A DNA stretch of 64,000 nucleotides from Candidatus Woesearchaeota archaeon (GTDB taxonomy: Archaea > Nanobdellota > Nanobdellia > SCGC-AAA011-G17 > ARS1403). The notes under the pieces were generated by a model. The model did not search any database. It was not told the origin of the DNA and worked only from the letters and a program-made list of their open reading frames with translations. The stretch is taken from NCBI GenBank assembly GCA_018302705.1, contig JAGVZI010000007.1, forward strand, positions 1,070-65,069. Reading direction: 5' to 3'. Position 1 is the first letter of the stretch, and each line of letters starts with the position of its first letter. The translations under genes and the position numbers were made by a program. This document shows positions 1 through 64,000 of the stretch, piece by piece.

Positions 1-64
1 CCCCTATCCTTACTTCTAAAAAATCTCCTTCCTTATCATAATACACGCTTAGCTCTTCTTTCAT
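1..64 (-). CDS. DUF2283-like small protein, 5' part only (runs off window)
   Basis: Manual translation MKEELSVYYDKEGDFLEVRIG; YD-x-EGD-x-L motif; ATGA overlap with the stop of 61..372. Confidence 0.7.
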   Translation of the reverse strand, partial: MKEELSVYYDKEGDFLEVRIG

Positions 65-372
65 CTTGCTACCTTTATCTTATTAACATAAAAGCTTGTT
101 ATAACAAAACCTTCTCCATTTAAATATCTTACCATCACAAAAAGGTATTTCTCTCTTAATTTTATATTCTTATAGTATCTATAATAAAACCTAATCTTCT
201 CATCATGATCGCTCTTCCTTACTGCTGTAGGATTTGTTAAAGTATCTTTAATTTCCTCAAGTCTATTAGCAACTACAGGGTGTTCATATTTAATGTGTCC
301 CCACCTTTCTTCTGATAGATATATTTTCCTCCCGCTTTTATCATTAATCTCAAAAACAATATCCTCATTCAT
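61..372 (-). CDS. Putative RelE/ParE-like-fold toxin or nuclease, partner of the DUF2283 gene
   Basis: 103 aa; IYLSEERWGHIKYEHP and final GFVITSFY strand; coupled to the DUF2283-like gene. Confidence 0.55.
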   Translation of the reverse strand: MNEDIVFEINDKSGRKIYLSEERWGHIKYEHPVVANRLEEIKDTLTNPTAVRKSDHDEKIRFYYRYYKNIKLREKYLFVMVRYLNGEGFVITSFYVNKIKVAR

Positions 373-374
373 TT

Positions 375-833
375 CTATTTCTTTAAATTATCCAGATGCA
401 GAAAATATTCCTTAACCCTATCAACTATACCTTTCAAATAGAAATTCTCGATCTTCTGCTCGAACAGGTGCAGCAGCTTTTCATTCTCGGAGATCTGGTA
501 AAAATTGTCTTTCTTCTCAACCAGGAACAAATCCTTCAGTCTTTTCACCTGTCTCCTAATATTGCTTTCAGCAATCCCTTTCATATTCAGATTCGCTTTC
601 TTCCTGTACTCAACAACTTTTGCTTTTATCTCGTCGGCAGCAATCTCTCCTTCTTCAAGCAAAGCATGCAGCACATCAACAATCACGTCTCTAGAATCGC
701 CTGGCTGTAAAAGCCCAAGGCTTAGGCATATCTTTTTAACAAGCTCTCTTTTAGGCATATTATAGGGCTTCTCATATTTCCTCAAAGTAATCTCTGCTAT
801 AGGAACGCTCTTGGCGACGTTTCCATTCCCCAT
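375..833 (-). CDS. Conserved hypothetical protein, probable winged-helix DNA-binding protein
   Basis: 152-aa ORF; SNIRRQVKRLKDLFLVEK resembles a wHTH recognition helix and wing. Confidence 0.55.
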   Translation of the reverse strand: MGNGNVAKSVPIAEITLRKYEKPYNMPKRELVKKICLSLGLLQPGDSRDVIVDVLHALLEEGEIAADEIKAKVVEYRKKANLNMKGIAESNIRRQVKRLKDLFLVEKKDNFYQISENEKLLHLFEQKIENFYLKGIVDRVKEYFLHLDNLKK

Positions 834-835
834 TT

Positions 836-994
836 TTATTCTCCCTCACCATTTCTCCTGTGTGAACCCAGTCTCTCAGAAACAAACTCATCCCTCTTCC
901 TCAAGAATTCCAGTCTGTCAGAATCATAAAGCTCCTTATTTCCCTCTAAAAATTCCCTCTCCAGCCCTTTGATGAATTTCACCAAGTCCAGCAT
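836..994 (-). CDS. Small hypothetical protein (52 aa)
   Basis: Manual translation MLDLVKFIKGLEREFLEGNKELYDSDRLEFLRKRDEFVSERLGSHRRNGEGE; stop 2 nt before the next ATG. Confidence 0.55.
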   Translation of the reverse strand: MLDLVKFIKGLEREFLEGNKELYDSDRLEFLRKRDEFVSERLGSHRRNGEGE

Positions 995-1070
995 GTAAAA
1001 TTAAAATCACTCAGGATATATAAGCTTATTCACAATAAAGTTTATATAAATCCCCTCAGAAAAAACAAAG

Positions 1071-1427
1071 ATGCCAACACTGATAGCATGCTTGTCAACT
1101 GGAAAAGGAACCTGGGGACATGTCTCCCGCCTTATTAGCGAGAATTCCTGGGACAAGGTATTTCTAATCACAAATGAGTTTGGCAAGGAAAATTTTTCAG
1201 CATCAAATAACACTGAATTAATCCTTATCAACCAGAAGCAGGGCATAAAAGAGCTAGCAAGAGAGATAGAATCAAAATTAAAAAATAAAATAAAGGATCC
1301 GGAGGTAGCTCTAAATTTGGTTTCAGGAACAGGCAAGGAGCACACAGCCATTTTATCAGCAATACTAAAATTAGGATTGGGAATAAGGTTGGTCGCTCTA
1401 ACTCAAGAAGGTATGCAAGAAGTATAA
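1071..1427 (+). CDS. Conserved hypothetical protein (Rossmann-like alpha/beta)
   Basis: 118-aa ORF; LIACLSTGKGTWGHV and VALNLVSGTGKEH motifs; TATA-like tttatataaa upstream. Confidence 0.65.
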   Translation: MPTLIACLSTGKGTWGHVSRLISENSWDKVFLITNEFGKENFSASNNTELILINQKQGIKELAREIESKLKNKIKDPEVALNLVSGTGKEHTAILSAILKLGLGIRLVALTQEGMQEV

Positions 1428-1496
1428 AAAAATTAATTTCATTGCATAAAAATCAAATACAATAATGTTTATATCTTTCAAAATCTTTCTAATCTT

Positions 1497-2552
1497 ATGT
1501 CTTTATTCGGCAAATATCAGGATTCAGAATCAATTTTCAAAAATGAAATCGCTCTCGATCCAAATTTCACCCCGCGCGGAAAAATAGAGTTCAGGGAGAA
1601 TGAAAACCAGTACATAGCAGATTGTATAAAGCCGCTCCTCCAGAGAAGAAATGGGAAAAACCTGGTTATATTCGGCCCGCCAGGAATAGGAAAAACTTTG
1701 GCATGCATAAAAGTAAAAGAAGAGCTTGAAGAAGCAGAAACTATTGGCGAGATTTCGGTTTTCTACATCAACCTATGGAAGAAAAACACGCAGCACAAGA
1801 TTATTCTGGAATTGTGCGATCAGCTTGATTACAAATTTACGCAAAATAAATCATCAGAAGAATTATTGCAGATAGTCAAGCAGAAGATAAACCAGAATTC
1901 GGCAGTCTTCATTTTTGACGAGGCAGACAAGGCAGAATCCCTGGAGCTGCTTTACCAATTGGCAGAAGATGTCTACAGGAAAACAATGATACTAATCGCG
2001 AACGACAGGAGCTGGATTTACAAATTAGAACCAAGATTAAAATCAAGGCTGATGCCGGATTCATTGGAATTCAAGCCATATAAAAAGGAGGAAATAATAT
2101 CAATTCTTAAGTCAAGAATCCAGCTAGCATTCAATCAAAGAATGGTCCAGCAACAGGCATTGGAATCAATAGCTAGCAAGACTGAAGATGCAGTAGACCT
2201 CAGGCTCGGATTATTTCTGTTGAGAGAGTCGGCGTTTATAGCAGAGTCATCATCATCAAAGCAGATAACTCAAGAGCATGTTGAAAAAGCATTATCAAAA
2301 GTATCAGACTTCAAAAGGCCAATTGAGCTCGACCAAGATGAAGAGGAAATAATGAAAATAGTAAATAAAAACCCCAACAAGACAACAACAGAAATCTTCA
2401 CAATCTACCAAAGCAACAATCAGGAAAACAAAAGCCAGCGCACTTTTCTGAGAAAAATCAACAATCTGGAAAAAGCAAATCTGATAAAGTTGGAGGAAGT
2501 GCAGGGAATACAAGGAAGATCATACAAAGTTAAGAAATTGAGCGAGTTCTGA
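1497..2552 (+). CDS. cdc6: Orc1/Cdc6 family replication initiation protein
   Basis: Walker A GPPGIGKT, Walker B FIFDEAD, N-terminal LDPNFTP-RENE motif, C-terminal wHTH. Confidence 0.92.
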   Translation: MSLFGKYQDSESIFKNEIALDPNFTPRGKIEFRENENQYIADCIKPLLQRRNGKNLVIFGPPGIGKTLACIKVKEELEEAETIGEISVFYINLWKKNTQHKIILELCDQLDYKFTQNKSSEELLQIVKQKINQNSAVFIFDEADKAESLELLYQLAEDVYRKTMILIANDRSWIYKLEPRLKSRLMPDSLEFKPYKKEEIISILKSRIQLAFNQRMVQQQALESIASKTEDAVDLRLGLFLLRESAFIAESSSSKQITQEHVEKALSKVSDFKRPIELDQDEEEIMKIVNKNPNKTTTEIFTIYQSNNQENKSQRTFLRKINNLEKANLIKLEEVQGIQGRSYKVKKLSEF

Positions 2553-2701
2553 TATAATAATCATAATGATTAAAAAGTTATTTTACAAGAGATATCTCAT
2601 AAAGCATATTTCCCATTCAACTGACACACCTGCCATGCACTCGCGCATCTGATATAAGCAACTACTGTTTCTAAAAACAAGAAGCCAAGGAGGTGCCAAA
2701 A

Positions 2702-2842
2702 ATGAAATGGTTCAAAAAAACATACCAAACATGGCATGGACATGCCGCCGCCCGATACCGGGAAGCTGAGCTTCTCGGTTTTATTTCTGAAACAGCTGAA
2801 AAAGCAATTAAGAATCACTGGAAAGAGGAGGTGGGAAGATGA
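2702..2842 (+). CDS. Small protein (46 aa), first gene of a micro-operon
   Basis: MKWFKKTYQTWHGHAAARYREAELLGFISETAEKAIKNHWKEEVGR; SD GGAGGTG upstream; overlaps next start. Confidence 0.55.
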   Translation: MKWFKKTYQTWHGHAAARYREAELLGFISETAEKAIKNHWKEEVGR

Positions 2843-2952
2843 TGTCTCTAGACCAAAGAACTATCGGGGATTTATTTAGCGAAAAACTAATGCAGCTTCC
2901 AATAAGAGAAGAGAAGTCATTAAAGAAAAAATGCACATACTGCGGGAGCTAA
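2839..2952 (+). CDS. Small protein (37 aa) with C-terminal CxxC
   Basis: MMSLDQRTIGDLFSEKLMQLPIREEKSLKKKCTYCGS; SD GGAGGTG; ATGA overlap. Confidence 0.5.
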   Translation: MMSLDQRTIGDLFSEKLMQLPIREEKSLKKKCTYCGS

Positions 2953-2953
2953 A

Positions 2954-3055
2954 ATGAACATCTACTCAAAGAAGCACATTGAAAGGGCTCTGGACAATGA
3001 CGACATGGAAGCAGAAGACGCCGGATTCATGCTTGGCTACCTTGAAACAGAATAA
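2954..3055 (+). CDS. Small acidic peptide (33 aa), similar to 5089..5220
   Basis: MNIYSKKHIERALDNDDMEAEDAGFMLGYLETE; starts 1 nt after the previous stop. Confidence 0.6.
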   Translation: MNIYSKKHIERALDNDDMEAEDAGFMLGYLETE

Positions 3056-3088
3056 TGAAACCAAAAAGTATTTAAATAACATTATTTA

Positions 3089-3340
3089 ATGTTATTTAAT
3101 ATGGTATTAAAAACTTTTAATTTGGAAGAAGATGTATATAAAAAATTTTCAGATTTTTGTAAAGAAAACGGCATAAGTATGAGTAAGCAAATAAATATAT
3201 TTATACAATCCCAAATAGAAGAAGAACCAAAGGTTAGAGAAGAATATTTAAAAAAATTGGAAACCATAAGAAAAGGCAAATTTATTAATGTAGGTACTCT
3301 TGATGATTTTAAAAAGAGGTACCAAGTAAATGCCTTATAA
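3089..3340 (+). CDS. Ribbon-helix-helix antitoxin-like protein
   Basis: KTFNLEEDVYKKFSDFCKENGISMSKQINIFI has the RHH beta-helix-helix pattern. Confidence 0.7.
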   Translation: MLFNMVLKTFNLEEDVYKKFSDFCKENGISMSKQINIFIQSQIEEEPKVREEYLKKLETIRKGKFINVGTLDDFKKRYQVNAL

Positions 3341-3410
3341 ACTTGAAATTTCAGAATATCTTGATAAGATTTTGTCAAAACTTTATGAAATCCCAAATTC
3401 TTATAAATAA
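3330..3410 (+). pseudogene. Truncated RelE/ParE-type toxin remnant (26 codons)
   Basis: MPYKLEISEYLDKILSKL overlaps the antitoxin end and resembles a RelE N-terminus, then stops at TAA 3408-3410. Confidence 0.55.
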
Positions 3411-3429
3411 AAGATTCTTCCATTTCAAA

Positions 3430-4023
3430 ATGAAACTCTTCGTTTTCACAGACACCCATGGAAATAAAAAGTTAATCTCGGCATTAATAAAAAAAATCCA
3501 AATTTCAAATCCAGATATTGTAGTCTGCGCCGGGGATTTAACAAACTTCAGTAAAAATCTGGATAAGCTGCTAAACATGTTCAAGAAAACAAATCTGCCT
3601 TTATTAATAATTCCAGGAAATCACGAGACTAATTCAGGCCTGGAAAAAGCATGTAAAAAAACAAAGTTCGCAGTCAACATTCACAAAAGAATTTATTCAA
3701 TTAATAATTATCTTTTTTTCGGTTTTGGTTTAGGCGGCTTTGCAGAAAAAAATTTAGAATTGGAGAGATTAATTCCAGAAATAAAAAAGGTAGTAGTGAA
3801 AAAAATATTAATAGCAGTTACGCACCAGCCCCCATACAGAACAAGATTAGATTTAATTAATTCTGTACACAGCGGTAGCAGGTCCATAAGAAAGTTGGTA
3901 AAAGAAGCAAAGCCAAAACTAAATATCTGCGGCCATTTGCATGAAAACGAAAACAAAATTGACAAGATAAATTCAACGCTTATAATTAACCCGGGACATA
4001 AAGGCAAGATTATCAAGATTTAA
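3430..4023 (+). CDS. Calcineurin-like metallophosphoesterase
   Basis: DTHGN, AGD, GNHE, THQPP and CGHLHE motifs; ATG 3430 preferred over the track start at 3343. Confidence 0.9.
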   Translation: MKLFVFTDTHGNKKLISALIKKIQISNPDIVVCAGDLTNFSKNLDKLLNMFKKTNLPLLIIPGNHETNSGLEKACKKTKFAVNIHKRIYSINNYLFFGFGLGGFAEKNLELERLIPEIKKVVVKKILIAVTHQPPYRTRLDLINSVHSGSRSIRKLVKEAKPKLNICGHLHENENKIDKINSTLIINPGHKGKIIKI

Positions 4024-5008
4024 GAACAAAACCGCTGCCAACCTCCTTCACCCTTTCACTCAAGCCAGCGCCAAATACAACCCAAGCAACAGAGCCTATT
4101 CCTGAAATCAGTTTCTTCAGCCTCTCTAAAATCCTCCCAACTCCGGTAACAGGATATTTCTCAAACAATTTATTGCAGTCCTCTATTAAAGTATCTTTCA
4201 ATGAATCCACATAAAAAGCCAGCTCAATATCGTTGGCGTAATATGCTTTCATGACATCCAAGTAGGCTTTTTCAACCTTCAAAAAAATAATTCTAATTGA
4301 CTTTTTTAAATCCTCATCCAGTTCATGCACCCTTAAAAATCTGCTAACCCTTTTTATCTCGTCCCCAATGTCCTCCATATTCATGCTCAGCAGCCAAATC
4401 GCCAGCAAGTCTTTATTCTGGACATCCAACATTCTTGCAATAGCAGGATTGTCCACCGCCCCGTGAACAGCTCTTAATATTAAAAAGCAAAACCTATTAA
4501 CATCAAAATCCCTTTGATAGATGGAATTGCTGTGGTCTTCATGCACTGATTTTATCATATCCTCGAGCATTCCTCTTATTATAATATCCATCCTCCGGAT
4601 ATTCTCAAAAATAGAAACATCCCTCAAGTTCAAAAAATCCCTTGCAACAATCTTCTTATTGTTCTCCTCTACTATCTCCAGTGCCACAAAGCTATGCAAG
4701 ATTTTCCTTATGCTTTTCATAATCCCGTCAAGGTTATTTCCGGTGATTATAATGAAATCAGAATTATTAATGTACGCAGACAATATCTCCCTGCCAAGCC
4801 TTTCAATGCTTTTATCATCAGCCTTGATAGTAATTTCTTTTAAACTCTCCTCTTTATGTAATTCAGGAAAAAGAATTAACTCCCCGTTTCTGTTCTCCTC
4901 GAAGTATAACAAATCCCCTTTGTTTAATTTATATTTCTTAAGCCAGTAGTTTGGAATAGACAAGACATGAGAGTTGCTTCCAAATTTTATCAATTTTCTT
5001 TTTTCCAT
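4013..5008 (-). CDS. AbrB-domain/PhoU-family phosphate uptake regulator
   Basis: N-terminal RKLIKFGSNSHVLSIPNYW (SpoVT/AbrB) plus PhoU helical repeats (RDFDVNRF, MEDIGD). Confidence 0.85.
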   Translation of the reverse strand: MEKRKLIKFGSNSHVLSIPNYWLKKYKLNKGDLLYFEENRNGELILFPELHKEESLKEITIKADDKSIERLGREILSAYINNSDFIIITGNNLDGIMKSIRKILHSFVALEIVEENNKKIVARDFLNLRDVSIFENIRRMDIIIRGMLEDMIKSVHEDHSNSIYQRDFDVNRFCFLILRAVHGAVDNPAIARMLDVQNKDLLAIWLLSMNMEDIGDEIKRVSRFLRVHELDEDLKKSIRIIFLKVEKAYLDVMKAYYANDIELAFYVDSLKDTLIEDCNKLFEKYPVTGVGRILERLKKLISGIGSVAWVVFGAGLSERVKEVGSGFVLKS

Positions 5009-5010
5009 CT

Positions 5011-5028
5011 ACAGTATATACAGTATAT
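5011..5028. promoter_or_regulatory. ACAGTATAT x2 tandem repeat, possible operator
   Basis: Perfect 9-nt tandem repeat 2 nt upstream of the AbrB-PhoU start codon. Confidence 0.4.
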
Positions 5029-5088
5029 AGTAAAGATATATATACCTAATGCTTTCTCAACTAAATAATCTGAGAAGAGGTGAGAAAG

Positions 5089-5220
5089 ATGGATGATGAT
5101 TTTCTAGAAGAAGAGTTTTCAGAAGAGGAAGAGATCGACCAAGCGCTGGATGACGAAGAGATTGACGCGGGGGAAGCCGGGTTTTTAAGGGGATATTTTG
5201 GTGAAGAAGAGGAAGACTAA
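5089..5220 (+). CDS. Small highly acidic peptide (43 aa)
   Basis: MDDDFLEEEFSEEEEIDQALDDEEIDAGEAGFLRGYFGEEEED; SD GAGGTGA upstream. Confidence 0.65.
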   Translation: MDDDFLEEEFSEEEEIDQALDDEEIDAGEAGFLRGYFGEEEED

Positions 5221-5225
5221 AAAGA

Positions 5226-6371
5226 CTAAATCAGCCCGGTAAGAATCCCAAACATAAAATTAAGCAACCTTCCAAAAAATGGCGCTAGCGAGATGACAAT
5301 AAGGAGCAGGCAAAAGATACCGACGCCAACCCATATTTTTTTTGCTGTATCTTCTTTTTTAAACAAATTCAGGCATAGCAGATAAAACATCTTGCCTCCA
5401 TCTAAAGGTCCCATTGGCAACAAATTAAAAAGACCAACACCTAGGTTCGCGGCAAAGATCCAAAAAAACAGCAAAGCTACCCAGGAAAAAATATTTCCAA
5501 GCACACCATACTTCTCGTTAATATATTGTTTCTCAGGAGTAAAGCTCAATCCCAAATATCCCCTTCCATCATTTTCAGCAACAACTAGTTTATATTCATT
5601 TTTATCAGTCTTAAGCAATGCTTCATCGCCAGGTTTAATCTCGACTAGCAGCTCTAGAAATTCATTAACGCTTGCAACATCAACATTATTAAACCCAAGT
5701 ATTCTTTCATCGTTCTTAATCCCGGCATCAAAGGCAGGGCTTCCCTCCTTGACATCTTTTATAACAATCCCTTCGCTGACAGTCATAGTAGACACTATAG
5801 GGGCCAAGACAAAGATAAACAGCAGGAAAAAAATCCCGGCAACTATCAAATTGGAAAAACTCCCGGCAGCCAAAACTCCGAGCTGCTCTCTGCTTTTTTT
5901 ATTGCCTAATTCTTTCTCGTCAGGCTCTACAAATGCAGCAGGTATTATCGGCAGCAAAAATGAAAACACAGCAAACCCGCTGGATTTAACTTTCACGTCA
6001 TAAAGCCTTGCTATTAAGCCATGGCTAAACTCATGCACCCCGGCCAAAATAAAAATAGCGATGATCCAATGAAAAAAACTAAGCACAGGCAGCCCAGGAA
6101 CAGTTTTTATCCCGGGAAATAAGGGAGCGACAGGAGGGGGAGCGCCAGCAAACAAAAATCCGTATGTCCCTTTTATAAGCAAAGCCAGGATGACAACCAT
6201 TCCAAGGAATCCAAATACTATGCCTAAAAACGCGAACCCGCTTACTAATCTTGGATATCTTTTAGCAATCTTATCCATGAAGACCAACCCTATTTTAGTC
6301 CTGTACAGCACCATGTAAACAAGAGGAAAAAGAATCTTCTCAACCTTGATCCTCTCCTTATTCAAAAACAT
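5226..6371 (-). CDS. Site-2 protease family (M50) membrane metalloprotease with PDZ domain
   Basis: HEFSH, AGSFSN and NLLPMGPLDGG motifs; PDZ-like VKEGSPAFDAGI; true start may be ATT at 6434. Confidence 0.92.
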   Translation of the reverse strand: MFLNKERIKVEKILFPLVYMVLYRTKIGLVFMDKIAKRYPRLVSGFAFLGIVFGFLGMVVILALLIKGTYGFLFAGAPPPVAPLFPGIKTVPGLPVLSFFHWIIAIFILAGVHEFSHGLIARLYDVKVKSSGFAVFSFLLPIIPAAFVEPDEKELGNKKSREQLGVLAAGSFSNLIVAGIFFLLFIFVLAPIVSTMTVSEGIVIKDVKEGSPAFDAGIKNDERILGFNNVDVASVNEFLELLVEIKPGDEALLKTDKNEYKLVVAENDGRGYLGLSFTPEKQYINEKYGVLGNIFSWVALLFFWIFAANLGVGLFNLLPMGPLDGGKMFYLLCLNLFKKEDTAKKIWVGVGIFCLLLIVISLAPFFGRLLNFMFGILTGLI

Positions 6372-6450
6372 GACTGCTAGAAGAATTAATCCAAACCCAA
6401 ATAGTAATACTAAATCATAGTTAACATTGACAATAAGTTATCACCTCGTA

Positions 6451-6615
6451 TCACCTCTTGCTCTTTATCATTCTAAAGCTCTTCCCGCCGCATCTTCTGC
6501 AGCTAACTTTTTTCAGCATAACCTTCCCCATATCAGCCTTCCTTTTTGTTTTGCATTTTTTGCAGACAAAGACCCCATGAAATAATCTTGCAGTTGCTTC
6601 AGGAAACCTAACCAT
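6451..6615 (-). CDS. rpl40e: 50S ribosomal protein L40e
   Basis: Not in ORF track; MVRFPEATARLFHGVFVCKKCKTKRKADMGKVMLKKVSCRRCGGKSFRMIKSKR zinc ribbon. Confidence 0.88.
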   Translation of the reverse strand: MVRFPEATARLFHGVFVCKKCKTKRKADMGKVMLKKVSCRRCGGKSFRMIKSKR

Positions 6616-7007
6616 TATTTCATCTCCATCATTACTTTTTCATCCAGAACAATCCAGTAAAGCACCTTCGTTCCGTTCTCAATTTTTCCTTTCAGCTCGT
6701 CGGGAATTTTAAGGTTGAAAGTTTCAAAATTCTCCTCGTCCATAACGGTCGCATTATCTTCATGAATAGACAAAACTTGGGCTGATTTTTTTTCTATAAC
6801 AGGGCTGTCAATTTTATCATGCCCTGGCAGCACCAGAACCTTTTTCTCCCCCCTTATTAATCCAACAGATTCTATCCTGCATTTCGCATGCCCGTGTTTT
6901 CCGGTTTTGGAAATATCCATCTTAGTCACTCTGCATGCAATTCCGTCGACAACAACATACCTCCCTATCTTCAAGCTAGTAACCTGTACTTGTTTAATCT
7001 CTGTCAT
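6615..7007 (-). CDS. eif5a: Translation factor aIF5A
   Basis: Hypusination loop SKTGKHGHAK. Confidence 0.95.
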   Translation of the reverse strand: MTEIKQVQVTSLKIGRYVVVDGIACRVTKMDISKTGKHGHAKCRIESVGLIRGEKKVLVLPGHDKIDSPVIEKKSAQVLSIHEDNATVMDEENFETFNLKIPDELKGKIENGTKVLYWIVLDEKVMMEMK

Positions 7008-7107
7008 TCTCAACTCAAACTAAAATTTATTTATAAACTATTTGGTTTTAAAATTTTAAAGGAGAAGTTATAAAAACCTTTCTCATCGCAATCTAAGCAA
7101 TCAAAAT

Positions 7108-7755
7108 ATGGCAATAAAAAAACACGACTTCATTGAAATAGAATACACGGCAATAATCGAAGACACATCCCAAATATTCGACACAACAGACGAGGAGACT
7201 GCAAAATCAGCAAATATCTACAATAAAAATGCAAAATATAATCCGGTTGTAATATGCGTAGGTGAAAACCAGATTCTAAAAGGATTGGATGAATCTCTAG
7301 TCGGAAAGCAGCTAAAAGAAGCAGAGTATGAGATTCAATTGCAGCCTGAAGATGCATTTGGCAAGAAAAACCCGAAGCTCCTCCAATTAGTCTCGCAATC
7401 ATCATTCAGAAAGCAGAATATAATTCCGTATCCCGGTTTGCAAATTAATTTGGATGGGATTATGGGAACGATAAGGACAGTAACCCCCGGAAGGATTATA
7501 GTGGATTTCAATCATCCTTTGGCAGGCAAAAAAATAATTTACAAAGTAAAAATAAAAAGAGAAGTAACAGACAAGAAGGAAAAGCTCGACTCATTATTGT
7601 CGTTTTATATAAAAGACTTCAGCACAGAGATTAACCAGGATGAGGTAGTAATATCCGCAAAAGCAAAGATTGAAAAAGAGCTCCATGAAGTCTTGAAAGA
7701 GAAAATAACTAGTTTAATACCCCCAATTAAAAAGGTAACAATCAAAGAAGAATAA
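7108..7755 (+). CDS. FKBP-type peptidyl-prolyl isomerase (SlyD-like, long form)
   Basis: IEIEYT, FDTT, PEDAFG and VDFNHPLAGK motifs. Confidence 0.92.
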   Translation: MAIKKHDFIEIEYTAIIEDTSQIFDTTDEETAKSANIYNKNAKYNPVVICVGENQILKGLDESLVGKQLKEAEYEIQLQPEDAFGKKNPKLLQLVSQSSFRKQNIIPYPGLQINLDGIMGTIRTVTPGRIIVDFNHPLAGKKIIYKVKIKREVTDKKEKLDSLLSFYIKDFSTEINQDEVVISAKAKIEKELHEVLKEKITSLIPPIKKVTIKEE

Positions 7756-7787
7756 TCTTTATATATATTATCGCTTTTTCTTTTAAT

Positions 7788-10025
7788 ATGGAGATAAATA
7801 TTAGAGGTCAAGAGGAATTCTCAGGAAGGCAGGAAAGTCGAAGATCAAATGAAGACATCGACAGGGAATTAGAAGAATTATTGTCAAAACATAGAGCCAA
7901 AATAAAGGTGGTTGGAGTAGGAGGGGGCGGCAATAACACAATAAACAGGGTTACAGAAATAGGTGTTTCAGGAGCGGAAACAATCGCGGTTAATACAGAT
8001 GCTCAAGATCTTCTTTACACGAATGCAGATGTAAAAATCCTAATCGGAAGAGAAACAACTGGCGGGTTAGGAGCAGGCTCTATCCCAAAAATAGGAGAAG
8101 AGTCTGCTCGGGAGAATGAGCAAGATATAAGGAAAAGGTTGCAGGGAGCAGACATGGTTTTTATTACTTGCGGCTTGGGTGGCGGCTGTTTAACAGGAGA
8201 TTCCTTAGTATACTCAAATCCAAAAGGGCCTGTAAGAATAGATTCTATAAAACCAGATAACCGTGTTTATTCTTTTGAAAACGGGAGATTAGTAAGAAGG
8301 AAAGTCTTAGCTGCAATGAAAACAGGTGTAAAAAAAGTTTTTGAAGTCAAGACAAAGAATCACTGTCTGCAAGCATCCTATGATCATCCGTTCTTAAAAG
8401 TTGTTCCAGAAAAACTAGAGAAGCAAGGAAGATTCTATGATTATACTCTTGAATGGTCGCCAGCAGAAGCTTTAAAGAAAGGTGATCTAGTTGTAACTTT
8501 AAGAAATATTGATGAAACCAAAGAAGGGCTTAAAATAGATGATATTAACATTGATGAAAAATTCTGCAGACTATATGGTTTTCTTCTTGGGGATGGATGG
8601 ATAACAAGAAGTAAAGACAGCTGGAAAATCTGTTTCTCTCCCTCAAAAAATAAGGAACAAAATGAAAAATATATAGAATTAATTAAAGAAGTATTCAATC
8701 TCGAAATGAAATTTGGTGGCAATTGGTATTATGCAAACTCAAAAAAAGCATATGAAATCTTAGAGGAACTTGGATTAAAAAAACCAGCAAAAGAAAAAGA
8801 GATTCCTGAATTTATTTTCAAATTTCCAAATTCATGCAAAAAAGAATTTATTTTAGGTTTAGCAGATGCAGATGGTCAATATTACAGACAGATAAAAGAT
8901 GATGGAAGAGAAAAAAATGAAATAAGGTTTGAAATGAGCAGTGAAAAACTTATCAGGCAGTTAAAAGTTCTCTGCAATTATCTTGGTTTAAGAGCAAGCA
9001 ATGTAAGTTCAAGAACAAGGGAAATAAAACCTCCAAATTCAAAGCAAAAAATAAAATCCACTTCCTGGAATTTAAGAATTTATAAGATTTATCAGCTAGA
9101 TGAAAGTCTCGAAAATACAAGAAATAGAAAAGGCATTGGATTGCTATATAAATATCATAGGAGAATGAAACTAAATAAGCCCAAAATATTCAACAATTTT
9201 GGTTTCGGAAGAATACAATCAGTAACCGAAGTTGGAGAAAAAGAGGTTTATGACATAACAGTTGAAGGAAGCCATAACTTCGTTGCTGAAGGCTTTGTTG
9301 TTCACAACACTGGAACTGGAGCAGCACCTGTAGTAGCAGAGGTTGCAAAAAAGCTTGGAGCCTTAACAGTCGGCATAGTAACCATCCCGTTCACAATGGA
9401 AGGCCAAAGAAGATATGAAAATGCAATTATGGGATTAGATAAGCTGGAAAGGACCGTAGATACTTTAATTGTAATCCCTAATGACAAGCTTCTTGAACTA
9501 GCCCCTGATTTGCCATTACAAACCTCGTTCAAAGTGGCTGATGAAATCCTGACAAACGCTGTTAAAGGTATAGCAGAATTAGTTACAAAAGCCGGCCTCG
9601 TTAATCTCGACTTCGCAGATATCAAGGCAGTTATGAGCGACGGCGGAGTTGCTTTAATTGGAGTTGGCGAAAGCGACACAGAAAACAGGGCAGCAGAGGC
9701 AGTTGAAAAGGCAATCTCAAACCCACTATTGGATGTAGATATTAGCGGCGCAACAGGCGCATTAATCAACGTATCAGGCGGCCAAGATTTGACATTAAGC
9801 GAGGCAAGAAAAGTCGTAGAGACCGTTTCAGAAAGGCTTGATGACGATGCAAGAATTATCTGGGGCGCCCAGATCTCAGATGACTTGGAAAACACGCTCC
9901 GCACAATGCTGATAGTCACAGGCGTCACCTCTCCACAAATCTTCGGCAAGAGAACAGCACCTCCTCCAAGAAAAAAAGCAAAATCTGAAATCGAAGAGGA
10001 ATTAGGAATAGACTTCGTTGATTAA
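7788..10025 (+). CDS. ftsZ: Cell division protein FtsZ precursor containing an intein (371-aa extein)
   Basis: [27 protein letters not shown] split by an insert, PFTMEG, NLDFAD; first gene of the ftsZ-secE-spt5-rpl11 cluster. Confidence 0.96.
8187..9308 (+). mobile_element. Intein (374 aa) with LAGLIDADG homing endonuclease
   Basis: Block A CLTGDSLV, block [16 protein letters not shown] and [10 protein letters not shown], block [13 protein letters not shown], block G VVHN followed by Thr+1. Confidence 0.95.
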
Positions 10026-10101
10026 ATTTTAAAATTAACTTCGTTACATTTATAAATCCAATTTCTACAAGTTTTAATTAAACTTTTTATAAAAGGTTAA
10101 A

Positions 10102-10299
10102 ATGGAAGAGCTCGAGCAGAATCAGACATTACTATCTCGCCTAAAGTCGTTCATCTTGGAATCCAGGCGGGTGTTTAGGATAACAAAAAGACCAAGTAAG
10201 GATGAGTTCAAGGCAATAGTTAAGATATCCTCAATTGGAATTGCATTGATAGGCATCATCGGCTTCATAATCCAAATCATCTGGAGATTAGCATCATAA
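10102..10299 (+). CDS. secE: Protein translocase subunit SecE/Sec61-gamma
   Basis: RRVFRITKRPSKDEF plus one TM helix IGIIGFII; conserved position. Confidence 0.92.
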   Translation: MEELEQNQTLLSRLKSFILESRRVFRITKRPSKDEFKAIVKISSIGIALIGIIGFIIQIIWRLAS

Positions 10300-10300
10300 C

Positions 10301-10765
10301 ATGACTCAAATTTTTGCATTAAGGACAACTGCAAACAGGGAAGACCAAGTAGTGGATTTCATAGCCAACAATATAAAAAAGCACGGCTTGAAAGTTTACG
10401 CTATTATCCGTCCTCATGGCATGCGCAGCTATATCTTTCTAGAGGCAGAAACAAAACAGGATGCTCAGGAAGCCTTTCAAGGAGTCCCCTATGCTAAATC
10501 ATTATTAGATGCCCCGGTAGATTACAGGGAAATCGAGCCTATGCTAGAGCAGGCAAAAGCCCAGCTTAATATCCAAAAAGGAGACATTGTCGAAATTATT
10601 TCAGGTCCGTTTAAGAGGGAGAATGCAAAAGTCACAAGGATAGACGAGCAGAAAAACGAAGTCATTGTCGAATTATTAGAAGCAGCAGTTCCAATTCCAA
10701 TCACAGTAAAATTAGACGCAGTTAAAGTTATAAGGCGGGATACAGAAGAGAAAAGGGAAAGATGA
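10301..10765 (+). CDS. spt5: Transcription elongation factor Spt5 (NusG family)
   Basis: NGN domain plus KOW GDIVEIISGPFK. Confidence 0.95.
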   Translation: MTQIFALRTTANREDQVVDFIANNIKKHGLKVYAIIRPHGMRSYIFLEAETKQDAQEAFQGVPYAKSLLDAPVDYREIEPMLEQAKAQLNIQKGDIVEIISGPFKRENAKVTRIDEQKNEVIVELLEAAVPIPITVKLDAVKVIRRDTEEKRER

Positions 10766-11511
10766 GTAGAGAAATAATAGAATTAATGGTGGAAGGCGGC
10801 CAGGCAAAGGCAGGAGCGACAATCGCACAGCCCTTGTCGCCACTAGGGATGAACATCCAAGAAATAATCAAGAAGATAAACGAGAAAACTTCTTCTTTCA
10901 ACGGAATGAAGGTCCCTGTGAAAGTAATAGTTGAAACAGAGGACAAGTCATTTGATTTAAAAGTAGGAACACCTCCAATTTCAGAACTAATCAAGAAAGA
11001 AATAGGTGTCGAAAAAGGCTCAGGCACGCCAGACAAAAATAAAATTGGAAATTTGGCAATCGAGCAGGTAATAAAATTGGCAATGATGAAGCAGGATTCC
11101 TTATTATTCAACAACTTCAAGTCAGCTGTAAAAACAGTAGCAGGCTCATGCAACTCATTAGGAGTTTTAGTTGAAAGCAAATCAGCAGTTGAAATAAACA
11201 AGGATATAGACTCGGGAGAATACGATTCCCTAATCAGCAATCAGGTTATACAACCCTCTCCGCAAAAACTAAAAATCCTCGCCGAGCAACTAAAAGAAAT
11301 CCAGGAGAGGATCAAGAGAGAAATAGAGAAGGCAGAAGCAGAGAAGAAGGCAGAAGAAGAGAAAGCAAAGAAGCTGGTAACCGAAGCAGAGAAAGTAGTA
11401 GAGGAAACAGCGGCTGAGAAGAAGGAAGGAGCAGTAGAGGCAAAGACAGAAAAAGCAGAAGTAAAAGAAGAGAAGCCTGCAAAAGAAGTAAAAGCAGAAA
11501 AGAAAAAATAG
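10762..11511 (+). CDS. rpl11: 50S ribosomal protein L11 with long Lys/Glu/Ala-rich C-terminal tail
   Basis: VEGGQA, LSPLGMN, KVPVKV, VGTPPIS motifs; about 90 extra C-terminal residues. Confidence 0.92.
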   Translation: MSREIIELMVEGGQAKAGATIAQPLSPLGMNIQEIIKKINEKTSSFNGMKVPVKVIVETEDKSFDLKVGTPPISELIKKEIGVEKGSGTPDKNKIGNLAIEQVIKLAMMKQDSLLFNNFKSAVKTVAGSCNSLGVLVESKSAVEINKDIDSGEYDSLISNQVIQPSPQKLKILAEQLKEIQERIKREIEKAEAEKKAEEEKAKKLVTEAEKVVEETAAEKKEGAVEAKTEKAEVKEEKPAKEVKAEKKK

Positions 11512-11526
11512 TCTAAAAAGGTTCGC

Positions 11527-13421
11527 TTATTTTAAAACAGTCCCCTTTACAGAGTCTTTATTCCTATTTCTTGTGCCAATACTAACCTGATAAATATAAA
11601 CCCCGCTAGCTACTTGTTCTTCCTCTAAGTCTTTTCCATCCCATTGCAAAATATTTCTCCCGTCTTCAACAGGTTCATCAGAAACAACGTAATCAACCAA
11701 CTGTCCTTCTGAATCAAACACCTCCATAAGAGCATAGCAGGGATTCCTTTCTTTGATATATTCAACGTCAAAAGCTACACTTACCATCGAAAACTCATTT
11801 AAATCTACAGGATTTGGATATGGCGAAGCAGGATTCCTTCTGGGGATATTTACTTTAGCATCGCACCATTGATTAAGGTATTTTACCATTTTTTGTTTGT
11901 CATAACACTTAGGTACAGACGAGAAGGGTAGTACGGGGTCACACATCCTACATTGATGTTCTTCGCAAGAAGGATCTGGGATATAATAATCAGGCAAAAA
12001 TCCAGCCAAATGACCAAGTTCATGCGCCATTATATATGAATGAAAATTTGTCGAGATGGCTATACCGGATTTTCTCTCTTTTTTTAAAACATTCCCGTTA
12101 AGGTATTCCATTAATCCAGTTGTTAACTGAGAAAACAAACCAAAATAGGGAGACCCAAACTGGGTAGAACCGACAGCATCATTTCTATTGTCGAGTAAAA
12201 CCAATGCTAAATGCGCATTTGGACAATTATCCATTACTTCATGAACTTTTTCTTCATTACAGCATATTATTCTTTCAAAAATATCCCCTTTCCCAAGAGT
12301 CTTCCTCAAGAATTCACTAAAGGGGTTAATGCAATCTCCAAAGTATTTACACTCTAAATCCTTAGGGCTATCTACCCTATAAATATTAACCTTATCTTCG
12401 TAGGGTTGGATAGTCGGGTCTTTTAATAAGAATTTATAATTTTCATCAACATCAATTGCAAATAGACCTAGTTGATTTTTTTTATACTTGTCCTGCATAT
12501 AAACAATGTTTAAACTGTCTTTAGGATTGCCGCCAATGTAAACAGATTTACATTCATTGGAACTTCTCACAGGTTCAACAATAAAGAAAGAATTATCATT
12601 AATTGACCAATAATTAGGTCGATATGCCTGATCGTCCACAAGAAATTCGTATTTCCCTAAATTGAAATTAGATACATCCAGATTAAAAGAATAAACCCTC
12701 CCTATTATCATGCCATAATCATTTACGCTATAATCCCTAAACAGGGTTGTATCATTTTTATAGGTAGCATATATATTTCGTACCCTTTGCTGTATAGAGT
12801 CATCAGTAATAATGCTTATAACAATATTCTCCTCTGTAACTTCAGGACCAAATAATAATTCGATCCTATACAAATTATTTTTAATTTTCGTCATGTGCAT
12901 ATCGACAAATTTTCCGGTATAATCCACATCAGAAAAAGGAGGATGATAGTTTTCAATGAGTATTTTTTCTTCAACACAGTTACATAACTGGCAGTCTTTA
13001 TATAATCTTATTGTAGGGTTGAGCTCACCCAGATATTTATTCTCAATTAAAGTCTCAATTCCATTACAATATAAATACTAATACGGCCAATGTAACTAAA
13101 TTCTTCATTCTCAGAGATAAACTGGCCTACAATCATTCTACCTGTATTTACTAAGTTCATCTCTCTACTACCGATGACTAATCTGGGGTTATGGCAGGAC
13201 TGGATTGGTTCCGCAAAAAATAGGTACTCTGTATTCGGGTCTAAAACGACCATGTTGCCTCTTAAGCCAATATTGTTATGATCTCCAACGCATAAAGAGC
13301 CCCCATCATTACATTCACCAAATATAGTTCCGTCTTCACATTGAAATATATTTTGAGAATTAACAGAAATTATAAAAAATAAAAAAATAACTACCAAAAT
13401 CACCAATTTTTTCATATACAT
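11527..13421 (-). pseudogene. Secreted M64 (IgA peptidase-like) metallopeptidase with C-terminal FlgD-like Ig domain, frameshifted near 13070
   Basis: Signal peptide in 13047..13421; frame of 11527..12927 stays open up to 13077; LNIVYMQDKY...PYEDKVNIYRVD, HELGH, LQWDGKD...ASGVYIYQV. Confidence 0.7.
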
Positions 13422-13573
13422 ACTCTATTTCAACAATGCTTAAGAGTATATAAAAATTGTTTAAATTTTAATGAAGTACCTATTATTACTAACATTATTG
13501 CTTATTTCGGGACACTATATAGCGCAGGCAAACAAATAATTTTATAAACAAAATTAACCAGTTTGAAGTTTAT

Positions 13574-13665
13574 GGGGCTGTGGTCAAGCTTGGTTACGAT
13601 TCAAGGTTTGGGACTCTTCAAGAGCAATTAACCTTGCGACCCAGGTTCAAATCCTGGCAGCCCCA
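13574..13665 (+). tRNA. tRNA-Pro(TGG) with 18-nt intron at 37/38 (13613..13630)
   Basis: Acceptor GGGGCTG/CAGCCCC, anticodon stem CAAGG/CCTTG, T arm CCAGG-TTCAAAT-CCTGG. Confidence 0.9.
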
Positions 13666-13721
13666 TCTCAAAAACCAAAGTTTTTTAAATAAAATCTCGG
13701 AGAGTTAAAGGGAGTTAAATA

Positions 13722-13919
13722 ATGGTAGGATCTACAAAAAGGCTGGGGACGAGATACGGTAGGACAATAAGGGTAAAATTAGAGAAAATAGAAAAAAAAC
13801 AAAAATCTTTTTATACCTGCCCGAGCTGTAGTAAAAAAGCAGTAAAGAGAATTGCAGTCGGCATATGGCAGTGCAGAAAATGCAATACTAAGATCGCAGG
13901 AAAAGCATACGAAGTATAA
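13722..13919 (+). CDS. rpl37ae: 50S ribosomal protein L37Ae
   Basis: RLGTRYGRTIR, CPSC...GIWQCRKC zinc ribbon. Confidence 0.95.
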   Translation: MVGSTKRLGTRYGRTIRVKLEKIEKKQKSFYTCPSCSKKAVKRIAVGIWQCRKCNTKIAGKAYEV

Positions 13920-13928
13920 AGAATAAAA

Positions 13929-14066
13929 ATGGTAGCCTATAAATGTTTCCACTGTAGCAAAACTGTAAAGCAGGATTACATTAAAAAGCGTGTTCGCTGC
14001 CCTTATTGCGGCTCAAAAATATTATACAAGCCAAGGATTGTTTCTTCGACTGTGAAGGCAATATGA
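13929..14066 (+). CDS. rpoP: DNA-directed RNA polymerase subunit P (Rpo12)
   Basis: Not in ORF track; MVAYKCFHC...VRCPYCGSKILYKPR; conserved position after rpl37ae. Confidence 0.92.
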   Translation: MVAYKCFHCSKTVKQDYIKKRVRCPYCGSKILYKPRIVSSTVKAI

Positions 14067-14398
14067 AGCAAATACAAAAAGAAACAGAAAGAAAAATAGC
14101 CCAGTTGCAGTTAATAGAGCAGAACATGCAAAACACCCTAATGCAAAAGCAGCATTTTCAGTCAGAGCTCCTCGAGGTGGAGAATGCATTAAAGGAAATT
14201 GACGGCGCAGAAGAGGTATATAAAATAGTAGGCAACATAATGCTCTCGAAAAAAAAGGAAGATTTAAAAAAAGAGCTGGGCTCTAAAAAAGAGATAATTA
14301 ATATACGCATTAAGAACCTGCAAAAAGAAGAATTAAAAACAAAGGAAAAAGCGAATGCATTGCAAAAGGAAGTTATTGGCGAAATAGAAGATGACTGA
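14063..14398 (+). CDS. pfdB: Prefoldin beta subunit
   Basis: Coiled coil - VYKIVGNIML hairpin - coiled coil; ATG 14063 overlaps the rpoP stop. Confidence 0.9.
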   Translation: MKQIQKETERKIAQLQLIEQNMQNTLMQKQHFQSELLEVENALKEIDGAEEVYKIVGNIMLSKKKEDLKKELGSKKEIINIRIKNLQKEELKTKEKANALQKEVIGEIEDD

Positions 14399-14639
14399 TG
14401 TTAAAAAAGAGGTTCTGGAAATTTTAAACTCAATTAATGGCGATAGCAGAGTCCCGCGAAACGTTAAGCAGAAAATAGAGGAAGTTGGCCTAATTCTAAA
14501 GAATAATTCAGACAATACTGCATTGCAGATAAATAAAGTGCTCCAGGAAATTGATGATCTGGCAGAAGAAAACAACCTGCCGGATTACACAAGAACGCAG
14601 TTATGGAACATAGTCAGCTTGTTGGAAACAATAGTTTAG
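14391..14639 (+). CDS. UPF0147 family protein
   Basis: DSRVPRNVK and RTQLWNIVSLLE motifs. Confidence 0.88.
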   Translation: MTDVKKEVLEILNSINGDSRVPRNVKQKIEEVGLILKNNSDNTALQINKVLQEIDDLAEENNLPDYTRTQLWNIVSLLETIV

Positions 14640-14691
14640 CTATAGAAATATTTATATATCTCTTAATACTCTTTTCGAGGTAGATGTAAAA

Positions 14692-15111
14692 ATGGGTGCA
14701 TTTGAAAAACTAAGGGAAAAATTCTTTGGGGAAAAAAGCGAAGAGTTATTTGATGAATCTGCCAGCGACTATGTAGAAATAAACACCCCTGAATTGGGCT
14801 CAAAAACAAAGGTAATAGTCAAGCCGTTTGTGATACATGAATTTCAGGACATTAAGCCTGCTATAGACTCGCTAAGAGAAGGCTATACTATAGGATTAGT
14901 AAACATTAGGCCTTTAAAGGAAAAAGACATCATAGAGCTAAAAAGAGCTATCAACAAGCTAAAGAAGACATGCGATGTGGTTGGAGGGGATATAGCTGGT
15001 TTTGGCGAAGACTGGATTGTAATAACCCCTAGCTTTGTAGAGGTCCACAGGCATCCTACTGCCCCAAGCCTACCTTCTAGACCGGGATCAGGATCCTCGG
15101 ATATTATATAA
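14692..15111 (+). CDS. sepF: Cell division protein SepF
   Basis: KRAINKLKKTCDVVGGDIAG and IVITPSFV motifs. Confidence 0.85.
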   Translation: MGAFEKLREKFFGEKSEELFDESASDYVEINTPELGSKTKVIVKPFVIHEFQDIKPAIDSLREGYTIGLVNIRPLKEKDIIELKRAINKLKKTCDVVGGDIAGFGEDWIVITPSFVEVHRHPTAPSLPSRPGSGSSDII

Positions 15112-15239
15112 TAGAATATATAACATAAGATAGAGAGATTATAGAGAGTATATTATATAGGATATATAAGACATAGTATAATAAAGTAAAAAAACAACCA
15201 GAACAAGATTTATAAATTCTTTTCTTGGAATTTATTCGT

Positions 15240-15758
15240 ATGACGGAGTTAAAAAATCAAGTCTGCCCTTTCTGCAAAGAAAAAACACTGACATTGATTG
15301 AAGAAACATATAACATATCTCATTTCGGAAGATGCTTTCTAATGTCGATGAATTGTACAAGCTGCAATTATAATAGCTCAGATGTCGAAGCAGAAGAAAG
15401 AAAGCCACCGACGAAGCAGACATTCGCATTGGAAAACAAAAAAGATCTAAATGTGCGCGTTGTCAAGTCGTCAGAAGCAACAGTCAGGATTCCACAGCTT
15501 AAAATGGAAGTCACCCCTGGAATTGCATCTTCTGGTTATATTTCAAACATTGAGGGAGTTTTATTAAGGTTCAAAAAAATAATTGAGAAGGAAAGGGATG
15601 ACACCGACGAGCCAGAAGTAAAAAAACAGGCAAAGAATCTATTGAAAAAATTATGGAAAGCAGAGCTTGGAGAGTTTCCATTAAAAATAATTATAGAAGA
15701 CCCATCAGGGAATTCAGCAATAATATCAGATAAGACAGAAGTTGTGAAATTAAGGTAG
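15240..15758 (+). CDS. ZPR1 zinc-finger domain protein
   Basis: CPFC...CTSC, VRVVKSS, SNIEGVL, IEDPSGNS motifs. Confidence 0.92.
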   Translation: MTELKNQVCPFCKEKTLTLIEETYNISHFGRCFLMSMNCTSCNYNSSDVEAEERKPPTKQTFALENKKDLNVRVVKSSEATVRIPQLKMEVTPGIASSGYISNIEGVLLRFKKIIEKERDDTDEPEVKKQAKNLLKKLWKAELGEFPLKIIIEDPSGNSAIISDKTEVVKLR

Positions 15759-15796
15759 GCAATAACTATTTAAATTTTAGTTCTCTCTACAAAAAT

Positions 15797-15979
15797 ATGA
15801 AACTCAAGATTAAAGAAGACAAGCCAGATTATGAATATCAAATTTACGTAGATAAAAAATTAGTCTGGCATGGCCTCAATCCAAAGGGAAAATATGAAGA
15901 GATAATTAAAAAAAACCCAGGCAAAAAAGTTTCAATAGGATGGAGATTAAAAGAGGGGATTCTAATTGCCTTCATTTAA
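15797..15979 (+). CDS. Small protein (DUF5678-like), partner of the adjacent aspartyl protease
   Basis: 60 aa, overlaps the start of the next gene. Confidence 0.5.
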   Translation: MKLKIKEDKPDYEYQIYVDKKLVWHGLNPKGKYEEIIKKNPGKKVSIGWRLKEGILIAFI

Positions 15980-16388
15980 ATATCAAGAAGGAAAAAGTTT
16001 TCTGTTTGGTACTATAAAAAGACCATTAGTAGAAATAGAAATAGAAATATACTCAGCAAAATCAGAGAAGTGGATTTCTATTAGTGATGTTTTGGCAGAT
16101 ACAGGGGCAAACATTTGTCTACTTCCAAGATTCATAGGAGACCTATTGGTGGAAAATACAACAGCAGGAATATATAAAGAAATCAGGGGCGTAGTCCCGA
16201 ATACATTCCTAAATGGTTTCATACACAATCTAAAAATAAAAATAGCAGACTATGAATTTATCGCACCGGTTTTTATAGCAGACTCAGATAACGTTACCCC
16301 TATATTAGGTAGAAATGAATCACTAGATCTGTTTGAAGCATGTTTTGATGGAGAAGTTACAAGCATACAAGATAAGAATAAAAATTAA
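15966..16388 (+). CDS. Retropepsin-like (clan AA) aspartyl protease
   Basis: RPLVEI, ADTGA catalytic motif, ILGR C-terminal motif. Confidence 0.85.
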   Translation: MPSFKYQEGKSFLFGTIKRPLVEIEIEIYSAKSEKWISISDVLADTGANICLLPRFIGDLLVENTTAGIYKEIRGVVPNTFLNGFIHNLKIKIADYEFIAPVFIADSDNVTPILGRNESLDLFEACFDGEVTSIQDKNKN

Positions 16389-16407
16389 AAAAATAGGAGA
16401 ATCATCT

Positions 16408-16539
16408 ATGACTGAAATCATTCAAACTTCACAATTATTATTAAGTTTAAGTCTATTAGTGACAGCTCTAAAAAGAGACTTTAGAAGGGCAACAATCATA
16501 ATGGTTCTTCTTATTGTAGTATTGTATTCAGTTAAATAA
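16408..16539 (+). CDS. Small putative membrane peptide (43 aa)
   Basis: SD AGGAG before ATG 16408; two hydrophobic stretches. Confidence 0.4.
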   Translation: MTEIIQTSQLLLSLSLLVTALKRDFRRATIIMVLLIVVLYSVK

Positions 16540-16554
16540 CTAATATATCACAAA

Positions 16555-17553
16555 TTAAGCAAACCCAATTAATCCTTTTTCAAGCAGTTCTTCCCAGCTT
16601 CTTTTACCAACGACAACGCTTGCTTCCCTTGAATTAATAATTGGTTTCCCGTATCTTTGATAGTCTTCAATAGCAATCCTGGGGCAAGCAGTGTCAATAA
16701 AAGCATCCACGTCATAAAAATTCATCAGCCCGGGATTAAACTCATTAACAACAATTATTATAACTTCCTTATCTAGCGTCTCAAGCTCATTTTTTAACTT
16801 CTCGGCAGTTTTCATATTATATTGTCCTATTTTATTGTCGACAACAATCCCTATTTTCCTAGCTCTCTTAACCTTGTCAATTGCAATCGCTCTCTGTTTT
16901 ATGGTTTTATCTCTTTCTCCATTCATCAGCTCCAAATTATTTGATTGCTCATCTAATAAGTACACATCTTTATCAACGCACATCAACGCAGCTCCAAGTG
17001 AATGGAATTTATTTCCAATCACCAAGAACCCGTCAATCTCATCCTCAACGCTTTTCAAGGAATTATACTCGCATCCGACAACGTGCCCATTATAAGCGGA
17101 AAATCCTTTCTTTTTTGGGATTACAACTTTCTTTCCTTTGCTTTCTAAATATTTTTTTAGGTCTTCAAATTGCTTAATATACTGTACACTTCCGACTAAT
17201 CCAATCCGGTTCATATTTAATTTATCAATGTTTTTGTCTAATAAACTCACAGCATCTAATTTAGAATATAATTCAACATACAAAACAGGAAAATCAGTTC
17301 TGACAAAGGGAGCATGCCCGAAGTGAATCAGCAAGTCTGCATTTATTTTCTTAGCCTCGTCAACAGCTAAGTCACAGCCACCCCAGCAGCTTGATCCGGA
17401 AACAACGACTTCACCATCGGTATTTTTCTGTATAAGACCCGCAATTCTAAAAGCTTCTTTTTTCATGCCCTCGGGTAATTGCAATAAAATCTTCTTTGCA
17501 TTCCCCTCCTTAATTTCTTCGACAATCCTCTCTTCTTCAAAATCATATTCCAT
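16555..17553 (-). CDS. dph2: Diphthamide biosynthesis enzyme Dph2
   Basis: LQLPEG, CWGGCDL, HFGH, VGC and TACPRI; three Fe-S cysteines present. Confidence 0.93.
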   Translation of the reverse strand: MEYDFEEERIVEEIKEGNAKKILLQLPEGMKKEAFRIAGLIQKNTDGEVVVSGSSCWGGCDLAVDEAKKINADLLIHFGHAPFVRTDFPVLYVELYSKLDAVSLLDKNIDKLNMNRIGLVGSVQYIKQFEDLKKYLESKGKKVVIPKKKGFSAYNGHVVGCEYNSLKSVEDEIDGFLVIGNKFHSLGAALMCVDKDVYLLDEQSNNLELMNGERDKTIKQRAIAIDKVKRARKIGIVVDNKIGQYNMKTAEKLKNELETLDKEVIIIVVNEFNPGLMNFYDVDAFIDTACPRIAIEDYQRYGKPIINSREASVVVGKRSWEELLEKGLIGFA

Positions 17554-17650
17554 AAAATACCGATTAAAAACAGCTTTAAAAATCTATCATATCATGACTC
17601 CAAATATAGAAAGTTTAAAATAAGATTGACGAGTTCAAAATTGTAAGAAG

Positions 17651-18868
17651 ATGAAAATATGTATAGTTACTTTATTTTATAAGCCTGCTGGTGGAGGGAT
17701 CCCTAGATATGTAGATAATTTAGCAAACAGTCTGGCAAAGCTCGGAAATAAAATCGATATAATTACCGCCTCATATGACAACATAGTAAGAAAAGAAAAA
17801 AATGGAAAGATTACAGTTTATGCATTGCCATCGCTAAACATATTCAAGAAGTTAAGCAAAGAATGTATAGGTAAAAGCAAAGAATTTCTAAGGTTTATGA
17901 AGAAATACATATCCAAAAATAAGATAGATATCATTGTCGCTCAAAACTTGCATGCGGCAGTATCCTCAGTAAGCCATGTATTTGCATTAAACATGGCAGC
18001 ATTAGAAAAAAAGGTTCCTACAATACTTACAATCCATTCATTTCCAGAAGAGCCTTTTTCACAACTAAAAATATCACTAGTAAAATATCTGCCGTGGGAT
18101 CGGATTATTACCGTAAGCTCGGCAGTTGCAGAAGCATTTTACGATCAAGGATTAGAAGTTGAAAAAGTAAAGGTAATCTATCCGGGGACAGATACAAATG
18201 TGTTTAGACCAGGACTTGGGAAAAAATGGTTAAGAAGCAGGATAGAGGGCCTTAGGGAAAATGACATAGTAATATTGCATGCAAGCAGAACAAATTCTAC
18301 AGAGACCATAAAGGCTAAAGGAATACCTACACTATTAAAAGCATTTTCGATTATAGCAAATCGGTTTAAGAATACGAAGTTGTTGATTGCATCAGCATCT
18401 ACCTCGCCACCCTTTGAAAAAGAAAAAAGAAAAGCATTGGAAAATATAGAGGATATGGTTAAGATCTATAACATACAAAACAAAGTAAAAATAGCAACAT
18501 TTCAACCCGAAGAGATGCCATTGGTCTATAATGGATGTGATGTCTTCGTGCTGGCATCGGAAGTAGAAAGCTTTGGGTTAGTATATGCAGAAGCTATGGC
18601 CTGCGAGTTGCCGGTAATAGGAACTTCTGTCGGAGGTATTCCAGAAGTAATTGTAAATACACAAACAGGTTATATTATTCCCCCGAACAATCCGGTAGAA
18701 TTGTCAAAATATCTAGCTATTCTTATATCAGATGAAGAAAAAAGAAAAAAGTTCGGTAAGGAAGGAAGAAAAGTAGTCATTTCAAAATTCGAAAACAATA
18801 AAATAGCAGCAAAAAGAGTTGGAAATTATAACTCCATTTTGTATAATCACAAAAACAAAAAAGAATGA
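17651..18868 (+). CDS. Glycosyltransferase family 4 (GT-B)
   Basis: GGGIPRYV and ESFGLVYAEAMACELPVIGTSVGGIPE motifs. Confidence 0.93.
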   Translation: MKICIVTLFYKPAGGGIPRYVDNLANSLAKLGNKIDIITASYDNIVRKEKNGKITVYALPSLNIFKKLSKECIGKSKEFLRFMKKYISKNKIDIIVAQNLHAAVSSVSHVFALNMAALEKKVPTILTIHSFPEEPFSQLKISLVKYLPWDRIITVSSAVAEAFYDQGLEVEKVKVIYPGTDTNVFRPGLGKKWLRSRIEGLRENDIVILHASRTNSTETIKAKGIPTLLKAFSIIANRFKNTKLLIASASTSPPFEKEKRKALENIEDMVKIYNIQNKVKIATFQPEEMPLVYNGCDVFVLASEVESFGLVYAEAMACELPVIGTSVGGIPEVIVNTQTGYIIPPNNPVELSKYLAILISDEEKRKKFGKEGRKVVISKFENNKIAAKRVGNYNSILYNHKNKKE

Positions 18869-18922
18869 GCTAAGATCTATCATCAGCAAAAACATTATAA
18901 ATCCAATAACAATTCATTATTC

Positions 18923-20470
18923 ATGCAATCAAAGACAGAAAAAACCTTGATATCTATAGATGAAATGGCTATCTTCTGCAGAAGAAAAGGGTTCGTCTAT
19001 CCTAGTTCTGAAATTTATGGGAGCCTCTCGGGATTCTTCGATTATGGGCCTTTAGGAGTTGAGCTGAAGAATAATATAAAGCGGGAGTGGTGGAAAACAA
19101 ACGTGCAACAGAGGGAGGATATGGCAGGAATTGATGGCTCAATCATCTCGCATCAAAAAATTTGGGAAGCCTCGGGGCATTTATCAGGATTTTCAGATAT
19201 AATTCTCGAATGCAAGAAATGCAAAGAAAAAGTAAGAGGCGATGTTTTCATAGAAGACCGATTAAAGATCTCGACAGAAGGGCTAAAAGTAAAGGACATA
19301 ACCCAGATTATTAAAAAAAATAAATTAAAATGTCTGAAATGTGGGGGTGAATTCAAAGAAGCCTCTGATTTTAACTTAATGTTCCCGGTTAATATTGGAG
19401 CAAATAAAGACAAAAGCTCAATTGCATACCTAAGGGGGGAAACAGCGCAACTAATATTTGCAAATTTCAAAAAAGTAGCCGAAAATTCAAGATTAAAGCT
19501 GCCATTCGGGATAGCCCAAATAGGAAAAGCCTTCAGGAATGAAATAGCCCCTCGCAATTTTCTATTCCGCTGCAGGGAATTCGAGCAGATGGAGATAGAA
19601 TACTTTGTAAAGCCGGTGGATAATAAGTGCCCTTATATCAAAGAAGTCCTTAATCACAAAATTAAAATTCTATCGACGGAGATGCAGGAAAAAGATGAAG
19701 AAGAAAAGGAGATGACAATAAAACAAGTATTGCAAAAAAAGATAATAAAAAAAGAATGGCATGCTTATTGGCTCGCGCAAAGCAATAGATGGTTTATCAG
19801 CCTGGGCGCAAATCCGGATAATTTCAGGATAAGGCAACACAAAAGAAAGGAGTTAGCTCATTATTCTTCAGATTGCTGGGATCTCGAATATAAGTTTCCA
19901 TTTGGATTTAAAGAATTGGAGGGGATAGCAGATAGGTCAGATTATGATTTGCAGCAGCACATAAAGCATTCAGGCCAGGACTTAAGTTTATTTGACGAGG
20001 AGACAAAGCAAAAAATTATTCCCCATGTAGTTGCAGAGCCGTCATTGGGAGTTGACAGGGCATTTCTAGTTTTTATGTTCGATGCCTACGAATATGACAA
20101 GAAAAGAGAAAACATAGTGTTAAAGCTCCATCCAAAATTATCTCCGATTAAAGTTGCAGTATTCCCGTTGTTAAAAAACAAAAAAACATTGGTCAAAAAA
20201 GCAAAGGAAGTTTATGATATATTAAAAAAAGAGTTTGTCTGCGCTTACGATACTAACGGCAGCATAGGCCGGAGATATGCAAGGCAAGATGAAGCTGGAA
20301 CATTTTTAGGAGTGACAATAGATTTTGACTCATTAAAGAAAAATGACGTTACAATAAGGTCAAGAGATACAACCAGGCAGGTCAGGGTAAAAATAAAGAA
20401 TTTAAAAGAGGTAATAAAAGAATTAATCGAGGGAGAAAAGCTTTCAAAGTTTGGGAAGTATATTTATTAA
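18923..20470 (+). CDS. glyS: Glycine-tRNA ligase (archaeal/eukaryal type)
   Basis: DYGPLG, LRGETAQ, FRNEI, REFEQMEIE, SIGRRYARQDE. Confidence 0.96.
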   Translation: MQSKTEKTLISIDEMAIFCRRKGFVYPSSEIYGSLSGFFDYGPLGVELKNNIKREWWKTNVQQREDMAGIDGSIISHQKIWEASGHLSGFSDIILECKKCKEKVRGDVFIEDRLKISTEGLKVKDITQIIKKNKLKCLKCGGEFKEASDFNLMFPVNIGANKDKSSIAYLRGETAQLIFANFKKVAENSRLKLPFGIAQIGKAFRNEIAPRNFLFRCREFEQMEIEYFVKPVDNKCPYIKEVLNHKIKILSTEMQEKDEEEKEMTIKQVLQKKIIKKEWHAYWLAQSNRWFISLGANPDNFRIRQHKRKELAHYSSDCWDLEYKFPFGFKELEGIADRSDYDLQQHIKHSGQDLSLFDEETKQKIIPHVVAEPSLGVDRAFLVFMFDAYEYDKKRENIVLKLHPKLSPIKVAVFPLLKNKKTLVKKAKEVYDILKKEFVCAYDTNGSIGRRYARQDEAGTFLGVTIDFDSLKKNDVTIRSRDTTRQVRVKIKNLKEVIKELIEGEKLSKFGKYIY

Positions 20471-20533
20471 TCATGGGAAGCCAGTTAAATTTTCGATATA
20501 TTTTTAAAAAACTAATTCTACAGCAAGTTTTAA

Positions 20534-20607
20534 GGGCCTGTGGTGAAATCCGGCTATCACGTTACCTCGGCATGGTAGAATTTCGAGTTCAAATCTCGAC
20601 AGGTCCA
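20534..20607 (+). tRNA. tRNA-Ala(GGC)
   Basis: Acceptor GGGCCTG/CAGGTCC, anticodon arm TTACC-TCGGCAT-GGTAG, T arm TCGAG-TTCAAAT-CTCGA. Confidence 0.92.
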
Positions 20608-20622
20608 TAAAATGGTGATAAA

Positions 20623-21267
20623 TTGAAAATTAAAGCAATAATATTCGACGTGGATAATACATTAATAAACACAGGAAACATTTCAGCAAAAGCATACATA
20701 AGCACGGCAAAGGAATTAGGATTGAAGCAAGTTTCTATAAATAAAATAAAGTGTCTATTCGGCATTCCTTCTCATGTTATCATTAAAAAATTCTGGCCGG
20801 AAACAGGTGTTAAAAACTTTCAAGAGATAAAGCATAAAAAGATTCTTTCAAAAAAAGTAAAGCAGATTCCAGGTGCCAAAAATATCATAAGGCAACTTTA
20901 TGGCAAATATAAATTAGGATTGCTCAGTTCAAAAACAAGAGTGTTAATGTATCCCCATCTAAAACAAATTGGTCTATCAACGAACTATTTCAAGTTTATT
21001 TACTCAGCAGATGATGTTAAATTTCACAAGCCAAATCCAAAAGTTTTTTCAAAAGCATTAAACAAACTAAAATTAAAAAGAAATGAAATTTTATATGTTG
21101 GAGATTCTATTTATGATTTTATAGCAACAAAGAAAGCAAAATTAAATTTCACAGCAGTATTAACAGGGCATTACAGGAAAAAAGACTTTCAGAGATTAGG
21201 CTTAAAAAAAGAAAATATTTTAAATTCAATAAATGATCTCCCAAGATGGCTGAACAAAAATGGCTGA
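20623..21267 (+). CDS. HAD-superfamily hydrolase
   Basis: FDVDNTL, KPNP, YVGDSIYD motifs. Confidence 0.92.
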   Translation: MKIKAIIFDVDNTLINTGNISAKAYISTAKELGLKQVSINKIKCLFGIPSHVIIKKFWPETGVKNFQEIKHKKILSKKVKQIPGAKNIIRQLYGKYKLGLLSSKTRVLMYPHLKQIGLSTNYFKFIYSADDVKFHKPNPKVFSKALNKLKLKRNEILYVGDSIYDFIATKKAKLNFTAVLTGHYRKKDFQRLGLKKENILNSINDLPRWLNKNG

Positions 21268-21661
21268 CTGTATATTCTGCAAAATCGCAAAAAAAGAAAT
21301 CCCCTCAGATATAGTTTATGAAGATAAAAAAACAATGACTTTCTTGGATATTAATCCTATGAGCCTGGGCCATATCTTGGTTGTGCCAAAAAAGCATTAT
21401 GAAACATTCGATGAATTAGACCAAGAAAATTTAAAAGAATTATCATTAACGCTGCAAAAAGTCGCAAAAGCAGTTAAGAAAATTGCAGACGGTTACACTC
21501 TTCTCCAGAATAACATTGTAGAACAAGGAGTTCCTCATGTCCATTTCCATATAGTTCCTAGAAAAAGGTCAGACAGCCTGCATTTTCACCTTCCATCTCA
21601 AAAATTCTCGCAGCAAGAAACAAACAAAATAAAAGACAGAATCAAAACCCTTTTAAAATAA
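21260..21661 (+). CDS. HIT family nucleotide hydrolase
   Basis: DCIFCKI and PHVHFHIVPR histidine triad. Confidence 0.95.
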   Translation: MADCIFCKIAKKEIPSDIVYEDKKTMTFLDINPMSLGHILVVPKKHYETFDELDQENLKELSLTLQKVAKAVKKIADGYTLLQNNIVEQGVPHVHFHIVPRKRSDSLHFHLPSQKFSQQETNKIKDRIKTLLK

Positions 21662-21682
21662 GTTTTCTAAAATTATCTCTGA

Positions 21683-21756
21683 GGCGCCTTGGCTCAATCT
21701 GGAAGAGCAATGGTCTCATGATCCATAGGTTCGGGGTTCAAATCCCCGAGGCGCCA
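21683..21756 (+). tRNA. tRNA with CAT anticodon, probably elongator Met (Ile2 not excluded)
   Basis: Acceptor GGCGCCT/AGGCGCC, D stem GCTC/GAGC, T31-T39 mismatch; lacks initiator A1-T72 and 3 G-C pairs. Confidence 0.88.
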
Positions 21757-23466
21757 TTATCTATTCTTCTCAACTTCAGGATGATTATGTCCCAGTTCTT
21801 TCCTTTTTTTCAGGTGGTTAATGTGCTTCTTTTTCTCTTCATCGAATCTTTCAAGATTAAACCCATATCTGTCTATCATCATGGAAGCATACTTGCCCCC
21901 GAGGAAATGGGGCATAATTACATAGTTTGCTCCCTTAGAATAAAGCTTATACGCATCATCGATGTGATGTGAAACGCACATGATAACAGCCTTCTTGTTA
22001 ACTTTCCTTATGGCACCGATCAAGAGGGTATTGGTTTCAAAATCAGGAATTGTGGAAATGCACATCTTAGCATCTTTCAAATTTAACTGTTCAAGAAATT
22101 CAATGTCCTCAACATCCCCATATTCACATTCAATTTTCTCTTTTAGCAGATTAGAAATAACTTCAGGGTTATAATCGACAACCAAAAATTTTTTCCTTAA
22201 CTTTTTGAAAGAATTGACGAAGTCAAACCCGATTCTGTTGTATCCAAAAAGTATGACGTCGTAACTCTTCATTTTTTTGTCTTTTTTCACACTCTTTCTT
22301 TCGAATATTGAAAGATATTTTTCAAGCAGCGGATAAATCTTATCAGAGTAAAGTATTAGATAAGTAGAGCCAATTATAGTTGCAAGGCCAATAACAGTAA
22401 CCAGAGATAATATTTCTTTGGTAAGGTGTCCGACATTAACCCCAAGCGCAATCAATATAAGGGAAAATTCACTAATCTGTGCCACGGTAAACCCTGCCTG
22501 CAACCCGGTCTTTTTTGTATACCCCAACGCCCCCATTAATATCATGACTATAAGGGGATTCCCAACCAGAATAAACAAGGAAAATACTATTGTAGGCACT
22601 AAAAACCTGCTGAAATTATCAAAGATTAATTGTGATCCTAGCACTATAAAAAACAGGACTATAAAGAAATCCCTCAGGGGTTTCATTTTTGAGCTGATCT
22701 CATTGTTATAAGGAGAAAGCGAGAGGGTAATCCCGGCAAGCAACGCTCCTATCTCAAGAGACAATCCAACCAAATAAAATAAGCTTGCCAATCCCAAACC
22801 CCATGCAACAGAAAACATGAACAACAGTTCCTGCGATCTTGCAAAAAAGAATCCAAGTTTTGGCAGAACATACAAGCTAATCAAGACCAGCAATAAAACG
22901 ATCAACCCACCCTTAATCAAAAGTAGCAATATCGAATTCAATGCCTGATTAGGTCCTGAAAAAGAAGAAACAACAATCAAGATAAAGACGGCAATAAGGT
23001 CCTGGACTAATAAGAAGCCGATGGAAATTTTTCCATAGAGCTTGTCAAGATCACCTTTGTCAGAAAGCAGTTTCATGATGATAATAGTGCTGCTGAAAGT
23101 AAGGGCAACTGCAATGTACAAAGAGGTTATCGTATCAAACCCAAAAACTCTTGCAATAAAAAACCCTATTAAAGAGGTAAACACAACTTGCCCAACTCCC
23201 GTTATTAATGACGCCTTGCCGACTTCTTTAATGACTTTGGGATTCAAACTCAAGCCAACAATAAACAAGAGGAATGCAACACCAATCTGTGAAAAAACAA
23301 CAAGCATATCCTGGGATTTTATCAGGTTCAAAAAAAATGGGCTGACAATGATACCAGTAAGAATGTATCCGATGATAGTAGGCTGTTTGAGAATTTTCAT
23401 GATAGCAGCAAACACGGCAGCAAGCACTAAGATAATGCTAATCTCAATGAAAATATTCGAAGCCAC
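21757..23466 (-). CDS. CPA2/Kef-type cation:proton antiporter with TrkA-N domain
   Basis: About 12 TM helices, LLVQDL, AQISEFSL, ILFGYNRIG; GTG start after SD GAAGGTGA. Confidence 0.92.
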   Translation of the reverse strand: MASNIFIEISIILVLAAVFAAIMKILKQPTIIGYILTGIIVSPFFLNLIKSQDMLVVFSQIGVAFLLFIVGLSLNPKVIKEVGKASLITGVGQVVFTSLIGFFIARVFGFDTITSLYIAVALTFSSTIIIMKLLSDKGDLDKLYGKISIGFLLVQDLIAVFILIVVSSFSGPNQALNSILLLLIKGGLIVLLLVLISLYVLPKLGFFFARSQELLFMFSVAWGLGLASLFYLVGLSLEIGALLAGITLSLSPYNNEISSKMKPLRDFFIVLFFIVLGSQLIFDNFSRFLVPTIVFSLFILVGNPLIVMILMGALGYTKKTGLQAGFTVAQISEFSLILIALGVNVGHLTKEILSLVTVIGLATIIGSTYLILYSDKIYPLLEKYLSIFERKSVKKDKKMKSYDVILFGYNRIGFDFVNSFKKLRKKFLVVDYNPEVISNLLKEKIECEYGDVEDIEFLEQLNLKDAKMCISTIPDFETNTLLIGAIRKVNKKAVIMCVSHHIDDAYKLYSKGANYVIMPHFLGGKYASMMIDRYGFNLERFDEEKKKHINHLKKRKELGHNHPEVEKNR

Positions 23467-23539
23467 AATATCACCTTCCAATAAAACATATTAAAGAATA
23501 TTTAAAGGTTTTTAAGAAAAAATAAAAGGAAAAAAGAAA

Positions 23540-23890
23540 TTAAGTTTTGCGGATTAATTTTATCTCTATAAAGCTCACTCTGATGTTTCTCCCTTCCTTG
23601 TTCTGGAATTCTTCGCTTCCTATCTCTATTCCATTCTGAGCTAGATCAATCTGCCCTTCCAAGAATCTTTTCCTGGCAACTTCAACCACGTCTATCGCCC
23701 TGCTTGCAAATCTTCCCCTAGCTTTCACTACAACTTCGTCTGCTCCTTGGGTGGTAAACTGCATGACCACACCCGTCACATAATTCATAAAAGGTTTGTT
23801 ACCGATGAACACCACATGGTCTGCAAGTCTCTCCCTATGCTCTGGTTTATGCTCGGATTCAAATCGCTCTTCTTTCCTATCTTCACTCAT
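23540..23890 (-). CDS. albA: DNA/RNA-binding protein Alba
   Basis: VFIGNKPFMNYV, KARGRFASRAIDV, VSFIEI; charged N-terminal extension. Confidence 0.93.
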   Translation of the reverse strand: MSEDRKEERFESEHKPEHRERLADHVVFIGNKPFMNYVTGVVMQFTTQGADEVVVKARGRFASRAIDVVEVARKRFLEGQIDLAQNGIEIGSEEFQNKEGRNIRVSFIEIKLIRKT

Positions 23891-23949
23891 TTTCTGTGCC
23901 TCCTGTAATTCTTGTTTTCCTTATTCTCATCTATAAACCCAGATGAATA

Positions 23950-24147
23950 TCATTTCCTTACTTCTTGCTGTCTAACTAATCTGCTTAAATATCCTGCAAT
24001 CACATTCCTTAATTTCTTCGAATTTATCTCAGTAACTCCCATTAACAAGGTTTTATTTTCAGAAAAATCTTTCTTGAAAGTTTCTGGATGCTCCTTCATT
24101 AATCTCAAAGCAGCCCTCTTCGCCAATTGAGTTTTAACTCTCCCCAT
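23950..24147 (-). CDS. rps17e: 30S ribosomal protein S17e
   Basis: MGRVKT, DFSENK, SKKLRNVIAGY. Confidence 0.95.
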   Translation of the reverse strand: MGRVKTQLAKRAALRLMKEHPETFKKDFSENKTLLMGVTEINSKKLRNVIAGYLSRLVRQQEVRK

Positions 24148-24179
24148 AGTTTGATTGCTGAAAACATAATTTATAAAAC

Positions 24180-25262
24180 TTACGCCACCTCAAAAACATA
24201 AATCACTCTATCCAAGAATCTCCCTTTAGATACAATTGGCAGCTTTACTCTTTTATCCGCGGCAAATAATCTAAACCCGCTCTGGCTTATTACATTTTCA
24301 ACATTAACATCTCTGTATCCATTATTATATTTCAACCTGGGCAGGACAATAGCAACTTTTCCTTTTTTCCTCATAACCTGTCTTAATCCCAAAAAGAAAT
24401 CAGAATATAAATTCTCCAGGGTTTTAACAACGCTATTCACTTCCTCTCTGCTGGGTATCTTTCTATAATAAGGGCCCAGATCAGGCTCTGTTGCAACTGC
24501 ATGAACCTCATTCCTCCCAAAATACCTCGCTAATTTCCCGCTATCGCCTTTAATAATCCTAAAATTATTCTTCAAATTATATTTATCCTTCAGCCAATTC
24601 AAGTTCTCCCTGCTTGCCTCTACGCTCTCATTATCAATGTCAACACCGATTACATCAATTCCAGAAATCATCGCTTCCTGTAATATCGTCCCAACGCCGC
24701 AAAACGGATCAAGCAGATTATATCTTGCATAGCTCAAGTTCATCAAGATCCTCGCAAGCCTCAAGCTTACCTGATGTAATAATACCTGCCTCGGCCTTGT
24801 TTCATCTCTCTCCTTGTAATCTCTTGGATTAAAAACCGCAATTGTCCTCGCAAAATACTTCCCATAAACAATGAACTCTATTAAATCCTTCGCAAATATT
24901 TCGCTGGGCATAAAAACTTCCCCCCTTGCTTTTCTAAAAACAGCTTTAACTTTTTCTTTCTTAAATTCTTTTTCTAGATAACTCTTCAATTTATCTCCGT
25001 CTCCTGAATAAACGCTAATCCCGTAATTTAGTTTATTTTCAGTGCCTTTATACTTATAATCGAGAAAAATTTCGCATATCTTGACCGTGCCACCAAGTTT
25101 TTTAATCAGCAGCCCAAAATCCAAATCCTCCAGTAAAAAAATCGCAATCTCATTTCTCCACTCAACTAATTTATAATTAACATCATGGCTCTGAAAATAA
25201 CTTATAACCTCTAAGAAGCTAAGCTCGGGTTCTCTTCCAAAAACAAAAATATACTCTCTCAT
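24180..25262 (-). CDS. THUMP-domain tRNA guanine N2-methyltransferase (Trm11/Trm14-like)
   Basis: LLDPFCGVGTILQEA SAM-binding motif; ATEPDLGP; N-terminal THUMP-like region. Confidence 0.8.
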   Translation of the reverse strand: MREYIFVFGREPELSFLEVISYFQSHDVNYKLVEWRNEIAIFLLEDLDFGLLIKKLGGTVKICEIFLDYKYKGTENKLNYGISVYSGDGDKLKSYLEKEFKKEKVKAVFRKARGEVFMPSEIFAKDLIEFIVYGKYFARTIAVFNPRDYKERDETRPRQVLLHQVSLRLARILMNLSYARYNLLDPFCGVGTILQEAMISGIDVIGVDIDNESVEASRENLNWLKDKYNLKNNFRIIKGDSGKLARYFGRNEVHAVATEPDLGPYYRKIPSREEVNSVVKTLENLYSDFFLGLRQVMRKKGKVAIVLPRLKYNNGYRDVNVENVISQSGFRLFAADKRVKLPIVSKGRFLDRVIYVFEVA

Positions 25263-25636
25263 TTTACAAATTCAACATTCTCCATATTTTTAAAAGCATT
25301 ATCGCCAGTTAGGAATTTAACACCGAATCTTAATGCAATAACATATCCAATGCAGTCGGCAAAACTTGGCTTCTGAAATTTATCTTGATTTCGCATCTGA
25401 ATTCTCAATTTCACACCTTTTTTAATGTCATCATCAACTACAGGAACACAATATTTTTTGAAAAGAGAAAAGTAAAAATTCGCTTTTTCTTCTCCAAGTT
25501 CTGAGAACCAAGAGTGATAGCATTCAATAAGATTTAGGAATGTAAATATCCCTTCGGTATAAATATATGGTTTGTAATTTTCACTTCCCTTTGTAAGTTC
25601 GATAAGAGCATAGCTATCAAAATAATAGCCTACCAT
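25259..25636 (-). CDS. vapC: PIN-domain toxin VapC
   Basis: YYFDSYALIE, SFADCIGY, LTGD motifs. Confidence 0.9.
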   Translation of the reverse strand: MVGYYFDSYALIELTKGSENYKPYIYTEGIFTFLNLIECYHSWFSELGEEKANFYFSLFKKYCVPVVDDDIKKGVKLRIQMRNQDKFQKPSFADCIGYVIALRFGVKFLTGDNAFKNMENVEFVK

Positions 25637-25845
25637 CCTTCTCTCATCTCATCCTTTAATTGTTGTGTGGATTTTTTAAAATGGGCTGTTCCAAAAATTT
25701 TCTCAAAATCAACTTTTTTAGGCTCTGGAATAAATATTTCGATCGTACTCCCTTCTTTAAGTTTATTTTTTTTAACAATTTCATTTGGAAGAACAACACC
25801 AAAAGAATTCCCCCATTTCCTTATCTTCAATTCAACTTCTAACAT
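25630..25845 (-). CDS. vapB: AbrB/MazE-type antitoxin
   Basis: RKWGNSFGVVLP motif; overlaps vapC start. Confidence 0.9.
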   Translation of the reverse strand: MLEVELKIRKWGNSFGVVLPNEIVKKNKLKEGSTIEIFIPEPKKVDFEKIFGTAHFKKSTQQLKDEMREGW

Positions 25846-25846
25846 T

Positions 25847-26752
25847 TTACCAAATTATACTTAAGTCAGCCTCATTAATTTTGCCTTTGTTTTTATACTT
25901 CAAAAAGAAAACCCCCTTGCCTAGATCTGTATTAATGCCAGCAACGTAATTCATTTCTTTATTTTTTTTAATAATCTTCCAATCCAAAACATCAACTTGG
26001 TTATCTATAAAGAAGTTCCCTATGGGATCATAGCTCTCTTTGATCTTCCCTTCCTTAATCTTTTCCTCTTTAATTTTTATTTTTTCTTCCTTGGGTTTTT
26101 CAGTTTCAGCTTTGATTTCAGTTTTTACTTCAGTTTTGATTTCGGGTTTAACTTGGGTTTTTATTTCTTTTTTCAATTCCTGCTCATAAATCTGTCCTAA
26201 TTTAGTCTGCTCCTCTTTTGCTTTTTCAGCATCATCAGCCTTAACCTGCATTTCAGGGATTTTAGCTTCCTCTCTGCTTTCAACCTCCGGAAATTTCATC
26301 TCGAGGTATTTTCCAATCAAAGTATTAACGTCTTCATCAGTGCTCAAATACCATTTCCAAAACAAATCAGTCTCGTTATTCACAGTTACCTTGACAGGCA
26401 CAGCAAAGTCTTTCATCTGCCTCAGGCCAAATCTCTTTAGATTATCCAAATCCCTGTCCCTCAAGATTTTCTCTTTTCTCAAAAGCTCGGCAGTTTCCAT
26501 ATCCTTCTGATTCAAGTATTTCATCAAATTTTGAAGCTTATCCTCTTGCCCCTGCACATAATAAAAAGGGCTCCCGCCTAACTTGACGCTTGTAAGCATT
26601 AGAGATTTATTGTCGACAAGCTCGGATAAAATAGCAGAAGCAAAAGTAATGCTCAATTCAAGTTTCTTGGCGATGGTTACAGGCAATAATGGCCCATATG
26701 CTTTAACAATACCAACAACTTTGTCTCTTTTAGCAGTCAAGCTTTCAGCCAT
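25847..26752 (-). CDS. Conserved hypothetical protein with N-terminal winged helix
   Basis: GPLLPVTIAK, SAILSEL, GGSPFYY; Lys/Glu-rich linker; C-terminus may be truncated. Confidence 0.7.
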   Translation of the reverse strand: MAESLTAKRDKVVGIVKAYGPLLPVTIAKKLELSITFASAILSELVDNKSLMLTSVKLGGSPFYYVQGQEDKLQNLMKYLNQKDMETAELLRKEKILRDRDLDNLKRFGLRQMKDFAVPVKVTVNNETDLFWKWYLSTDEDVNTLIGKYLEMKFPEVESREEAKIPEMQVKADDAEKAKEEQTKLGQIYEQELKKEIKTQVKPEIKTEVKTEIKAETEKPKEEKIKIKEEKIKEGKIKESYDPIGNFFIDNQVDVLDWKIIKKNKEMNYVAGINTDLGKGVFFLKYKNKGKINEADLSIIW

Positions 26753-26802
26753 AAAAAAATAAAATGAAGAAGAGTTTATAAAAATTTATAGCTTCAAGAT
26801 AA

Positions 26803-27828
26803 TTAACCCCTGTAAATCTCGCTAACGCCCTCGCCATGATGAATCTTCTGAATCACTCTTGCAAACAGCCCGGCAACAGAAATCTCCTCCAGCCATTTAT
26901 TTCTCTGCAAAAAATCTTTACAATGAAAAACACTATCGCTGCACCAAACCTTATCAATCAGTCTGCTATTATAAGCACCTGTTAATTTTTCCTCAGCATC
27001 CCCGCTGAATATCCCATGGGCAGCAGCAACAGTAATATTATTTGCCCCTTTATTCTTCGCAGCTTCAGCAGCCTTAAGAATAGACCCTCCAGTGTCAATC
27101 ATGTCCTCGATAATCATCACATTTTTTCCATCAACATTACCTACAATATCAACGCTCTCAACTTCTTTTTTATCCTCGGTATAAGACTTGACCTTGTTCC
27201 CAAAAGCCAGCCCACTCCCAATAACTTTTTTATGATAGTGCTTAGCTCTCTCTCCGCCGCCAGCATCAGTAGAAGTGAAAACAAAATCCCCAAAATCAGT
27301 CCCATAAAATCCTTTAAATCTATCAAGGAAAACATAGGAAGCATACAAGGCCTCAACAGGAATATCAAAATAGCCTCAGATCTGATCAGAATGTAGTTCA
27401 AGAGTCATAAATCTCGTCGCTCCAGCAGCCTCAAGCATCTCCGCCATTAATTTGGCAGTAAAAGGCTCTCCTCTCTCCCATAGTTTATCCTGCCTGGAAT
27501 AAGGCATCAGGGGCATAACCGCAGTTATAGAGCCGGCGCTTGCATGATGCATCCCATCGACAAACCTGCATAATTCCATAAAGTTGTCATCAACAGAAGT
27601 CCTCAAATCAGAATCTCTCGTTCCTGACTGGAATATATAAACATCAGCTCCCCTCACACTCCTCTCTATACCATGCTGTTTATTCTCTCCGCATTCAAAT
27701 TGCTTAAACAAATAAGGCTCCAGCCCTCCATCTCGAATGCATTTCATCCCAATCAATTCTCTAGAAACTCTATCACCAAAATATCTTCCTGCTCTACAAA
27801 CAAATAACCTCATTTCCCCCCTTGGCAT
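26803..27828 (-). pseudogene. prs: Ribose-phosphate pyrophosphokinase with one in-frame TGA at 27378-27376
   Basis: Both ORF halves share a frame: LHSDQI*GYFDIPVEALYAS; YSRQDK, DAGGGERA and IIEDMIDTGGS motifs. Confidence 0.9.
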
Positions 27829-28127
27829 AAAATAAGAAAAAACTAAGGATATATAAGAATTTATAGAGTGTAAAATAACTAAACAATTTCAAACTCATAG
27901 CTGTCTTCGAAAATAGAATTTGTAGATGTTAGAAAAACTGTTGAACTGCACATTGATTTTATTTTTAATAAAATTTGACAAGAGGTAAAAATAGCAAAAA
28001 CAATAACAACAATATGAAACCTCTTTTTATAAACATACCATCTCAATAGTATAACTTATATTTAAATCATACTCTGTATTTTTTCAAAGAGTTAATTTAA
28101 GTAATAAAACCTTGGATTCAAATGAAT

Positions 28128-28502
28128 TCAATAAGGAGCTTTAACAATAAGGCCTTTAATTTTTTTAAAATCCTTAAGATTCCGTGTTAAAATTTCCATA
28201 TTATTATGCAATGCAGTAGCTGCAATTATCGCATCGGGGAGAAGAAAATTATACTTTCTCTTTAAATCTCCTGCCAATACAGCAATGGGATTAGTAACTT
28301 CTATTTTATTCCAGCAAAAAAGAAAATGCAATAATACTTCTTTCTTTTCAGGATCATTATTCTCCGAGCCGGCAATAAGTTCTGCTTCGGTAATGGCTGA
28401 AAAAAACACATCATCTCTTTGTTGTAAAGATTCAAAAAAATCCAAAGCCGATTTAACATTTCTAAGATGATCAATAAAAATATCTGTATCGAGAAGTATC
28501 AT
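28128..28502 (-). CDS. vapC: PIN-domain toxin VapC
   Basis: ILLDTDIFID, ITEAEL, PDAIIAATA, TRNLKDF. Confidence 0.93.
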   Translation of the reverse strand: MILLDTDIFIDHLRNVKSALDFFESLQQRDDVFFSAITEAELIAGSENNDPEKKEVLLHFLFCWNKIEVTNPIAVLAGDLKRKYNFLLPDAIIAATALHNNMEILTRNLKDFKKIKGLIVKAPY

Positions 28503-28750
28503 TGCATCTCTCTTATTTCACGCTTTTTCCACTCACCCCTAATTCTCCTTTCATAAGAAAGACCATCTTCCTTCATACCTTTCCAAAGTCCTGCAGCTGC
28601 TCCAATAATTTCTCTGTCCATTTTCATAATATCAATCCGCTCACCATCAACAACAAAAAGCAATTTATCCCCTACTTTAAATCGCTTAAGCTCACGAACA
28701 TCTCTCGGAAGTGTTACTTGAAAGTTTCTTGTAATTTTTGATATTCCCAT
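28499..28750 (-). CDS. vapB: AbrB/SpoVT-type antitoxin
   Basis: SKITRNFQVTLPRDVR motif; ATGA overlap with vapC. Confidence 0.9.
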   Translation of the reverse strand: MGISKITRNFQVTLPRDVRELKRFKVGDKLLFVVDGERIDIMKMDREIIGAAAGLWKGMKEDGLSYERRIRGEWKKREIREMQ

Positions 28751-28763
28751 AGTAATTTTTACT
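28751..28763. promoter_or_regulatory. Inverted repeat AGTAA-TTT-TTACT, probable vapBC operator
   Basis: Palindrome directly abuts the antitoxin ATG. Confidence 0.5.
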
Positions 28764-28793
28764 AGGATAGTCTACTATATAAATCCTATGGTC

Positions 28794-29375
28794 TTACGGC
28801 TTCACCCAGCTGGAATTCCAGTAGCTCACATCTCCCTCATCGTCGACAACAGCAAGCAGTAAAGTTTTGCGAGTGCTGTGCGCAACTCTGTTCTTGGCAG
28901 AAAACTCATATAAAGTCAAAGTTTCAGTTTCATGCAGAGGATAAACAATCCATTTGGCATGATCATCGCCAGGCTTTATCCCCTTGTCATACACTCTAAA
29001 GTCAGCTCCGAATTTTAATGCAGTTTTTACAATATAGCCGCGCTGCCTCAAATCCCTAAAAACACAATATCGAATCCAGAAATTCTCCTCAATCTTCTCG
29101 CATATTTTCCTAAAGGCATCTATCTTGATCCCCTTTCCTTTAGCATCTTTCAATATCAGCCTTTTCCTTTCAAGCAGATGCAGAACCTCAACCAGGCTAT
29201 ATTGAATTTTATCCTCTACATATTCTCCATATCTGCTTTTATTATATAAGTCAACAGCCTCGTCTGATTTGTCAGCCAAAACCCTTTCTTTAGAAAAGAC
29301 AGCTTTAAACTTTTTTACAGTCTTCTCTTCTTCTGCTTCTTTCGCTTCCTTCTGTTCCTTCTGCTTTTTGCCCAT
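28794..29375 (-). CDS. endA: tRNA-intron endonuclease catalytic subunit (short, single-unit type)
   Basis: LRQRGYIVKTALKFGADFRVY, DDHAK, RVAHSTRK; likely ATG at 29375 (193 aa). Confidence 0.92.
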   Translation of the reverse strand: MGKKQKEQKEAKEAEEEKTVKKFKAVFSKERVLADKSDEAVDLYNKSRYGEYVEDKIQYSLVEVLHLLERKRLILKDAKGKGIKIDAFRKICEKIEENFWIRYCVFRDLRQRGYIVKTALKFGADFRVYDKGIKPGDDHAKWIVYPLHETETLTLYEFSAKNRVAHSTRKTLLLAVVDDEGDVSYWNSSWVKP

Positions 29376-29426
29376 ATCCAGTTTCCATGAAAAGGTATTT
29401 AAAACCCTTTCGGCAATATATATCTC

Positions 29427-30317
29427 ATGATAAATATTACATTCCTGGGAACCTCCTCGATGATGCCCACAAAAGAAAGAAACCACAGCTCTATTTTAAT
29501 TACTTATAAAGATCAAGGAATTCTTGTAGACTGCGGGGAAGGAACTCAAAGGCAATTAAGAATAGCAGGGATAAAACCAGGGAAAATCACGAAGCTTCTT
29601 ATCACTCATTGGCATGGCGACCATGTCCTCGGCATACCTGGCCTAATCCAAAACCTAGCAGCAAATAATTACAAAAACACATTGGAAATATACGGTCCAA
29701 GAGGGACAAAAAGATATTTAAGAAACCTGATGTCCGGAATTATTTTGCAGAAGAGGCTAAAATACGAAGTAAAAGAATTATCCTCGGGAGTTTTCTACAA
29801 AAATGATTTCACTTTAGAGGCAGCTCCTTTAGATCATCTCGCACCATGCCTTGCATACTCATTCAAAGAGAAAGACAGAAGAAAGATAAATCTGGATTAC
29901 ACAAAAAAATTCAACCTGATCAGGCACCCATTGCTGGGAAATTTGCAGAAGGGGAAAGACATAGTCTACAAGGGGAAAAAAATTTCAGCAGGAAAAGCAA
30001 CTGAATTAATTAAAGGAAAAAAAATCACAATAATAATGGACACGGCACCGACAGCCAATGCCGTCAAGATAGCAAAAAACTCAGACATATTAATTGCAGA
30101 ATCAACATGGAGCAGGGAGCTTGAAAAATTTGTAATGAAAAGAAAGCATTTAACAGCAGAGCTGGCAGCAAAAATGGCGAAGCAGTCAAATGCAAAAAAA
30201 TTAATACTAACGCATTTCTCGCAGCGCTATAAAAACATTAAAGACTTAGAATCAGAAGCAAAAAAAGTTTTCAAGAATACAGTATTAGCAGAAGACTTCA
30301 TGACCGTAACCATTTAG
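29427..30317 (+). CDS. rnz: Ribonuclease Z
   Basis: DCGEGTQRQ, THWHGDH, HLT, LTHFSQRY. Confidence 0.95.
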   Translation: MINITFLGTSSMMPTKERNHSSILITYKDQGILVDCGEGTQRQLRIAGIKPGKITKLLITHWHGDHVLGIPGLIQNLAANNYKNTLEIYGPRGTKRYLRNLMSGIILQKRLKYEVKELSSGVFYKNDFTLEAAPLDHLAPCLAYSFKEKDRRKINLDYTKKFNLIRHPLLGNLQKGKDIVYKGKKISAGKATELIKGKKITIIMDTAPTANAVKIAKNSDILIAESTWSRELEKFVMKRKHLTAELAAKMAKQSNAKKLILTHFSQRYKNIKDLESEAKKVFKNTVLAEDFMTVTI

Positions 30318-30319
30318 CT

Positions 30320-30694
30320 TTAGCCCTGCACATATTTCTTCCCGTTCTTCAGGCATTCCTCAGCTTTCCCCAGTTCGTATCCGATGTAGGCAGCATGGTC
30401 TTTTGAATTTATTAAATTCTCTTTTAAGATAAATTTGAACAAGTCAATCGCCCTCCTGCCTCTAAAAATTTTAGTCATCACGTTTCCATATTCGACAAGG
30501 CCAACATAAATCCACTCTTCTTCAACCTCAAAAAGAAAATATCCGTTCTTATCGAGCTCAAGATGATCCTCGTTCCATCTTTCAACCTCGATAACGTCCT
30601 CGGTTTTAATCAGGATGGGCTTATCCCCGCATCTCTCATAATTTGGATTTCCCTCAATCCTCCTGTTCTTAATTGCATCAGAAATCTTTCCCAT
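30320..30694 (-). CDS. DUF4346-like domain protein
   Basis: DKNGYFL and DHAAYIGYELGKAE...KYVQ motifs. Confidence 0.75.
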   Translation of the reverse strand: MGKISDAIKNRRIEGNPNYERCGDKPILIKTEDVIEVERWNEDHLELDKNGYFLFEVEEEWIYVGLVEYGNVMTKIFRGRRAIDLFKFILKENLINSKDHAAYIGYELGKAEECLKNGKKYVQG

Positions 30695-30740
30695 TTTATA
30701 AAATAATTTCAACAAAGATTTTCAGTATAGGCTTATTAAT

Positions 30741-31664
30741 TTATCCTCTGCCTATTTTCTTCTTCACTTTCTCGTCTAATTTTAATTTCTTTAATAACTC
30801 CTTATACCTGTTTCTGATTGTTACTTCAGTAACGCCGGCGACGTCGGCAACCTCTCGCTGCGTTCTCTTCTCATTGTTCATTAAAGCAGCAACATACAAA
30901 GAGGCAGCAGCAATCCCGGTAGGCCCTCTTCCAGAAGTTAGCTCAGAATTTTGCGCCTTCTCCAAGATTTCAACAGCCCTTGACTGGGTTTCCGCATTCA
31001 GCTTCAACGCAGATGCAAATCTAGCTAAGTAATCAACGGGGTTGCTCGGCAATATCCTAATCCCCAATTCTCTTGTAACAAATCTGTAAGTTCTTCCAAT
31101 TTCTTTTTTATCTATTCCACTAGCCTCGCTTAATTCATCAAGCGTCCTAGGAACCTCATGCCTTCTGCAAGCAGCATACAAAGCTCCAGCAACAACGCTC
31201 TCCATGCTTCTTCCTCTAACTAATCCCCTTTGAACAGCAAGTGTATAAATTCTAGCTGATTCCTCTTCAACAGCCTTTGGTAATTTCAAATAACTAGAAA
31301 CTCTTTTTAATTCCGCAAGTGCTAATTTTAAATTTCTTTCAATCGCGGTAGAAATCCTGTATTGCCACTTTCTTAATCTGAAAAATCTATTCCTTTCCTT
31401 CCCGCCAAGTTGGTAAATATCGCTTTTCTTCCCAACATCCGTTCCCAATCCTCTATCGAATTTCGTATACGTCATAGGTCCGCCAGTTCTTCTTCTAGAA
31501 GTAGCTTGCTCATGGTCAAACTCTCTCCATTCCTGCCCGAAATCAACCATCTTCTCCTCGATTACTAGCCCGCAGTCTCTGCAATGAACTTCTCCTCTCT
31601 CTTTATCAAGAACAAGATTAATGCCTTCGCATTCAGGACATTTTTTCACATAGCTGACAGCCAT
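30741..31664 (-). CDS. tfb: Transcription initiation factor IIB
   Basis: CPEC...CRDCG zinc ribbon, EWREF, two cyclin repeats, TIRNRYKEL. Confidence 0.96.
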   Translation of the reverse strand: MAVSYVKKCPECEGINLVLDKERGEVHCRDCGLVIEEKMVDFGQEWREFDHEQATSRRRTGGPMTYTKFDRGLGTDVGKKSDIYQLGGKERNRFFRLRKWQYRISTAIERNLKLALAELKRVSSYLKLPKAVEEESARIYTLAVQRGLVRGRSMESVVAGALYAACRRHEVPRTLDELSEASGIDKKEIGRTYRFVTRELGIRILPSNPVDYLARFASALKLNAETQSRAVEILEKAQNSELTSGRGPTGIAAASLYVAALMNNEKRTQREVADVAGVTEVTIRNRYKELLKKLKLDEKVKKKIGRG

Positions 31665-31818
31665 TTCCAAACCCCCTATTCAACTATAACAAACTTTATA
31701 AATAGAAACAAAAAGTAGTATATAAAGATTATCATTTTTATAGGTAGCATATTCACTACATCATGATAATAAAATACTTTGCATAATATAAAGATTTAAG
31801 TCAAAGAGAATTAAAAAA

Positions 31819-32190
31819 TTATTTAACCAAAATAGCATTGATAAATCCTTCTTGCCCTGGTCTATTCACGACTCTTGCATCACCAATCTCAGTTCTAATG
31901 ATAGCACCTTTAGTTATAACATTCCTTCTGATGAAGTGCCTGTTAGCTTTATTGTCAACAACGCTTAGAATTTTAACTTTATTATGCTTATTTCCGTCAA
32001 AGACATTTGCCTCCTCTGCTCTGACAATGCTTCTTTTTATATCCCCCCCTACACCCCGATAAATATTAACCTTCTTCTTTCCGATTAAAGTGTATAATGG
32101 GTCTCTTCCAACCTCTCTCAGTTTCTTCTTCCTGATAGCCTTATATCTTCCCCCGCTTGCTTTCCTCTTAGATCTAAACTGGCTCTTCAT
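31819..32190 (-). CDS. rps8e: 30S ribosomal protein S8e
   Basis: RKASGGRY, ITKGAII, NRPGQEG. Confidence 0.95.
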   Translation of the reverse strand: MKSQFRSKRKASGGRYKAIRKKKLREVGRDPLYTLIGKKKVNIYRGVGGDIKRSIVRAEEANVFDGNKHNKVKILSVVDNKANRHFIRRNVITKGAIIRTEIGDARVVNRPGQEGFINAILVK

Positions 32191-32276
32191 AAAATAAAAA
32201 ACAAAAGGAGAGGCTTATAAAACTTATGGTAACCTTTAAATAGATTCATATGAAAAATAAAGGGGAGGAAATCACA

Positions 32277-32507
32277 ATGGAATCTAATTCAAGACCATTA
32301 GACACACTAAATAAAGCACGCGACAAGAAAGTAATAATAGAGTTGAAAAATGGAAAGCAAATCCGGGGCACACTAATTGCATTTGATATTCATATAAATA
32401 TAGTTTTGGAGGATGCAGAAGAATACCAAGACAATGAGCTGAAAAGAAAATTTGGCTCTACATTTATCCGCGGAGATACAATAATTCTAATCTCCCCTTC
32501 TGAATAA
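32277..32507 (+). CDS. Sm-like (Lsm/SmAP) RNA-binding protein
   Basis: RPLDTL, FDIHINIVL, FIRGD; upstream of rpl37e as usual in archaea. Confidence 0.93.
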   Translation: MESNSRPLDTLNKARDKKVIIELKNGKQIRGTLIAFDIHINIVLEDAEEYQDNELKRKFGSTFIRGDTIILISPSE

Positions 32508-32508
32508 G

Positions 32509-32676
32509 ATGACAAAAGGCACTCCTTCAATGGGGAAAAAATCAGGGAAGAAAAGCCATATCAGATGCAGAAGGTGCGGCAGCCATAGCTATCATATCAG
32601 GAAAAAACGCTGCTCTCATTGCGGTTACAGGAAATCTTCAAGATTAAGAAAATATTCCTGGCAGAAAAAGAAATAG
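32509..32676 (+). CDS. rpl37e: 50S ribosomal protein L37e
   Basis: Not in ORF track; MTKGTPSMGK...CRRCG...CSHCGY. Confidence 0.95.
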   Translation: MTKGTPSMGKKSGKKSHIRCRRCGSHSYHIRKKRCSHCGYRKSSRLRKYSWQKKK

Positions 32677-33472
32677 CTTTTTATATTTTTACTTCTAAAT
32701 TGCTCTGATGGATTTTCTTAATAAGAATACAATAAAACTGGATAAGGAGCTAAATGAACTTGACAAATTTGTATTGGATTTTGTAAAAATTCTGGAAAAA
32801 CATGTAGATTATGTGATTATAAGTGGTTATGTTTCGCTGCTTTTCGGAAGGGCAAGAGGAACAGAGGATATAGATATTTTCATAAAAGAGATAGATGAAA
32901 AGGATTTTATAAGGTTATTTCAGGATTTGGAAAAAAAATACTGGTGCCTGAACAGCGACGATGTAAGTGAAATCTACGACTATCTAAAGGACGGATTTCC
33001 AATAAGAATCGCGATTCAAGACCAGACAATTCCCAACTTTGAAATAAAACTTGCTAAAACATTGCTGGATAAAGAAGCATTCAAAGATTCAATAAAGGTG
33101 AAAACAAAACTGGGGGAAATGAAAATATCTTCTTTGGAAAGGCAGATTGCATTCAAGAGATATTATCTAAAATCGGACAAGGATCTTGAAGACGCAAGGC
33201 ATATAGAAAGATTATTTAAGGAGAGCATAGATCATAATAAATTAGAAGGATATAGAAGGTTGATTGAAAATGCAAAATCTTAAGCCAGAAAAGGATAATA
33301 AAAAGGGAAGAATGAGCTTCGTGGAATACTGGGCAGACTTTGTAAAAAATAATCCTGACAGGGTATGGAGCAGACAGCAAAAACTGCTGATTAACAGCCA
33401 AATAAAAAACGCGCAGAATTTTAGGTTATCAAAAAAAGATTACCTTGAACTAAAAAAAGAAATAGCTTTTTA
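32665..33472. repeat. 19-bp perfect direct repeat AAAAAGAAATAGCTTTTTA at 32665..32683 and 33454..33472
   Basis: Identical copies flank the two-gene module 32708..33473. Confidence 0.8.
32708..33283 (+). CDS. Nucleotidyltransferase-fold protein (putative toxin or antitoxin)
   Basis: ISGYVSLLFGRARGTEDIDIF (G...DxD); KDLEDA near the C-terminus. Confidence 0.7.
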   Translation: MDFLNKNTIKLDKELNELDKFVLDFVKILEKHVDYVIISGYVSLLFGRARGTEDIDIFIKEIDEKDFIRLFQDLEKKYWCLNSDDVSEIYDYLKDGFPIRIAIQDQTIPNFEIKLAKTLLDKEAFKDSIKVKTKLGEMKISSLERQIAFKRYYLKSDKDLEDARHIERLFKESIDHNKLEGYRRLIENAKS

Positions 33473-33473
33473 A
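33270..33473 (+). CDS. Small partner protein of the nucleotidyltransferase
   Basis: 67 aa, overlaps the upstream gene; FVEYWADFV...WSRQQ. Confidence 0.6.
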   Translation: MQNLKPEKDNKKGRMSFVEYWADFVKNNPDRVWSRQQKLLINSQIKNAQNFRLSKKDYLELKKEIAF

Positions 33474-33525
33474 AACAGCTAATCCTCTATCTTTTTGTCC
33501 TTACCTTTTCCTAAAAGGTAAGAAT

Positions 33526-33676
33526 GCGGGGATGCCGGAGTGGTCAAACACGAAAAACACAGAAGTGGACCTAACGGGCTAGGTTCAGGAAGAAAAAAAG
33601 AAGGCTGAGCTTAGGCCTACGCTGTGAGAAACCTAGTGGCTTAGTGCCTTCGCAGGTTCGAATCCTGTTCCCCGCA
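33526..33676 (+). tRNA. tRNA-Leu(CAG) with introns at 21/22 (33548..33573) and 37/38 (33590..33630)
   Basis: Removing both gives an 84-nt type II tRNA: acceptor GCGGGGA/TCCCCGC, D stem CCG/CGG, anticodon arm CTAGG-TTCAGGA-CCTAG. Confidence 0.88.
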
Positions 33677-34420
33677 AATCATTATCAAAAAAATCCTAAA
33701 CCACACAAAAATAAAAACTCCTAAAAAACTTCCGAGCAAGGAAATCAGCCAGTTGTTAAAAAGCTCGACAAGGTAGGAGCTGGCAAAAAGTAAAGCCCAT
33801 AATGATAAAAAGCTGGGAATAAAAATATAAAATTTCTTTACCGCCAATTTTATCCCTTTCAAAAAAGAATTAAGCACCTTATTATCAAGAGAAAAGTAGC
33901 TGAGATTAATCCAAACAAAGTAAAAAAACAAAATTAAAACCGCAGCAAACCTTCCATAACTAAACCCATATCTATAAAGTAGATAAAATGCACCGGCAAA
34001 AACCAAAAACCAGATTAGAGTAAGCAGGTAAAAATTCAGAAAGTATTTCAGATTATAGTCATGAAGCAGTTTTTTCTTATCAACAATGTTGGCACTCCAT
34101 TTCCAGAGAATGCCGTGAAAGAACCCGAAAAGAACAAAAGTAATTGCAAAAAACAAAATGGCAATTCTAAAAATCTTGCTCAGCAGCTCAGAAAGATAAA
34201 CCAAGCTCCTATATATATAGCCTGCATCAGCCCCTTCTTCAACAACGAATTCATCCTGGAAAGTTCTCAGTTCATTCATCTTTTCAGAGGCAGAAGTAAT
34301 GCTAACCATGGCGCTAACTGCCATCAACAGGAAGAATAAAAACTCCAATCCATATACGGCAAGAATCTTCTTATTATTCAATATTTTCCAGCTTTCCAGA
34401 AATAATTTTAAAAATTTCAT
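33641..34420 (-). CDS. Polytopic membrane protein (about 6 TM)
   Basis: Hydrophobic segments throughout; last codons overlap the tRNA-Leu 3' end antisense. Confidence 0.75.
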   Translation of the reverse strand: MKFLKLFLESWKILNNKKILAVYGLEFLFFLLMAVSAMVSITSASEKMNELRTFQDEFVVEEGADAGYIYRSLVYLSELLSKIFRIAILFFAITFVLFGFFHGILWKWSANIVDKKKLLHDYNLKYFLNFYLLTLIWFLVFAGAFYLLYRYGFSYGRFAAVLILFFYFVWINLSYFSLDNKVLNSFLKGIKLAVKKFYIFIPSFLSLWALLFASSYLVELFNNWLISLLGSFLGVFIFVWFRIFLIMICGEQDSNLRRH

Positions 34421-34427
34421 ATTAAGT

Positions 34428-37400
34428 TTATGTCGAAGCAACAGCGGTTAATTCTCTTCTCCAGGCTTCTGCATGTCCTAAAACAGCAGGAACATAATTC
34501 TGCGTTTCAGATGGCAATGAAGATTTGCATTCATTAAAAGGTTTACTTTGACATTTGCTATTAACCTTAGTTGGTCCAGCATTGTAAGCAGCCAGAGCTA
34601 ATTCAATGCTTTTATATTTGTCAAGCTGAATTTTGAAATACCTCACTCCAATGTAAACATTATCCTTCCAATTTGAACGGGATTTCTCTGGTGCAAATGG
34701 ATTTTCTGCAATTAATTCTAAGTTAACATCGGCCTCAGCATCGGGCATTATCTGCATCAATCCAACTGCCCCTGCTGGAGATCTTGCTTGTTTATTTCCT
34801 CCAGATTCTTGAGTAATCATTCCCAAAATCAAAGGCAATGCATTCTCATTTCCAAAAACCTCATTCACAGTATTCTTAATATAAACATAAGTTTCACCAC
34901 CAGGATTTTTAGTTTCTGTAAAAACCCCCCCAACTGTAGGTTCAGTAGAATACTCTTCTTGAATTTCAGGTGTAACAGGTTGGGCTGGGGCCGCAGGAGT
35001 AGCTACTGCAGGAATTACCTCTTTTCTAAGCACACATCTCCCATCCTGGCAGGCACTTCCTTCAGGGCAAAACACAGTCTCGGCAACACATTGTTCGCTT
35101 ACGCAAGAATACTCAATCAATTTTCTATCGCCATCGCTCCCGCAAGCCTCTCTCTCAACTTTAACACCGTTATCAGTATATATGCAAGCCTGTTTCTTTC
35201 CAATGTCTCTTCCGCCAAAGTCATTGCATCCGGAAAATGCAGGATCGTAAATCACAATGCTTTTTTCTTTTATTGAATTCGTAGTTCTGCTAGTCGCATC
35301 AGTGCATATCTGATCGCTCAAAGTTCCGCTTTTAATCAGGCTGAATTTTAGATTGTATTGATCCGTAGGAGGAACATCAACCCCGATTCTTGCTTCAGGA
35401 ATATTCCACACATTGAAATTAAGCCCGTCTTCAATATCATGCGCAATAAACCTCTTAGTTTCTCTAAAGCCACTGGCCCTGCCAAGGATTTCAACCTTGA
35501 TTTCAACATCTTTCTCAGGCCTTTCTATATCAATTAGATTTTCATTAACAACCTCTATCTTGTCGCCATATTTATATGCAGGAATATCAGAGCTAGCACC
35601 TTTAAAAGTAATATCCTTATTAAACACAGCCCTGCAATCACTCTTAACAGTTTCGCTGCTATAAGCAGTTCCTAAATCAGCAACATTAGGATCAGTTCCC
35701 TCTCTAAACTCCCTTACATTCGTTCTTCCATCTCTGTCATTATCTAGCAGGGCATCGTTTGCATCATTAGGATTCAACTTATTAGCATTCTCCCAATCAT
35801 CACTCATTCCATCTTTGTCAGCATCAGCAAAGTCATCCTCACCATATCCAGTAAGCTCTGCTATTATTCCGCTTCCTCCTCTTCCAGGAGGGAAGCAATC
35901 CTCTTTGGCTTCACTAGGAATATTAACGCAAGCCTCTGTGTAATCAACTTTATCCAAAAACTGCAGATACCCGCTGTCATGATCTCCTGCTCTGTCAAGG
36001 AAGATTTCTTTATTTAATAATTGGCTTCTTCCCCCGCCGGGATTCTTTAAATAAATCTCATACCTCATATTATCCCTTCCAGCCAATATCATCCAGTCAA
36101 TTTGGTATTCAAACACAGGCTCCTTCAATGGAGTTATATGACTCACTTTGGAATTCCAGTTAATGGAAACACTAGTCCCGATAAAGGGCCTGTTCAAATC
36201 AAAGTTTGCAAAAGTATCAATATTAGGAAGCCTTTTGTATATTGCCAATGAGCAGATAGTTTTAATAATCGGCAGTTCTGCATATCCAACACCGCCGCCA
36301 GCCCCGGTCCTGGCAAGCTCAGCCAAATCTCCTCGAGCAAATTCCTTGGCATCATCCTTGCCTTGCTTAGCAGCCCCCTTTAAACTGTCAGCTTCCCTTG
36401 CCTCCAAAAGCGAACCTTCGATTCCAGCTCCACCTAAGTTATTAGCAGATCCACTCCCAAACAATTTACCAAAAGCCTTTTTAATAAAACTAGTCCCGAA
36501 GAAAGCCTCTACTTCTTGTGTAACAAAAGTACAAATTCCATAATTCAATAATCTATCGCACTGCCCGGTAAATTTTCTTCCAGCCCTGGCATCATTCAAG
36601 CAGAAATTCCATTCCTGAGCAATCGCTCTTAGCTGATATAATTTAGTTAATATCCCACTAATGCAACCGCAACCAACACTCAAAAGCAAACTATCTTGGA
36701 TTCTCGTTGCTCCTTGTCCAAAAGTTATTGGTTGATTAATATTCTTCGGAATTCTTCTATCAGTTCCAGAAACAGTTTTTATTTCCCCCTTCTCATTCGT
36801 CTCCCAAACAGGCGTTTCCTTAATCCCGTCATTGTCCAAATCTAGTTTCTCCTGAATCTCCTCGGTTCCAATTTGAATATTCGCAACCCTGCACCAGTTC
36901 TTAGGGCAGACAGCAACAGCGCACATGCTCCTTCCAGAAATTACAAAGCTATTGCTTTCGCTCCTGCCTCTAGTTGTAAATGCAACCCCCCTCAAACCCT
37001 TAGGTCCGTACCAAATAAAATCAGCAAGGTCAAAAAAATTGCCTGCAAAATACTTTATTATCGGAGTAGCGAGCTTAGCAGCAAAAACAGCAGCAATGGA
37101 ATAAACGCACAGTTGAAAAGTAAGGCTGAATGCTTTTTCAAATTTAGGAATTAAATCCTCTGTGAATTTTATAATGTCTTCAGATAATTCAAGCCCGGCA
37201 TCAAGCGCAAATTCAGGAGGCTGCACAGCAACAGTGTCTATCGGAATATTAATAGTTATTTGATCTATTTCAGTCGGATATACAGGATCACAGCCAATCT
37301 TCTTCCCATTTTCATCTCTTTTAACTATGCATTGATTAGTCCTGACAGTGCAAGTAGTTTCAATCTCATCAATCCCGCTTATCCTGTCAGAAGGCAAAGA

Positions 37401-38045
37401 AGTCAAATCCTTTGCAACAACATCACCCTCTCCTCTTTTGAATACTCTGAACTCAATTAATCTCTTAGTAGTGTCCTTGGCATCCTGTGGAAGCACCATC
37501 ATTCTTGCATTCAAAAAGCTTCCAGGAATCCTTCTATTCTGCTCCCCGCTTCTGCTGACAATTCCAGTGCCAGAATCGCAGCTAACAAAGACATCTCCCA
37601 ATTCAACGTCTTCAGCTTCAAATCTGGAATTAAAAGCAAGCTTGATTGGCTGATAAACCAAAACACCATTTAGAGAATCAGTTAGCCAATTCACTTTCAA
37701 AATCTCAGGCTGCAATCCTCCATCTCTCGAAACGCTCCAGAAATCATATTTCCTGGCTACCTGATCAGGAGAGCATCCGCTGTTCAATTCTCCCCTTCCA
37801 ACATTGCTTCCACTAGTCCCCAGGCACAAGTCGCCATAAAGAGTGTCGTCGCATCTTAGCTGATTATATCCAGTTTTGCCTTCATGATAAGGATCATTTC
37901 TAGGCCTGTCACAAACACCGTCGCTATCAAGATCATATACATTGCTAGACTCAGGTTGGCTTTGTGATTGCGCAAAAGTAATTGAAGTATTTAATGAAAT
38001 CCCGATTATCAAAGACATTAAAAACAAAGCAGCTACTCTCTTCAT
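34428..38045 (-). CDS. Large secreted protein with Ca-binding DxDxDG repeats and C-terminal lytic transglycosylase (SLT) domain
   Basis: Signal peptide; DADKDGMSD/DNDRDG repeats; ITQESGG, GAVGLMQIMP, ALAAYNAGP, ETQNYV motifs at about 34450..34900. Confidence 0.88.
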   Translation of the reverse strand: MKRVAALFLMSLIIGISLNTSITFAQSQSQPESSNVYDLDSDGVCDRPRNDPYHEGKTGYNQLRCDDTLYGDLCLGTSGSNVGRGELNSGCSPDQVARKYDFWSVSRDGGLQPEILKVNWLTDSLNGVLVYQPIKLAFNSRFEAEDVELGDVFVSCDSGTGIVSRSGEQNRRIPGSFLNARMMVLPQDAKDTTKRLIEFRVFKRGEGDVVAKDLTSLPSDRISGIDEIETTCTVRTNQCIVKRDENGKKIGCDPVYPTEIDQITINIPIDTVAVQPPEFALDAGLELSEDIIKFTEDLIPKFEKAFSLTFQLCVYSIAAVFAAKLATPIIKYFAGNFFDLADFIWYGPKGLRGVAFTTRGRSESNSFVISGRSMCAVAVCPKNWCRVANIQIGTEEIQEKLDLDNDGIKETPVWETNEKGEIKTVSGTDRRIPKNINQPITFGQGATRIQDSLLLSVGCGCISGILTKLYQLRAIAQEWNFCLNDARAGRKFTGQCDRLLNYGICTFVTQEVEAFFGTSFIKKAFGKLFGSGSANNLGGAGIEGSLLEAREADSLKGAAKQGKDDAKEFARGDLAELARTGAGGGVGYAELPIIKTICSLAIYKRLPNIDTFANFDLNRPFIGTSVSINWNSKVSHITPLKEPVFEYQIDWMILAGRDNMRYEIYLKNPGGGRSQLLNKEIFLDRAGDHDSGYLQFLDKVDYTEACVNIPSEAKEDCFPPGRGGSGIIAELTGYGEDDFADADKDGMSDDWENANKLNPNDANDALLDNDRDGRTNVREFREGTDPNVADLGTAYSSETVKSDCRAVFNKDITFKGASSDIPAYKYGDKIEVVNENLIDIERPEKDVEIKVEILGRASGFRETKRFIAHDIEDGLNFNVWNIPEARIGVDVPPTDQYNLKFSLIKSGTLSDQICTDATSRTTNSIKEKSIVIYDPAFSGCNDFGGRDIGKKQACIYTDNGVKVEREACGSDGDRKLIEYSCVSEQCVAETVFCPEGSACQDGRCVLRKEVIPAVATPAAPAQPVTPEIQEEYSTEPTVGGVFTETKNPGGETYVYIKNTVNEVFGNENALPLILGMITQESGGNKQARSPAGAVGLMQIMPDAEADVNLELIAENPFAPEKSRSNWKDNVYIGVRYFKIQLDKYKSIELALAAYNAGPTKVNSKCQSKPFNECKSSLPSETQNYVPAVLGHAEAWRRELTAVAST

Positions 38046-40033
38046 TCAAACCTCACCCCTAATTTATCAAAATGTTTTTCACTTAGTGATTTAACATCCG
38101 AATTCTCAATATAGTCCTCAAAGTTTCTCGGAATTCCTCTTGATAATGCCAGCACAATAATTTTGTCTTTTTCAAGATCATCTAGGCTGATATAAGTCTC
38201 AAAATCTGCGCCTCCAAGGAAAACGCCTTCAACTTTTTGATCAGGAACCTCTCTCCCTTGAAATTCACCTCCAGGGATCGTAATCTCCTCATTAAGAATC
38301 AAATCAACAGCAACATTGTATTGCTCCTCAAACAGCAAAGGAGTTTCTAAAATCTCGTTCCCGTTAAACAAAAGGGCAAAACCTTCCTTAAAGCTGCCTC
38401 TTCCAAGGTCTAAAACAGTGAATCTAACGCTTGCCTGCTCATTCTCCATCAGCTCTCTCTCAAGAACATTCCCGTCTTTCAATTCCAAAACTCTGACTTC
38501 AACTTTTTTATTGACATAGGGCTTCATCGCAGCAAAAACGCTGTTCCTTCCAGTATTATACGTATCCAATTCCTGGTAAAACTCGCCGTATCCATCCTTG
38601 GACAAAATAATCTCTCCTCCCCTGCATAAAGGAAATTCCTCTTCTAAAACAGATCTTCCATTTTCAATTTTAGTTTTGCCTACAACGCAGTTATTAACCC
38701 CGCAGACATACACAACATTTACATCATCCAATGCATTGCTTGTCAGGGCATCAATGCTTTCCACGACAACAGCCTCGCTTAATTTTTGATTCTCATCGCA
38801 GAATAATCCGCCAGCTTCATCCTCCACGCTAACAACGTCGCCATCAATAAGTCTCCCTCCAAAGTTGTCAATTATATAAATCTCAATTGGAAACCTAAAT
38901 GCAAAATTGTCATTCTCTAAATTCACCATCAGCGGATATTGCAAAGTATATCTAAAATTATGATTTGTAAAGCAAAACAGCGGGATAAAAGGCAGCCCCA
39001 GTTTCAAGGTGCTGGGCTTCAACACATTCCCGTCTCGGGGATAAACATCCAAAAAGAACGCCCATCCAGGATTATAATTAAAACTCACAATTGTATCATC
39101 GTGCTCTCCAGAAAAAACATCCCCTATAATCAAGCTGTTATAAAACTCTCCTCTTACATCATTATTTGCTCCTTCAACTCTAAAAAGCCTGGAGATAGTT
39201 CCAAGATATTCCTCTATATTTTCCCTGACTTCATTCAATGTCCAAGTATTAGGATTGCATTCATAATTAAACTCGGCAATTGGAGGTATTGAAATCAGCG
39301 AATTTTTATCCTTGGCATAAGCAGCTATCAAATCAATTGTCATGGCTTCAAAAGGTGCATTCCCGATCTCAGATCTTCTAAGCTCTCTGTTAACAATGTC
39401 AACAGCCATATTATATAGCATCTTCAAATCAATTGGAACATCTATTCCAATGTAGTCGGAAATAGGAAAAATATTTTCTTTAATACCAACGTCGATTTCG
39501 GATTTTAATTTCACAGAAATCTTCCCATTTAATATTCCAGCTTCGCTTTCAATCTGTTTGGTGCTAAAGTCATAATCAGGAAATTCATTAAAGCCACATT
39601 CACTATTAAATCTCCTGTCAATATATCTCTCAAGTTGATCTTCCATTTCTTGAATAGTAGGGACATCAACATTTCCCCTTCCATAAATCCAATAAGGCGC
39701 CTTGTAAATGGGATCAGTCCGCAGGTAAGCTCTTGGATTAAAGCTTATAGAATTAGGAATCTCTATATATCCGCCTTGAAATCCCAGCAGCTCAACTCCA
39801 TCCCTCGCAATTCTCTCAATACAGTTATTAGCATAGTCTACAACGCCCTTAGCCTGCTCAGGGACAACGCTTACTCCAAACAGCTCACTCTCAATTTTCT
39901 GCCTGAAGCTCTCGTTTTGTATATACCCGATAAAGAATGCAGCAAATAATATGACAATCCCGGCAATAATAAATAAGGTAACCTGCCCTCTTTTCCCGAT
40001 CCCTCTTTTCCCGACGATATTCATTTTATTCAT
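38042..40033 (-). CDS. Class III signal peptide (prepilin-like) protein, 663 aa
   Basis: KRG/QVTLFIIAGIVILF N-terminus; related to 54604..55404. Confidence 0.8.
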   Translation of the reverse strand: MNKMNIVGKRGIGKRGQVTLFIIAGIVILFAAFFIGYIQNESFRQKIESELFGVSVVPEQAKGVVDYANNCIERIARDGVELLGFQGGYIEIPNSISFNPRAYLRTDPIYKAPYWIYGRGNVDVPTIQEMEDQLERYIDRRFNSECGFNEFPDYDFSTKQIESEAGILNGKISVKLKSEIDVGIKENIFPISDYIGIDVPIDLKMLYNMAVDIVNRELRRSEIGNAPFEAMTIDLIAAYAKDKNSLISIPPIAEFNYECNPNTWTLNEVRENIEEYLGTISRLFRVEGANNDVRGEFYNSLIIGDVFSGEHDDTIVSFNYNPGWAFFLDVYPRDGNVLKPSTLKLGLPFIPLFCFTNHNFRYTLQYPLMVNLENDNFAFRFPIEIYIIDNFGGRLIDGDVVSVEDEAGGLFCDENQKLSEAVVVESIDALTSNALDDVNVVYVCGVNNCVVGKTKIENGRSVLEEEFPLCRGGEIILSKDGYGEFYQELDTYNTGRNSVFAAMKPYVNKKVEVRVLELKDGNVLERELMENEQASVRFTVLDLGRGSFKEGFALLFNGNEILETPLLFEEQYNVAVDLILNEEITIPGGEFQGREVPDQKVEGVFLGGADFETYISLDDLEKDKIIVLALSRGIPRNFEDYIENSDVKSLSEKHFDKLGVRFE

Positions 40034-40155
40034 TTCTTCCTGCTAACTTTCTCCTTGATTAATTCAATCAGCTCTGTATTAATATCTCTTTTAATAGAAT
40101 CCTTGAATTTCTCCCAAAGTTTCTCGTCTTCAATAAGAAGAAGGTATTTTTTCAT
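40030..40155 (-). CDS. Small RHH-like protein (41 aa)
   Basis: Not in ORF track; MKKYLLLIEDEKLWEKFKDSIKRDINTELIELIKEKVSRKK; ATGA overlap with the prepilin-like gene. Confidence 0.65.
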   Translation of the reverse strand: MKKYLLLIEDEKLWEKFKDSIKRDINTELIELIKEKVSRKK

Positions 40156-40195
40156 TAATTTATCAGTTGTTTTGCAGTATATAAATTTTTCTTAG

Positions 40196-40219
40196 TAACT
40201 TACTAACTTACTAACTTAC
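40196..40219. repeat. TAACTTAC x3 tandem repeat in a divergent promoter region
   Basis: Perfect 8-mers at 40196, 40204 and 40212, just upstream of a minus-strand TATA-like box. Confidence 0.75.
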
Positions 40220-40419
40220 TAAGTAGGATTGGTTAGGAAATAATCAAAAAATTTAATCACTCTTACACTCTCCTTAAGTTAAAAATATATAAACTTCCAT
40301 AATTTGGTATTATGAAGGAAGGGTGAAAAAAATAAGTTATTATGCGCCAGGAGATCAAACAAAAGATTTATATACTATATTATTACAATAATATTATAGT
40401 ATTATCATATTAATATAAA

Positions 40420-41692
40420 ATGAACAGAACTGAATTTTACAACAGGAAACAAGAACTAAAACAGACCATTGCCAAATAAGCTTTACTTTTATGTGGATTT
40501 GGTGGAAAGGCAAGGAATATTAGACTCTTTATCAAAAACAGTTCAAGAGCAAATGGGTGAAATGAGAAAATTTGTAGATTTTAGCGATTTTCTGGATTTG
40601 ATAGCTTTAAAATCAAATAATGAGTTTGTCTTGGTAATTGATGAATTTCAGAGATTTCTGGAAATCTCGCCTCAGTTTATAACAGAACTGCAGAATTGCT
40701 GGGATCAAAAATTAAAGAACAAAAAGATTATGCTTATTCTTGTAGGCTCTTCAATTGGAATGATACAAAAAATAACCAGCAGTAAAGCAGGAACATTGTA
40801 CGGAAGAGCAGTAAAAATTAAAATTGCTCCATTCAAATACTCTGACTTCAGGTTGATGTTTAATGAATTAGGCGAAGAGGAAAAAATAGTTGCTTATGCA
40901 GTATTCGGAGGCACTCCTTATTACCTTGAAAAAGCAAAAAAGATAGAAGGCGACATCCACAAAAGAATATTTGGGCTATTTTTAAAAAAAGGAGCAGAAT
41001 TATTTGAAGAGCCTAAAAACCTATTAGAATATGAAAATGTGCGTATACACTCCAAATACAATTCTATATTGCAGGCAGCTTCTGCAGGAAAAGAAAGCCT
41101 CAAAGAAATTCAAGATTTTACAGGGATTAATGCAAATATAATGCCGGCATATATAAAAAAGCTTGATGAACTGCTGGACTTAATGGGGAAAAAAGACCCG
41201 GTATTAGGCAAGGAAAGGCTTAGAAGATACGGCTTAAAAGACAATTTCTTTAAGTTTTGGTATAGGTTTATATTTTCAAACCAGACTGCTCTAAACATAG
41301 GCAACATAAAGCTTGTAGAAGAAGACATAAAAGAAAACCTTAATTCTTACACTGGAAAAGTGTTTGAAGAAATATGCAAAGAATTACTTATTACTTATAT
41401 AAATAAAAAGATAGATAGCTATATTCTGGACTTTGAAAACATTGGTAGCTGGTGGAGCAGGACAGGCGAAGAAATAGATATTGTCGCATATAATCACAAA
41501 TCAAGAAACATACTGGTTGGTGAGGTCAAATGGGCCAATGAATTGGTCGATATAGATGTTGTTGATAATTTGATGAAAAAATCTAGACTAATAAATTTTG
41601 CAGGCACTGAAAGGGCGCTTACTAGGATAAAAGAAATAAATGGGGTGCATTTAAATCTGAATGATATTGAAAAAATGTTTGATGAAATCTAA
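40420..41692 (+). pseudogene. Archaeal ATPase (ATPase_2/DUF234-type), degenerate
   Basis: MNRTEFYNRKQEL start stops at 40479; the downstream frame keeps Walker B IDEFQ, GGTPYY and EIDIVA but has no Walker A. Confidence 0.7.
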
Positions 41693-41809
41693 AGCTCGCC
41701 TGTTGATTTCGTCATTTTGTTAAAATTGTTAAACAAGCCAATCAAAAACAAGCTTTAATGTAGATAAGCAATTCCAGATAGTATCCTAAAATTAATTTTT
41801 CAAAATTCT

Positions 41810-42241
41810 CTAAGTACAAATCTTGAATTCAACTTTTCCGTTCCTCAAAATAAACGGGCTAGCGCTTATGCTGCTCTTGCAATCATTACCTAGAGAAACA
41901 AGATCATGATCTCCACTCACAATCAGTCTATATTTTTCATTGGTAAATATTCCTTGGGTAGGATCCTCAAGGTAATACATCAAATTGCTGCTAACATCAT
42001 CGCAATTATTAGTTAAGATACATTCTTCGATCAAGTCTTTCATCTGCCTTTTCTCATCATCGTCTTCAACATGCACTTTCATCAGGGCATTCAAAGCGCT
42101 ATTAGCTCTCAAGTTGCTCCTAATTAACCTGCTTTCATTTTCATCATCAGAGCTTTTAATTTTTACAAAAAAAATCAGTGCAAAAACAAGCAGTAGAACA
42201 ACTACAACCAATCCTATAATCTCGCCCTGCCCTCGCTTCAT
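41810..42241 (-). CDS. Class III signal peptide (pilin-like) protein
   Basis: MKRG/QGEIIGLVVVVLLLVFALIFF. Confidence 0.78.
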   Translation of the reverse strand: MKRGQGEIIGLVVVVLLLVFALIFFVKIKSSDDENESRLIRSNLRANSALNALMKVHVEDDDEKRQMKDLIEECILTNNCDDVSSNLMYYLEDPTQGIFTNEKYRLIVSGDHDLVSLGNDCKSSISASPFILRNGKVEFKICT

Positions 42242-42744
42242 AACTCACCTCTTATTTTCAGGATGCCTATTTTATACCTTTTTGATTCGGGATAATACAA
42301 TGAAACAGGAACAGAATAAATCCCGCCATTTGAGCCTTCACTGCCAAATATCTGGAATTTATTCTTATCAGGGTAAGAATTTCCAGCATCAGTAGGAACT
42401 TCAATCCAAATTCCTTTCACATTACCAAACAAATTCCCGTAGTATTCCTTATTGTCATTAGCATTCCTAACATCAGAAAATCCTTCCAACTTAACAGCAT
42501 CCAAGCACTCACTCTCAACTCCCCCTCTGCTGCATCTGAACTCAGGCAAGCCAATAATAACGCTCAATAAACTATTATATTTTTGATCAAGCAAAGTCGC
42601 TTTAGTTTCCTCTAATTCCAAATAAGTAAATCTGAAATAAAGAATTAAGCTAAATAACAGCAACAAAATAAAAACTATCAAAACCATTGTAGTAATCCCT
42701 ATTTCTAGCTGCCCTCGATTATTAGTATACACCTGCACATCCAC
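42238..42744 (-). CDS. Class III signal peptide (pilin-like) protein
   Basis: NRG/QLEIGITTMVLIVFILLLLF. Confidence 0.78.
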   Translation of the reverse strand: MDVQVYTNNRGQLEIGITTMVLIVFILLLLFSLILYFRFTYLELEETKATLLDQKYNSLLSVIIGLPEFRCSRGGVESECLDAVKLEGFSDVRNANDNKEYYGNLFGNVKGIWIEVPTDAGNSYPDKNKFQIFGSEGSNGGIYSVPVSLYYPESKRYKIGILKIRGEL

Positions 42745-43672
42745 CCCCTATTAATCTATTATTTGCAGATTCAATTTCACTAACTTTACCAAAATTAAAT
42801 GAATCAAATGGTTCTATATCATTATCAGTATTATATACTGCATCATTATATCTGCCACCACTAATTGGGCAATTCTCAAAAGGGATATGATTTATTTTCT
42901 CATCATAAACATTATTCACAATCTTAAACCTATTAACAGCAGCTTTCTTCACACAATCAAACTCCTCTTTGCTATCTGTAAAAACGGCCCCCATCATCAT
43001 AGCTTTCCCATAGAAGAAAGATCTTTTTTTATCTTTAAAGCAAATATATCCTTTGACATCTTTTCCAGTAGCATCTTTATCATAATAAATCATTTTATCA
43101 TATGTTTTTCCGTCTGCAGTTAATCTAGAACCAAAATGAGGGCAATCTCCTTCAATCATATCAGAAGACAAACTAGAATCCTGAAGAAAATTTATTTTAA
43201 CATCTCCAGGAAGTGAAGAGCTTAACCATTGTGGGAGTTCAAAATCAGGATCATAATCTAATTCATACCTCTTATCCCATAAATAAACAAAATTAGCAAC
43301 TCTAAAAGGAACATTCCAGCTTGCAGTCGCAACATTTATCTTGTCGCTTTTAATTTTCTCAGGAGCAAAAATTATTTTTCCCCAGACATCTTTCCCGTCT
43401 CTATCATTTACCTTGAACCATTGTCTTTTATCCCCTTCATCGCATTTAAATTCCAGCTCAACTCCTTTCCCAAAATCCAAAACACTTTTAGTTTCAGTAG
43501 TTTCATATTGAGAAAACATAACATCCAATTCTTCAGCAACAACTTTAGCAGTTATCTTCCCAAACAAGTCAGTATGCTGCACAGCAAAATAAATAAGAAA
43601 AGAAAAAATCAAAACCCCGGCAACTATTGAAAATATCCAGTCAAACATAACCGCAAATCCTTTTTTATTCAT
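42722..43672 (-). CDS. Class III signal peptide (pilin-like) protein
   Basis: MNKKG/FAVMFDWIFSIVAGVLIF. Confidence 0.75.
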   Translation of the reverse strand: MNKKGFAVMFDWIFSIVAGVLIFSFLIYFAVQHTDLFGKITAKVVAEELDVMFSQYETTETKSVLDFGKGVELEFKCDEGDKRQWFKVNDRDGKDVWGKIIFAPEKIKSDKINVATASWNVPFRVANFVYLWDKRYELDYDPDFELPQWLSSSLPGDVKINFLQDSSLSSDMIEGDCPHFGSRLTADGKTYDKMIYYDKDATGKDVKGYICFKDKKRSFFYGKAMMMGAVFTDSKEEFDCVKKAAVNRFKIVNNVYDEKINHIPFENCPISGGRYNDAVYNTDNDIEPFDSFNFGKVSEIESANNRLIGGGCAGVY

Positions 43673-44558
43673 ATATTGCCTCTTTTTTCAACTTATCAAG
43701 CAATGTAAATGTCTCTTTGTCAAATTTTGAAAATGCAAACCATTTTTTTCCTAAATCTTTCAAAGATGCTCCAAAATGATATGCTTCCTTATTATCTATA
43801 ATAATAAACCTGTCGTGTGATAATTTGAACTCTCTAACATCAATAGGAGGATATTGAGAATTATGTTTTTTTAAATCCAATAATAGCTGTTTGGATATTT
43901 CTTTAGTGAATATTGTAACCTTTACGTTATTCTTTCTTTTATTGAATAATGTTAAAACAGAATCATCAATAAAGTTATCAATTAAAACAATTGAATTATC
44001 GGCAGTTCTTACTATATCTGAAAAGAATTTATATGCATCAAAAATCTGACCATCAAAAAATATTCCTTTTTCTGGTTTTATCTCTTTGCTTTGGATGATG
44101 TCAAATATTTGGTCAATTTTTTTATCGCTTTCAATCTGTTTTTTTTCAATAACATCCATTCTTTGAAATAGTTGAGAATTGAGAGAAATAAACTTCCTCA
44201 TTGCCACGAATGCCCTCATAATTTGAATGTTTACTTCAATCGCTTTGTCGCTGTTAAGAACGCTTGAAAGATTTGCAACTCCTTGTTCTGTAAACGCATA
44301 AGGGAGTGCCCCTCCTAGATGTTTTTTAGAAGGTATCACATTTTGTGATACCATAACATCAACCTCTTTTTCAGTTAAAATAAACATAAAGTCAGGAGGA
44401 AACCTATTTTTGTTTCTATTTACTGCCTGTTTTAAGACTCTTGTCTCAATAGCATAAAGTTTGGCCAAATCCCTATCAAACATTACTTGAACACCTCGAA
44501 TAGTATAAATCTTATTCTTAATCTCATTCTTGTCCATAATAGTTAATTCATCTTTCAT
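43665..44558 (-). CDS. ORF6N-domain DNA-binding protein
   Basis: IYTIRGVQVMFDRDLAKLY, RFPPDFMF, PYAFTEQGVA; C-terminal SHDRFIIID. Confidence 0.88.
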   Translation of the reverse strand: MKDELTIMDKNEIKNKIYTIRGVQVMFDRDLAKLYAIETRVLKQAVNRNKNRFPPDFMFILTEKEVDVMVSQNVIPSKKHLGGALPYAFTEQGVANLSSVLNSDKAIEVNIQIMRAFVAMRKFISLNSQLFQRMDVIEKKQIESDKKIDQIFDIIQSKEIKPEKGIFFDGQIFDAYKFFSDIVRTADNSIVLIDNFIDDSVLTLFNKRKNNVKVTIFTKEISKQLLLDLKKHNSQYPPIDVREFKLSHDRFIIIDNKEAYHFGASLKDLGKKWFAFSKFDKETFTLLDKLKKEAIYE

Positions 44559-45047
44559 TTAACCTTTAGTTATATTAATTCCTTTAACAACGCCCTCGTT
44601 CTTGAGATTAATGGTTAAAGCTCCATTTGCAACATCAAAGCATTCAGGATTATTATCAAGAGTTATCTTAGTTGACATATTGAATCTATTTTCTTCATAA
44701 AGATTTAAAGGCCCGACAAAAACATCACTAAAGTCTTTTAATTTATCAACAAGGCCTCCATCATTATCCGGAACATTTCCCTCAACAAAGTTTCCGGTTT
44801 CATTTACAAAGCATACCCATCTAGCATCACCCGGTAGCAAAAACCTCTCCTCTCCAGAACTTCCTCTATCAAGATAGTAATACTGGCTTAATTTTTTATC
44901 CAAATCATTAAAAAAATTTACAACGAGTACATCATCCTTCAAGTTTTCTGTTTTCTTTATCAGCTTGATTCCAAAAAACAAAATAGAAGTTGCAACAATC
45001 AAAACAAAAAGCCATACAAAAATTTGCTGTGTCTGTCCTCTTTTCAT
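44559..45047 (-). CDS. Class III signal peptide (pilin-like) protein
   Basis: MKRG/QTQQIFVWLFVLIVATSILFFG. Confidence 0.78.
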   Translation of the reverse strand: MKRGQTQQIFVWLFVLIVATSILFFGIKLIKKTENLKDDVLVVNFFNDLDKKLSQYYYLDRGSSGEERFLLPGDARWVCFVNETGNFVEGNVPDNDGGLVDKLKDFSDVFVGPLNLYEENRFNMSTKITLDNNPECFDVANGALTINLKNEGVVKGINITKG

Positions 45048-46348
45048 TTTTCAAGCAGCCATTTCCATAATGGGATATATTTTACCATTTTGTTTCCAAT
45101 AGCCTCTTCCCCGCCCTTATCATAAGTAATAATTAAGAGATCTCTGCATCTCAACTCCTTGCTAGCCTTAACTAAAGCTTTAATCTCTCTCTCTTTAGTA
45201 TATCTATCATCTAAAGAATAAGATACTTGTATCAGTTTTTTAACTTTCCCTTTTTCAACGACTACAAAATCCACTTCTTTCCCGTCAATGGATTTATAGT
45301 AATAAATTTCCTTTTCCCTTCTAAGAAGTTCTACAAAAACCAAATTTTCCATCAATTTCCCCTTCTCAGAGATCCCATTTACAGTCAGAAGTCCATTATC
45401 TATAATGTATATCTTTGATAGGGATTGCTCCTTTTCTCTGTAAGAATAAGAGAACCTTTTTAATGGAAAAACAAAAAAAACGTCGTTTAATGCACCCAAA
45501 TAGTTATATAGGGAATCCTTGCTTGCTTTAATACCGTTCGACTTGATAAATTTATAAAACTTATGGATTGAAAACTCTCTCGAAGCAGAATCAATTAGGG
45601 AACTTATTAAAATCCTTAAAAGTTTTATATTCCTTATTTTATATCTTTCAACAACGTCCCTAAAGATAATTGTTTCAACAATATCTAATAGAATTTTATT
45701 TCCTTCCTGGGGATACAAGACAGCTTCAGGATAACCCCCTTTTTCAATATATGTTTCTAAATTCTTTAAAATATGAATCTTTTCAGCTTTTGAGAGATAC
45801 TTGCCCATCCCTATCTCTTTAGTGCCTAAATATTCCGAAAAGGAAAATGGCAAAATCTTATAGGTTATCGTCCTTCCTCTCATTGAGGTTGCAATTTCCC
45901 TGCTTAAAAGCTTGGAAGAAGAACCAGAAATAAAAATCTGGACCTTTTCATTGTCAATCAATGTTCTAACAGATTTCTCCCAGCCATTCACATTTTGGAT
46001 CTCATCCAAGAAAAGCCACAAGCTTTTCTTTTCATTTTTTGGGTATATCTCAAAAAGAACGTCCATCATATTGATGAGGTCTCCGCCTTCAACGCCTTCC
46101 AAATCTCCTCTTTCAAAATTTACATAGAGCACTTGTGTAGTATCTGCCTTAAAGGAACTGGAATTCAAAATTTCTTTAATCATCTGGAACATTGCAAATG
46201 TCTTCCCAGATCTTCTAGGACCGATTATTGAAATTGCTCTTCTCAGGGGAATCATCTTAGGTATTTTTACATTTCTTATTACAAGCTCTGGAAGTTCTTC
46301 GCTGTTAAAATCCTTTATTATCTCTCCCCATTTTTCTCTGCTTATCAT
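45044..46348 (-). CDS. AAA-family ATPase (AAA_14 plus DUF4143-type)
   Basis: GPRRSGKT, FLDEIQ, SGSSSKLL, GGYPE, EVDFV. Confidence 0.9.
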   Translation of the reverse strand: MISREKWGEIIKDFNSEELPELVIRNVKIPKMIPLRRAISIIGPRRSGKTFAMFQMIKEILNSSSFKADTTQVLYVNFERGDLEGVEGGDLINMMDVLFEIYPKNEKKSLWLFLDEIQNVNGWEKSVRTLIDNEKVQIFISGSSSKLLSREIATSMRGRTITYKILPFSFSEYLGTKEIGMGKYLSKAEKIHILKNLETYIEKGGYPEAVLYPQEGNKILLDIVETIIFRDVVERYKIRNIKLLRILISSLIDSASREFSIHKFYKFIKSNGIKASKDSLYNYLGALNDVFFVFPLKRFSYSYREKEQSLSKIYIIDNGLLTVNGISEKGKLMENLVFVELLRREKEIYYYKSIDGKEVDFVVVEKGKVKKLIQVSYSLDDRYTKEREIKALVKASKELRCRDLLIITYDKGGEEAIGNKMVKYIPLWKWLLEK

Positions 46349-46427
46349 GGTATTTTATATAAGGAAACTATTTATAAATGTTTCCTTCCATATAAGCATA
46401 ACTGTTATTAGATAATGAATCTGTCCA

Positions 46428-49400
46428 TTAAGGATTAATCCTCACTACTCCCATCTCATTGCCCCACAAATCCTCGCATCTGAAATAATAGCTTCCGCTA
46501 GTAGTAATAAGTTGCTTAGCCCTATTTGTAGTATCCTTTCCAACACCTTGCCATCGGCTTTCATCAGCAGGAACAGAATCGCCAGTTGCAATTTCACACT
46601 CAGCCTCCTCGCTGACAGTTATATACTTGTTGCCTTCAACAGTAACTATCTGCCTTATCTCAGGAGCAATTTTATCTTGCAGAACATTGACAGCAAAGTC
46701 CTGCTCAGCAACTTGCCCAGCGCTATCGCTGCATTCAGCTTTAATGTTGTAAACACCATCGGCATTGACACTAATATTGGCAGTATGCACAAGCGCTCCA
46801 GATCCTAAATTTATTTTAGCTGCATTAATTCGAGCAGAGCCTATTGTAGTGTAAGTGCATTTAACGTCGCCAACACCCCCAACAGTCGCTGTAGCAGTTT
46901 CAATTATCCTTTTTCCATAATTTCCAACAGGAAGAGAGAATAAAATGCTCAGCTCTTGAGACTCAGGAACTTCGATATTGAAATTAATTCTTCTTAATGG
47001 GGTTAGTCCGTCAGAAGCTTGGCATCTAATATAATATTCATGACTTCCAACATTAAGGTTTCTCAAAATTTTACTATATCTTGTAGCGCCTCCGAATACC
47101 CTTTCATAATCCATAGCCCCATCATAATCATTCGGATCAAATCTCTCTTCTAGCTGTCGAGTAAATCCTTTTCTATAATAGCAAGTTGCAATTCCATTTT
47201 GATCAGGGCCGCCTCTCAATTCCAGGAAAAGCTCAGGTCTTATTGTTTGTACATTACCGCTAGGACCTACCTGTCCCAAGATTAAAGATGAAACAACAAC
47301 ACCAGGTTGACCTCCAGGCTTGCTATTAGGATCTAAAGGATTTGTTCCAGCATCAACTTCTTCTCCGTCGCTAAATCCATCTCCATCGCTATCTCTTCTA
47401 TCAGGATCAGTGCCGATCTCTTCTTCCTCATCTTTTGTCAATCCATCTCCATCATTATCAGAATCGCCATCAGTAGTAATAGAAGCAACCAACACTCTCA
47501 ACAATCCAGATTTTTTATCTCCAGCTTCAACATAGTACTCGCTTCTAGGATCAAATCCATCATCCACTTGAATCGCAGCAGTCCATTCAATAATAGCACC
47601 CTCAGGAGCAGGAATTATAATTCTTTTTTCATCTACAGTATCGTCTATCTGGCCCCAGTCAGTTATAAACACATCCTTCTCTTTTATTTTATAGTTAATA
47701 GCATCTCCTGCTCTGCAGTTATTTCCCTCTATTAATATGTAAGACTTACTTCCACTTTGAATGCTTGCAATATTAGTCCCGCTTATATCCTTCCAGCTCA
47801 CTGATTTAACAGAGCAAACATCTCCTGTAGGCGGCGGTGTTTCTGGTGGCTCTTCCCCACCAGCTGAACTTACACTTATTCTTATTGTTGCCTCTGCTCT
47901 TTCTCCATTTCTATCTGCTGCTCTAACTTTAGCTGTATAACTTCCAGCATCTGAATAAGTATATCTTATTGAACCGCTAGTTATTATTGTTTCAAATATT
48001 CCGTCGTTATTAAAGTCCCAAGAATATGTAAAAGGTGAATTTCCATTTGTAACTGCCGTCGTAAACTCTACTTGTAATGGTGCATCTCCGCTTGTTGGAT
48101 TAGCAGCTATTTGAATATTAAATATAGTGTCTTCTTCCTCTTCTTTAATCTCTTCACATACATTTCCTATCCCATCATTATCGCTATCAGCTTGATCAGC
48201 ATTGGCATTATTTGGACAATTATCCCTGTTATCTGGAATGCCATCACTATCAGTATCTGCATTAAAAGAATTTATCTTGACAGAAGCAGTATCATCATCT
48301 CTCAACTTTCCATCAAAAACAGTCAACACAACTCTATAATCGCCAGCAGCAGTATATTCGTTGCTTGGCAAAGCTCCGCTTCCTCTTTTACCGTCGCCAA
48401 AGTCCCAGTCATAAGTCAAAGGATCTCTATCAACATCATTGCTATTGCTTCCATCAAAGTAAACTCTAACTCTTCCATTAGCATTAAGAGTTGCTTCCTT
48501 ATCGTCTCCAGCATTAGCAACAGGAGCCTGATTGCCAGAAGTATCATAAGGATTCACTTGAACATTTGCCTTATCTTCATTACTCAAACCGCCTCTATCA
48601 GTTACTTTCAAAGAAACATCGAATACATCAGCTTTCCTATATTCATGTTTCACTACAGACCCTCTTGCTTCAGCACTTCCATCGCCAAAGTTCCAAGCAT
48701 ATTCCAAAGGCAATCCTTCAGGATCATTACTATTTCTCCCATCAAAAACCACTTCAACTCTATTATTTGCATCTAAAGATACATCCTTATCTTCGCCGGC
48801 ATTAGCAGTAGGAGGATCATTTTCAAGATGATTATAAGCATTAATTTGTATGCTAATCTCATCAGTATCTCTCCCGCCTTTATTATCGTCGACAGTCAAT
48901 ACAACATCATATTTTCCATTAAGATCGTATACTTTACTTGGTCTCACTCCCCTTAATCCATTGCTCCAAGAATATGTTAATTGATCATTATCAGGATCGC
49001 TACTTCCGCTTCCATCAAACTGCACAGTAATTCTATCATCAGAATTTAAAGAAACTTTTTGATCTTCGCCAGCATTAGCAACAGGATTATTATTTATTCC
49101 ACCACCAATAACATTTATAGTAGTAGTTCCTTCTCCAACGTCACCATCATTATCTCTTACTAAAACTTTTACAGTGTAACTACCCGCCTCGCTATAAACT
49201 CTAGTAGGATTTGAATTACTTGAGTCTACAACTTCATAGTTTCCATTATTATCATAATCCCAAGAATATTTATAAGGAGCATTTCCATCCTTGACAGCAA
49301 CGCTGAATCTCACTGTCAAAGGAGATTTTCCAGAAGAGGGATCAGCACCTACAGAGAGAATTTCAGGAACTGTGTCAATACCTCCAGGATTAGTTCCGCG

Positions 49401-52400
49401 AGGATCTACATGAATATTTAGAGTGTCTTCAGCTTGTTTATCCTTGCTATCCTTAACAACAACTTTGGCAACATAATCTCCATCTGCAGTATAGGTACGA
49501 GATTTAATGTCAGGCACATTACTATACTCAAAATTCCCATCATTGTTAAAGTCCCATGAATATCTATAAGGGGCATTTCCATTTGTTGTAGCAACATTGA
49601 ATGTAACTGCCAAAGGAGCATCTCCAGAAGTAGGTCCTCCTCCCAATGTAACAACAAAGTCTCCTTCTGTTGGAGGTGTTGTTACAGCAGGACAATTATC
49701 TCCAATATCAACACAATTATTATTCGAATCATAAATTCCAGGACAACTATTTACAGTGCAACTTCCTCCAGGTATTGGCTGAGTAGAACTTCCGCAAGAA
49801 CTAACATCAAATCCACTGCAATCACTTTCGCATCTCAAACTTCCAGCACTAAATCCAAAATTACTGCAACTTTTTCCATTTAATAAACTGCCATCACAAG
49901 TCTCTCCAGCATCTAATCTATCATTGTCACAATCAGCAGGATTTTGAGGAGGTTGTTGAGTCGGACAATTTGGTTCGGTTTTAATGCAAGTTAAGGCATT
50001 ATTATATCTCCCTTCGCAATTATTAGCATCCTTACAAACTTCTCCCGCTTTAGCACCAGGAGGAACAGGTTTCTGTTTTATTTTAATTATCTGGGATTTC
50101 TTCTGAGCAGAAGCGCTTATTATTTCACCATTAGCAGCAACTAGTTCAGGATCCTCATCTCCATATCTTCCATTTGCATCTTTCTGCCATGATAAAGTTA
50201 TAAATTCAACATCGTAGTAACCGCCACCACTACTTTGTCTATCTAATTTCAATGTCCTCGGGAAATCCATAAAAGAAATCTGCTCATAAACATCCTCTCC
50301 CAAAACTCTCTCATAATCATACAAATCAATTACAACATCAACATTATTGCATTGCTCATTCCCTTTAACTTTTAATGCAATTTCAGTTCCTTCTTCTATT
50401 GAAGCTTCATTGGAATAAGGCTGACCTCTTTCTAAATCATACCATTTTACTTCTGTTATCTCGCAACCAGCAGACAATCCACCACCAACATCAGAAACAC
50501 AAACTCCAGCATTATTAGGATCATCATTAAATCCAGTAGCACACCCATATCCGCATTTATTCTCTCCACTCCACTTGCATCCAGAATCTTTAGCGCTTAA
50601 GCAGACAGCTTGGTTCTGATCAAAATAATCATTATCACATTTTATTGTGCAACTTCTCTTCTTAACACATGTTCCATCATTATTAATGCCTTCAGGAGTT
50701 TCAGAACAGGTCTCGCATAAAGCCTCAATGCATTGTCCAATCTGTCTGCCATTTTGAGTATTCTGATCATTGCAGTCCAAGGCATCTTCAACACCATCAT
50801 TTTCCTGATCGCTCAGGCATAAAGGATTTGGCTCTGTTGCACAATAAGAAGTTCTATATTCCTTAATAACACTAGGGCAATTTGCAGTAGAGCAGTAACC
50901 ATTAACACAATTCTGTCTTACACTATTTAGTTGTTTGTTGCATAAAAATTCCTGGCTTTGAACTTCAGCGCAATAAGCATCTCCAGGACACTGAAGACAT
51001 ACAGTAGCAGCATTATCGGCTGTGCAAGCAACAGCGCCTACAGGAGGGGCTATATATTTTTCAAATTTAATATTTAAAACAGCATTAGCAACATTCTCAA
51101 GATCATCTATAGCCTCGCATCTGACAGTGATTCGGTAATCTCCATTTGTCGAAAAAAAATCAAAGCTCTGTTTATGTATGTTCCTATCCTCATACCCCGG
51201 ATCAGCATCTGTGCCGAAAGGGACTCTCTGGATAGATACATCATCATAAATGTACGAATAAGAACACATAGCTCCCCGGCCCATGCCCCCAGAAGTTCTT
51301 ACCTCCAAGACATCAGTCTGGCGGATAGTAGCCCCTTCAGTTGGGCTAGTTATATCTATTTGTAATGGAGTAGCTCTATTAATAACATAGCCGTAAGGAA
51401 CCGGATTCCTATTATTCCCCTCATCCTTGCATGCAAAATAATAATTATTAACTCCGTCATTGACATTAACATCTAAACTGCAGGATTTAAAAAATGAACC
51501 GCTATATCCAGAAGGTAAATTAGAGGATCCTTCAGCAGAAATATCTCCACAATTAACTTGTTGCTGCATAGCATCAAACCCAATAAATTCATCGCTATAT
51601 CTGCAGCTCTCAACACCACTTAAATCACTTACAATAAATCCAATTGTAACAGCATTAGATTCAGAACTAGGCAAAGTATAAACATCGCTGCTTTGACCTT
51701 CATCTTTAGGATTGAATAAATGGATAACAGGAGGATCTGTATCCCCAACACCGTCTGTCAATCTAAATCTAACAAAATAATCTTCATTATTATCATTCCC
51801 GAAGAAATCGCTGCATTGAACGTAAAACACACAACCATCATCATCAGAGCATCCTAGCTTATCTTTTTCAGTCCAATCATCAAATGAAAATGGATAAAGA
51901 TGGTCTTTCCCATTGTACAAAGTTTGCAATAAGCCAACCTTTTTATCTCTCATATTTTCTAAGATTTTATCATATTTATTATCTTCACTCATCGAACTAG
52001 TCACGCCCTCCTGCAAATTAACTCCAAACAAGCCTCTTTCTGGAATAGGGCTCATTCTACAGTTTGAAACTTTATCTGTTGTTAAAATTAAACCATATTT
52101 CTTATCCTCAACAAGGTCTTTCACATCGCATCCGTTAATTCCAGGAGGAATCCCGCTGGGAAGAGTGCCTGCTCCTTGGCCTTGAATTCCAGTATCAGGA
52201 TTATAAGTTGGAAGCAAAGCAAATGATCTAGGCAAAGCTTGTCTACCTCTATTAAATTGTACAATATCCTGTTTGACTTGCATAGTTCCGATATCAACCA
52301 CACCGCATGTATTTATTAGAGGGGGGTTTTTATCAGCAATAGCTTCATCTAAACAAACCCCTTCACTGGCATCCCTAACTGTTGGCTCAAAAACACAGTT

Positions 52401-52652
52401 TTTTCCTATTGATCTGCAAGTATATTCACTGCACTTAGCCCCGAAAGATTTACTACCACAAACATTACAATCTCCCGTGTCTGTAGGATTATAAGGAGTA
52501 CAGCTTCCGCCTGAGAAAGCTCCTATAAGCCCACCAACAAGGCACCCCCCTCCCATGACAATAGCATCATCCCAGCCCATATAAGAATAGACACTGCCGC
52601 TCATAATTATCAAGATTAAAATTCCAGTTCCGAATTTAAATTTCTTATTCAT
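46428..52652 (-). CDS. Giant surface protein (2074 aa) with Cys-rich, Ig-like, about six PKD domains and DxDxDG repeats
   Basis: Signal peptide; repeated GDAPL-x-V-x-F and YSWDF-x-DG PKD motifs (about 47880..49660); CDNDRLDAGETCDG repeat; DSDGDGFSD. Confidence 0.85.
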   Translation of the reverse strand: MNKKFKFGTGILILIIMSGSVYSYMGWDDAIVMGGGCLVGGLIGAFSGGSCTPYNPTDTGDCNVCGSKSFGAKCSEYTCRSIGKNCVFEPTVRDASEGVCLDEAIADKNPPLINTCGVVDIGTMQVKQDIVQFNRGRQALPRSFALLPTYNPDTGIQGQGAGTLPSGIPPGINGCDVKDLVEDKKYGLILTTDKVSNCRMSPIPERGLFGVNLQEGVTSSMSEDNKYDKILENMRDKKVGLLQTLYNGKDHLYPFSFDDWTEKDKLGCSDDDGCVFYVQCSDFFGNDNNEDYFVRFRLTDGVGDTDPPVIHLFNPKDEGQSSDVYTLPSSESNAVTIGFIVSDLSGVESCRYSDEFIGFDAMQQQVNCGDISAEGSSNLPSGYSGSFFKSCSLDVNVNDGVNNYYFACKDEGNNRNPVPYGYVINRATPLQIDITSPTEGATIRQTDVLEVRTSGGMGRGAMCSYSYIYDDVSIQRVPFGTDADPGYEDRNIHKQSFDFFSTNGDYRITVRCEAIDDLENVANAVLNIKFEKYIAPPVGAVACTADNAATVCLQCPGDAYCAEVQSQEFLCNKQLNSVRQNCVNGYCSTANCPSVIKEYRTSYCATEPNPLCLSDQENDGVEDALDCNDQNTQNGRQIGQCIEALCETCSETPEGINNDGTCVKKRSCTIKCDNDYFDQNQAVCLSAKDSGCKWSGENKCGYGCATGFNDDPNNAGVCVSDVGGGLSAGCEITEVKWYDLERGQPYSNEASIEEGTEIALKVKGNEQCNNVDVVIDLYDYERVLGEDVYEQISFMDFPRTLKLDRQSSGGGYYDVEFITLSWQKDANGRYGDEDPELVAANGEIISASAQKKSQIIKIKQKPVPPGAKAGEVCKDANNCEGRYNNALTCIKTEPNCPTQQPPQNPADCDNDRLDAGETCDGSLLNGKSCSNFGFSAGSLRCESDCSGFDVSSCGSSTQPIPGGSCTVNSCPGIYDSNNNCVDIGDNCPAVTTPPTEGDFVVTLGGGPTSGDAPLAVTFNVATTNGNAPYRYSWDFNNDGNFEYSNVPDIKSRTYTADGDYVAKVVVKDSKDKQAEDTLNIHVDPRGTNPGGIDTVPEILSVGADPSSGKSPLTVRFSVAVKDGNAPYKYSWDYDNNGNYEVVDSSNSNPTRVYSEAGSYTVKVLVRDNDGDVGEGTTTINVIGGGINNNPVANAGEDQKVSLNSDDRITVQFDGSGSSDPDNDQLTYSWSNGLRGVRPSKVYDLNGKYDVVLTVDDNKGGRDTDEISIQINAYNHLENDPPTANAGEDKDVSLDANNRVEVVFDGRNSNDPEGLPLEYAWNFGDGSAEARGSVVKHEYRKADVFDVSLKVTDRGGLSNEDKANVQVNPYDTSGNQAPVANAGDDKEATLNANGRVRVYFDGSNSNDVDRDPLTYDWDFGDGKRGSGALPSNEYTAAGDYRVVLTVFDGKLRDDDTASVKINSFNADTDSDGIPDNRDNCPNNANADQADSDNDGIGNVCEEIKEEEEDTIFNIQIAANPTSGDAPLQVEFTTAVTNGNSPFTYSWDFNNDGIFETIITSGSIRYTYSDAGSYTAKVRAADRNGERAEATIRISVSSAGGEEPPETPPPTGDVCSVKSVSWKDISGTNIASIQSGSKSYILIEGNNCRAGDAINYKIKEKDVFITDWGQIDDTVDEKRIIIPAPEGAIIEWTAAIQVDDGFDPRSEYYVEAGDKKSGLLRVLVASITTDGDSDNDGDGLTKDEEEEIGTDPDRRDSDGDGFSDGEEVDAGTNPLDPNSKPGGQPGVVVSSLILGQVGPSGNVQTIRPELFLELRGGPDQNGIATCYYRKGFTRQLEERFDPNDYDGAMDYERVFGGATRYSKILRNLNVGSHEYYIRCQASDGLTPLRRINFNIEVPESQELSILFSLPVGNYGKRIIETATATVGGVGDVKCTYTTIGSARINAAKINLGSGALVHTANISVNADGVYNIKAECSDSAGQVAEQDFAVNVLQDKIAPEIRQIVTVEGNKYITVSEEAECEIATGDSVPADESRWQGVGKDTTNRAKQLITTSGSYYFRCEDLWGNEMGVVRINP

Positions 52653-54607
52653 CTACTGTAGCCACCTATCAAAGTTCCTGGATTGGATCCATCTGGACTG
52701 TTAGCCATTATCCAACCACCGCCCTCTCTCTGGGCCCACAAATTACCATCAGAATCCTTCACTGCATCCCCAGTAAGACTAACAGGCTTTCCTGCAGGAA
52801 TTGTGTCTGTAATATCCCCATCCATAGAAGGTTCATCTCTAATATTCCTCTCTCCTTCGAAAACCAAATTATAAACCTCTTCAGAAGTTTTAGCAACAAT
52901 AATTGTCTTGTAAGCAACATCTATATGGTCTGGGGTGTTCTTAACAACAGTTCTAACCAAACTATTGCTTCCAGGCACTTGTGGCACAACAGAATTTCCT
53001 AAAGACGAGCTTGCACTTTGAAACGGAGGAGCTTGAGGAGCTTGAGTAGGGCTTATGTATCCAGAAAAGGGATCTGCAGGGGGGGCATAACCTTCGATAG
53101 CTCCCGTATTCGGAATACCTCTAGCAGCATTTATAGGAGGACTGCTAAAGATAGTCTCCCATCCTCCCCCTTCATGTAAACCTAAGCTTCCGCCAGTTAA
53201 ATATAAAGCCTCAGCAACAACAGCTCCTGCAACGCATCCGATACCAGCTCCCTTCCACCCGCTACCGCCTTTAAAGCTACAATCACCTTTTCTATAACAC
53301 TCCTTGCTATCGCAAAAGTTACCCCAACCATCGCCACAATTCCCGCATTTTAACTCATAACCGCCAGTAGTTAAAGCATTATCATAAAAAACACTGCCTA
53401 AAGCATATCTCGGCCTACAGTTTTTCCCGTCTATGTCATAATTATCAACTAATTCAGCTTTACTAAACCCTTCTTTATATAAATAATAATCTGTCTGCTT
53501 TTCAGTCAAAGTCGTTCTCAGTGCTGTCGTCCTAAATAGATTAGTAGGTAACCCTCCGGACATACTTTCAACAACATCATAAATACCATCTTCAATATTA
53601 TCTAATGCTTCATCTAATTTTCCAACTTGTTTAAAATCTCTTGGAGCACACATAGCCCATTTTTCATCCTCTGTTCCAAGCATATAATATTCATCTTCCC
53701 AATTTTCAAAGCAAACCCCTTTTTTGCCCCTAAACAAATCCCCTGGTTCAATATCTAATTCCCCATTAACACAGCTGTATTTATAGTATCTCTGACCTGC
53801 AGAATATTTCTGAAAAACATCTTTTACATCGTTTGACCTAAATGTTCCTTCGGTTCTACGAAACTCTTGAAGTCCAATTATCTCTTTCTTGGAATATAAT
53901 TTCCATCCTTCTCCATTTTCAGTTGCATAAACAACGCACCAGCTCTCCCCATGAAGCCTTTTGTCCTTTCCTTCTTTAATATCATCATCAGTTAAACCCA
54001 ACATTGCCGGGGTTATCTCATTAAAGATTATATATGGCTGACCAAGACCTACATCTATTTTTCTAATAATAGCATTTTCATACAGGTTACAAGAAGTTTT
54101 AACACATTCAGGTTTCCCACTTACTTCAGAACAAACCTCCTCATTTTCAACACATTCTTTAACCTTTCTAACATACTCATTAGTATTTGATTTAACTTCT
54201 ATAACGCTATCCTTATCCACACTGCACACATTTCTAGTTAGCTCATTAAGAGCAGGAACAGGATTCCTCTCTATATGCTTTTCAGCACATTCATTAATGT
54301 CCCTAACAGCGGCATCAAATTCCCCCCCTAACTTTTCGCACCTTGATGAAGAGATTATACTGCATCTGCTAGAAAGTCTGAAGAAACATCCCCCCAACCG
54401 GCACTGATTATAAGGAGAAATCCCCTCGGCATTGTAACAAGCCCCTCCTCCTAGATTAGTTCCGCCTATAGCAATACAATTATTATTATCAACATTAGAA
54501 CTGCAGTATCCATCATTTTCTAAACAACAAACTCCGGTGCTTTGGGCATCAGCATAATTAATTAAAGCTAAAAATACAATCAATCCCAATATTAATTTAT
54601 ATCTCAT
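52649..54607 (-). CDS. Secreted Cys-rich protein with glycine-rich helix and C-terminal SH3b-like domain
   Basis: Signal peptide; GAGIGCVAGAVVA; C-terminal NIRDEPSMDGDITDTIPAGKPV...GNLW...GGWI. Confidence 0.72.
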   Translation of the reverse strand: MRYKLILGLIVFLALINYADAQSTGVCCLENDGYCSSNVDNNNCIAIGGTNLGGGACYNAEGISPYNQCRLGGCFFRLSSRCSIISSSRCEKLGGEFDAAVRDINECAEKHIERNPVPALNELTRNVCSVDKDSVIEVKSNTNEYVRKVKECVENEEVCSEVSGKPECVKTSCNLYENAIIRKIDVGLGQPYIIFNEITPAMLGLTDDDIKEGKDKRLHGESWCVVYATENGEGWKLYSKKEIIGLQEFRRTEGTFRSNDVKDVFQKYSAGQRYYKYSCVNGELDIEPGDLFRGKKGVCFENWEDEYYMLGTEDEKWAMCAPRDFKQVGKLDEALDNIEDGIYDVVESMSGGLPTNLFRTTALRTTLTEKQTDYYLYKEGFSKAELVDNYDIDGKNCRPRYALGSVFYDNALTTGGYELKCGNCGDGWGNFCDSKECYRKGDCSFKGGSGWKGAGIGCVAGAVVAEALYLTGGSLGLHEGGGWETIFSSPPINAARGIPNTGAIEGYAPPADPFSGYISPTQAPQAPPFQSASSSLGNSVVPQVPGSNSLVRTVVKNTPDHIDVAYKTIIVAKTSEEVYNLVFEGERNIRDEPSMDGDITDTIPAGKPVSLTGDAVKDSDGNLWAQREGGGWIMANSPDGSNPGTLIGGYSR

Positions 54608-55404
54608 TTCGCCACAACAAATACAAATACCTTTCCTGAGTCTCCTAATTGTCCCTCCTCAGCTGGAAAATCTTCTCTATTGCCTATAATCACAAGCCTT
54701 CTACCCTTATGATTATCAACGACCAGGCAGATTACATCTTCACTCTGACTTCCACAGTAAATAGCAAGGTCTTCTATTTGACCAGTAATAACCCCAGTCA
54801 CTATCTCTCTCGCCAAATTATACATCTTGCCAAAATTATCCTCTAAGTTAACACTAAACCTGTTAATCTCGCTTGTAAGACCACCCTTACTAATTTTGAC
54901 AGGATATGTAATTGTTACAGAAACTATTCTATCCCCAATAATGGTCCCAGCATCGATTCCTGCTTCATCCTCTTCTATATCAAAGTCATCTCTAAAGAGA
55001 TCTAGGCTACAACCATCGTTAATCAAAAAATATTCAATACTCTGTGAAATAAATTCTGGAGGTGGTTGGCCAGTAATAAGATAATTATCCCCTGCACTAC
55101 TAACTAAAACATTATAGTTAGAAAAGATAGCATCATTTTTATCCATACTGGGCCTTCCCCCATTATTTTTTAGATTCTCCACTATATTCTCTAATTTTTC
55201 CTTAACACATCCCTCAATGTATTCCTTAATAGGCTCCACCTGTGCAGTTGTTATCCTCCTTCCTATCTGCACATCTTCCCTCGTAAAAAACACAACCAAG
55301 ACAGCAATCAAAACAATAGCAACCCCGGCAATAATAAATAAAGTAACCTGCCCTCTTTTTCCAATTGAATTTTTCGTGAACGTTTTTCTAAAAGGCTCTA
55401 TCAT
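54604..55404 (-). CDS. Class III signal peptide (prepilin-like) protein, 266 aa
   Basis: KRG/QVTLFIIAGVAIVL; first codons nearly identical in DNA to 38042..40033. Confidence 0.8.
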   Translation of the reverse strand: MIEPFRKTFTKNSIGKRGQVTLFIIAGVAIVLIAVLVVFFTREDVQIGRRITTAQVEPIKEYIEGCVKEKLENIVENLKNNGGRPSMDKNDAIFSNYNVLVSSAGDNYLITGQPPPEFISQSIEYFLINDGCSLDLFRDDFDIEEDEAGIDAGTIIGDRIVSVTITYPVKISKGGLTSEINRFSVNLEDNFGKMYNLAREIVTGVITGQIEDLAIYCGSQSEDVICLVVDNHKGRRLVIIGNREDFPAEEGQLGDSGKVFVFVVAK

Positions 55405-55538
55405 TTTTTCCTGCTCCTCTCAACTTTATCCTTAACAGCCTCGTTAATGAATTCTATCAAAGTTTTATTCTCCAGAACAGCAGCTAATTTAGCCTTTTTG
55501 TGCAGCTCATCCTCGACTTCTATATTCACTCTTGTCAT
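55401..55538 (-). CDS. Ribbon-helix-helix (CopG-like) protein (45 aa)
   Basis: Not in ORF track; MTRVNIEVEDELHKKAKLAAVLENKTLIEFINEAVKDKVERSRKK; ATGA overlap. Confidence 0.78.
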   Translation of the reverse strand: MTRVNIEVEDELHKKAKLAAVLENKTLIEFINEAVKDKVERSRKK

Positions 55539-55545
55539 AGATTCT

Positions 55546-55722
55546 CTATGTTTTCTCCTTTATTTTTTTGCTCGCATACCTTACGAAGTATGAAAACACT
55601 AAAGCGATTAATGTCAATCCCCAATCAGTGGCGCTGAAGCATTCTGTTCCTATCACCCTTGTAAAGACAAACAGCAATACTAGCGAATCTATCACTCTCG
55701 ATAGAATCTCTAGTTCATTCAT
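55546..55722 (-). CDS. Small 2-TM membrane protein (58 aa)
   Basis: Manual translation MNELEILSRVIDSLVLLFVFTRVIG...LTLIALVFSYFVRYASKKIKEKT. Confidence 0.55.
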   Translation of the reverse strand: MNELEILSRVIDSLVLLFVFTRVIGTECFSATDWGLTLIALVFSYFVRYASKKIKEKT

Positions 55723-55838
55723 TTTATTATAATAGTCACTAATCCATAAATTGCTATTCCCAAAACTATCAGGGCCATAATATAAGAGATTATTTTTAAG
55801 ATCCTGTTTCTCCTCTTTATTTCATTCCTCCTTGCCAT
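55719..55838 (-). CDS. Small single-TM protein (39 aa)
   Basis: MARRNEIKRRNRILKIISYIMALIVLGIAIYGLVTIIIK; ATGA overlap with the next gene. Confidence 0.55.
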   Translation of the reverse strand: MARRNEIKRRNRILKIISYIMALIVLGIAIYGLVTIIIK

Positions 55839-55961
55839 TTTAATAAATAACTTAGCTAACTAAGCTTATTTAACTTATTTAGTTTATTAAGCTTATCAAT
55901 TTTAGTTATATAACTTACTTTTAATGGCCTTAACTGCTATATAAATCTTATTCAATTATTT

Positions 55962-56053
55962 TCTTACCAAGTAATAAAAATATATTAAAATCAACTTATT
56001 TTCTTACCAAGTATGAAAAGATTTATAAATAAAGAAATATATCTTACCAAGTA
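55962..56053 (+). promoter_or_regulatory. TCTTACCAAGTA x3 at an exact 40-nt period
   Basis: Copies at 55962, 56002 and 56042; the last overlaps the HEPN ATG; TATA-like TTTATAAA between copies 2 and 3. Confidence 0.65.
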
Positions 56054-56391
56054 TGAAAAAAGAAATACTTGAAAAGACAGCAAAAGAATACTTTAATGCT
56101 GCAGAAGATGAATTCAAAAAATCAAGGTTCAACTCTGCTTTGGTGCTTTATTTTAAATCACTGGTTGCATTGGTTGATCTCTATATACTCCAACAAACAA
56201 ATCAAACTCCATCATCGCATAATGTCAGATTCAGAATAACAGAAGATAAATTTCCAGAGGTTTATAATCTACTAGATAAAGATTTTCCATTCTATCAGCA
56301 AAGTTATATGCAAATAATGACAAAAGAATTAGCAGAGGTAATAAAAGATGACGTACAAATTATGGCAGAAAAAACTAAAATTAAATTATAG
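56053..56391 (+). CDS. HEPN-domain protein
   Basis: Helical AKEYFNAAEDEF...SALVLYFKSL; PSSHNVRF. Confidence 0.7.
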   Translation: MKKEILEKTAKEYFNAAEDEFKKSRFNSALVLYFKSLVALVDLYILQQTNQTPSSHNVRFRITEDKFPEVYNLLDKDFPFYQQSYMQIMTKELAEVIKDDVQIMAEKTKIKL

Positions 56392-56908
56392 TAAAGACGT
56401 ACTGGAGATAGTTCAATTTGGATCTTCTGTAATAGAAGGGACTACTCCAAATGATATAGACATAGCTATGATCTTCCAAAAAATTCCATTAAAAGAACAA
56501 TTAAACCAAGCTCAACAGATTAAAAACCAGTTAAAGGAAGAAACAGATCTTCCTATTCATATTAATGCTTATGATTTATACTCTTTATTTCACGAGGGAA
56601 ATTTTGCAAAGGAGGATATTTTATTCTATGGAAAGAGTTTAATTTCAAGAGATTATTTTTCTAAAATTTTTGGATTAACACCAAGTATACAAGTGCAATA
56701 TGAATTAAAAGGTTTAAAGAAAAAAGATAAAGTTAGGTTGCATTACACCTTAAGAGGAAAAAAAAATAAATATGGATTATTAAAAAAATATGGGGGCGAA
56801 TTATTATGCCCGGGATTGATAGAAATTCATCCGGAGCATGAAAAAATATTTATGGAAGCAATTAAAAAAATAACAAATAAAACAAATATCAGGAAAATTT
56901 TATTTTAG
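56348..56908 (+). CDS. Minimal nucleotidyltransferase (MNT) with extra C-terminal domain
   Basis: VQFGSSV...PNDIDIA motif; overlaps the HEPN gene. Confidence 0.82.
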   Translation: MTYKLWQKKLKLNYSKDVLEIVQFGSSVIEGTTPNDIDIAMIFQKIPLKEQLNQAQQIKNQLKEETDLPIHINAYDLYSLFHEGNFAKEDILFYGKSLISRDYFSKIFGLTPSIQVQYELKGLKKKDKVRLHYTLRGKKNKYGLLKKYGGELLCPGLIEIHPEHEKIFMEAIKKITNKTNIRKILF

Positions 56909-56937
56909 CAGTTATAATCCACGTTTCGGTTCCAATA

Positions 56938-57552
56938 TTAAGGAAATCTCCTGCCGACGCTTTCAGCTAAAACAGCCTTCAAATCCCGGGAGAGGTTTCT
57001 GGCATCTCTTCTTTCCTTATATTTCTCAAGAATGTCAATTAAATTATGAGCAACAGTCCTCTCGCGCTCAGACAAAGTTTTCTCTGCTCTCAGAGTTTGC
57101 AATAATCTTTCGCCATATTCAATCATAAGGCCATAAACCTCGTCATAAAGCTCCTTCAAGCTATCTTCGCTTTTCTTCAATTCCAGCCCGGTTTTGAACC
57201 TCAGCTCCCTTATAGAAAAGTAAACAGAGTCATCAAGGACTTCTAGATTTTCTGAAAGAGAAGCAAATGCCAGGTAATTATCTCCAAAAGATTTTGGTTT
57301 TACTTTTAGCTTTCTCAAATTCTCTTTAACTTTCTCGAATAAGGATTCGATGTATTTGGATTGTTTTTTAATGAACTCGTATTTCCCCTTGTCTATCCTT
57401 TCTATTTCTGTAACTCTAATCCTGTCTTTCCTGCTCAATTCAGCAGATGAAGCATTAGGTGTGCCGGCAATAACAGCAGCAGCCATTGCAGCAGCCAAGA
57501 CAATGCTTCTAATCTTTCTCTTAATGTCCATAAATCGGATAAATAAAGGCAA
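56938..57552 (-). CDS. Hypothetical exported helical protein
   Basis: Signal-like RSIVLAAAMAAAVIAGTPNASSA followed by helical body. Confidence 0.55.
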   Translation of the reverse strand: MPLFIRFMDIKRKIRSIVLAAAMAAAVIAGTPNASSAELSRKDRIRVTEIERIDKGKYEFIKKQSKYIESLFEKVKENLRKLKVKPKSFGDNYLAFASLSENLEVLDDSVYFSIRELRFKTGLELKKSEDSLKELYDEVYGLMIEYGERLLQTLRAEKTLSERERTVAHNLIDILEKYKERRDARNLSRDLKAVLAESVGRRFP

Positions 57553-57583
57553 GAACTATTTAAAAATATCTAAAGTTAAAATG

Positions 57584-58042
57584 CTAAGAAAAATCCTCTC
57601 TATTAAATACCATCGCATCCCCTTTTAAATCCACTCCGTTTAAAATCTCACCAAATAAAATTACATGATCTCCAGCATCAACTTTTTTAATTAGCTTGCA
57701 TTCGATAGCAGCGACGCAGTTCTCCAGCACAGGGCTTCCATTTTCCATCTCCTTAAGCTCAACGTCTTTAAAGTTATTCAAATTATTTCCAGCGGTGAAT
57801 CCAAAATGCCTAGCAATCTCCAAGTGCTCATTCCCTAAGATATTCACGCAAAAAACCTCCGCTTCAAGCAGCTCTTCATATCCATTCCTGTTTTTCCCGA
57901 CGCTGATCATCAGCATATTAGGTTTAAAAGCAGCCCGGTTAACCCATGCAGTTGTAATTCCATAATTCATTCCGTCTAAATTAAAAGTAATTACAAAGAC
58001 CCCATTCCTTATTTTTCTTATAGCCTTCTCAACTTCATCCAT
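57584..58042 (-). CDS. Flavin reductase family protein
   Basis: GVFVIT, FCVNIL, GSPVLEN, ECKL...AGDHVILFGE. Confidence 0.9.
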   Translation of the reverse strand: MDEVEKAIRKIRNGVFVITFNLDGMNYGITTAWVNRAAFKPNMLMISVGKNRNGYEELLEAEVFCVNILGNEHLEIARHFGFTAGNNLNNFKDVELKEMENGSPVLENCVAAIECKLIKKVDAGDHVILFGEILNGVDLKGDAMVFNREDFS

Positions 58043-58098
58043 TTTTCTTTTCCGTGAACGCTTTTTATTTTTGATGAAACTTTTCTTAAAAGTTTATT

Positions 58099-58842
58099 TT
58101 AGTCCTCAGAAATTCTCGGAGCCAGTATAAAGCTTAAAGCTAATTTATCCAGGACATTATACTCCAATTTCAACGGATAGTCTGTATTCCACCTGATTAT
58201 CACCTTGTCGCTCAGCTTCCCGCCCTTGATTAATTTTTTCAAATACTCAATGCTGTATCTCGCATTTACGCTGTCCTCAGTAAAAATCTCGGTCCCCTCG
58301 CTTTTTGAAAATTCAATCTTTGCATTGCTCAAGTTTCCATCACCGATTATTGTCATCCCATCTTTATTCAATCCGAAAGCAACGCTCTCAGCCACAATTC
58401 CGACATCCTCGATAGCATCCTCAAGCATCTTGGAGCCTATTACAACCTTGGATTTGAACTCCAGGTCGGGAATCTGCTGCTCTCTCTCCTCGATGTCAAT
58501 CAAGCTCAGGTGGAACAATCTTTGGGAATCCCCTTGCATCCCTATTCTTAGCTTATTTCTCTTCTTGTCCAGCTCCAAAATTAAAGTGTCATTTCCTTTT
58601 AATCTTCTCAAGATTTGGTTTAAGCTATCCAGGCTGACGCATATTGTTTCCTTATCCTCGATGCTGTATTCAATAAATGCGCTGCTCAATAATCTAAAAA
58701 CTGCTAGCACAACATTGGCAGGATCCGTGGCAACAATCTCTAATTTATCCTTGTCAATTTTAAACTGGACGTCGTTGACTAAATCAGCAAGTATGTTAAT
58801 AGGCTCTTTCAATAGTTTAGTTTCAGCTAGTGTAAGTTTCAT
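58099..58842 (-). CDS. pcn: DNA polymerase sliding clamp PCNA
   Basis: ATDPANVVL, ARYSIEYL, DYPLKL, FILAPRI. Confidence 0.95.
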   Translation of the reverse strand: MKLTLAETKLLKEPINILADLVNDVQFKIDKDKLEIVATDPANVVLAVFRLLSSAFIEYSIEDKETICVSLDSLNQILRRLKGNDTLILELDKKRNKLRIGMQGDSQRLFHLSLIDIEEREQQIPDLEFKSKVVIGSKMLEDAIEDVGIVAESVAFGLNKDGMTIIGDGNLSNAKIEFSKSEGTEIFTEDSVNARYSIEYLKKLIKGGKLSDKVIIRWNTDYPLKLEYNVLDKLALSFILAPRISED

Positions 58843-58896
58843 AACAAACTGCTTGAAAAGCTAATATATAAGATTTAGTATTTTTAAAAATATAAT

Positions 58897-59316
58897 TCAG
58901 AATAACAGCCACCCAGGCAACAAAGGCTCGATAAATGGCCAGTACAATGGAGCAACAACAACCAGCCCAGAAATCAGTAGAGTATGGAACCAGTGCTCAG
59001 CCATCCCCCTCGCAGCTAGCTGCCCATGAACTGCTTTGGAAACAGCATGCATCTTAAAGTTCAATATCAACCCAATGGCAATCCTCCCGATCCATATACT
59101 GCTGATCAGCGGGATATTCCTCGTTGCAAGCGTAGTCACATCTAAAAACTCAGGCCAATTAAACACAGCAAATAAAGCAACCATCATTAAAATCACAGAA
59201 TGAAAACCATGACCGATCCAATGGCTTCCTCTGAAATTCAGATCACTATGAATTGCAATTAGCTCATATAGGCCAAGAATAACTCCTAAAACAATCACAG
59301 CATTCCAAATAACCAT
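58897..59316 (-). CDS. Conserved 4-TM membrane protein
   Basis: Four hydrophobic segments with His residues (AIHSD, GHGFH, MAEHWFH). Confidence 0.7.
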   Translation of the reverse strand: MVIWNAVIVLGVILGLYELIAIHSDLNFRGSHWIGHGFHSVILMMVALFAVFNWPEFLDVTTLATRNIPLISSIWIGRIAIGLILNFKMHAVSKAVHGQLAARGMAEHWFHTLLISGLVVVAPLYWPFIEPLLPGWLLF

Positions 59317-59711
59317 GTAAATATATATTTTAAACTTCTATATAAATATAACTATCCAGTTTAGCATAGAAATAAGAAATATCTCATCCTCTTTTAAGGT
59401 TACTGTCTACTATCCAATTGCACTTGTGTAGCTTAATAACATTTGCCCTCTCTTTTTAGAGAGTGATAAATGTGAAAACAGAGTTGAATCGCTAGAGGTT
59501 GAGATGACTAAGATTACTAAGAATTTGCTTGGATTGGGTTGGGAAGCGGGATTTTGGGGTTTTGGTGGGTTTGGTTATTGGGCTCCCAGAGCCTGAATTC
59601 GGGCTTTTAGCTCTGCTATCTCCTTGTCTTTTTCTTCTTTGAGTTTTTCCAATATCCCTTTTTTTGTTGTTTTAATTTTTCAATTTGCGTTTGCTGTTTT
59701 TTGGGGATTTT

Positions 59712-60200
59712 TTATTCTTCTACTACTATAATCAAGCGAGAGCTCCTCCCTCCAACTTTTATTTCATAAACATATTCTCCTGCTTCAGCATTTTTAAGCA
59801 CTATCACTTTTACATCCCAATCACTAAATCCATTAATCTCTACTCTTCTTTTTTCTTTGTCATAAATAAAAAAATCTTCTTCTCCCTCAATTTTAAGATT
59901 TGTGGCTATGCTGCCCTTGGCAGGATTTAAGAACCTTACGATTAATGCTGCTTGCTCTCCTCCTTTCAAATTCAGAATATTACTTGAGAGCGATATCTGC
60001 TCATCCGGATGGGGGATTTCTAAATCAGCCCTTATATTTTCAAAATCGTTTTCTGTTATTTCCTTGCCTTCAAAAATTGCGAAACCTGTAATATTTGCCA
60101 AATCTACTCCTGTCAAGGAGATGGATGCGATAATCAAAATAAGAGAGATACTTATAAGTGTAATCTTTGTTCTCCATTTAGATTCTTTTTCTTCTTTCAT
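59712..60200 (-). CDS. Membrane-anchored hypothetical protein with Ig-like fold
   Basis: N-terminal TM, ITGFAIFE motif, beta-rich C-terminus. Confidence 0.65.
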   Translation of the reverse strand: MKEEKESKWRTKITLISISLILIIASISLTGVDLANITGFAIFEGKEITENDFENIRADLEIPHPDEQISLSSNILNLKGGEQAALIVRFLNPAKGSIATNLKIEGEEDFFIYDKEKRRVEINGFSDWDVKVIVLKNAEAGEYVYEIKVGGRSSRLIIVVEE

Positions 60201-60206
60201 TTTGAC

Positions 60207-61703
60207 CTATAAAATGGTGATCTTGCTTTTTGAGCCTATAAAAACCCTATCTCCAGTTCCAGAGATTGAGAAGGTTCCTATCTCTAGAGTTGAATTATCT
60301 AAAAAAAGCGTACATGCTGAATTAATTCCTAATGCGCTATATTGCAGTATGTTGTTAGTAAATATAGCTGCGGTGTTATTACAAACAGTGCAATTTGTAG
60401 ACTCATCCAAGTCTGCTATGCATCCCCATGGGCAATTATTCGATCCCCCCCCTGAACCAGTATAATCAGAATTTGCTGCCGAGTTTGTGCAAGCCGTCCT
60501 TGAATCAGAATTAGTAGCTGAATAATAACCAGTTCCTACTGCAGTGCAATCCTGTGATCCTCCATCGCTGTCATAATAATCTAAATCGCAATTGCAGTCT
60601 GTTGCTGCAGATGATGTTGTAGCTCCTCCAGTTCCTGAATTTGCAGTACATTGTGTCCTTGAATTGCTATTACATTGTGTCCTTGAATTGCTATTATCTG
60701 CAGACCAGTAATCATCGCCGGCAGCATCGCACGTCCCATCCTCGCAGTTATAATACCCGGCATTCCCCACACAGTCTGTGACAGCATCTGAAGTTGTTGC
60801 ACCTGCAGTGTCAGAATTGGTAGGGCACTGTGTGCGAGAATCACTATTGGTGGCAGAATAATACCCATCCCCTACAGCTGTGCAGTCTTGTGTTCCGCCG
60901 TCTGAATCATAATACCCGGCATCGCAGTTGCAGTCAGTTGCAGCAGATGAAGTTGTTGCGCCGTTCGTGCCAGAATTAGCAGCGCACTGTGTCCTAGAGT
61001 TGCTGTTATCCGCACTCCAGTAGTCATCGCCAGCAGCAGAACAAGTCCCGGTCTGGCAGTTATAATAGCCTGCATTTCCCAGGCAGTCATCCACCGCATC
61101 AGATGTCGTTGCCCCATTAGTGTCGGAGTTTGAAGGGCATGCTGTTCTGTCATTATCACTTGCTGGAGAGTAATAATTTGCGCCAACATTTGTGCAGCTA
61201 CCCCCGTAAGCATACTGTCCTGCGCCGCATGTTTCTCCACTTGCGTAATTGACAGTTAGGTGTACTAATTCAACCCAACCTCCTGCATCAGTAGAGCGAT
61301 CAAATCTAAACTCGTGAGCACTAGAGCTAAGGGGTATAGAGCCTAGCAGTCGTGCTTCACAAGTAGAGCTTGCAGCATAAAGGGACACTGTAGGCCAAAC
61401 ATCAACTCCATCCACATAAAAATCACAAGAAGTACAAAGGTTATTGTCCATATCAGCATATACATAAACATCATACATCCCTCCCCCCGATGCAGGTGTT
61501 ATAGACCTATACATATAATTCCCAGCAGTATTAGAGCCATATCCTGTTTCACTACATTTTGCCCATGAATCAAATGAGCCTGAAAAACTAAAAGTACCGG
61601 CTGCATAGTCTGTAGCATTAGAGGTGTGTCCTGATATAATTGCAATTAACAGAAACAGAAATATTTTTCCGAATAAATTTTTTTTCACTTCCAACCAACC
61701 CAT
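60207..61703 (-). CDS. Secreted Cys-rich protein with GCC2/GCC3 (ephrin-receptor-like) repeats
   Basis: Signal peptide; repeated C..(G)YYS......T.C..NS.T.GATTS.A..DC.C.AGYY units. Confidence 0.72.
   Translation of the reverse strand: MGWLEVKKNLFGKIFLFLLIAIISGHTSNATDYAAGTFSFSGSFDSWAKCSETGYGSNTAGNYMYRSITPASGGGMYDVYVYADMDNNLCTSCDFYVDGVDVWPTVSLYAASSTCEARLLGSIPLSSSAHEFRFDRSTDAGGWVELVHLTVNYASGETCGAGQYAYGGSCTNVGANYYSPASDNDRTACPSNSDTNGATTSDAVDDCLGNAGYYNCQTGTCSAAGDDYWSADNSNSRTQCAANSGTNGATTSSAATDCNCDAGYYDSDGGTQDCTAVGDGYYSATNSDSRTQCPTNSDTAGATTSDAVTDCVGNAGYYNCEDGTCDAAGDDYWSADNSNSRTQCNSNSRTQCTANSGTGGATTSSAATDCNCDLDYYDSDGGSQDCTAVGTGYYSATNSDSRTACTNSAANSDYTGSGGGSNNCPWGCIADLDESTNCTVCNNTAAIFTNNILQYSALGINSACTLFLDNSTLEIGTFSISGTGDRVFIGSKSKITIL
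60647..60694. repeat. Perfect 24-nt tandem duplication (adds NSNSRTQC in frame)
   Basis: TACATTGTGTCCTTGAATTGCTAT twice. Confidence 0.92.
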
Positions 61704-61736
61704 TTTTTATTTGAATAGTTATGAAATTTCATCTTC

Positions 61737-64000
61737 TTAATTGTGCCCTATTACAAGGGCGGTTCCATTGTCATAGATATAGCCACCCGGACTGAAAAGA
61801 ATGTAAGGAAAATCTGTTGCTGTCGTGTTTGTTATTGTTAAATTTCCTCCAGAGATGTCTAATAAAGAAGAAGGCGAAGTTGTTCCAATTCCAACTCTAT
61901 TAGCTGAGGCATCTACATAAAAAGTATCTCCGTCTACTGTAAAGTTGTCTGCGAAGGTTACATTGCCAATAAATCTTTGGTCTGTTTCATTTAACATAGC
62001 TATATTCGTATAATCCATCCCCCCACCAGAAGCATCTACCCCGCAGGTAATATTTCCATCAGCGCTTGTTATTAGCTTACCAGAGCAACTTGATAAGCCA
62101 CTTATGGATAAAAATACATCTCCAGTAATATTAGTTGCTCCTATTACATTTAATAATTGTGCTGGCGCCGTCGTGCCGATGCCGACGTTGCCTGCTCCTG
62201 TTATTCTCATTGCCTCTGCTAAGGATAAATTTGAAATTATTCCATTAACGTCTCCATAGCCAGTATAGAAAACTAAAGCTCCTCGCTCCTGCCCCTGTTG
62301 AGAGATTTGTCTTCTCTAAAACCAACAATTCAGTAATAGTTTCATTCAAGTCATCTGAAATGTTTAAATGCAGCAAGAATAAAGGATTAATGCTGCCTAT
62401 TCCAGTAAATGTTGAAGTAATATTAGTCTGACCAACAGACAAGTCATCCTTGATAATAAAGCTACCTAGGTAGCTGCTTCCTAGAACTCTTAAATCCTGC
62501 AATATAGTTAGATTATCAATCCTTGTAAATGTTTCTGTATCCGCATAGATATAATCTACTAATAAAGAATCCACAGTTGTGAAATTAAATTGAGCGGTTA
62601 TGTTATCTGTAACAGATAAATTAGCTATTATAAATTCGCTGTCTATTGCAATATCGCTTCCGTTAATTGTATTTAATAAAATGTCTTCTGTTGTGATGTC
62701 ATTGTCTAGAATAATAGTTGAGTTAACTGAACTATCAGCCAAGTCATCGCTTAATAAAGTCCTATCTATTACTAATGTTGTGTTAATGCTGCTGTCTGCT
62801 AGATCATCGCTAAGCAAAGTTCTATCTAAAATCAAAGTAGTGTTAATGCTAGAATCTGCAATGTCATCTGCTGTTATAGTCCTGTCTAGAATCTCAGATG
62901 TTTCCACTGCCCCAGCTGCTATATCTCCTGCAAGAATAGTATCTGCTGCTATATGCGTTGTGTTAATCAAACTATCTTGCAAATCTCCTAGGTAAGCAGC
63001 TCCCTGAATAGTTAGGTTTTGTGTTGCTAAAATAGAGCCTGCTACTTCCAATAAATCTCCTGTTGGATATCTTCCTATGCCAACTAATCCGGCATTGTCT
63101 ATTACAAACTTTATTCCATTTCCTCCGTCACTAACATTAATCCAGGGAACGGTTAATGTAGTTGAGTTGGCAATATGCAGCTTCCCCTGAGGTGCTGTTG
63201 TGTCAATCCCAACTAAAGTTCCATCATCATAAATCAAAGAGTTGCCGATTGTTGCAGTGTCCAGGAATTTTACGATGTAATTGGGCGTTCCTCCTCCTGA
63301 GACATTGCTGTCAGCTGTTATCTGCACTCCTCCAACATACAAAGCCCCTGTGAAATTGCCGTCGCCAACTACGTTTAAAGCATTAGCAGGGGTTGTAGTT
63401 CTGATTCCAATAAAGTTCAATCCTGAATCTATATGCAAAGTAGGAGAGTCAAAAGTATAATCTCCTGAGGCTGTGTCTCCTGTGTTGAACAAGTAAACAT
63501 CTGAAATATTTCCTGAGTCTAAAGTGTTTGCCAATGTTAAAGTCTGGATAAAAGCGCTCCGGTAGTAATTCTCCTGGCTTCCCAAATCAAAAGAAAGGTT
63601 AGCATACGGTATTAATGCATTAGTATAGAGTGTATCTGATAAGTTTAGTCTTGAACTTGTGATGTTTCCTACTGTGCTCGGGAATTTTTGCCTTTCAATT
63701 CCATTAAAGTCTATGTCTGATCCATTAATTACTAAATCCATGTAATAAGTTGTTCCGTAAGTCAAGTTTAACTCATAGCCCGATGTATCATCTCCTAAAA
63801 TAATATCTACTTTTCCATTGCTGACATTATTTTCAAAGCCGCCAGATGAATTGTAAATCAGATTGCCGCCTGTTGCAGCATCGTAAATTTCTATTGTGAT
63901 GTTGACATTGTCCACGTCGATTCCGGACTCTTTAACGTCTAATGTTAATCCTAATAAGTCGATTTCTGCTGCCGATGCAAAGTAAATACTAATCAAAATA
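61737..64000 (-). pseudogene. Tail-fibre-like beta-repeat surface protein, frameshifted near 62290; 5' end off window
   Basis: GIRTTTP, GIDTTAP and GNVGIGTTAP repeats in both ORFs; second frame reads QERGALVFYTG...AMRITGAG. Confidence 0.68.
62650..62970 (-). repeat. 20-aa (60-nt) tandem repeats in the tail-fibre-like protein
   Basis: DSSINTTLILDRTLLSDDLA-type unit repeated about 4-5 times. Confidence 0.8.

Follow-up and report, generated by a model that had tools for sequence, protein, structure and literature searches.

The ftsZ gene of the 64-kb stretch of DNA analysed here (the window) is interrupted by an intein. We regard it, with a probability of roughly 85%, as a selfish and horizontally mobile class-1 intein with a LAGLIDADG endonuclease and constitutive splicing, seated in the T4 loop of FtsZ. 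The host would be a DPANN (Woesearchaeota-like) archaeon, and the lodging site the phosphate-binding T4 loop, split as GGG/TGTG. Since what appears to be one element occupies the same FtsZ site in many other ultra-small archaea and bacteria, it has probably moved between the domains.

The intein within ftsZ

A single unbroken reading frame of 745 aa (7788..10025, forward strand) encodes FtsZ with the intein inside it. In the window sequence Cys1 is read from TGT at 8187-8189, the terminal His-Asn from CAC AAC at 9303-9308 and Thr+1 from ACT at 9309-9311, so the length of the class-1 intein is 1122 nt or 374 aa. The junction flanks are FITCGLGGG and TGTGAAPVV, i.e., the tubulin/FtsZ signature GGGTGTG is cut after the third Gly. 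The initial annotation had placed a 374-aa intein with Cys1, His-Asn, Thr+1 and two LAGLIDADG motifs at 8187-9308, splitting GGG/TGTG, and this proved exact.

The precursor matched Pfam Tubulin (143 bits) and FtsZ_C (121 bits), as well as Intein_splicing (58 bits, cut-off 35.8) and LAGLIDADG_3 (28.6 bits, cut-off 22.5). Among the NCBIfam models, intein_Nterm and intein_Cterm were each above cut-off, the latter (TIGR01443) with 39.5 bits vs 15.6 for the intein C-terminus. The insertion is in frame, and removal of the intein gives a contiguous canonical FtsZ of 371 aa, which TIGR00065 (ftsZ) matched as one stretch with 450 bits, compared to 426 bits for the precursor and a cut-off of 295. The GTPase domain with the GGGTG(T/S)G signature and the FtsZ C-terminal domain, which define FtsZ, were both found above the curated cut-off. 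Methanocaldococcus jannaschii FtsZ (1w58/1fsz) matched the spliced product with 435 bits and gap-free across TCGLGGGTGTG, the insertion point being Gly134/Thr135 of that chain. The matches to FtsZ and to intein domains are far above chance. No second ftsZ and no other intein were found within the 64-kb window. The GC content of the endonuclease domain is 28-31% vs 41-48% in the exteins, and the intein as a whole lies 8-12 points below the exteins at every locus examined.

The genes from 6615 to 11511 (Table 1) form the archaeal ftsZ-secE-spt5-rpl11 neighbourhood. The gene order was identical in the intein-bearing relatives L005, L006 and L007, and the intein-free relative L004 has the order FKBP-ftsZ-small ORF-spt5. 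Host domain was judged by this gene context: FKBP-ftsZ-secE-spt5-L11 was taken as archaeal (window, L005, L006, L007), and ftsA-ftsZ with dcw genes as bacterial (L001, L003).

Table 1. Features of the interrupted ftsZ gene and its neighbours; positions are those of the window.
Feature	Position	Strand	Basis or remark
aIF5A	6615-7013	-	upstream neighbour
FKBP-type PPIase	7108-7755	+	directly before ftsZ
N-extein of ftsZ, FtsZ residues 1-133, ends FITCGLGGG	7788..8186	+	Tubulin/FtsZ GTPase domain, first part
Intein, 374 aa, class 1, Cys1 to His373-Asn374	8187..9308	+	Intein_splicing, intein_Nterm, intein_Cterm; AF2; fold match
Hint N-terminal part, intein residues 1-113, incl. block A CLTGDSLV	8187..8525	+	kept in all mini-inteins; Cys1 83/83
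Block B, Ser64-x-x-His67 (TxxH equivalent)	8367..8396	+	Ser 82, Thr 1 of 83; His67 83/83
Double-motif LAGLIDADG homing endonuclease domain, intein residues ~114-304	8526..9098	+	Pfam, AF2, fold matches, mini-intein deletions
LAGLIDADG motif 1 LYGFLLGDG, catalytic Asp136	8571..8597	+	sequence; Asp in 72/75 full-length homologues
LAGLIDADG motif 2 ILGLADADG, catalytic Asp229	8850..8876	+	sequence; Asp in 74/75 full-length homologues
Hint C-terminal part, residues 305-374; blocks F and G at 9246-9308, ending VVHN	9099..9308	+	intein_Cterm
C-extein of ftsZ, starts Thr+1 TGTGAAP; stop codon 10023-10025	9309..10025	+	rest of GTPase domain and FtsZ_C
SecE	10102-10299	+	directly after ftsZ
Spt5/NusG	10301-10765	+	after SecE
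Ribosomal protein L11	10762-11511	+	after Spt5/NusG

Residue conservation was tallied over 83 same-site homologues, of which 75 were full-length and 8 mini-inteins. Cys1, His67, His373 and Asn374 were each present in 83/83, as was Ser or Thr at position 64. Block B reads Ser64-Tyr-Asp-His67 here, a conservative exchange of Thr for Ser that we counted as class 1. Asp356 and His363 of block F were found in 74/75 full-length copies and 8/8 minis. The -1 residue was Gly in 83/83, and at +1, 80 copies have Thr and 3 have Ser. The AF2 model of the intein (pLDDT 90.4, pTM 0.89) has the Hint fold, with Foldseek matches to inteins including the mini-inteins 6frg and 1am2; this fold together with Cys1, block B, blocks F/G with His-Asn, and Thr+1 assigns the element to class 1.

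In the endonuclease domain, AF2 places helix 124-136, strands 137-142 and 145-150 and helix 156-170 in the first half, and helix 215-229, strands 230-236 and 242-250 and helix 253-265 in the second, which with the Foldseek matches corresponds to the pseudo-dimeric alpha-beta-beta-alpha-beta-beta-alpha LAGLIDADG fold. I-DmoI and I-Tsp061I were matched at ~2e-6 (Foldseek), and PI-PfuI and PI-SceI were also among the fold matches. The two LAGLIDADG helices have acidic ends, Asp136 and Asp229, in agreement with Pfam LAGLIDADG_3. A sequence search against solved inteins gave only short matches in blocks F/G, and the relatives came from fold comparison. The model of the 745-aa precursor (pTM 0.54) was of low confidence at both junctions, with pLDDT <60.

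After translation, the Hint domain would excise itself by way of a Cys1 thioester, attack by Thr+1 and cyclisation of Asn374, and the two extein halves would be ligated to normal FtsZ. Such protein splicing is suggested by the invariant catalytic residues and by extein dN/dS values of 0.04-0.06 between intein-bearing relatives, i.e., strong purifying selection. The same two observations argue against a dead allele or artefact, be it an ftsZ pseudogene or an assembly chimera, which was only an a priori possibility. In addition, the 745-codon frame is intact, and contigs identical to the window cover the N-junction and the intein in each of three public runs (the best of them may be the source sample of the window). 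Run X4 also has matching pieces, and the same architecture was found in no fewer than 83 clusters drawn from many studies. This reading is effectively refuted, and the dead allele considered in the initial annotation does not apply here.

Alleles and movement between lineages

An intein was found at the same FtsZ site in at least 83 public-metagenome protein clusters (75 full-length, 8 mini-inteins), and there were 21 carriers in a scan of one genome per species. Titles of the carrier genomes name Woesearchaeota, Aenigmatarchaeota, Nanoarchaeota, Patescibacteria, Saccharibacteria and Staskawiczbacteria. The copies mostly lack a name or are labelled "hypothetical protein", "LAGLIDADG family homing endonuclease" or "cell division protein FtsZ". 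The early impression that the site is little described thus holds for the freely accessible full texts that were searched, in which no natural FtsZ intein was described, but not for public data, in which the allele is common. The main text of a 2015 intein survey does not mention FtsZ. According to a statement in a 2023 survey, no cytoskeletal intein hosts had been reported before its Anaeramoeba dyneins and kinesin (PMC10710043).

Intein-free alleles were found as well, in syntenic loci; one of them, the archaeal L004, reads GLGGGTGTGSAP at the site. The 8 minis have 8 differing deletion boundaries, with most or all of the endonuclease domain gone and the Hint splicing residues intact; they were shortened independently. 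Archaeal and bacterial FtsZ hardly differ in the 14 residues to either side of the insertion point, and every allele shows amino-acid constraint in the flanking extein. Metagenome contigs from four runs were placed on 7300-10500, and the organism's own contigs contain the intein. Among the contigs of these four runs, none showed an empty ftsZ of the same strain, contigs being prone to mask rare variants. Joints that skip the intein (8167/8170 to 9309) had 16-19 mismatched letters and short sides, and therefore belong to the empty ftsZ of other organisms.

These alleles would fit a homing cycle. The freed endonuclease would cut an intein-free ftsZ at the DNA encoding GLGGGTGTGAAP, and repair from an intein-bearing copy would install the element. 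Cleavage of DNA is made probable by the conserved residues and by selection on the domain, and the predicted target region is conserved across the carriers and the empty allele. The target is near-identical in archaeal and bacterial FtsZ, and lineages would stand at differing stages of the cycle: empty site, full intein, decaying endonuclease and mini-intein.

On the extein tree, intein presence needs 12 changes, of which well-supported branches demand at least 8; for the mini state the number is at least 7. The inteins of bacterial hosts were not monophyletic (AU p 0.00045), nor were those of one well-supported archaeal host clade (AU p 0.0005). Both AU tests thus give the conflict between element and host trees by which homing is recognised. 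Across domains, the inteins are on average 61% and at most 80% identical, vs 45% and 54% for the exteins; in the pair with 80% intein identity the exteins share only 48%. At the DNA level, L005 and L001 are 74.6% identical in the intein and 53.5% in the extein. Judged from these sequences, the intein appears to have moved repeatedly among DPANN lineages, and at least two crossings between DPANN archaea and CPR/Patescibacteria bacteria are indicated. The transfers are probably too old for co-conversion tracts to be traced in the flanking extein DNA, intein identity being no higher than 80%. The initial annotation had taken the intact endonuclease motifs as a sign of a mobile element, and the tree conflict, the empty and mini alleles and the purifying selection on the endonuclease bear this out. 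The viral contigs of IMG/VR held no close relative (best intein 28-30% identity) and no cross-domain carrier.

Selection and possible roles in the host

Within the window's clade, dS was 0.69-0.89 for the intein vs 0.94 for the extein. The two being similar, the intein did not enter this genome by a recent transfer; in this small clade the intein has long been vertically inherited and kept intact. The endonuclease domain has a dN/dS of ~0.09, equal to that of the Hint domain, which denotes purifying selection. Where the intein looks fixed, such selection on the endonuclease is not fully explained by simple homing.

One could suppose that the fixed intein keeps its LAGLIDADG domain for a host role other than homing; it might bind DNA, or assist splicing structurally or in the manner of a maturase. 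Low endonuclease dN/dS in a clade with apparently vertical inheritance agrees with this, and LAGLIDADG folds have been domesticated elsewhere, with WhiA among our fold matches (rank 43). However, the eight independent deletions leave the splicing residues of the Hint core intact, so the domain appears dispensable for splicing. The catalytic Asp residues are conserved as well, beyond the fold alone, and the repeated transfer seen in the AU tests requires active homing, at least in the recent past. We consider domestication of the endonuclease very unlikely.

The initial annotation further proposed that splicing could gate cell division. In this reading the intein would act as a co-opted switch after translation: the precursor would be unable to bind GTP or polymerise, and a cue (e.g., redox, metal, temperature or host contact) would permit splicing and hence division. 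Conditional splicing is known for the RadA, DnaB, SufB and PolII inteins. The T4 loop that receives the insertion binds phosphate and lies at the longitudinal interface of the filament, and from what is known of FtsZ structure a precursor interrupted there should be inactive before splicing. Long vertical retention of the intact element in the window's clade would also suit a switch, as would the near-invariant Cys127 (72/75) and Cys263 (75/75), both within the endonuclease domain. Against this, insertion into a conserved nucleotide-binding motif is already predicted by the target choice of the endonuclease. The occurrence of the intein is scattered: close relatives differ by many gains, losses and independent deletions of the endonuclease, and intein-free sister lineages divide without it. 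The +1 residue is Thr or Ser and never Cys, the extein Cys at -6 is missing in bacterial carriers, e.g., L003 and L018 (TAGMGGG), and Cys60 is variable, which leaves the junctions without a conserved disulphide trap. A conserved junction sensor (redox Cys pair) was sought in the 83 homologues and none was found.

The claim of gating is unsupported, and a switch is unlikely. It is equally improbable that the rate of splicing sets the GTP-competence of FtsZ in these ultra-small, host-dependent DPANN/CPR organisms, where precursor with an intact T7-loop face could cap filaments sub-stoichiometrically. If true, division would be sensitive to the splicing cue (redox, metal, temperature or host attachment). 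Patchy gain and loss, the lack of a conserved junction Cys pair and strong selection on the extein fit a constitutively splicing selfish element.

Significance and comparison with known systems

With this intein, FtsZ, the core division GTPase of prokaryotes, joins the list of intein hosts, and the position agrees with the rule that ultra-conserved nucleotide-binding motifs are where inteins settle. The spread across domains is the more interesting part of the finding. Nearly the same element sits in the archaeal (secE-spt5-rpl11) and the bacterial (ftsA/dcw) ftsZ of co-occurring groundwater nano-organisms. This gives a clean and datable marker for the passage of DNA between DPANN and CPR. The target motif, the FtsZ signature, is probably the same in the FtsZ of model organisms, and if so the intein could become a test case or a tool for intein control of division.

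The inteins of Pyrococcus horikoshii RadA and of mycobacterial DnaB and SufB likewise interrupt essential proteins within or close to the site of nucleotide binding, and their precursors are expected to be inactive. Their dependence on a stimulus has been measured, whereas the FtsZ intein showed no conserved sensor feature. The best fold matches were the Thermococcales VMA inteins TliVMA and PhoVMA (7qsu, 7qss, 7qst; E 1.7e-22 to 4.5e-18, TM 0.64-0.71), with TliVMA 7qsu on top (E 1.7e-22, TM 0.71). They are archaeal, similar in size and built of Hint and double-LAGLIDADG parts, but identity is only 17-21% and their host is the catalytic subunit of the A/V-ATPase, not FtsZ; nothing points to a shared origin nearer than the level of the intein superfamily. 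PI-PfuI (ribonucleotide reductase intein, 1dq3) and PI-SceI (yeast VMA1, 1vde/1lws) were matched at E ~1e-15 to 1e-16. Both are canonical bifunctional inteins, which splice by class-1 chemistry and home into the empty allele by means of a LAGLIDADG endonuclease. In contrast to the FtsZ intein they are larger and carry extra DNA-recognition regions (14-17% identity), and their homing has been shown experimentally, while that of the FtsZ intein is deduced from trees, alleles and selection.

The nearest sequence relatives outside FtsZ are inteins in phage T4-like portal protein, terminase, SufB, a Mrp/NUBPL-type P-loop ATPase and subtilases. These (P0131, P0134-P0137, P0139 and P0144) share 28-41% identity (170-215 bits) and a LAGLIDADG_3-type endonuclease, and by sequence belong to the same intein subfamily. 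Scores of 521 bits within the FtsZ set stand against at most 216 bits outside it, a gap that marks the FtsZ inteins as an allele family of their own, tied to one insertion site.

The intein-bearing ftsZ and its surroundings

The ftsZ of the window was found to be one open reading frame of 745 aa with no interruption of the frame. Its two ends were recognized as FtsZ (Pfam Tubulin 143 bits, FtsZ_C 121 bits; NCBIfam TIGR00065 426 bits), and the insert between them passed the cut-offs of Pfam Intein_splicing and LAGLIDADG_3 as well as of NCBIfam intein_Nterm and intein_Cterm. The flanks, GLGGG and TGTGAAP, place the break in the FtsZ/tubulin signature 3' of the third glycine. The intein-less product comprises 371 aa, is matched by TIGR00065 in one stretch (450 bits) and aligns without gaps to Methanocaldococcus jannaschii FtsZ (1w58/1fsz), the site falling between Gly134 and Thr135 of that chain. 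The initial annotation had described the intein exactly with respect to coordinates, residues, motifs and split site. No second ftsZ and no further intein was found within the 64-kb window.

Features of the window
Feature	Position	Strand	Description
ftsZ ORF	7788..10025	+	745 aa
Intein	8187..9308	+	374 aa, middle of ftsZ ORF
Cys1	8187-8189	+	TGT; opens block A CLTGDSLV
Block B			[10 protein letters not shown]; Ser64-x-x-His67
Cys127	8565-8567		inside endonuclease domain
LAGLIDADG motif 1	8571-8597	+	LYGFLLGDG
LAGLIDADG motif 2	8850-8876	+	ILGLADADG
Cys263	8973-8975		inside endonuclease domain
Blocks F and G			[12 protein letters not shown]...GFVVHN
His-Asn intein terminus	9303-9308	+	followed by Thr+1
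Metagenome joint	8210-8760		skips 549 nt inside intein
tRNA-Pro(GGG)	13573-13667	+	95 nt (ARAGORN), 92 nt (Rfam)
SLT-domain protein	34428-38045	-	1204 aa
ORF adjoining SLT-domain gene	38042-40033		662 aa
PKD/TSP3 protein	46428-52652	-	2073 aa
ORF upstream of PKD/TSP3 gene	52649-54607		651 aa

The host is an archaeon, as judged from the gene order around ftsZ (aIF5A, FKBP-type isomerase, ftsZ, SecE, Spt5/NusG, ribosomal protein L11) and from Orc1/Cdc6 and diphthamide synthase, also encoded in the window. Two genomes titled Candidatus Woesearchaeota archaeon are the nearest species-level carriers, their inteins being 86% and 83% identical, and the sequence occurs in metagenomes from groundwater and soil. 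The gap between ftsZ and secE is about 75 nt and without an ORF, in contrast to the closest relative, locus L006, where three genes, one of them for a ParE-family toxin, are inserted at 5286-7008.

Several other features of the window were recorded. The tRNA-Pro(GGG) exceeds a standard tRNA by about 20 nt, probably an archaeal tRNA intron. At the C-terminus of one long protein lies an SLT lytic transglycosylase domain (72 bits), found here in an archaeon; enzymes of this kind cut peptidoglycan, and this one may be directed against bacterial neighbours or hosts. The giant protein with at least six PKD domains and TSP3 repeats probably acts at the cell surface or in adhesion. The ORF adjoining the SLT-domain gene had no Pfam match, and neither had the one lying directly upstream of the giant gene and overlapping its start.

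Same-site inteins and their splicing residues

When the full protein was compared with the database, 83 clusters (90% identity) among the best 120 relatives carried an intein exactly between GGG and (T/S)G(T/S)G, the remainder being intein-free FtsZ. Seventy-five of these inteins were full-length (364-379 aa) and eight were mini-inteins (145-198 aa) in which the endonuclease region was largely or wholly missing. When one genome was scanned for each prokaryotic species, with a threshold of at least 55% identity over the intein, 21 carrier genomes were obtained, titled Woesearchaeota, Aenigmatarchaeota, Nanoarchaeota, Patescibacteria, Saccharibacteria and Staskawiczbacteria. With 83 clusters and 21 species genomes, the supposed uniqueness of the FtsZ-site intein did not hold. 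Public annotation of the carriers reads "hypothetical", "LAGLIDADG family homing endonuclease" or plain "FtsZ".

Cys1, His67, His373 and Asn374 were invariant in all 83 copies, and residue 64 was always Ser or Thr. Asp356 and His363 were kept in 74 of the 75 full-length inteins and in all eight minis. Position -1 was Gly throughout, while +1 was Thr in 80 copies and Ser in three. The AF2 model of the intein was confident (pLDDT 90.4, pTM 0.89), and its top PDB fold matches were endonuclease-bearing inteins: TliVMA 7qsu (E 1.7e-22, TM 0.71), PhoVMA, PI-PfuI and PI-SceI. Between intein-bearing relatives the exteins showed dN/dS of 0.04-0.06, which argues that working FtsZ is produced and therefore that the intein must come out. 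Conserved residues, fold model and extein selection together strongly suggest a splicing-competent intein. As a separate observation, Cys127 was present in 72 of 75 and Cys263 in all full-length FtsZ inteins; structural, metal-binding and redox functions are candidates.

Probable mobility and transfer between domains

The relatives cover every stage of a homing cycle: empty site, full intein, substituted catalytic Asp and mini-intein. The empty site was found in a syntenic archaeal locus, L004 (FKBP-ftsZ-small ORF-spt5). In four full inteins a catalytic Asp was replaced: Asp136 by Asn in two and by Gly in one, and Asp229 by Ser in one. The eight minis had eight different deletion boundaries, and several of these minis were placed beside a full-length sister whose exteins are nearly identical. 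Mapped onto the extein tree, the full-intein state required 12 changes, at least eight of them forced by well-supported branches.

The inteins of the 22 bacterial hosts did not form one clade (AU p 0.00045), and archaeal and bacterial hosts were mixed within both main intein clades. Within one strongly supported archaeal host clade the inteins were likewise not monophyletic (AU p 0.0005, a value somewhat weakened because the group was named after the trees had been seen). Across domains, protein identity averaged 61% for the inteins, with a maximum of 80% (clusters P0048 and P0072), versus 45% for the corresponding exteins, which never exceeded 54%. At the DNA level archaeal L005 and bacterial L001 were 74.6% identical in the intein and 53.5% in the extein. 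The host domain of the carriers was verified by gene context on the contigs: in bacterial L001 and L003 ftsZ is immediately preceded by ftsA, with the further dcw-type neighbours ddl, Mur ligase, mraY, ftsW and murG in L003, while L005, L006 and L007 lie in an archaeal secE-spt5-rpl11 neighbourhood. The insertion target is nearly the same in both domains, with [14 protein letters not shown] before and TGTGAAP(V/I)VA after the site. Intein GC was 8-12 points under that of the exteins in every locus examined. Comparison of the window with L006 gave dN/dS of 0.09 for endonuclease and Hint domains alike, i.e., purifying selection.

Mobility, as the initial annotation had proposed, was supported by the tree conflict in the AU tests, by empty and mini alleles, and by purifying selection on the endonuclease; these independent lines indicate that the element has been mobile, if not now, then in recent evolutionary time. 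A selfish homing intein, predicted both to splice and to cleave, is the best explanation, to which we give a probability of roughly 85%. Notably, the intein appears to have been exchanged at least twice between DPANN archaea and CPR bacteria. Judged from record names, archaeal and bacterial carriers share aquifer wells; Hainich well H51 was the source of both L006 and the Patescibacteria carrier L018. No close relative of the intein was found on viral contigs.

Two carriers deserve separate mention. In L001, titled Saccharibacteria, a gene with a ComEC/Competence domain lies directly downstream of ftsZ (8222-9547), a hint of DNA uptake as a possible route for foreign intein DNA. Contig CAZPLB010000002.1 (loci L003 and L021) is titled "uncultured Gammaproteobacteria bacterium", a label that looks doubtful since its FtsZ extein and intein both group with Patescibacteria-labelled sequences.

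In the window's own clade, dS was similar for intein and exteins (0.69-0.89 versus 0.94), which points to vertical inheritance with no recent acquisition. The organism's own sequence was intein-bearing every time in metagenome contigs, which can hide rare variants, and joints skipping the whole intein belonged only to ftsZ of other organisms. Contigs of three metagenome runs had a joint inside the intein, with a matching side of only 24 nt; this could be a related intein of another organism or a partly deleted variant.

The proposed division control and comparison with known inteins

The T4 loop of FtsZ touches the phosphates of GTP and is located at the longitudinal interface between subunits. 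A 43-kDa insert in this loop should block GTP binding and polymerisation, and the premise that unspliced FtsZ could not bind GTP was therefore reasonable. That splicing regulates FtsZ is nevertheless very improbable, and the proposal found no support. There is no conserved Cys pair at the junction: position +1 is occupied by Thr or Ser, several bacterial carriers lack the extein Cys at -6, and intein Cys60 is not conserved. In addition, the element is gained and lost among close relatives, and hosts with endonuclease-free minis or empty alleles appear equally well served. At its junctions the AF2 model of the precursor was of too low confidence to bear on the question. A precursor whose T7 face remains intact could poison filaments; this would favour rapid splicing no less than a switch.

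No description of a natural FtsZ intein was found in the full-text literature, InBase and subscription journals lying outside the search, nor in the main text of a 2015 intein survey or in a 2023 Anaeramoeba paper (PMC10710043). According to the latter, cytoskeletal proteins were unreported as intein hosts before the dyneins and kinesin of Anaeramoeba. Host protein and insertion site are what is new, and their status as undescribed is provisional; same-site inteins are nevertheless common in public data. Of the initial interpretation as a whole, the intein and its mobility stand, but not division gating or uniqueness.

In a library clustered at 50% identity the FtsZ inteins were set apart, with 521 bits within the set versus at most 216 for the next inteins, which reside in phage portal protein, terminase, SufB, Mrp/NUBPL ATPase and subtilases. 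All testable intein hallmarks were present, and the architecture and predicted mechanism are those of a textbook bifunctional intein. The element is a new intein allele with good support, useful for tracing exchange between the domains, rather than a new kind of system.

Follow-up and report, generated by a model that had tools for sequence, protein, structure and literature searches.

A conserved block of surface-protein genes

The window, here the whole 64-kb stretch of DNA that was analysed, belongs to a DPANN archaeon of the Woesearchaeota. It encodes TFIIB, PCNA, a tRNA-intron endonuclease and an intron-bearing tRNA, and homologues of its genes are named as Woesearchaeota, which bears out the archaeal (DPANN) source proposed in a preliminary description made from the sequence. 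The source is a tiny groundwater archaeon. Positions 33641-55838 hold an operon-like block of about 15 genes, mostly on the minus strand. It contains six proteins whose N-termini are of the class III (prepilin) type, the giant protein K, the protein L, the SLT-bearing protein B and the six-TM protein A, and three unrelated genes (D, H and J) are inserted in it. Literal ATGA overlaps occur at seven junctions, in line with the mostly minus-strand, overlap-rich organization noted before. The features are:

55839-56050, upstream of the 39-aa gene: putative AT-rich promoter region
55719-55838, minus: 39-aa protein with one TM segment, opening the block; overlaps the following gene by ATGA
55546-55722, minus: 58-aa small hydrophobic TM protein
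55401-55538, minus: 45-aa ribbon-helix-helix (RHH)-like protein, called by eye; ATGA overlap between its stop and the M start
54604-55404, minus: M, 266 aa, class III-signal pilin-like protein (N-terminus GKRGQVTLFII)
52649-54607, minus: L, 652 aa, Sec-signal, Cys-rich protein with an SH3b-like end
52664-52873, minus: SH3b-like domain of L (aa 579-648), from profile and model matches
46428-52652, minus: K, 2074 aa, Sec-signal PKD/Cys-rich giant
45044-46348, minus: J, AAA_14/DUF4143 ATPase (Pfam), insertion
44559-45047, minus: I, 162 aa, class III-signal small pilin-like protein (MKRGQTQQIF)
43665-44558, minus: H, ORF6N-domain protein (Pfam), insertion
42722-43672, minus: G, 316 aa, class III-signal pilin-like protein, the large quartet member (NKKGFAVMF)
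42238-42744, minus: F, 168 aa, class III-signal small pilin-like protein (NNRGQLEIGI)
41810-42241, minus: E, 143 aa, class III-signal small pilin-like protein (MKRGQGEII)
40469-41692, plus: D, DUF234/ATPase_2 protein (Pfam), N-terminally truncated, insertion
38042-40033, minus: C, 663 aa, class III-signal protein with stalk domains (GKRGQVTLFII)
34428-38045, minus: B, 1205 aa, Sec-signal Cys-rich scaffold plus SLT
34542-34844, minus: SLT domain of B (aa 1068-1168; GH23, family 1 lytic transglycosylase)
33641-34441, minus: A, six-TM protein (266 aa with a TTG start; 259 aa, 33641-34420, with the ATG at 34420)

The block is a conserved chromosomal operon of one Woesearchaeota clade. The order L-K-[four small pilin-like genes]-C-B-A recurs in loci L001/L005, L004, L008, L017 and L021 at 37-61% protein identity, and the syntenic loci adjoin the same housekeeping genes (LSM, S8e, TFIIB and EndA). 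Synteny had been put forward earlier as a check, and the block, with its pilin-like genes and SLT giant, is indeed conserved in five or more further Woesearchaeota contigs. The sequencing runs that contain the sequence are all DNA runs. The order M-L-K is also kept in locus L029. Protein A has six hydrophobic segments, as expected from the 6-TM protein described initially, and belongs to no known family. It always directly follows the SLT-type giant, and is found in the same place in loci L001, L002, L004, L017 and L021.

D, H and J, which the preliminary description did not mention, are unrelated insertions. D sits in a 1776-bp insertion that splits the block, where the matching gap in loci L004 and L005 measures only about 100-190 bp. 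J is missing at this position in L004, L008 and L017, and H is absent from all related loci.

Secreted giants and an exchangeable hydrolase

The 1205-aa protein B consists of a Cys-rich scaffold (aa 1 to about 1006, 32 Cys) with TSP3 repeats, a Pro/Ala/Thr linker, and the SLT domain with which it had been described to end. This domain is recognized in Pfam with 72.3 bits (E 3e-20), and its catalytic residues are kept. The motifs E1080-S, GLMQ and AYNAGP are all present, E1080-S1081 and G1095-x-M-Q are invariant across eight B orthologues, and in the alignment with Slt70 E1080 falls on the catalytic Glu478. The closest solved relatives are Slt70-type enzymes, and the best NCBIfam match of B, to the flagellar assembly lytic transglycosylase BB0259, reaches 52.8 bits, far below the cut-off of 234. 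The SLT domain is intact and, judged by its score and these residues, looks active.

The scaffold is homologous in all family members, and the C-terminal slot is variable. The slot is filled by SLT in 14 relatives (P0001-8, P0051, P0053, P0058, L020-22), by Amidase_3 (103 bits) in P0050, which lies in the fully syntenic locus L017, and by Peptidase_M23 (72 bits) in P0057; six other relatives have no recognized hydrolase there, the domain being either absent or unknown. Amidase_3 enzymes cut the MurNAc-L-Ala amide bond and M23 enzymes the peptide cross-links. To our knowledge, murein is the sole polymer offering all three of the bonds targeted by SLT, Amidase_3 and M23. Because three unrelated murein hydrolases share one scaffold, the target of the B-type hydrolases is very probably bacterial peptidoglycan, and the murein-directed module of the preliminary description is strengthened by these exchanges.

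K is a giant of the adhesin type. Already recognized as a PKD/Cys-rich protein of 2074 aa, it carries six PKD domains (PKD_4, 237.6 bits), Ca-binding TSP3 repeats, 68 Cys and Ig-like ends. Its N-terminus (1-540) and C-terminus (1788-2074) are conserved, and the PKD middle is variable. L contains 26 Cys, a conserved CGxCGDGxxNxC...ECxxxGDC motif, an amphipathic helix and a Pro/Ser linker, followed by the SH3b-like C-terminal domain. In Pfam, the whole protein scores 15.7 bits against SH3_3, under the cut-off of 27, and for the C-terminal domains of the orthologues SH3_3 is the best family in four out of four, below threshold (best E 1.4e-5). A profile of these C-terminal domains matches solved SH3b wall-binding domains (PDB 8b2f, E 0.005). 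The confidently predicted part of the AlphaFold model, aa 579-648 (pLDDT 75-85), has Foldseek matches almost only to SH3b cell-wall-binding domains, the top ones being 9kz1, 5d74, 5leo and 1r77. The SH3b-like end is found in four of the seven L orthologues and is missing from the other three. The SH3b-like domain previously ascribed to the 652-aa protein is thus supported at the level of the predicted fold, and stays below the family cut-off and outside part of the orthologues. Lys and Glu occur in the preceding helix in the orthologues, so this helix probably does not cross the membrane, which would leave the SH3b-like domain outside the cell. Extracellular features, namely Sec-type signals, many Cys and Ca-binding TSP3 repeats, characterize B, K and L, and these proteins have no membrane anchor of their own.

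The pilin-like proteins

M, C, E, F, G and I start in the manner of archaeal type IV prepilins, with class III-type N-termini, each followed by a strongly hydrophobic helix, and the motifs are kept in orthologues. A six-frame scan of the whole 64 kb for the class III motif returned seven ORFs, and six of the seven were exactly the class III signal peptide proteins picked out earlier in the locus. The [KR]G-Q motif of these N-termini presumably resembles that of euryarchaeal EppA-type substrates. I, G, F and E form a prepilin-like quartet, and M and C are two larger paralogues, the N-terminal ~150 aa of M being paralogous to C (E 2e-8). ATGA overlaps translationally couple M with L and C with B, that is, with Sec-secreted, Cys-rich proteins, and the M-like/L-like overlap is kept in locus L029. 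One remotely C-like gene is followed by the gene of a giant that combines a 3D domain with an SGNH/GDSL hydrolase.

It is by their N-terminal motif that the six proteins may be considered pilins, and class III signals occur on non-pilus archaeal surface proteins too. Searches of Pfam, NCBIfam and PDB pilin sequences gave no pilin family match. Besides a TM helix and an alpha/beta domain, the model of C (pLDDT 80.5) predicts tandem CnaB/transthyretin-like beta-sandwiches, which would form a stalk; instead of a type IV pilin fold, C has stalk-type Ig domains. The comparison of F with BasB gave a non-significant 14 bits, and no Bas homologues were found. T2SSE/FlaI, FlaJ/TadC and A24 peptidase domains are absent from the 44 window ORFs scanned with Pfam, which agrees with the lack of an assembly ATPase and a prepilin peptidase remarked on before, and the 10 kb to the left of the window likewise contain none.

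Known systems and a putative function

The idea that large SLT proteins in Woese- and Pacearchaeota point toward bacterial partners is already published, with large SLT proteins and possible bacterial hosts described by Castelle 2021 (PMC8204110) and GH23 giants by Vigneron et al. 2022 (PMC9723730). B shares with these proteins the lineage, the large secreted form, the C-terminal SLT/GH23 domain, and the proposed bacterial-wall action and hosts. However, the published giants were treated singly, whereas B is one gene of a conserved block with an exchangeable enzyme end. Pili, pilins and operons receive zero mentions in PMC9723730, and the papers on SLT giants are likewise without pili, pilins, operon, amidase or M23. 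The operon architecture and the hydrolase swapping appear to be undescribed in the literature searched. AR20, from Castelle in 2015, is reportedly cited together with the large SLT proteins of the lineage.

Like minor-pilin/tip-adhesin operons (bacterial FimU-PilVWX-PilY1 and T2SS GspH-I-J-K, archaeal Epd-type pilus loci), the block places a set of four small prepilin-like genes, among them a markedly larger one, beside big adhesin-type proteins that are not pilins. Unlike them, it has no pilin sequence or fold match, major pilin, ATPase, platform protein or peptidase, and its partners are Cys-rich giants including a murein hydrolase. Specialized lytic transglycosylases of bacterial envelope-spanning machines (VirB1, EtgA, FlgJ/BB0259, PilMx-type) are, as B, SLT-family enzymes encoded with surface-filament or secretion genes. 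Yet those enzymes open the sacculus of their own producer, and since no sacculus is expected in an archaeon, the target of B must be foreign. A conserved N-terminal scaffold, a linker and an interchangeable C-terminal enzyme (SLT, Amidase_3 or M23) recall polymorphic toxin and lysin systems (Rhs, CdiA, T6SS/T7SS effectors, phage endolysins and tail lysins), and SH3b-type wall-binding modules, as at the end of L, are typical of modular endolysins, but the block has no known secretion system of those types. No immunity gene would be needed, because the producer lacks the target, and A is not a usual immunity partner, because it is conserved whatever the C-terminal hydrolase. The Sulfolobales bindosome, in which class III-signal substrate-binding proteins are assembled by BasEF/BasABC, offers a precedent for class III-signal surface presentation other than filaments, though the block has no Bas homologues and its cargo is not sugar-binding proteins. 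Bacteria-killing peptidoglycan hydrolases of bacterial type are known from archaea, and Nanoarchaeota are rich in them (PLoS Biol 2025, PMC12352652). These are compact modular proteins (catalytic plus wall-binding), whereas B is a 1200-aa scaffold in a pilin-like operon.

B, and possibly L and K, could also be bacteriolytic or scavenging enzymes, either free or loosely attached to the surface, with which the cell competes, preys from a distance or feeds on dead wall material. The pilin-like genes would then encode membrane-anchored surface proteins of an ordinary kind, or serve adhesion separately and merely share the operon. The killing activity of archaeal hydrolases, prominent in Nanoarchaeota sensu GTDB, the Sec signals of the anchorless B, K and L, and the failure to find a pilin fold in the C model or assembly genes in the window and the 10 kb to its left would all suit such enzymes. 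However, the M/L and C/B coupling and the strict synteny at 37-60% identity argue for a joint function, a diffusible lysin would need neither a conserved 1000-aa scaffold nor a PKD/TSP3 giant, and contact-dependent use would be more economical for ultra-small cells with reduced genomes. We regard this explanation as rather unlikely, but worth keeping in mind.

That the hydrolases act on something other than bacterial murein, be it the envelope glycan of the archaeon itself, a methanogen host's pseudomurein or polymers resembling chitin, seems improbable. The GH23 family does include chitinases and lysozymes besides lytic transglycosylases, and methanogens have been suggested to partner with Woesearchaeota. 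Against this stand the Amidase_3 and M23 domains in the same slot, all three bonds occurring together only in murein, and the E-S/GLMQ/AYNAG motif set, which is that of family 1 lytic transglycosylases with Slt70-type nearest solved relatives. In addition, the 1,6-anhydro product cannot form without the C6-OH of MurNAc, a group missing from the talosaminuronic acid of pseudomurein. A virus or mobile element remnant, for example a tail-like wall-piercing module, is suggested by the 30-41% identity of the SLT domain to phage tape-measure/tail proteins, its match to 9b45 gp41, and the ORF6N and AAA ATPase genes within the block. The latter, however, are secondary insertions, because the related loci do not have them, the block keeps the same chromosomal position beside housekeeping genes in several species, capsid, terminase, portal and integrase genes are absent, and the G+C is not deviant, making such an origin highly improbable.

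We consider it likely, with some reservation, that the block encodes a surface apparatus with which the cell engages the walls of bacteria. Of the contact or penetration apparatus aimed at bacteria that the preliminary description envisaged, the murein direction gains from the slot swapping and the link to the pilin-like genes from its conservation, and the pilin identity is left without a fold or family match. The bacteria engaged may be living hosts, or else prey, competitors or dead wall material. In this apparatus, the pilin-like proteins would be cleaved by the prepilin peptidase of the cell and, once processed, would serve as primers of a short type IV filament or of a tip complex, or else remain as membrane stalks, an option consistent with the tandem CnaB-like stalk domains of C. 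The assembly ATPase, platform protein and peptidase would be encoded elsewhere in the genome. The pilin-like proteins would keep L, K and B on the cell surface. Binding of the partner cell would fall to K and to the SH3b-like domain of L, and local opening of the bacterial sacculus to the terminal hydrolase of B. This opening may bring the membranes into close contact, let cell material be taken up, or cause lysis.

Layout, setting and conservation of the operon

The gene map of the window shows a minus-strand block at 33641-55838, which runs almost without interruption. Its genes are, in transcription order:

minus strand: two small membrane peptides of 39 aa and 58 aa, the first two genes
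minus strand: 45-aa protein, ribbon-helix-helix (RHH) regulator-like, by eye only
minus strand: M (266 aa, class III signal), L (652 aa, SH3b-like end) and K (2074 aa, PKD/Cys-rich), successive after the 45-aa gene
45044-46348, minus strand: J, AAA_14/DUF4143 ATPase, between K and I
minus strand: I (162 aa, class III signal), between J and H
43665-44558, minus strand: H, ORF6N protein, between I and G
minus strand: G (316 aa), F (168 aa) and E (143 aa), all with class III signals, after H
D region 40034-41809, plus strand: D, truncated DUF234 ATPase gene in a 1.8-kb gap between E and C
minus strand: C (663 aa, class III signal), B (1205 aa, SLT) and A (six-TM protein), the last three genes of the block

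Literal ATGA stop/start overlaps were mapped at seven junctions (39 aa/58 aa, RHH/M, M/L, L/K, J/I, F/E and C/B), in agreement with the mostly minus-strand, overlapping locus of the preliminary description. The six transmembrane segments proposed for A are likewise visible, as six hydrophobic segments by hydropathy. Archaeal housekeeping genes surround the block, among them TFIIB, S8e, the tRNA-intron endonuclease, PCNA, an intein-bearing FtsZ and an intron-bearing tRNA-Pro, and the 10 kb beyond the left end of the window also consist of housekeeping genes. Homologues carry the names Woesearchaeota or Nanoarchaeota. The sequence is present in groundwater and aquifer-sediment metagenomes, all of them DNA runs. 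A prophage origin of the block was considered and rejected.

Several features of the surroundings deserve a record of their own. The FtsZ gene (7788-10025, plus strand, 745 aa) is split by an intein with LAGLIDADG endonuclease domains (Tubulin, Intein_splicing and FtsZ_C), and the tRNA-Pro(GGG) gene (13573-13667, plus strand, 95 nt) apparently bears an intron. A small two-gene cassette lies immediately upstream of the promoter region of the operon (56053-56908, plus strand). Its second gene resembles Polbeta nucleotidyltransferases weakly (22.8 bits, below cut-off), and the pair may, judging by sequence, be a toxin-antitoxin system of the HEPN/NTase type. Further on, at 59712-63996 (minus strand), lies another co-directional group of surface-type genes, none with a Pfam match. 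It includes a 498-aa protein with the repeated Cys/Thr/Ser-rich unit GYY..DGT.DC.A.G..Y.S...NS..RTQC..NS.T.GATTS, and proteins of 157 aa and >583 aa with fibre-like Asn/Thr/Ile-rich repeats.

The operon is conserved. On the contigs that carry full-length B orthologues (37-61% identity), the gene order is L-like, K-like, four small pilin-like genes, C-like, B-like and A-like, followed as in the window by LSM, S8e, TFIIB and EndA. The synteny check across relatives thus recovers both the gene order and the housekeeping neighbours. In the relatives, the products of the four small pilin-like genes measure 141-183, 297-328, 164-174 and 159-169 aa, in gene order, and the order M-like, L-like, K-like, with a 4-nt M/L overlap, recurs in a contig from Hainich groundwater. 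A C-like gene with 53% identity was also seen on a 5.4-kb contig (L007, CAYWKL010000054.1) in a MAG labelled "uncultured Gammaproteobacteria bacterium", a label that is probably due to mis-binning.

The genes D, H and J are unrelated to the rest, and because D and H are missing from all syntenic relative loci, and J from most, they are regarded as secondary insertions. In one relative (L005, 6123-7445), the slot between K and I is taken by a different "archaeal ATPase" (DUF234). Two of the three inserted genes are joined with exact ATGA or zero-gap junctions. The operon looks like a hot spot for the insertion of cassettes.

Hydrolase exchange on the body of the SLT protein

The SLT domain that had been read at the end of B stands well above threshold in Pfam (PF01464, GH23; 72.3 bits against a cut-off of 21.3; aa 1068-1168), and the family profile matches Slt70-type structures (E 6e-9). 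The motifs ITQES (with E1080), GLMQIMP and AAYNAGP are all present. E1080 aligns with the catalytic Glu478 of Escherichia coli Slt70, and E1080, S1081, G1095, M1097 and Q1098 are invariant in eight orthologues. By its sequence, the C-terminus of B is a family 1 lytic transglycosylase with intact catalytic motifs.

The hydrolase end is exchangeable. We searched 1.84 billion representative proteins with residues 27-1030 of B, leaving out the SLT domain (HMMER). The search was flooded by TSP3-repeat noise, and after discarding this, about 15 clusters were left with alignments along the entire body; scans of genome and metagenome contigs gave 5 and 8 loci, respectively, so the tally of C-terminal enzymes is small. 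The shared scaffold ends at residue ~1006, with a ...CQDGRCVL motif just before a Pro/Ala-rich linker (BLAST). It is followed by SLT in three homologues (P0051, P0053 and P0058), in each of the eight close orthologues, and in another three loci from metagenomes. In P0050, which sits in the fully syntenic locus L017, it is followed by Amidase_3 (103 bits), and in P0057 by Peptidase_M23 (72 bits), with visible HxxxD and HxH motifs. Six scaffold relatives have either no C-terminal extension or one without a recognisable domain. The same six-TM family, that of A, lies downstream of both the SLT and the Amidase_3 versions.

With a constant body (aa 1 to ~1006) and unrelated C-terminal enzymes (SLT, Amidase_3, M23 or none), B resembles the polymorphic effectors that swap their C-termini. 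It differs from them in that no cognate immunity gene, nor any other small gene, was seen to co-vary with the enzyme. By this comparison, the notion of exchangeable "warheads" at the C-terminus, drawn from bacterial effector systems, is carried over to archaea.

What do these enzymes cut? A target in murein is strongly supported, because three mechanistically unrelated enzymes, whose sole common substrate is bacterial murein, share one scaffold and one operon. Judged from the sequences, the swapped enzymes are much stronger evidence for this than SLT alone. Other substrates to be weighed are pseudomurein, a glycan of the cell's own envelope, and chitin, and as alternatives these are largely removed by the set of enzymes found. 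If bacterial peptidoglycan were not the true substrate, an exchange among three murein hydrolases of different chemistry would be difficult to account for.

A more distant arrangement was observed at L015 (4140-12506), where the gene order is a C-like pilin-like gene, a 2788-aa giant and a 268-aa TM protein. The giant carries a metallophosphatase domain (Metallophos), a 3D domain of the MltA type that scores above threshold and, at its C-terminus, a GDSL/SGNH hydrolase. The cassette of pilin-like carrier, giant enzyme and TM protein may be a general module with varied cargo. When A was compared with the TM proteins that follow distant giants, one marginal match was found (probability 63%) and none with the others.

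Secreted giants and class III-signal proteins

The giants B, K and L have Sec-type signal peptides, with cleavage sites placed by eye, and none has a membrane anchor of its own. One hydrophobic helix is conserved in L (aa 457-477) and another in B (aa 305-330). As membrane spans, these helices would place the SH3b and SLT domains in the cytoplasm; this was rejected on account of the Lys, Glu or Arg residues that orthologues carry within them and of the Cys-rich flanks, and the helices are therefore read as buried or amphipathic. To judge by these sequence features, retention of the anchorless giants by partner proteins would fit. No obvious PGF-CTERM-type sorting signal was found in B, K or L. 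About 7 kb to the left of the window (L028, 17627-18145), there is a 172-aa gene of the Exosortase_EpsH-like (archaeosortase) type.

K is the 2074-aa giant that had been called PKD- and Cys-rich, and it bears this out with six PKD stretches (PKD_4, 237.6 bits; PKD, 158 bits) and 68 cysteines, to which TSP3 repeats can be added. Its N-terminal 540 aa and C-terminal 290 aa are conserved, and the PKD middle is variable. The mature N-terminus of K (aa 21-55, window 52490-52590) reads MGWDDAIVMGGGCLVGGLIGAFSGGSC, followed by a C..C...C.EY.C...G..C.F motif. In L (aa 420-480, window 53180-53330), a similar Cys motif is followed by GCVAGAVVAEALYLTGGS. Both proteins have a Gly-rich hydrophobic segment beside a similar Cys knot, in opposite order, and both are conserved in orthologues. 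A docking or membrane-active role of this segment is possible.

The SH3b-like end attributed to L in the preliminary description held in fold and fell short of the Pfam threshold. SH3_3 (PF08239) scores 15.7 bits on the whole protein and 20.2 bits on the domain alone, below the cut-off of 27, yet it is the best family for all four orthologous C-terminal domains (best E 1.4e-5), and a profile of these domains matches solved SH3-like wall-binding domains. The structural model of L is poor overall (pLDDT 45.8), and its only confident part (aa 579-648, pLDDT 75-85) finds in Foldseek hardly anything but wall-binding SH3b domains, from endolysins, lysostaphin and ALE-1. The top matches were the SH3b domains of PlySb, Ly7917, lysostaphin and ALE-1 and SH3-like domains of muramidases, with a probability of ~1.0, marginal E-values (1e-3 to 0.1) and a TM-score on the target of up to 0.63. 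By sequence, L had no match in the PDB. We accept an SH3b-like fold as predicted by the model, but do not take murein binding by this domain as shown.

The six class III signal proteins recognised earlier (M, C, E, F, G and I) all have a short charged start, [KR]G, then Q or F, and a hydrophobic helix of ~20 aa with a hydropathy of 2.6-3.6. A six-frame scan of the 64-kb window for this motif returned seven ORFs, six of which are these proteins, and the motif is kept in every orthologue. Searches of Pfam and NCBIfam (E <= 0.1-1) gave no pilin, archaellin or class III family for any of the six, and profile searches of the PDB with the four small families (I, G, F and E) gave neither a pilin nor any detectable relative. 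In line with the preliminary description, no prepilin peptidase (PibD/FlaK/EppA) or FlaI/FlaJ-type assembly gene was found among the 44 ORFs of the window, nor in the 10 kb to its left.

For C, a good model was obtained (28 sequences, pLDDT 80.5), in which a TM helix (17-37) precedes an alpha/beta domain reaching to ~400 and tandem beta-sandwiches at 420-615. In Foldseek, the sandwiches match the CnaB/transthyretin-like stalk domains of Gram-positive (sortase) pilins and adhesins, and SlaB, an S-layer stalk protein. A type IV pilin fold was not among the matches, which were to stalk domains only. On the model, C is best described as a putative class III-signal, membrane-rooted stalk. The first ~150-170 residues of C and M show the two to be paralogues (E 2e-8). 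M lies just upstream of L and overlaps it, as C does with B, and both partners, L and B, are Sec-secreted and Cys-rich, each with a wall-directed module. L and B themselves showed no homology when compared profile against profile (probability 10%).

A possible contact apparatus and its bacterial partner

Large extracellular SLT proteins have been described in Woesearchaeota and Pacearchaeota, and bacterial hosts suggested (Castelle 2021, PMC8204110), in a passage that cites Rinke 2013 and Castelle 2015. B is like fam00969 of that study, as far as its description goes, in being large (1205 aa), with a signal peptide, an SLT domain and homologues in Woesearchaeota and Nanoarchaeota. "Predatory" Woesearchaeota with GH23 giants have also been reported (Vigneron 2022, PMC9723730), and peptidoglycan hydrolases that kill bacteria have been demonstrated in other archaea (PMC12352652). 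Pilins or an operon are not mentioned in these three papers, and an amidase or M23 is not mentioned in Castelle 2021. A full-text search, covering part of the journals, found no description of a locus joining DPANN, pilins and peptidoglycan, and an earlier description is possible.

We propose that the six pilin-like proteins would be processed and inserted by the type IV machinery of the cell, encoded elsewhere. The quartet I-G-F-E would, by number and size pattern, correspond to the minor-pilin sets that prime and cap bacterial type IV filaments. M may carry or stalk L, and C may do so for B. Adhesion could be provided by K and the SH3b-like end of L, and the terminal hydrolase of B would open the bacterial sacculus at the contact site. 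The reading of the locus as a contact or penetration apparatus aimed at bacteria is partly supported: the murein target strongly so, the apparatus as plausible, while the bacterial host that it implied is unproven. The outcome could be episymbiosis, predation or scavenging.

A more far-reaching reading, which we regard as possible rather than probable, is that the operon encodes a dedicated, cross-domain "breaching" organelle of Woesearchaeales. The minor-pilin-like quartet would initiate a short type IV filament or tip, and the two paralogous pilin-like carriers, M and C, would each be the docking site of one cysteine-rich secreted protein. The scaffold of B would be the delivery arm, with its hydrolase exchanged between lineages (glycan cutter, amidase or cross-link endopeptidase), perhaps to suit or out-evolve the walls that different bacterial hosts have.

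The case for DPANN archaea that live on bacteria instead of other archaea has so far been made mainly from single SLT genes. With the block, the enzyme becomes one member of a full, conserved set of genes that also comprises a membrane protein, an SH3b-like module, pilin-like anchors and giants of the adhesin type. Four small domains (SLT, Amidase_3, M23 and SH3b-like) can be expressed, which makes the question of a bacterial partner testable by activity and binding assays, and the surface proteins of the block are possible handles for imaging or for capturing that partner. If the breaching organelle is real, archaea would have, anchored on a pilus, their own counterpart of polymorphic effector systems, and it would be the molecular basis of episymbiosis or predation by an archaeon on a bacterium.

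Follow-up and report, generated by a model that had tools for sequence, protein, structure and literature searches.

A 151-nt locus in the genome of a Woesearchaeota archaeon from groundwater is, as far as can be judged by sequence comparison, probably the genome's only tRNA-Leu(UAG) gene, interrupted by three BHB introns at tRNA positions 21/22, 30/31 and 37/38. The introns (26, 26 and 15 nt) would divide the gene into four exons (22, 9, 7 and 46 nt), and each of them would offer the splicing endonuclease EndA a 4-bp helix placed between two 3-nt bulges and accompanied by one flanking helix. A single EndA, apparently of the alpha4 type, is expected to cut all six sites, and RtcB would ligate the exons into an 84-nt class II tRNA with G37 and A73. 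The sequence GTTCAGG at the 5' end of the second intron permits an alternative fold, in which the excision of a single 41-nt piece would lead to tRNA-Leu(CAG), possibly as a side product, but not as the main one. From these features we infer the cleavage itself, the order of splicing, and the oligomeric state and specificity of EndA.

Results

The gene and its detection

The window, i.e. the whole stretch of 64,000 nucleotides that was analysed, corresponds to contig C18 of the host genome, which comprises 34 contigs (851 kb) with an estimated completeness of 97.7% and which the names of homologues place in Woesearchaeota, a group of DPANN archaea. The earlier note had placed a tRNA-Leu gene on the forward strand at the coordinates listed in Table 1, and both its position and its strand are correct: the sequence runs from GCGGGGA to TCCCCGCA and includes a class II variable arm, a T-arm and A73. 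The gene is reported neither by ARAGORN nor by the Rfam tRNA model at their thresholds, and its T-arm alone gives a sub-threshold match to the Rfam model (E ~6). Only 25 tRNAs in the entire genome score above the Rfam cut-off, which suggests that many of its tRNA genes are disrupted.

The intron mode of ARAGORN, applied to the raw gene or after blind deletion of a first segment, gave inconsistent calls (CAA, Arg and others), which were discarded. Because this program positions introns regardless of the BHB motif, it was replaced by a search over all splicing paths under a uniform BHB rule, which demands two 3-nt bulges, a 4-bp helix (4/4 pairs, at most two of them G-U), cuts after the second bulge base and at least 2 bp in one flanking helix, and which allows up to four excisions. 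The spliced 84-nt sequence folds into a cloverleaf and matches the exons of relatives or intronless genes at 78-81 of 84 positions. Features such as these lie far outside what chance would produce. A pseudogene was ruled out, as the exons are identical at 84/84 positions to those of the metagenome lineage L088, with flanking DNA that is 72-80% identical.

Table 1. Features of the tRNA-Leu locus and the endA gene, in coordinates of the window.
Feature	Positions	Strand	Remarks
endA, 193 aa, single alpha unit, Lys-rich N-terminal tail	28794..29375	-	sole EndA homologue of the host
Perfect 10-bp inverted repeat with 3-nt loop, CTTACCTTTT-CCT-AAAAGGTAAG	33500..33522	+	separated from the tRNA 5' end by 3 nt
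tRNA-Leu gene, 151 nt	33526..33676	+	mature product 84 nt before CCA addition
Predicted exon 1, tRNA positions 1-21 (acceptor 5' strand, D-stem 5' strand, D-loop to GGTCAA)	33526..33547	+	
Predicted intron 1, 26 nt, D-loop position 21/22, type HBh'	33548..33573	+	
Predicted exon 2, positions 22-30, ACGGGCTAG	33574..33582	+	
Predicted intron 2 (UAG parse), 26 nt, position 30/31, type HBh'	33583..33608	+	
GTTCAGG, candidate alternative anticodon loop (CAG), 5' end of intron 2	33583..33589	+	if used as exon, would give tRNA-Leu(CAG)
Predicted exon 3, 7-nt micro-exon GCTTAGG, positions 31-37, UAG anticodon	33609..33615	+	
Predicted intron 3, 15 nt, canonical position 37/38, type hBH	33616..33630	+	
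Predicted exon 4, positions 38-73 (3' strands of the anticodon and acceptor stems, long variable arm, T-arm, discriminator A73)	33631..33676	+	

Two further features adjoin the gene. The inverted repeat upstream of it may be a leader hairpin or may terminate the gene that precedes it; in relatives, palindromes occupy the corresponding position, and their arms pair despite a different sequence. On the opposite strand, an ORF of 266 aa (33641-34441), hydrophobic and with no Pfam match, overlaps the 3' end of the tRNA in antisense orientation by 36 nt; the final 12 codons of this ORF are thus complementary to the T-arm and acceptor stem. Elsewhere in the window, a tRNA-Pro(UGG) gene (13573-13667, forward strand) has an 18-nt intron at 37/38 and is called Pro(GGG) or Thr(UGU) by ARAGORN, depending on the settings.

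The predicted intron in the D-loop

Exon 1 is identical or near-identical to the 5' ends of the intronless relatives L010, L022 and L023, which read GGTCAAACGGG at the D-loop site, and removal of intron 1 yields a D-arm identical to theirs. The intron itself (GGTCAA[ACACGAAAAACACAGAAGTGGACCTA]ACGGG) has the structure that the earlier note had described: it is 26 nt long and shows a GGTC/GACC helix, bulges AAA and TAA (with predicted cuts AA↓A and TA↓A) and an inner CAC/GTG helix, the outer pair being absent. The helix is present in the unconstrained minimum-energy fold of the transcript, with a pair probability of 0.44.

Relatives (L088, L016 and others) have inserts of 18-46 nt at the same site. 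When the four bases preceding the last two intron bases were compared with GGTC, 13 of 17 D-loop inserts paired at all four positions in the predicted register, and none did so at shifts of 1 or 2. In the same genome, the tRNA-Gln(CUG) gene (contig C4:24055-24156) carries a 26-nt intron at the same D-loop site, with GGTC/GACC and an inner helix of 8 bp. ARAGORN mislabels this gene as Leu, and likewise the tRNA-Trp(CCA) gene (contig C12:27982-28081), which has a 27-nt intron at 30/31 with the helix TGAC/GTCA.

Two parses of the anticodon side

The anticodon side of the gene can be parsed either as CTAGG-TTCAGG[41 nt]A-CCTAG, which gives the anticodon CAG, or as CTAG[26 nt]GCTTAGG[15 nt]ACCTAG, which gives UAG. 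The former contains the 41-nt second intron proposed in the earlier note (33590-33630, helix TTCA/TGAG), which is a valid parse leading to a perfect 84-nt tRNA-Leu(CAG), but the equally good latter parse had been overlooked. In the exhaustive search of splicing paths, the only top products were UAG with three introns and CAG with two, at an ARAGORN score of 120.1 each; the same two top products were obtained for L088, and UAG only for the orthologue in G003, a genome of the same genus. Both mature forms fold as cloverleaves, and the 3' splice site of intron 3 (33630/33631) is common to the two parses.

The two 3-nt bulges, the 4-bp helix and a predicted cut after the second bulge base are found in all three introns and also in the 41-nt alternative. 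In intron 2, GGCT of exon positions 25-28 pairs with GGCT at 33603-33606, forming two G-U pairs, next to an inner TTC/GAA helix and bulges with predicted cuts AG↓G and GA↓G. Intron 3 has the helix CTTA/TGAG, bulges with predicted cuts GG↓C and AA↓A, and the anticodon stem as its outer helix. The outer and inner flanking helices measure 0 and 3 bp in intron 1, 1 and 3 bp in intron 2, and 6 and 1 bp in intron 3, and none of the three has the strict hBHBh' form, which requires flanking helices of 2 bp or more on both sides. Since each of them has just one of the two flanking helices, all three are relaxed forms, HBh' in the D-loop and at 30/31 and hBH at 37/38, which supports the claim of the earlier note that the introns are relaxed BHB forms.

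The minimum-energy fold of the whole transcript pairs CTAGGTTCA with TGAGCTTAG and shows neither of the two anticodon-side motifs, and for this reason constrained folds of the unspliced transcript were used. They gave -48.7 kcal/mol for the CAG-type conformer, -46.3 kcal/mol for the 30/31 motif and -41.3 kcal/mol for the UAG-type 37/38 motif.

Leucine tRNAs of the genome and codon use

Four Leu-type 3' halves are present in the genome: GAG on C8 (intronless), CAA on C19 (introns at 30/31 and 37/38), UAA on C30, and the gene discussed here. CUA codons occur at ~9.5 per 1000 in long ORFs, and according to the standard wobble rules a CAG anticodon is unable to read CUA. With four Leu genes only and CUA codons at this frequency, the UAG anticodon must come from this gene; on the other hand, since the genome is a 34-contig assembly, a further Leu gene could sit in a gap. 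In the genomes G001 and G003, both of the same genus, the Leu set is exactly GAG, CAA, UAA and UAG, and a CAG tRNA-Leu gene was found in neither of them.

The tRNA-Leu(UAA) on C30 is represented by a 3' part (17170-17262, reverse strand), which begins in the D-loop region at the site of the relatives' intron and has its own A/T-rich box and 24-nt leader. A matching 5' part was searched for in all 34 contigs and none was found, and the gene is either a split (trans-spliced) tRNA or interrupted by an assembly gap. In the family and the order, tRNA-Leu with the anticodon AAG (A34) is common (L041 in G006, L043 in G007, L037 in G009, L089 and ~20 metagenome genes); it sometimes replaces GAG, and the gene often contains a UAG piece as well. 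To our knowledge, A34 tRNAs are unusual in archaea.

Orthologues and covariation

In many families of the order, a distance of 3-7 kb separates endA from a tRNA-Leu gene located on the same contig (28794-33676 in the window, and in G001, G005, G009, G010, G020, G022, G033 and G037), and this conserved neighbourhood is useful for calling orthologues. The contigs of the closest EndA homologues (P0002, P0008 and P0013) end before the tRNA-Leu gene. All the close orthologues found have either the arrangement CTAG[intron]GCTTAGG[intron]ACCTAG or a plain UAG loop, and the GCTTAGG micro-exon is identical in all orthologues that share the gene neighbourhood. In G003 the gene (L005) reads CTAG[19]GCTTAGG[12]ACCTAG, and the metagenome contigs L044-L053, which were retrieved via the neighbouring EndA gene, have the same two-intron UAG form. 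Related contigs originate from groundwater metagenomes (Hainich and JGI). In G001 the gene (L027) has a plain UAG loop and a single intron, at the canonical position; the sequence upstream of it matches the window, and EndA is encoded ~6 kb away on the same contig.

The helix at 30/31 covaries among related genes, with the versions GGCT/AGCC, GGAT/ATCC, GGAT/GTCC, GGTC/GACT, GGGT/GCCC (tRNA-Leu CAA of this genome), GGAC/GTCC, GGCA/TGCC (UAA genes) and TGAC/GTCA (tRNA-Trp of this genome), including a double change from GGCT/AGCC to GGAT/ATCC. In 97 distinct related Leu genes, positions 25-28 were compared with the tetranucleotide that ends two bases short of the intron's 3' end: 67 of the 97 candidate acceptor sites pair at 4/4 positions in the predicted register, against at most one in shifted registers. 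The GGCT/GGCT version found here is also present in the single-anticodon genes L012, L139 and L159, where removal of the intron is obligatory.

Between this gene and L088, GCTTAGG and GTTCAGG are each conserved at 7/7 positions, the remaining intron sequence being largely unalignable, and GCTTAGG, its acceptor helix and the inner TTC/GAA helix are intact in both. The nearest orthologues have ATTCAAA...TAAG where this gene and L088 have GTTCAGG...TGAG, and ATTCAAA is unable to form the loop. The difference comes down to four A-to-G changes, all of them also found in L088: one in the first base of the intron, one each at anticodon position 36 and at position 37, and one that turns TAAG into TGAG. 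Jointly they give rise to the CAG anticodon, to G37 and the pair 31-39, and to a helix strand able to pair with TTCA as well as with CTTA. Taken together, the orthologues of the neighbourhood, the Leu tRNA set and the use of CUA all favour the anticodon UAG and three introns over the anticodon CAG and two introns proposed in the earlier note.

The splicing endonuclease

EndA of the host combines the N-terminal and catalytic domains (PF02778 and PF01974) in one protein and is a single short unit, as had been noticed before, with one homologue in the genome. Searches of the 97.7% complete genome with Pfam models and with two beta-subunit models of NCBIfam revealed no second EndA-like gene, and phmmer, run in six frames with filters off, gave no second match below E 0.4. 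An order-wide search with PF01974 (E up to 1) gave a match in 38 of 41 genomes, including one single-contig and one two-contig genome, and, contig-end fragments apart, none of the 38 has a second copy above the family cut-off. The earlier note had left the choice between a second subunit encoded elsewhere and a broader specificity of the enzyme; the search of the genome spoke against the former, and, because no second subunit was found in the genome or in the 38 relatives, the latter is the option remaining. A strict-only specificity of EndA is also argued against by the relaxed forms of its presumed genomic substrates.

The best matches of EndA in the PDB are the alpha subunit of N. equitans (NEQ205, E 1e-31) and the alpha4 EndA of M. 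jannaschii (1A79, E 4e-31). The alignment with 1A79 is gap-free over 154 residues (residues 40-193), with the catalytic Tyr, His and Lys aligned and DDEGD placed against DADGD, an acidic loop which we take to be the dimer-dimer contact loop of the M. jannaschii structure. The specificity inserts (CSL/L1, ASL/L2 and the NEQ-type L3) are absent, the L3 type being likewise absent in 30 sampled homologues, and the Tyr-His spacing is 9 residues in this EndA and in M. jannaschii versus 15 in NEQ205. The enzyme appears to be of the alpha4 (homotetrameric) type. Its Lys-rich N-terminal tail is found, at ~20-45 residues, in nearly all sampled Woesearchaeota homologues, with ~22 extra Lys/Glu-rich residues here, and one might speculate that it has a role in RNA binding.

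Cutting of relaxed motifs could in principle be enabled by a second structural subunit, diverged or lying in an assembly gap, or by an unrelated helper protein, but we consider this improbable. The genome is 97.7% complete and not closed, and beta subunits are divergent, NEQ261 of N. equitans matching this EndA only at E 1e-10. However, the searches described above gave no second match in the genome and none above the cut-off in the matching genomes of the order save contig-end fragments, and the catalytic triad and the acidic DDEGD loop are present in one chain, as in M. jannaschii. The alpha subunit of N. equitans, which requires a beta partner, is without the acidic loop in the alignment.

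Possible alternatives: one gene for two tRNAs, or for tRNA-Leu(CAG) alone

The coexistence of two parses raises the possibility, which we regard as rather unlikely, that alternative splicing cuts one transcript in two mutually exclusive ways, giving either tRNA-Leu(UAG) or tRNA-Leu(CAG). On this doubtful but not negligible scheme, one route (route B) would remove three introns and give UAG, and the other (route A) would remove two, the 41-nt piece being excised together with the UAG micro-exon, and give CAG, with the 3' site 33630/33631 common to both. The balance between them might then be set by the pairing partner of TGAG (33625-33628), either CTTA or TTCA. The products score alike and are the sole top outcomes of the splicing-path search both here and in L088; TGAG forms four pairs, one of them G-U, with TTCA and likewise with CTTA, in contrast to TAAG of the single-anticodon orthologues, which pairs fully with CTTA only; GTTCAGG has been kept in L088 despite the diverged introns, and the conformer of route A is thermodynamically favourable. 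In addition, two anticodon pieces, each with a valid acceptor, were found in 12 of 97 distinct related Leu genes, in the combinations AAG+UAG, UAG+CAG or CAG+UAG. On the other hand, the ratio CUG/(CUA+CUG) is 0.557 here as compared with 0.539 in G001 and 0.483 in G003, both of which have the UAG loop only, and this spread tracks the GC content of third positions, so that the CUG share, no higher here than that content would predict, says little either way about an extra CAG tRNA. A CAG tRNA looks dispensable in G001 and G003, where no gene for it was found, and the bases after TTC are conserved also in the ATTCAAA group, where there is no loop. The arrangement is known in two lineages only: an exact search for the pattern CAG-then-UAG in 240 genomes of the order returned this genome as the sole match (0 of the 239 others).

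Some observations weigh against the UAG route as such, as the CAG-type conformer is at least as stable and leaves the cloverleaf intact, while formation of the 30/31 motif requires the anticodon stem to open in part; moreover, the 30/31 helix has two G-U pairs, and the four A-to-G differences make the CAG route workable. If taken to the extreme, the gene would encode tRNA-Leu(CAG) with two introns only, and GCTTAGG would be a relic within a 41-nt intron, which we find very hard to believe. The motif at the canonical position is valid, adjoins an intact 5-bp anticodon stem and belongs to the most stable of the conformers tested, and an intronless CAG gene located ~5 kb from EndA in G020, a genome of the same order, indicates that anticodons change in the lineage. 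Yet with only four Leu genes the CUA codons would be left without a decoder, the supposed relic, its acceptor helix and the inner TTC/GAA helix are all intact in two diverged lineages, and the close orthologues are all UAG. A gene for tRNA-Leu(UAG) with three introns remains the reading that we prefer.

Discussion

Known multi-intron tRNA genes of Thermoproteales, Korarchaeum, Nanoarchaeum and ARMAN-1/2 (PMC4033280, PMC4090602) resemble the predicted gene in their short introns, in the use of several positions including the D-arm and the anticodon stem, and in the relaxed HBh' and hBH forms. However, the EndA of those organisms is heterotetrameric or of the epsilon2 type, whereas the Woesearchaeota host has a single alpha unit, and one of the exons here would be just 7 nt long and hold the whole anticodon. 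According to a review of 2014 (PMC4033280), a tRNA gene has a maximum of three introns, which the three introns here equal but do not exceed. Among related tRNA-Leu genes, four or more inserts were seen in L028 (G001), L036 (G009) and the metagenome genes L092, L133, L120 and L076, laid out either as two in the D-arm plus 30/31 and 37/38 or as D-loop, 30/31, 37/38 and T-loop. These numbers are above the maximum given in PMC4033280, but one D-arm insert fails the simple BHB rule, and in the tRNA-Leu(UAA) gene of G001 not all of the four inserts were shown to fit it.

Exchangeable anticodon pieces that are joined to common pieces through BHB motifs and yield synonymous tRNAs are described, as PMC4033280 summarizes, for the tri-split tRNA-Gly of Caldivirga maquilingensis (Fujishima 2009) and for tRNA-Glu of N. 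equitans with its shared 3' half (Randau 2005). Those are separate genes joined in trans, with observed products (PMC4033280), in contrast to the two candidate pieces here, which lie in one transcript and of which the second may or may not be used.

Regarding the enzyme, the alpha4 EndA of M. jannaschii (1A79) likewise is encoded by one gene and has the catalytic triad and the acidic loop in one chain, but the substrates presumed here are relaxed forms, which the M. jannaschii enzyme reportedly does not cut. The (alpha-beta)2 EndA of N. equitans (PDB 3IEY) is the best PDB match by sequence and comes from another member of DPANN with disrupted tRNA genes, but a beta subunit was not found here and the basic L3 insert is absent (PMC3488258, PMC5829648). 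This insert, which precedes the catalytic His, is named 'L3' in PMC5829648 and corresponds to residues 90-98 in N. equitans (PMC3488258). In several lineages of DPANN, EndAs of the alpha4 type were reported by Kaneta et al. 2018 (PMC5829648) to be associated with markedly more disrupted tRNA genes, and, as that study links the two, the question of EndA specificity is already known. The same work predicted tRNA genes for a Woesearchaeota genome and concluded that the type of EndA subunit contributes least to substrate recognition (PMC5829648). What this locus adds is an EndA without even the L3 insert.

In PMC5829648, undetected disrupted tRNA genes were also proposed as the cause of incomplete tRNA sets in new DPANN and Asgard genomes. 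The tRNA-Leu gene described here is of this kind: as standard tRNA finders miss it, the genome seems unable to read CUA or CUG.

Use of the second route would mean that the anticodon of a tRNA is set by alternative splicing within one transcript. No description of tRNA alternative splicing within one archaeal transcript was found in the literature searched, and we know of no earlier case in which the anticodon of a tRNA is set in this way. It is conceivable, though we would not count on it, that the 151-nt transcript gives rise to two leucine isoacceptors, with all the cutting done by a loop-less, single-subunit EndA. The accepted rule is that relaxed motifs are cut only by heteromeric or loop-bearing EndAs, and a whole order with one M. 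jannaschii-like EndA gene and many HBh' and hBH introns would be a natural counter-example to it.

Follow-up and report, generated by a model that had tools for sequence, protein, structure and literature searches.

What does an archaeon do with a lytic transglycosylase placed at the far end of a very large secreted protein? The question is raised by a 1205-aa protein (P0001) encoded in the window, the whole stretch of 64,000 nt analysed here. An earlier note on this DNA had called the protein archaeal, and its surroundings bear this out: genes for TFIIB (TFB), ribosomal protein S8e, LSM, PCNA, a tRNA intron endonuclease and a diphthamide synthase lie in its neighbourhood, and the homologs that carry a name are from Candidatus Woesearchaeota or a Nanoarchaeota archaeon. 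None of the window proteins scanned belongs to murein synthesis.

Architecture of the 1205-aa protein and its tip

The following features were assigned to P0001 and its gene.

34428..38045, minus strand: gene of P0001, the secreted, SLT-tipped scaffold protein of 1205 aa (ORF and translation; seven full-length homologs at 37-61% identity)
37971..38045, minus strand: Sec-type signal peptide, aa 1-25 (family-mean hydropathy; A-Q cleavage context conserved in homologs)
35841..37967, minus strand: conserved body core, aa 27-735, with beta-sandwich domains, a long-helix bundle and many invariant cysteines (common to remote homologs at 27-39% identity; AF2)
35676..35840, minus strand: thrombospondin type-3-like Ca-binding repeats, aa 736-790, with DxDxDG motifs (NCBIfam and BLAST matches to TSP3-type repeats)
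35025..35675, minus strand: beta-sandwich domains of the distal part plus a Cys-rich stalk module, aa 791-1007 (AF2 pLDDT ~65-85)
34941..35024, minus strand: Pro/Ala/Thr linker region, aa 1008-1035, the junction where tips differ (identity to homologs falls to 14-44%; no structure in AF2)
34431..34940, minus strand: SLT/GH23 family-1 lytic transglycosylase tip, aa 1036-1205, with the catalytic Glu1080 codon at 34806-34808 (Pfam, NCBIfam, phmmer, PHROG, AF2 and Foldseek)

The Sec-type signal peptide (MKRVAALFLMSLIIGISLNTSITFA, cleaved before QS) has a family-mean KD of 2.33 and is the sole segment in the transmembrane range, internal segments reaching at most 1.37. Neither the hydropathy of P0001 nor the family means revealed a convincing internal membrane anchor. 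Segment 305-323 was considered as a transmembrane helix and rejected: its KD is 1.75-1.87 in P0001, but the family mean is 1.26-1.37 and the segment holds charged residues, because of which it is read as a buried helix rather than a membrane anchor. Inspection of the C-terminus showed no sortase-type or PGF-CTERM-type signal.

The body core was modelled by AF2 from 20 sequences with a pLDDT of 70.5 and a pTM of 0.47; a model of the full-length protein from eight sequences was poor (pLDDT 55.5). When aa 27-735 were compared with PDB and BFVD in Foldseek, no fold reached E<=1e-3, and the matches seen were generic Ig-like sandwiches. The calcium-binding repeats recur as TSP3_bac in the homologs P0006 and P0008, and the homolog search gave thousands of repeat-only matches at query positions 713-765. 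The region of aa 791-1007 matched RbmA and MG-domain proteins weakly in Foldseek; its stalk cysteines C940...C1004 are invariant, and the stalk module is duplicated in P0012, P0013, P0015 and P0019. Past C1004 the tails of all family members diverge, and the linker itself, PAVATPAAPAQPVTPE, occupies aa 1012-1027 (nt 34965-35012). At E<=1, Pfam found only the SLT domain and one sub-threshold Lysozyme_like match on that stretch; no Pfam binding domain (LysM, SH3b, PG_binding_1 and the like) was found in the 1205 aa.

By sequence and predicted fold, the C-terminal ~165 aa clearly belong to the SLT/GH23 family-1 lytic transglycosylases. The match to Pfam SLT (PF01464) covers aa 1068-1168 with an E-value of 3.1e-20 and 72.3 bits, against a gathering cut-off of 21.3. 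In the classification of Blackburn and Clarke, motifs II to IV are G-L-M-Q, A-Y-N-x-G and a Tyr in the last helix. The motifs that the earlier note had quoted were all located within aa 1077-1185: ITQESGG at aa 1077-1083, AGAVGLMQIMP at 1091-1101 (GLMQ at 1095-1098), ALAAYNAGP at 1150-1158 (AYNAG at 1153-1157) and ETQNYV at 1180-1185. A phmmer search of the PDB placed Slt70 (1qsa) at the top, with E1080-S1081 aligned to E478-S479 and Y1184 to Tyr587. Residues E1080, S1081, G1095, M1097 and Q1098 are invariant among the eight closest full-length homologs, and the E-S motif occurs in every SLT-tipped remote homolog. The tip was modelled with a pLDDT of 70-87, and its closest Foldseek match was P. 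aeruginosa Slt (5ohu; E 5e-6, probability 1.0), with further matches to Slt70 (1qte), MltE, MltC and MltF. The sequence and fold marks of family 1 were found in the tip: a score above the PF01464 threshold, the catalytic Glu of the E-S pair, motifs II to IV and a goose-lysozyme-like alpha-helical fold. The intact domain that the earlier note had described thus stands, on the agreement of its four signature motifs, the Pfam score and the fold matches. The span given in that note, 34450-34900, covers the enzyme domain; the linker lies just outside it.

The tip resembles E. coli Slt70 and P. aeruginosa Slt, of family 1A, in its lysozyme-like helical fold, its catalytic Glu (E1080, corresponding to E478 of Slt70) and its E-S, GLMQ, AYNAG and Tyr motifs, although identity over the structural alignment is only 24-27%. 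P0001 lacks the superhelical U and L domains of Slt70 and has instead the Pro-rich linker and an unrelated, Cys-rich body of 1000 aa; unlike Slt70 and Slt, it is encoded by an archaeon and is a predicted enzyme. A probable bacterial origin had been proposed for the tip, and the comparisons agree with it: outside the family, the closest SLT domains reach 35-44% identity, and those few with a named organism come from bacteria. Since the nearest of these domains are no more similar than that, the data are consistent with an old rather than a recent acquisition.

Exchange of tips among relatives

The tip had been pictured as a modular enzyme appended to a structural scaffold, and the relatives of P0001 support this picture. 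In these proteins the body (aa 27-1004) is followed by one of three SLT subtypes, by an Amidase_3 tip (P0012, E 2.8e-29), by a Peptidase_M23 tip (P0020, E 4.6e-20) or by no enzymatic tip (P0014 and P0018). In the body tree, P0001 joined P0002 (support 99) and then P0003 (99); in the tip tree, it grouped with P0004-7 (99/99). For the tips, the grouping seen in the body tree is rejected by the AU test (delta lnL 121, p 1.6e-67). Windowed nucleotide identity and pairwise alignment also revealed the following tract.

34783..34954, minus strand: ~170-nt tract, ~97-98% identical to the P0004 gene (in locus L005), extending from the tip's start as far as the catalytic Glu

The body of the P0004 gene, unlike this tract, is only ~60% identical in nucleotides to that of the P0001 gene, and the tract marks a recombination patch just past the linker. 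These comparisons show that the body exchanges its predicted enzymatic tip, and such exchange by recombination suggests an arms race or host matching. Because P0014 and P0018 are tipless, the body presumably has a function of its own.

The exchangeable hydrolase tips point to bacterial peptidoglycan as the probable target, since SLT, Amidase_3 and M23 are chemically distinct and murein is their only common substrate. The presence of three unrelated murein hydrolase classes on one scaffold would pin the substrate to bacterial peptidoglycan without an assay.

In its conserved delivery or presentation body and its C-terminal enzymatic module, swapped by recombination at a defined junction, P0001 resembles Rhs/CDI-type toxins and phage tail-associated lysins. 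It has no homology to either, no immunity gene is expected or seen, and the enzymatic tips identified so far in the P0001 family are wall hydrolases, not intracellular toxins. A further tip, on P0017, is of no identified class.

The operon and the surrounding locus

The genes around the scaffold gene were identified as follows.

33641..34420, minus strand: ~259-aa protein with six hydrophobic helices (6-TM; hydropathy), 8 nt downstream of the SLT gene
38042..40033, minus strand: 663-aa prepilin-like protein with a class III signal-like N-terminus (GKRG/QVTLFIIAGIVILF...), whose stop overlaps the SLT gene start by 4 nt
40030..40155, minus strand: 41-aa RHH-like small protein (translation), overlapping the start of the 663-aa gene
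41810..43672, minus strand: three prepilin-like genes, of 143, 168 and 316 aa (N-termini K/R-G-Q or K-G-F, then a hydrophobic helix)
44559..45047, minus strand: fourth small prepilin-like gene, 162 aa (N-terminus, hydropathy, orthologs)
46428..55538, minus strand: upstream half of the conserved locus, comprising a 45-aa RHH-like ORF, a 266-aa prepilin-like protein, a 652-aa Cys-rich secreted protein and a 2074-aa PKD/TSP3 adhesin (Pfam and translation)

Orthologs of the 663-aa protein lie directly upstream of the scaffold gene in the relatives' loci L001-L007, with a weaker, partial match in L008, and in L001, L002, L004, L005, L006 and L007 the scaffold gene is followed by an ortholog of the 6-TM protein (40-67% identity). 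All loci with flanks retain the three genes together, pilin-like, scaffold and 6-TM. Near-identical ORFs of 40-41 aa occur in L004 and L005; the assignment of the 41-aa protein as RHH-like follows its sequence pattern. The 143-, 168- and 316-aa genes have orthologs in the same order in L001, L004 and L006, and the C-terminal ~290 aa of the 2074-aa adhesin are conserved in these three loci. L001, L004 and L006 have the same overall gene order, and L005 agrees as far as its contig extends; this includes the Amidase_3-tipped homolog. Operon orthologs are 40-73% identical. Wherever flanks exist, the locus adjoins LSM, S8e and TFB, and the relatives' orthologs there are only 37-60% identical. These comparisons show the predicted operon (the RHH-like 41-aa, 663-aa prepilin-like, P0001 and 6-TM genes) to be conserved and vertically inherited beside housekeeping genes. 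Since defined pilin-like and membrane partners always accompany the scaffold gene, they become named candidates for its interaction partners.

Class III signal-like N-termini are carried by five partner proteins, and the 266-aa and 663-aa proteins have in common a prepilin-like N-terminus and the first ~160 aa. The cassettes encoding 266, 652 and 2074 aa and 663, 1205 and 266 aa were considered as paralogous copies, which BLASTP ruled out: similarity between them is confined to the N-terminal part shared by the 266- and 663-aa proteins and to generic TSP3 repeats. The 6-TM protein was considered as a prepilin peptidase and rejected, as it has no match to Peptidase_A24 or any other Pfam family at E<=5 and no GxGD motif. 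A Pfam scan of the 36 other window proteins found no filament ATPase, platform protein or prepilin peptidase.

Proposed role and competing explanations

We consider it fairly probable that P0001 is a surface- or filament-presented enzyme that cuts the bacterial cell wall on contact. On this reading, a DPANN archaeon of Woesearchaeota type would export it by Sec as a multidomain surface protein rich in disulfides. The protein's lineage-specific body, ~1000 aa long and made up of beta-sandwiches, a bundle of long helices, TSP3 repeats that bind Ca and a Cys-rich stalk, may present an exchangeable peptidoglycan-hydrolase cassette at the far C-terminus, behind a flexible Pro/Ala/Thr linker. The cassette of P0001 is predicted to be a catalytically competent, Slt70-like family-1 lytic transglycosylase. 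Its most likely target would be the peptidoglycan of bacteria touched by the archaeon, because the window proteins scanned give no hint that the organism builds a murein wall itself; local cleavage of MurNAc-(1,4)-GlcNAc bonds could open the wall or loosen it, so as to allow attachment, penetration or feeding. The translationally coupled operon would make P0001 together with the 663-aa prepilin-like and 6-TM membrane proteins, and the four small prepilin-like proteins and the giant adhesin are encoded alongside. These partners probably keep it attached to the cell surface or to a type IV filament-like structure, rather than letting it be released. We infer the enzymatic activity, the bacterial target and the physical association with the pilin-like proteins from sequence.

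A more tentative proposal, in our view somewhat doubtful, is that the ~22-kb locus may encode an "armed" type IV filament-like host-contact apparatus of Woesearchaeota, with PilY1-like presentation of the scaffold and a hydrolase cassette matched to the bacterial wall. A priming or tip complex would then be built from the four small prepilin-like proteins and the 663-aa protein and would display the 1205-aa scaffold in PilY1 fashion, and the recombination-driven C-terminal slot (lytic transglycosylase, amidase or M23 endopeptidase) would suit the chemistry of the wall of the bacterium used as host or prey. Were this correct, archaeon-on-bacterium episymbiosis or predation would have its first molecular mechanism, and archaeal type IV filaments a new functional class.

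Retention at the surface has to be weighed against free release. P0001 might be a bacteriolysin or scavenging enzyme that acts at a distance, in competition or to harvest muropeptides or amino sugars, its pilin-like neighbours being co-regulated only. The Sec signal peptide without a convincing internal anchor and the C-terminus without a sortase-type or PGF-CTERM-type signal agree with release; secreted peptidoglycan hydrolases of Halogranum act from the supernatant (PMC12352652), and passages of PMC9723730 propose a predatory or scavenging role for Woesearchaeota GH23 proteins. A conserved body of 1000 aa with Ca-binding repeats and a stalk would, however, be a large investment for a reduced genome to release, and the 4-nt overlap of the 663-aa gene stop with the SLT gene start and the trio kept in all flanked loci also argue against it, so that we regard release as unlikely. 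The substrate could also be another one than bacterial murein. The tip might act on chitin, an archaeal S-layer or envelope glycan or pseudomurein, or it might remodel the cell's own envelope for filament passage, as VirB1, BfpH and FlgJ do. Bacterial secretion and pilus loci often hold a dedicated lytic transglycosylase for their own wall, and in NCBIfam the tip best matches a lytic transglycosylase of flagellar assembly; a chitinase is among the members of GH23, and the catalytic domain of Ralstonia ChiC (3w6f) was matched by the tip in Foldseek at E 5e-5. Nevertheless, the E-S, GLMQ, AYNAG and Tyr motifs are complete, the closest matches in both sequence and structure are Slt and Slt70, and sister loci place Amidase_3 or M23, murein peptide cutters with no chitin or S-layer glycan as substrate, on the same body in the same operon. 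Pseudomurein has no MurNAc beta-1,4 bond, which counts against it, and the window proteins scanned include no product of a murein synthesis gene. These points make a substrate other than bacterial murein improbable.

Two further explanations were considered. That the tip is catalytically silent and serves only as a lectin-like murein-binding module for adhesion is suggested by the tipless family members, in which adhesion could be the core function of the body; yet no SLT-tipped homolog, even at 27-39% body identity, departs from the Glu-Ser pair or the other active-site motifs, and the replacements are other hydrolases, not known binding domains, which makes a silent tip very improbable. Hardly credible, in our judgement, is an integrated virus or mobile element in which P0001 would be a virion- or tail-associated lysin. 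PHROG matches to endolysins and to lytic proteins of phage tails (E 7e-21 to 1e-13) would fit such an origin, as would an ORF6N gene and two "archaeal ATPase" genes inside the locus, but the PHROG matches cover nothing outside the SLT domain (aa ~1068-1198), the eight neighbouring proteins that were tested matched no PHROG, and no capsid, terminase or integrase was found. The relatives hold the locus at the same position by LSM, S8e and TFB, with orthologs 37-60% identical. The ORF6N and ATPase genes are missing or placed elsewhere in the relatives, and are therefore insertions into the locus.

The reading of P0001 as a surface- or filament-presented wall hydrolase can be compared with known systems. 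The non-pilin tip adhesins of PilY1/PilC type, which bacterial type IVa pilus operons encode along with minor pilins, and the PilY-like adhesin arCOG03511 of archaea (T4F subsystem 4A/4B, PMC13705601) have a comparable genetic layout: several small and one large pilin-like genes are followed by a protein of >1000 aa with a Sec, not a class III, signal. P0001 showed no sequence or fold similarity to PilY1 or to the C-terminal beta-propeller of PilY1/PilC in the Pfam scan or in the fold search with aa 27-735 at E<=1e-3. The scanned window proteins include no filament ATPase (FlaI/PilB) or platform protein (FlaJ/PilC), and a filament association of P0001 is pure inference. Woldo and Danwoldo of Halogranum salarium (Strock et al. 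2025, PMC12352652) are secreted archaeal peptidoglycan hydrolases that were shown experimentally to kill bacteria. P0001 resembles them in being archaeal and secreted, in its bacterial-type murein hydrolase domain, in a catalytic domain that evolution has exchanged repeatedly and, presumably, in being directed against bacteria. Woldo and Danwoldo are small, Tat-exported free toxins that combine a catalytic domain with a known PG-binding domain (PMC12352652), whereas P0001 lacks any known binding domain and combines a giant body specific to its lineage with a pilin-like operon context.

The earlier note had rated the novelty of the protein too highly. Passages of Castelle 2021 (PMC8204110), citing Rinke 2013 and Castelle 2015, already describe large extracellular lytic-transglycosylase proteins of Woese- and Pacearchaeota, and passages of Vigneron et al. 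2022 (PMC9723730) describe GH23 proteins of Woesearchaeota; in both sources, big secreted archaeal SLT proteins are proposed to bind and degrade bacterial cell walls. P0001 is like these DPANN proteins in lineage, large size, signal peptide and SLT domain, although the proteins of the Castelle 2021 cluster fam00969, which takes in proteins up to 3000 aa (PMC8204110), may form a different or broader set than the P0001 family. The core idea of an archaeal secreted protein with a lytic transglycosylase is not new. A DPANN transglycosylase was reportedly tested experimentally by Rinke et al. The additions made here are three: an exchangeable tip, a conserved operon and the lack of a convincing internal anchor. 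The passages on these proteins in PMC8204110 and PMC9723730 make no mention of pili or pilins, of Amidase_3 or M23 alternatives or of tip recombination. A murein-cutting enzyme on an archaeal surface protein is among the few molecular clues that some Woesearchaeota and Pacearchaeota live on bacteria, not archaea, a clue that has been in the literature since 2013-2021, and the exchangeable tips and defined partners offer sharper and cheaper tests of the published hypothesis.

The sequencing runs that contain the window sequence are DNA runs only and carry no record of transcription. They are groundwater and soil metagenomes of 2015-16, the kind of data used by Castelle 2021 and Vigneron 2022.

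The lytic transglycosylase domain of P0001

P0001, the secreted protein of the window, contains all of the family 1 lytic transglycosylase motifs quoted in the earlier note, together with the linker.

Features of the P0001 gene and protein
34428..38045, minus strand: P0001 ORF, 1205 aa, Sec signal peptide at the start
aa 1012-1027: linker PAVATPAAPAQPVTPE, N-terminal to the motifs
aa 1077-1083: motif ITQESGG
aa 1091-1101: motif AGAVGLMQIMP
aa 1150-1158: motif ALAAYNAGP
aa 1180-1185: motif ETQNYV

Pfam SLT (PF01464) matched aa 1068-1168 (E 3.1e-20; 72.3 bits, threshold 21.3), and the same stretch was also matched by NCBIfam lytic-transglycosylase models. The top match among PDB sequences was E. 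coli Slt70, in the alignment of which the catalytic Glu478-Ser479 corresponded to E1080-S1081 and Tyr587 to Y1184. The AF2 model of P0001 was confident in parts only (pLDDT 55.5 overall, 70-87 in the SLT domain); Foldseek matched the domain to Slt of P. aeruginosa (E 5e-6, probability 1.0) and to Slt70, MltE, MltC and MltF, and likewise to a Ralstonia GH23 chitinase. This evidence is strong and well past chance, and the C-terminus of P0001 is a real SLT domain.

The central point of the earlier note, an archaeal SLT protein, was therefore correct but not new, since such proteins have been published (PMC8204110, PMC9723730). Castelle et al. 2021 (PMC8204110) credited Rinke 2013 and Castelle 2015 with earlier sightings of lytic-transglycosylase proteins, large and extracellular, in Woese-/Pacearchaeota. 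Genomes of Woesearchaeota encode a 'large lytic murein transglycosylase' (GH23) according to Vigneron et al. 2022 (PMC9723730), who proposed predation on bacteria. According to Strock et al. 2025 (PMC12352652), peptidoglycan hydrolases are 'particularly prominent' in Nanoarchaeota, and haloarchaeal ones killed bacteria in experiments. P0001 is thus an already published kind of protein. An exchangeable murein-hydrolase cassette, a recombination footprint and a conserved pilin-like operon were not mentioned in the papers that could be searched, nor did the literature listings show a paper on them; with these three results, specific experiments can be designed around what was a general hypothesis.

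A common body with exchangeable tips

Seven full-length homologs of P0001 (37-61% identity) were alignable end to end, and an exhaustive phmmer search that took only the body (aa 27-1010) as query recovered more relatives at 27-44% identity; most of the remaining matches covered only the TSP3 repeat (query 713-765). The body is common to all relatives as far as the invariant C1004, beyond which the sequences diverge.

Tips of P0001 and its homologs (P0012-P0015 and P0017-P0020, eight in all, were assigned by one domain scan)
SLT type A: P0001, P0004-7
SLT type B (second SLT subtype): P0002, P0003, P0008, P0013, P0015
SLT type C (third SLT subtype): P0019
Amidase_3: P0012 (E 2.8e-29)
Peptidase_M23: P0020 (E 4.6e-20)
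Extra Cys-rich modules only: P0024, P0027, P0029
Tip without family assignment: P0017
No tip: P0014, P0018

One body with SLT subtypes, Amidase_3, Peptidase_M23 or no tip supports the modular enzyme tip on a scaffold suggested in the earlier note. The C-terminal 364 aa of P0017 carry, instead of a hydrolase, a dockerin/EF-hand-like pair of Asp-rich repeats (DLNKDGSVNEQD..., DLNGDKIVDFKD...) followed by a domain of ~200 aa without an assigned family, and may represent another type of tip.

In the body tree, P0001 was sister to P0002 (support 99) and P0003 was the next to join (99); in the tip tree, P0001 fell inside the P0004-7 group (99/99). When imposed on the tips, the body grouping was rejected by an AU test (delta lnL 121, p 1.6e-67); the group was picked after inspection of the identity table. 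The P0001 and P0004 genes showed ~60% nucleotide identity over the body but 98% over codons 1036-1075. These codons belong to a near-identical tract of ~170 nt, one 12-nt indel included, that starts directly after the linker and extends to the catalytic Glu; the rest of the tip was 68-79% identical. These comparisons show that the tip has moved between lineages and that recombination at the module junction left the tract as its footprint. The closest SLT domains beyond the family were just 35-44% identical, and the few with an organism name were all bacterial (Desulfovibrionales, Eubacteriales and Halobacteriovorax), which is consistent with the proposed acquisition from bacteria and suggests that it was old.

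An AF2 model of aa 27-735 built with 20 sequences was usable (pLDDT 70.5, pTM 0.47) and contained N-terminal beta-sandwiches, then a bundle of long helices (21-48 residues) that holds most invariant cysteines of the body. C-terminal to the bundle are TSP3-like Ca-binding repeats, more beta-sandwiches and a Cys-rich stalk module. The model had no significant structural match in PDB or BFVD. Since family members without a tip exist, the body has a function of its own.

The pilin-like locus and a proposed mode of action

The start of the P0001 gene shares 4 nt with the end of another gene, the 663-aa product of which starts with a class III (prepilin-like) signal, GKRG/QVTLFIIAGIVILF, and a hydrophobic helix; that second gene also overlaps an RHH-like ORF of 41 aa. 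A protein of ~259 aa with six hydrophobic helices, to which no family was assigned, is encoded 8 nt downstream of P0001. The 3' end of this 6-TM ORF extends into sequence (33620-33680) that, in reverse complement, resembles the T-arm and acceptor end of a tRNA (GGATTCGAACC); ARAGORN called no tRNA there.

Other genes of the locus
Upstream of the P0001 operon: four small prepilin-like genes, 143, 168, 316 and 162 aa
Upstream, beyond these: PKD/TSP3 adhesin, 2074 aa
52649-54607, minus strand, upstream part: Cys-rich secreted protein, 652 aa
Upstream part: prepilin-like gene, 266 aa, accompanied by a separate RHH-like ORF
40030-40155 and 55401-55538, minus strand: RHH-like ORFs, 41 and 45 aa, each overlapping a prepilin-like gene start
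40469-41692, plus strand: ATPase_2/DUF234 gene, interrupting the locus
43665-44558, minus strand: ORF6N gene, interrupting the locus
45044-46348, minus strand: AAA_14/DUF4143 gene, interrupting the locus

The gene order was kept in L001 (a Woesearchaeota contig), L004 (which encodes the most distant of the SLT homologs), L005 (known only from the small RHH-like ORF onward, where its contig starts) and L006 (the locus of the Amidase_3-tipped protein), with orthologs 40-73% identical, and LSM, S8e and TFB adjoin the locus in L001, L004 and L005. The conserved order and neighbors point to a vertically inherited chromosomal operon set, and a mobile element was rejected on the same grounds. The three interrupting genes, missing or elsewhere in L001, L004 and L006, appear to be inserted 'archaeal ATPase' genes of a selfish or defence type. 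The two prepilin-like genes overlapped by RHH-like ORFs share the N-terminus IGKRGQVTLFIIAG, and the 41-aa ORF is near-identical in L004 and L005; each RHH-like ORF may encode an autoregulator of its sub-operon. The window proteins that were scanned included no filament ATPase, no platform protein and no prepilin peptidase.

On balance, P0001 is probably a Sec-exported stalk that is held by partners at the surface or on a filament and cuts the bacterial wall on contact. After export by Sec, it would fold as a stalk stabilized by disulfides and Ca; co-translated partners would retain it on the cell surface or a filament-like structure of type IV, and the predicted C-terminal enzyme would cleave glycan strands in the wall of a touched bacterium. 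The arrangement resembles that of bacterial fimU-pilVWXY1 (several genes for minor pilin-like proteins and one for a large pilin-like protein, followed by a Sec-dependent non-pilin of >1000 aa), and a PilY-like adhesin is described for some archaeal type IV filament systems (PMC13705601). However, P0001 has no detectable homology to PilY1; it may therefore work like PilY1 rather than be a member of that family.

Less probably, P0001 could be a freely released lysin. Its two internal hydrophobic segments (family means 1.26 and 1.37; signal peptide 2.33) are under the transmembrane range, so the mature protein has no convincing anchor of its own. It is unlikely that the tip is a silent binding module, and very unlikely that P0001 is a viral lysin. 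It is also unlikely that the tip acts on a glycan other than murein or remodels the envelope of the archaeon itself. Bacterial murein is the sole substrate common to the three unrelated classes of enzyme on this scaffold; this is the best stand-in for an enzyme assay, argues against chitin or S-layer glycans and makes murein the predicted target.

At aa 588-625, close to its C-terminus, the 652-aa Cys-rich protein has a weak, sub-threshold match to bacterial SH3_3 (E 0.017; 15.7 bits, cut-off 27), which may be a second murein-directed module. A run of secreted or signal-anchored proteins (162, 498, 157 and 583+ aa) at 59712-63996 on the minus strand, for which no Pfam family was found, probably represents more lineage-specific surface proteins.

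Host lineage

The window encodes TFIIB, ribosomal protein S8e, LSM, PCNA, tRNA-intron endonuclease and diphthamide synthase at a G+C content of 32-42%, and the named full-length homologs of P0001 are from 'Candidatus Woesearchaeota archaeon' and 'Nanoarchaeota archaeon', which upholds the description of the protein as archaeal. The host belongs to the DPANN archaea and is of Woesearchaeota type, and the window sequence is present in groundwater and soil metagenomes from 2015-2016. The FtsZ gene (7788-10025, plus strand) is split by an intein that carries homing-endonuclease domains of the LAGLIDADG type; Pfam placed Intein_splicing and LAGLIDADG_3 between Tubulin and FtsZ_C.
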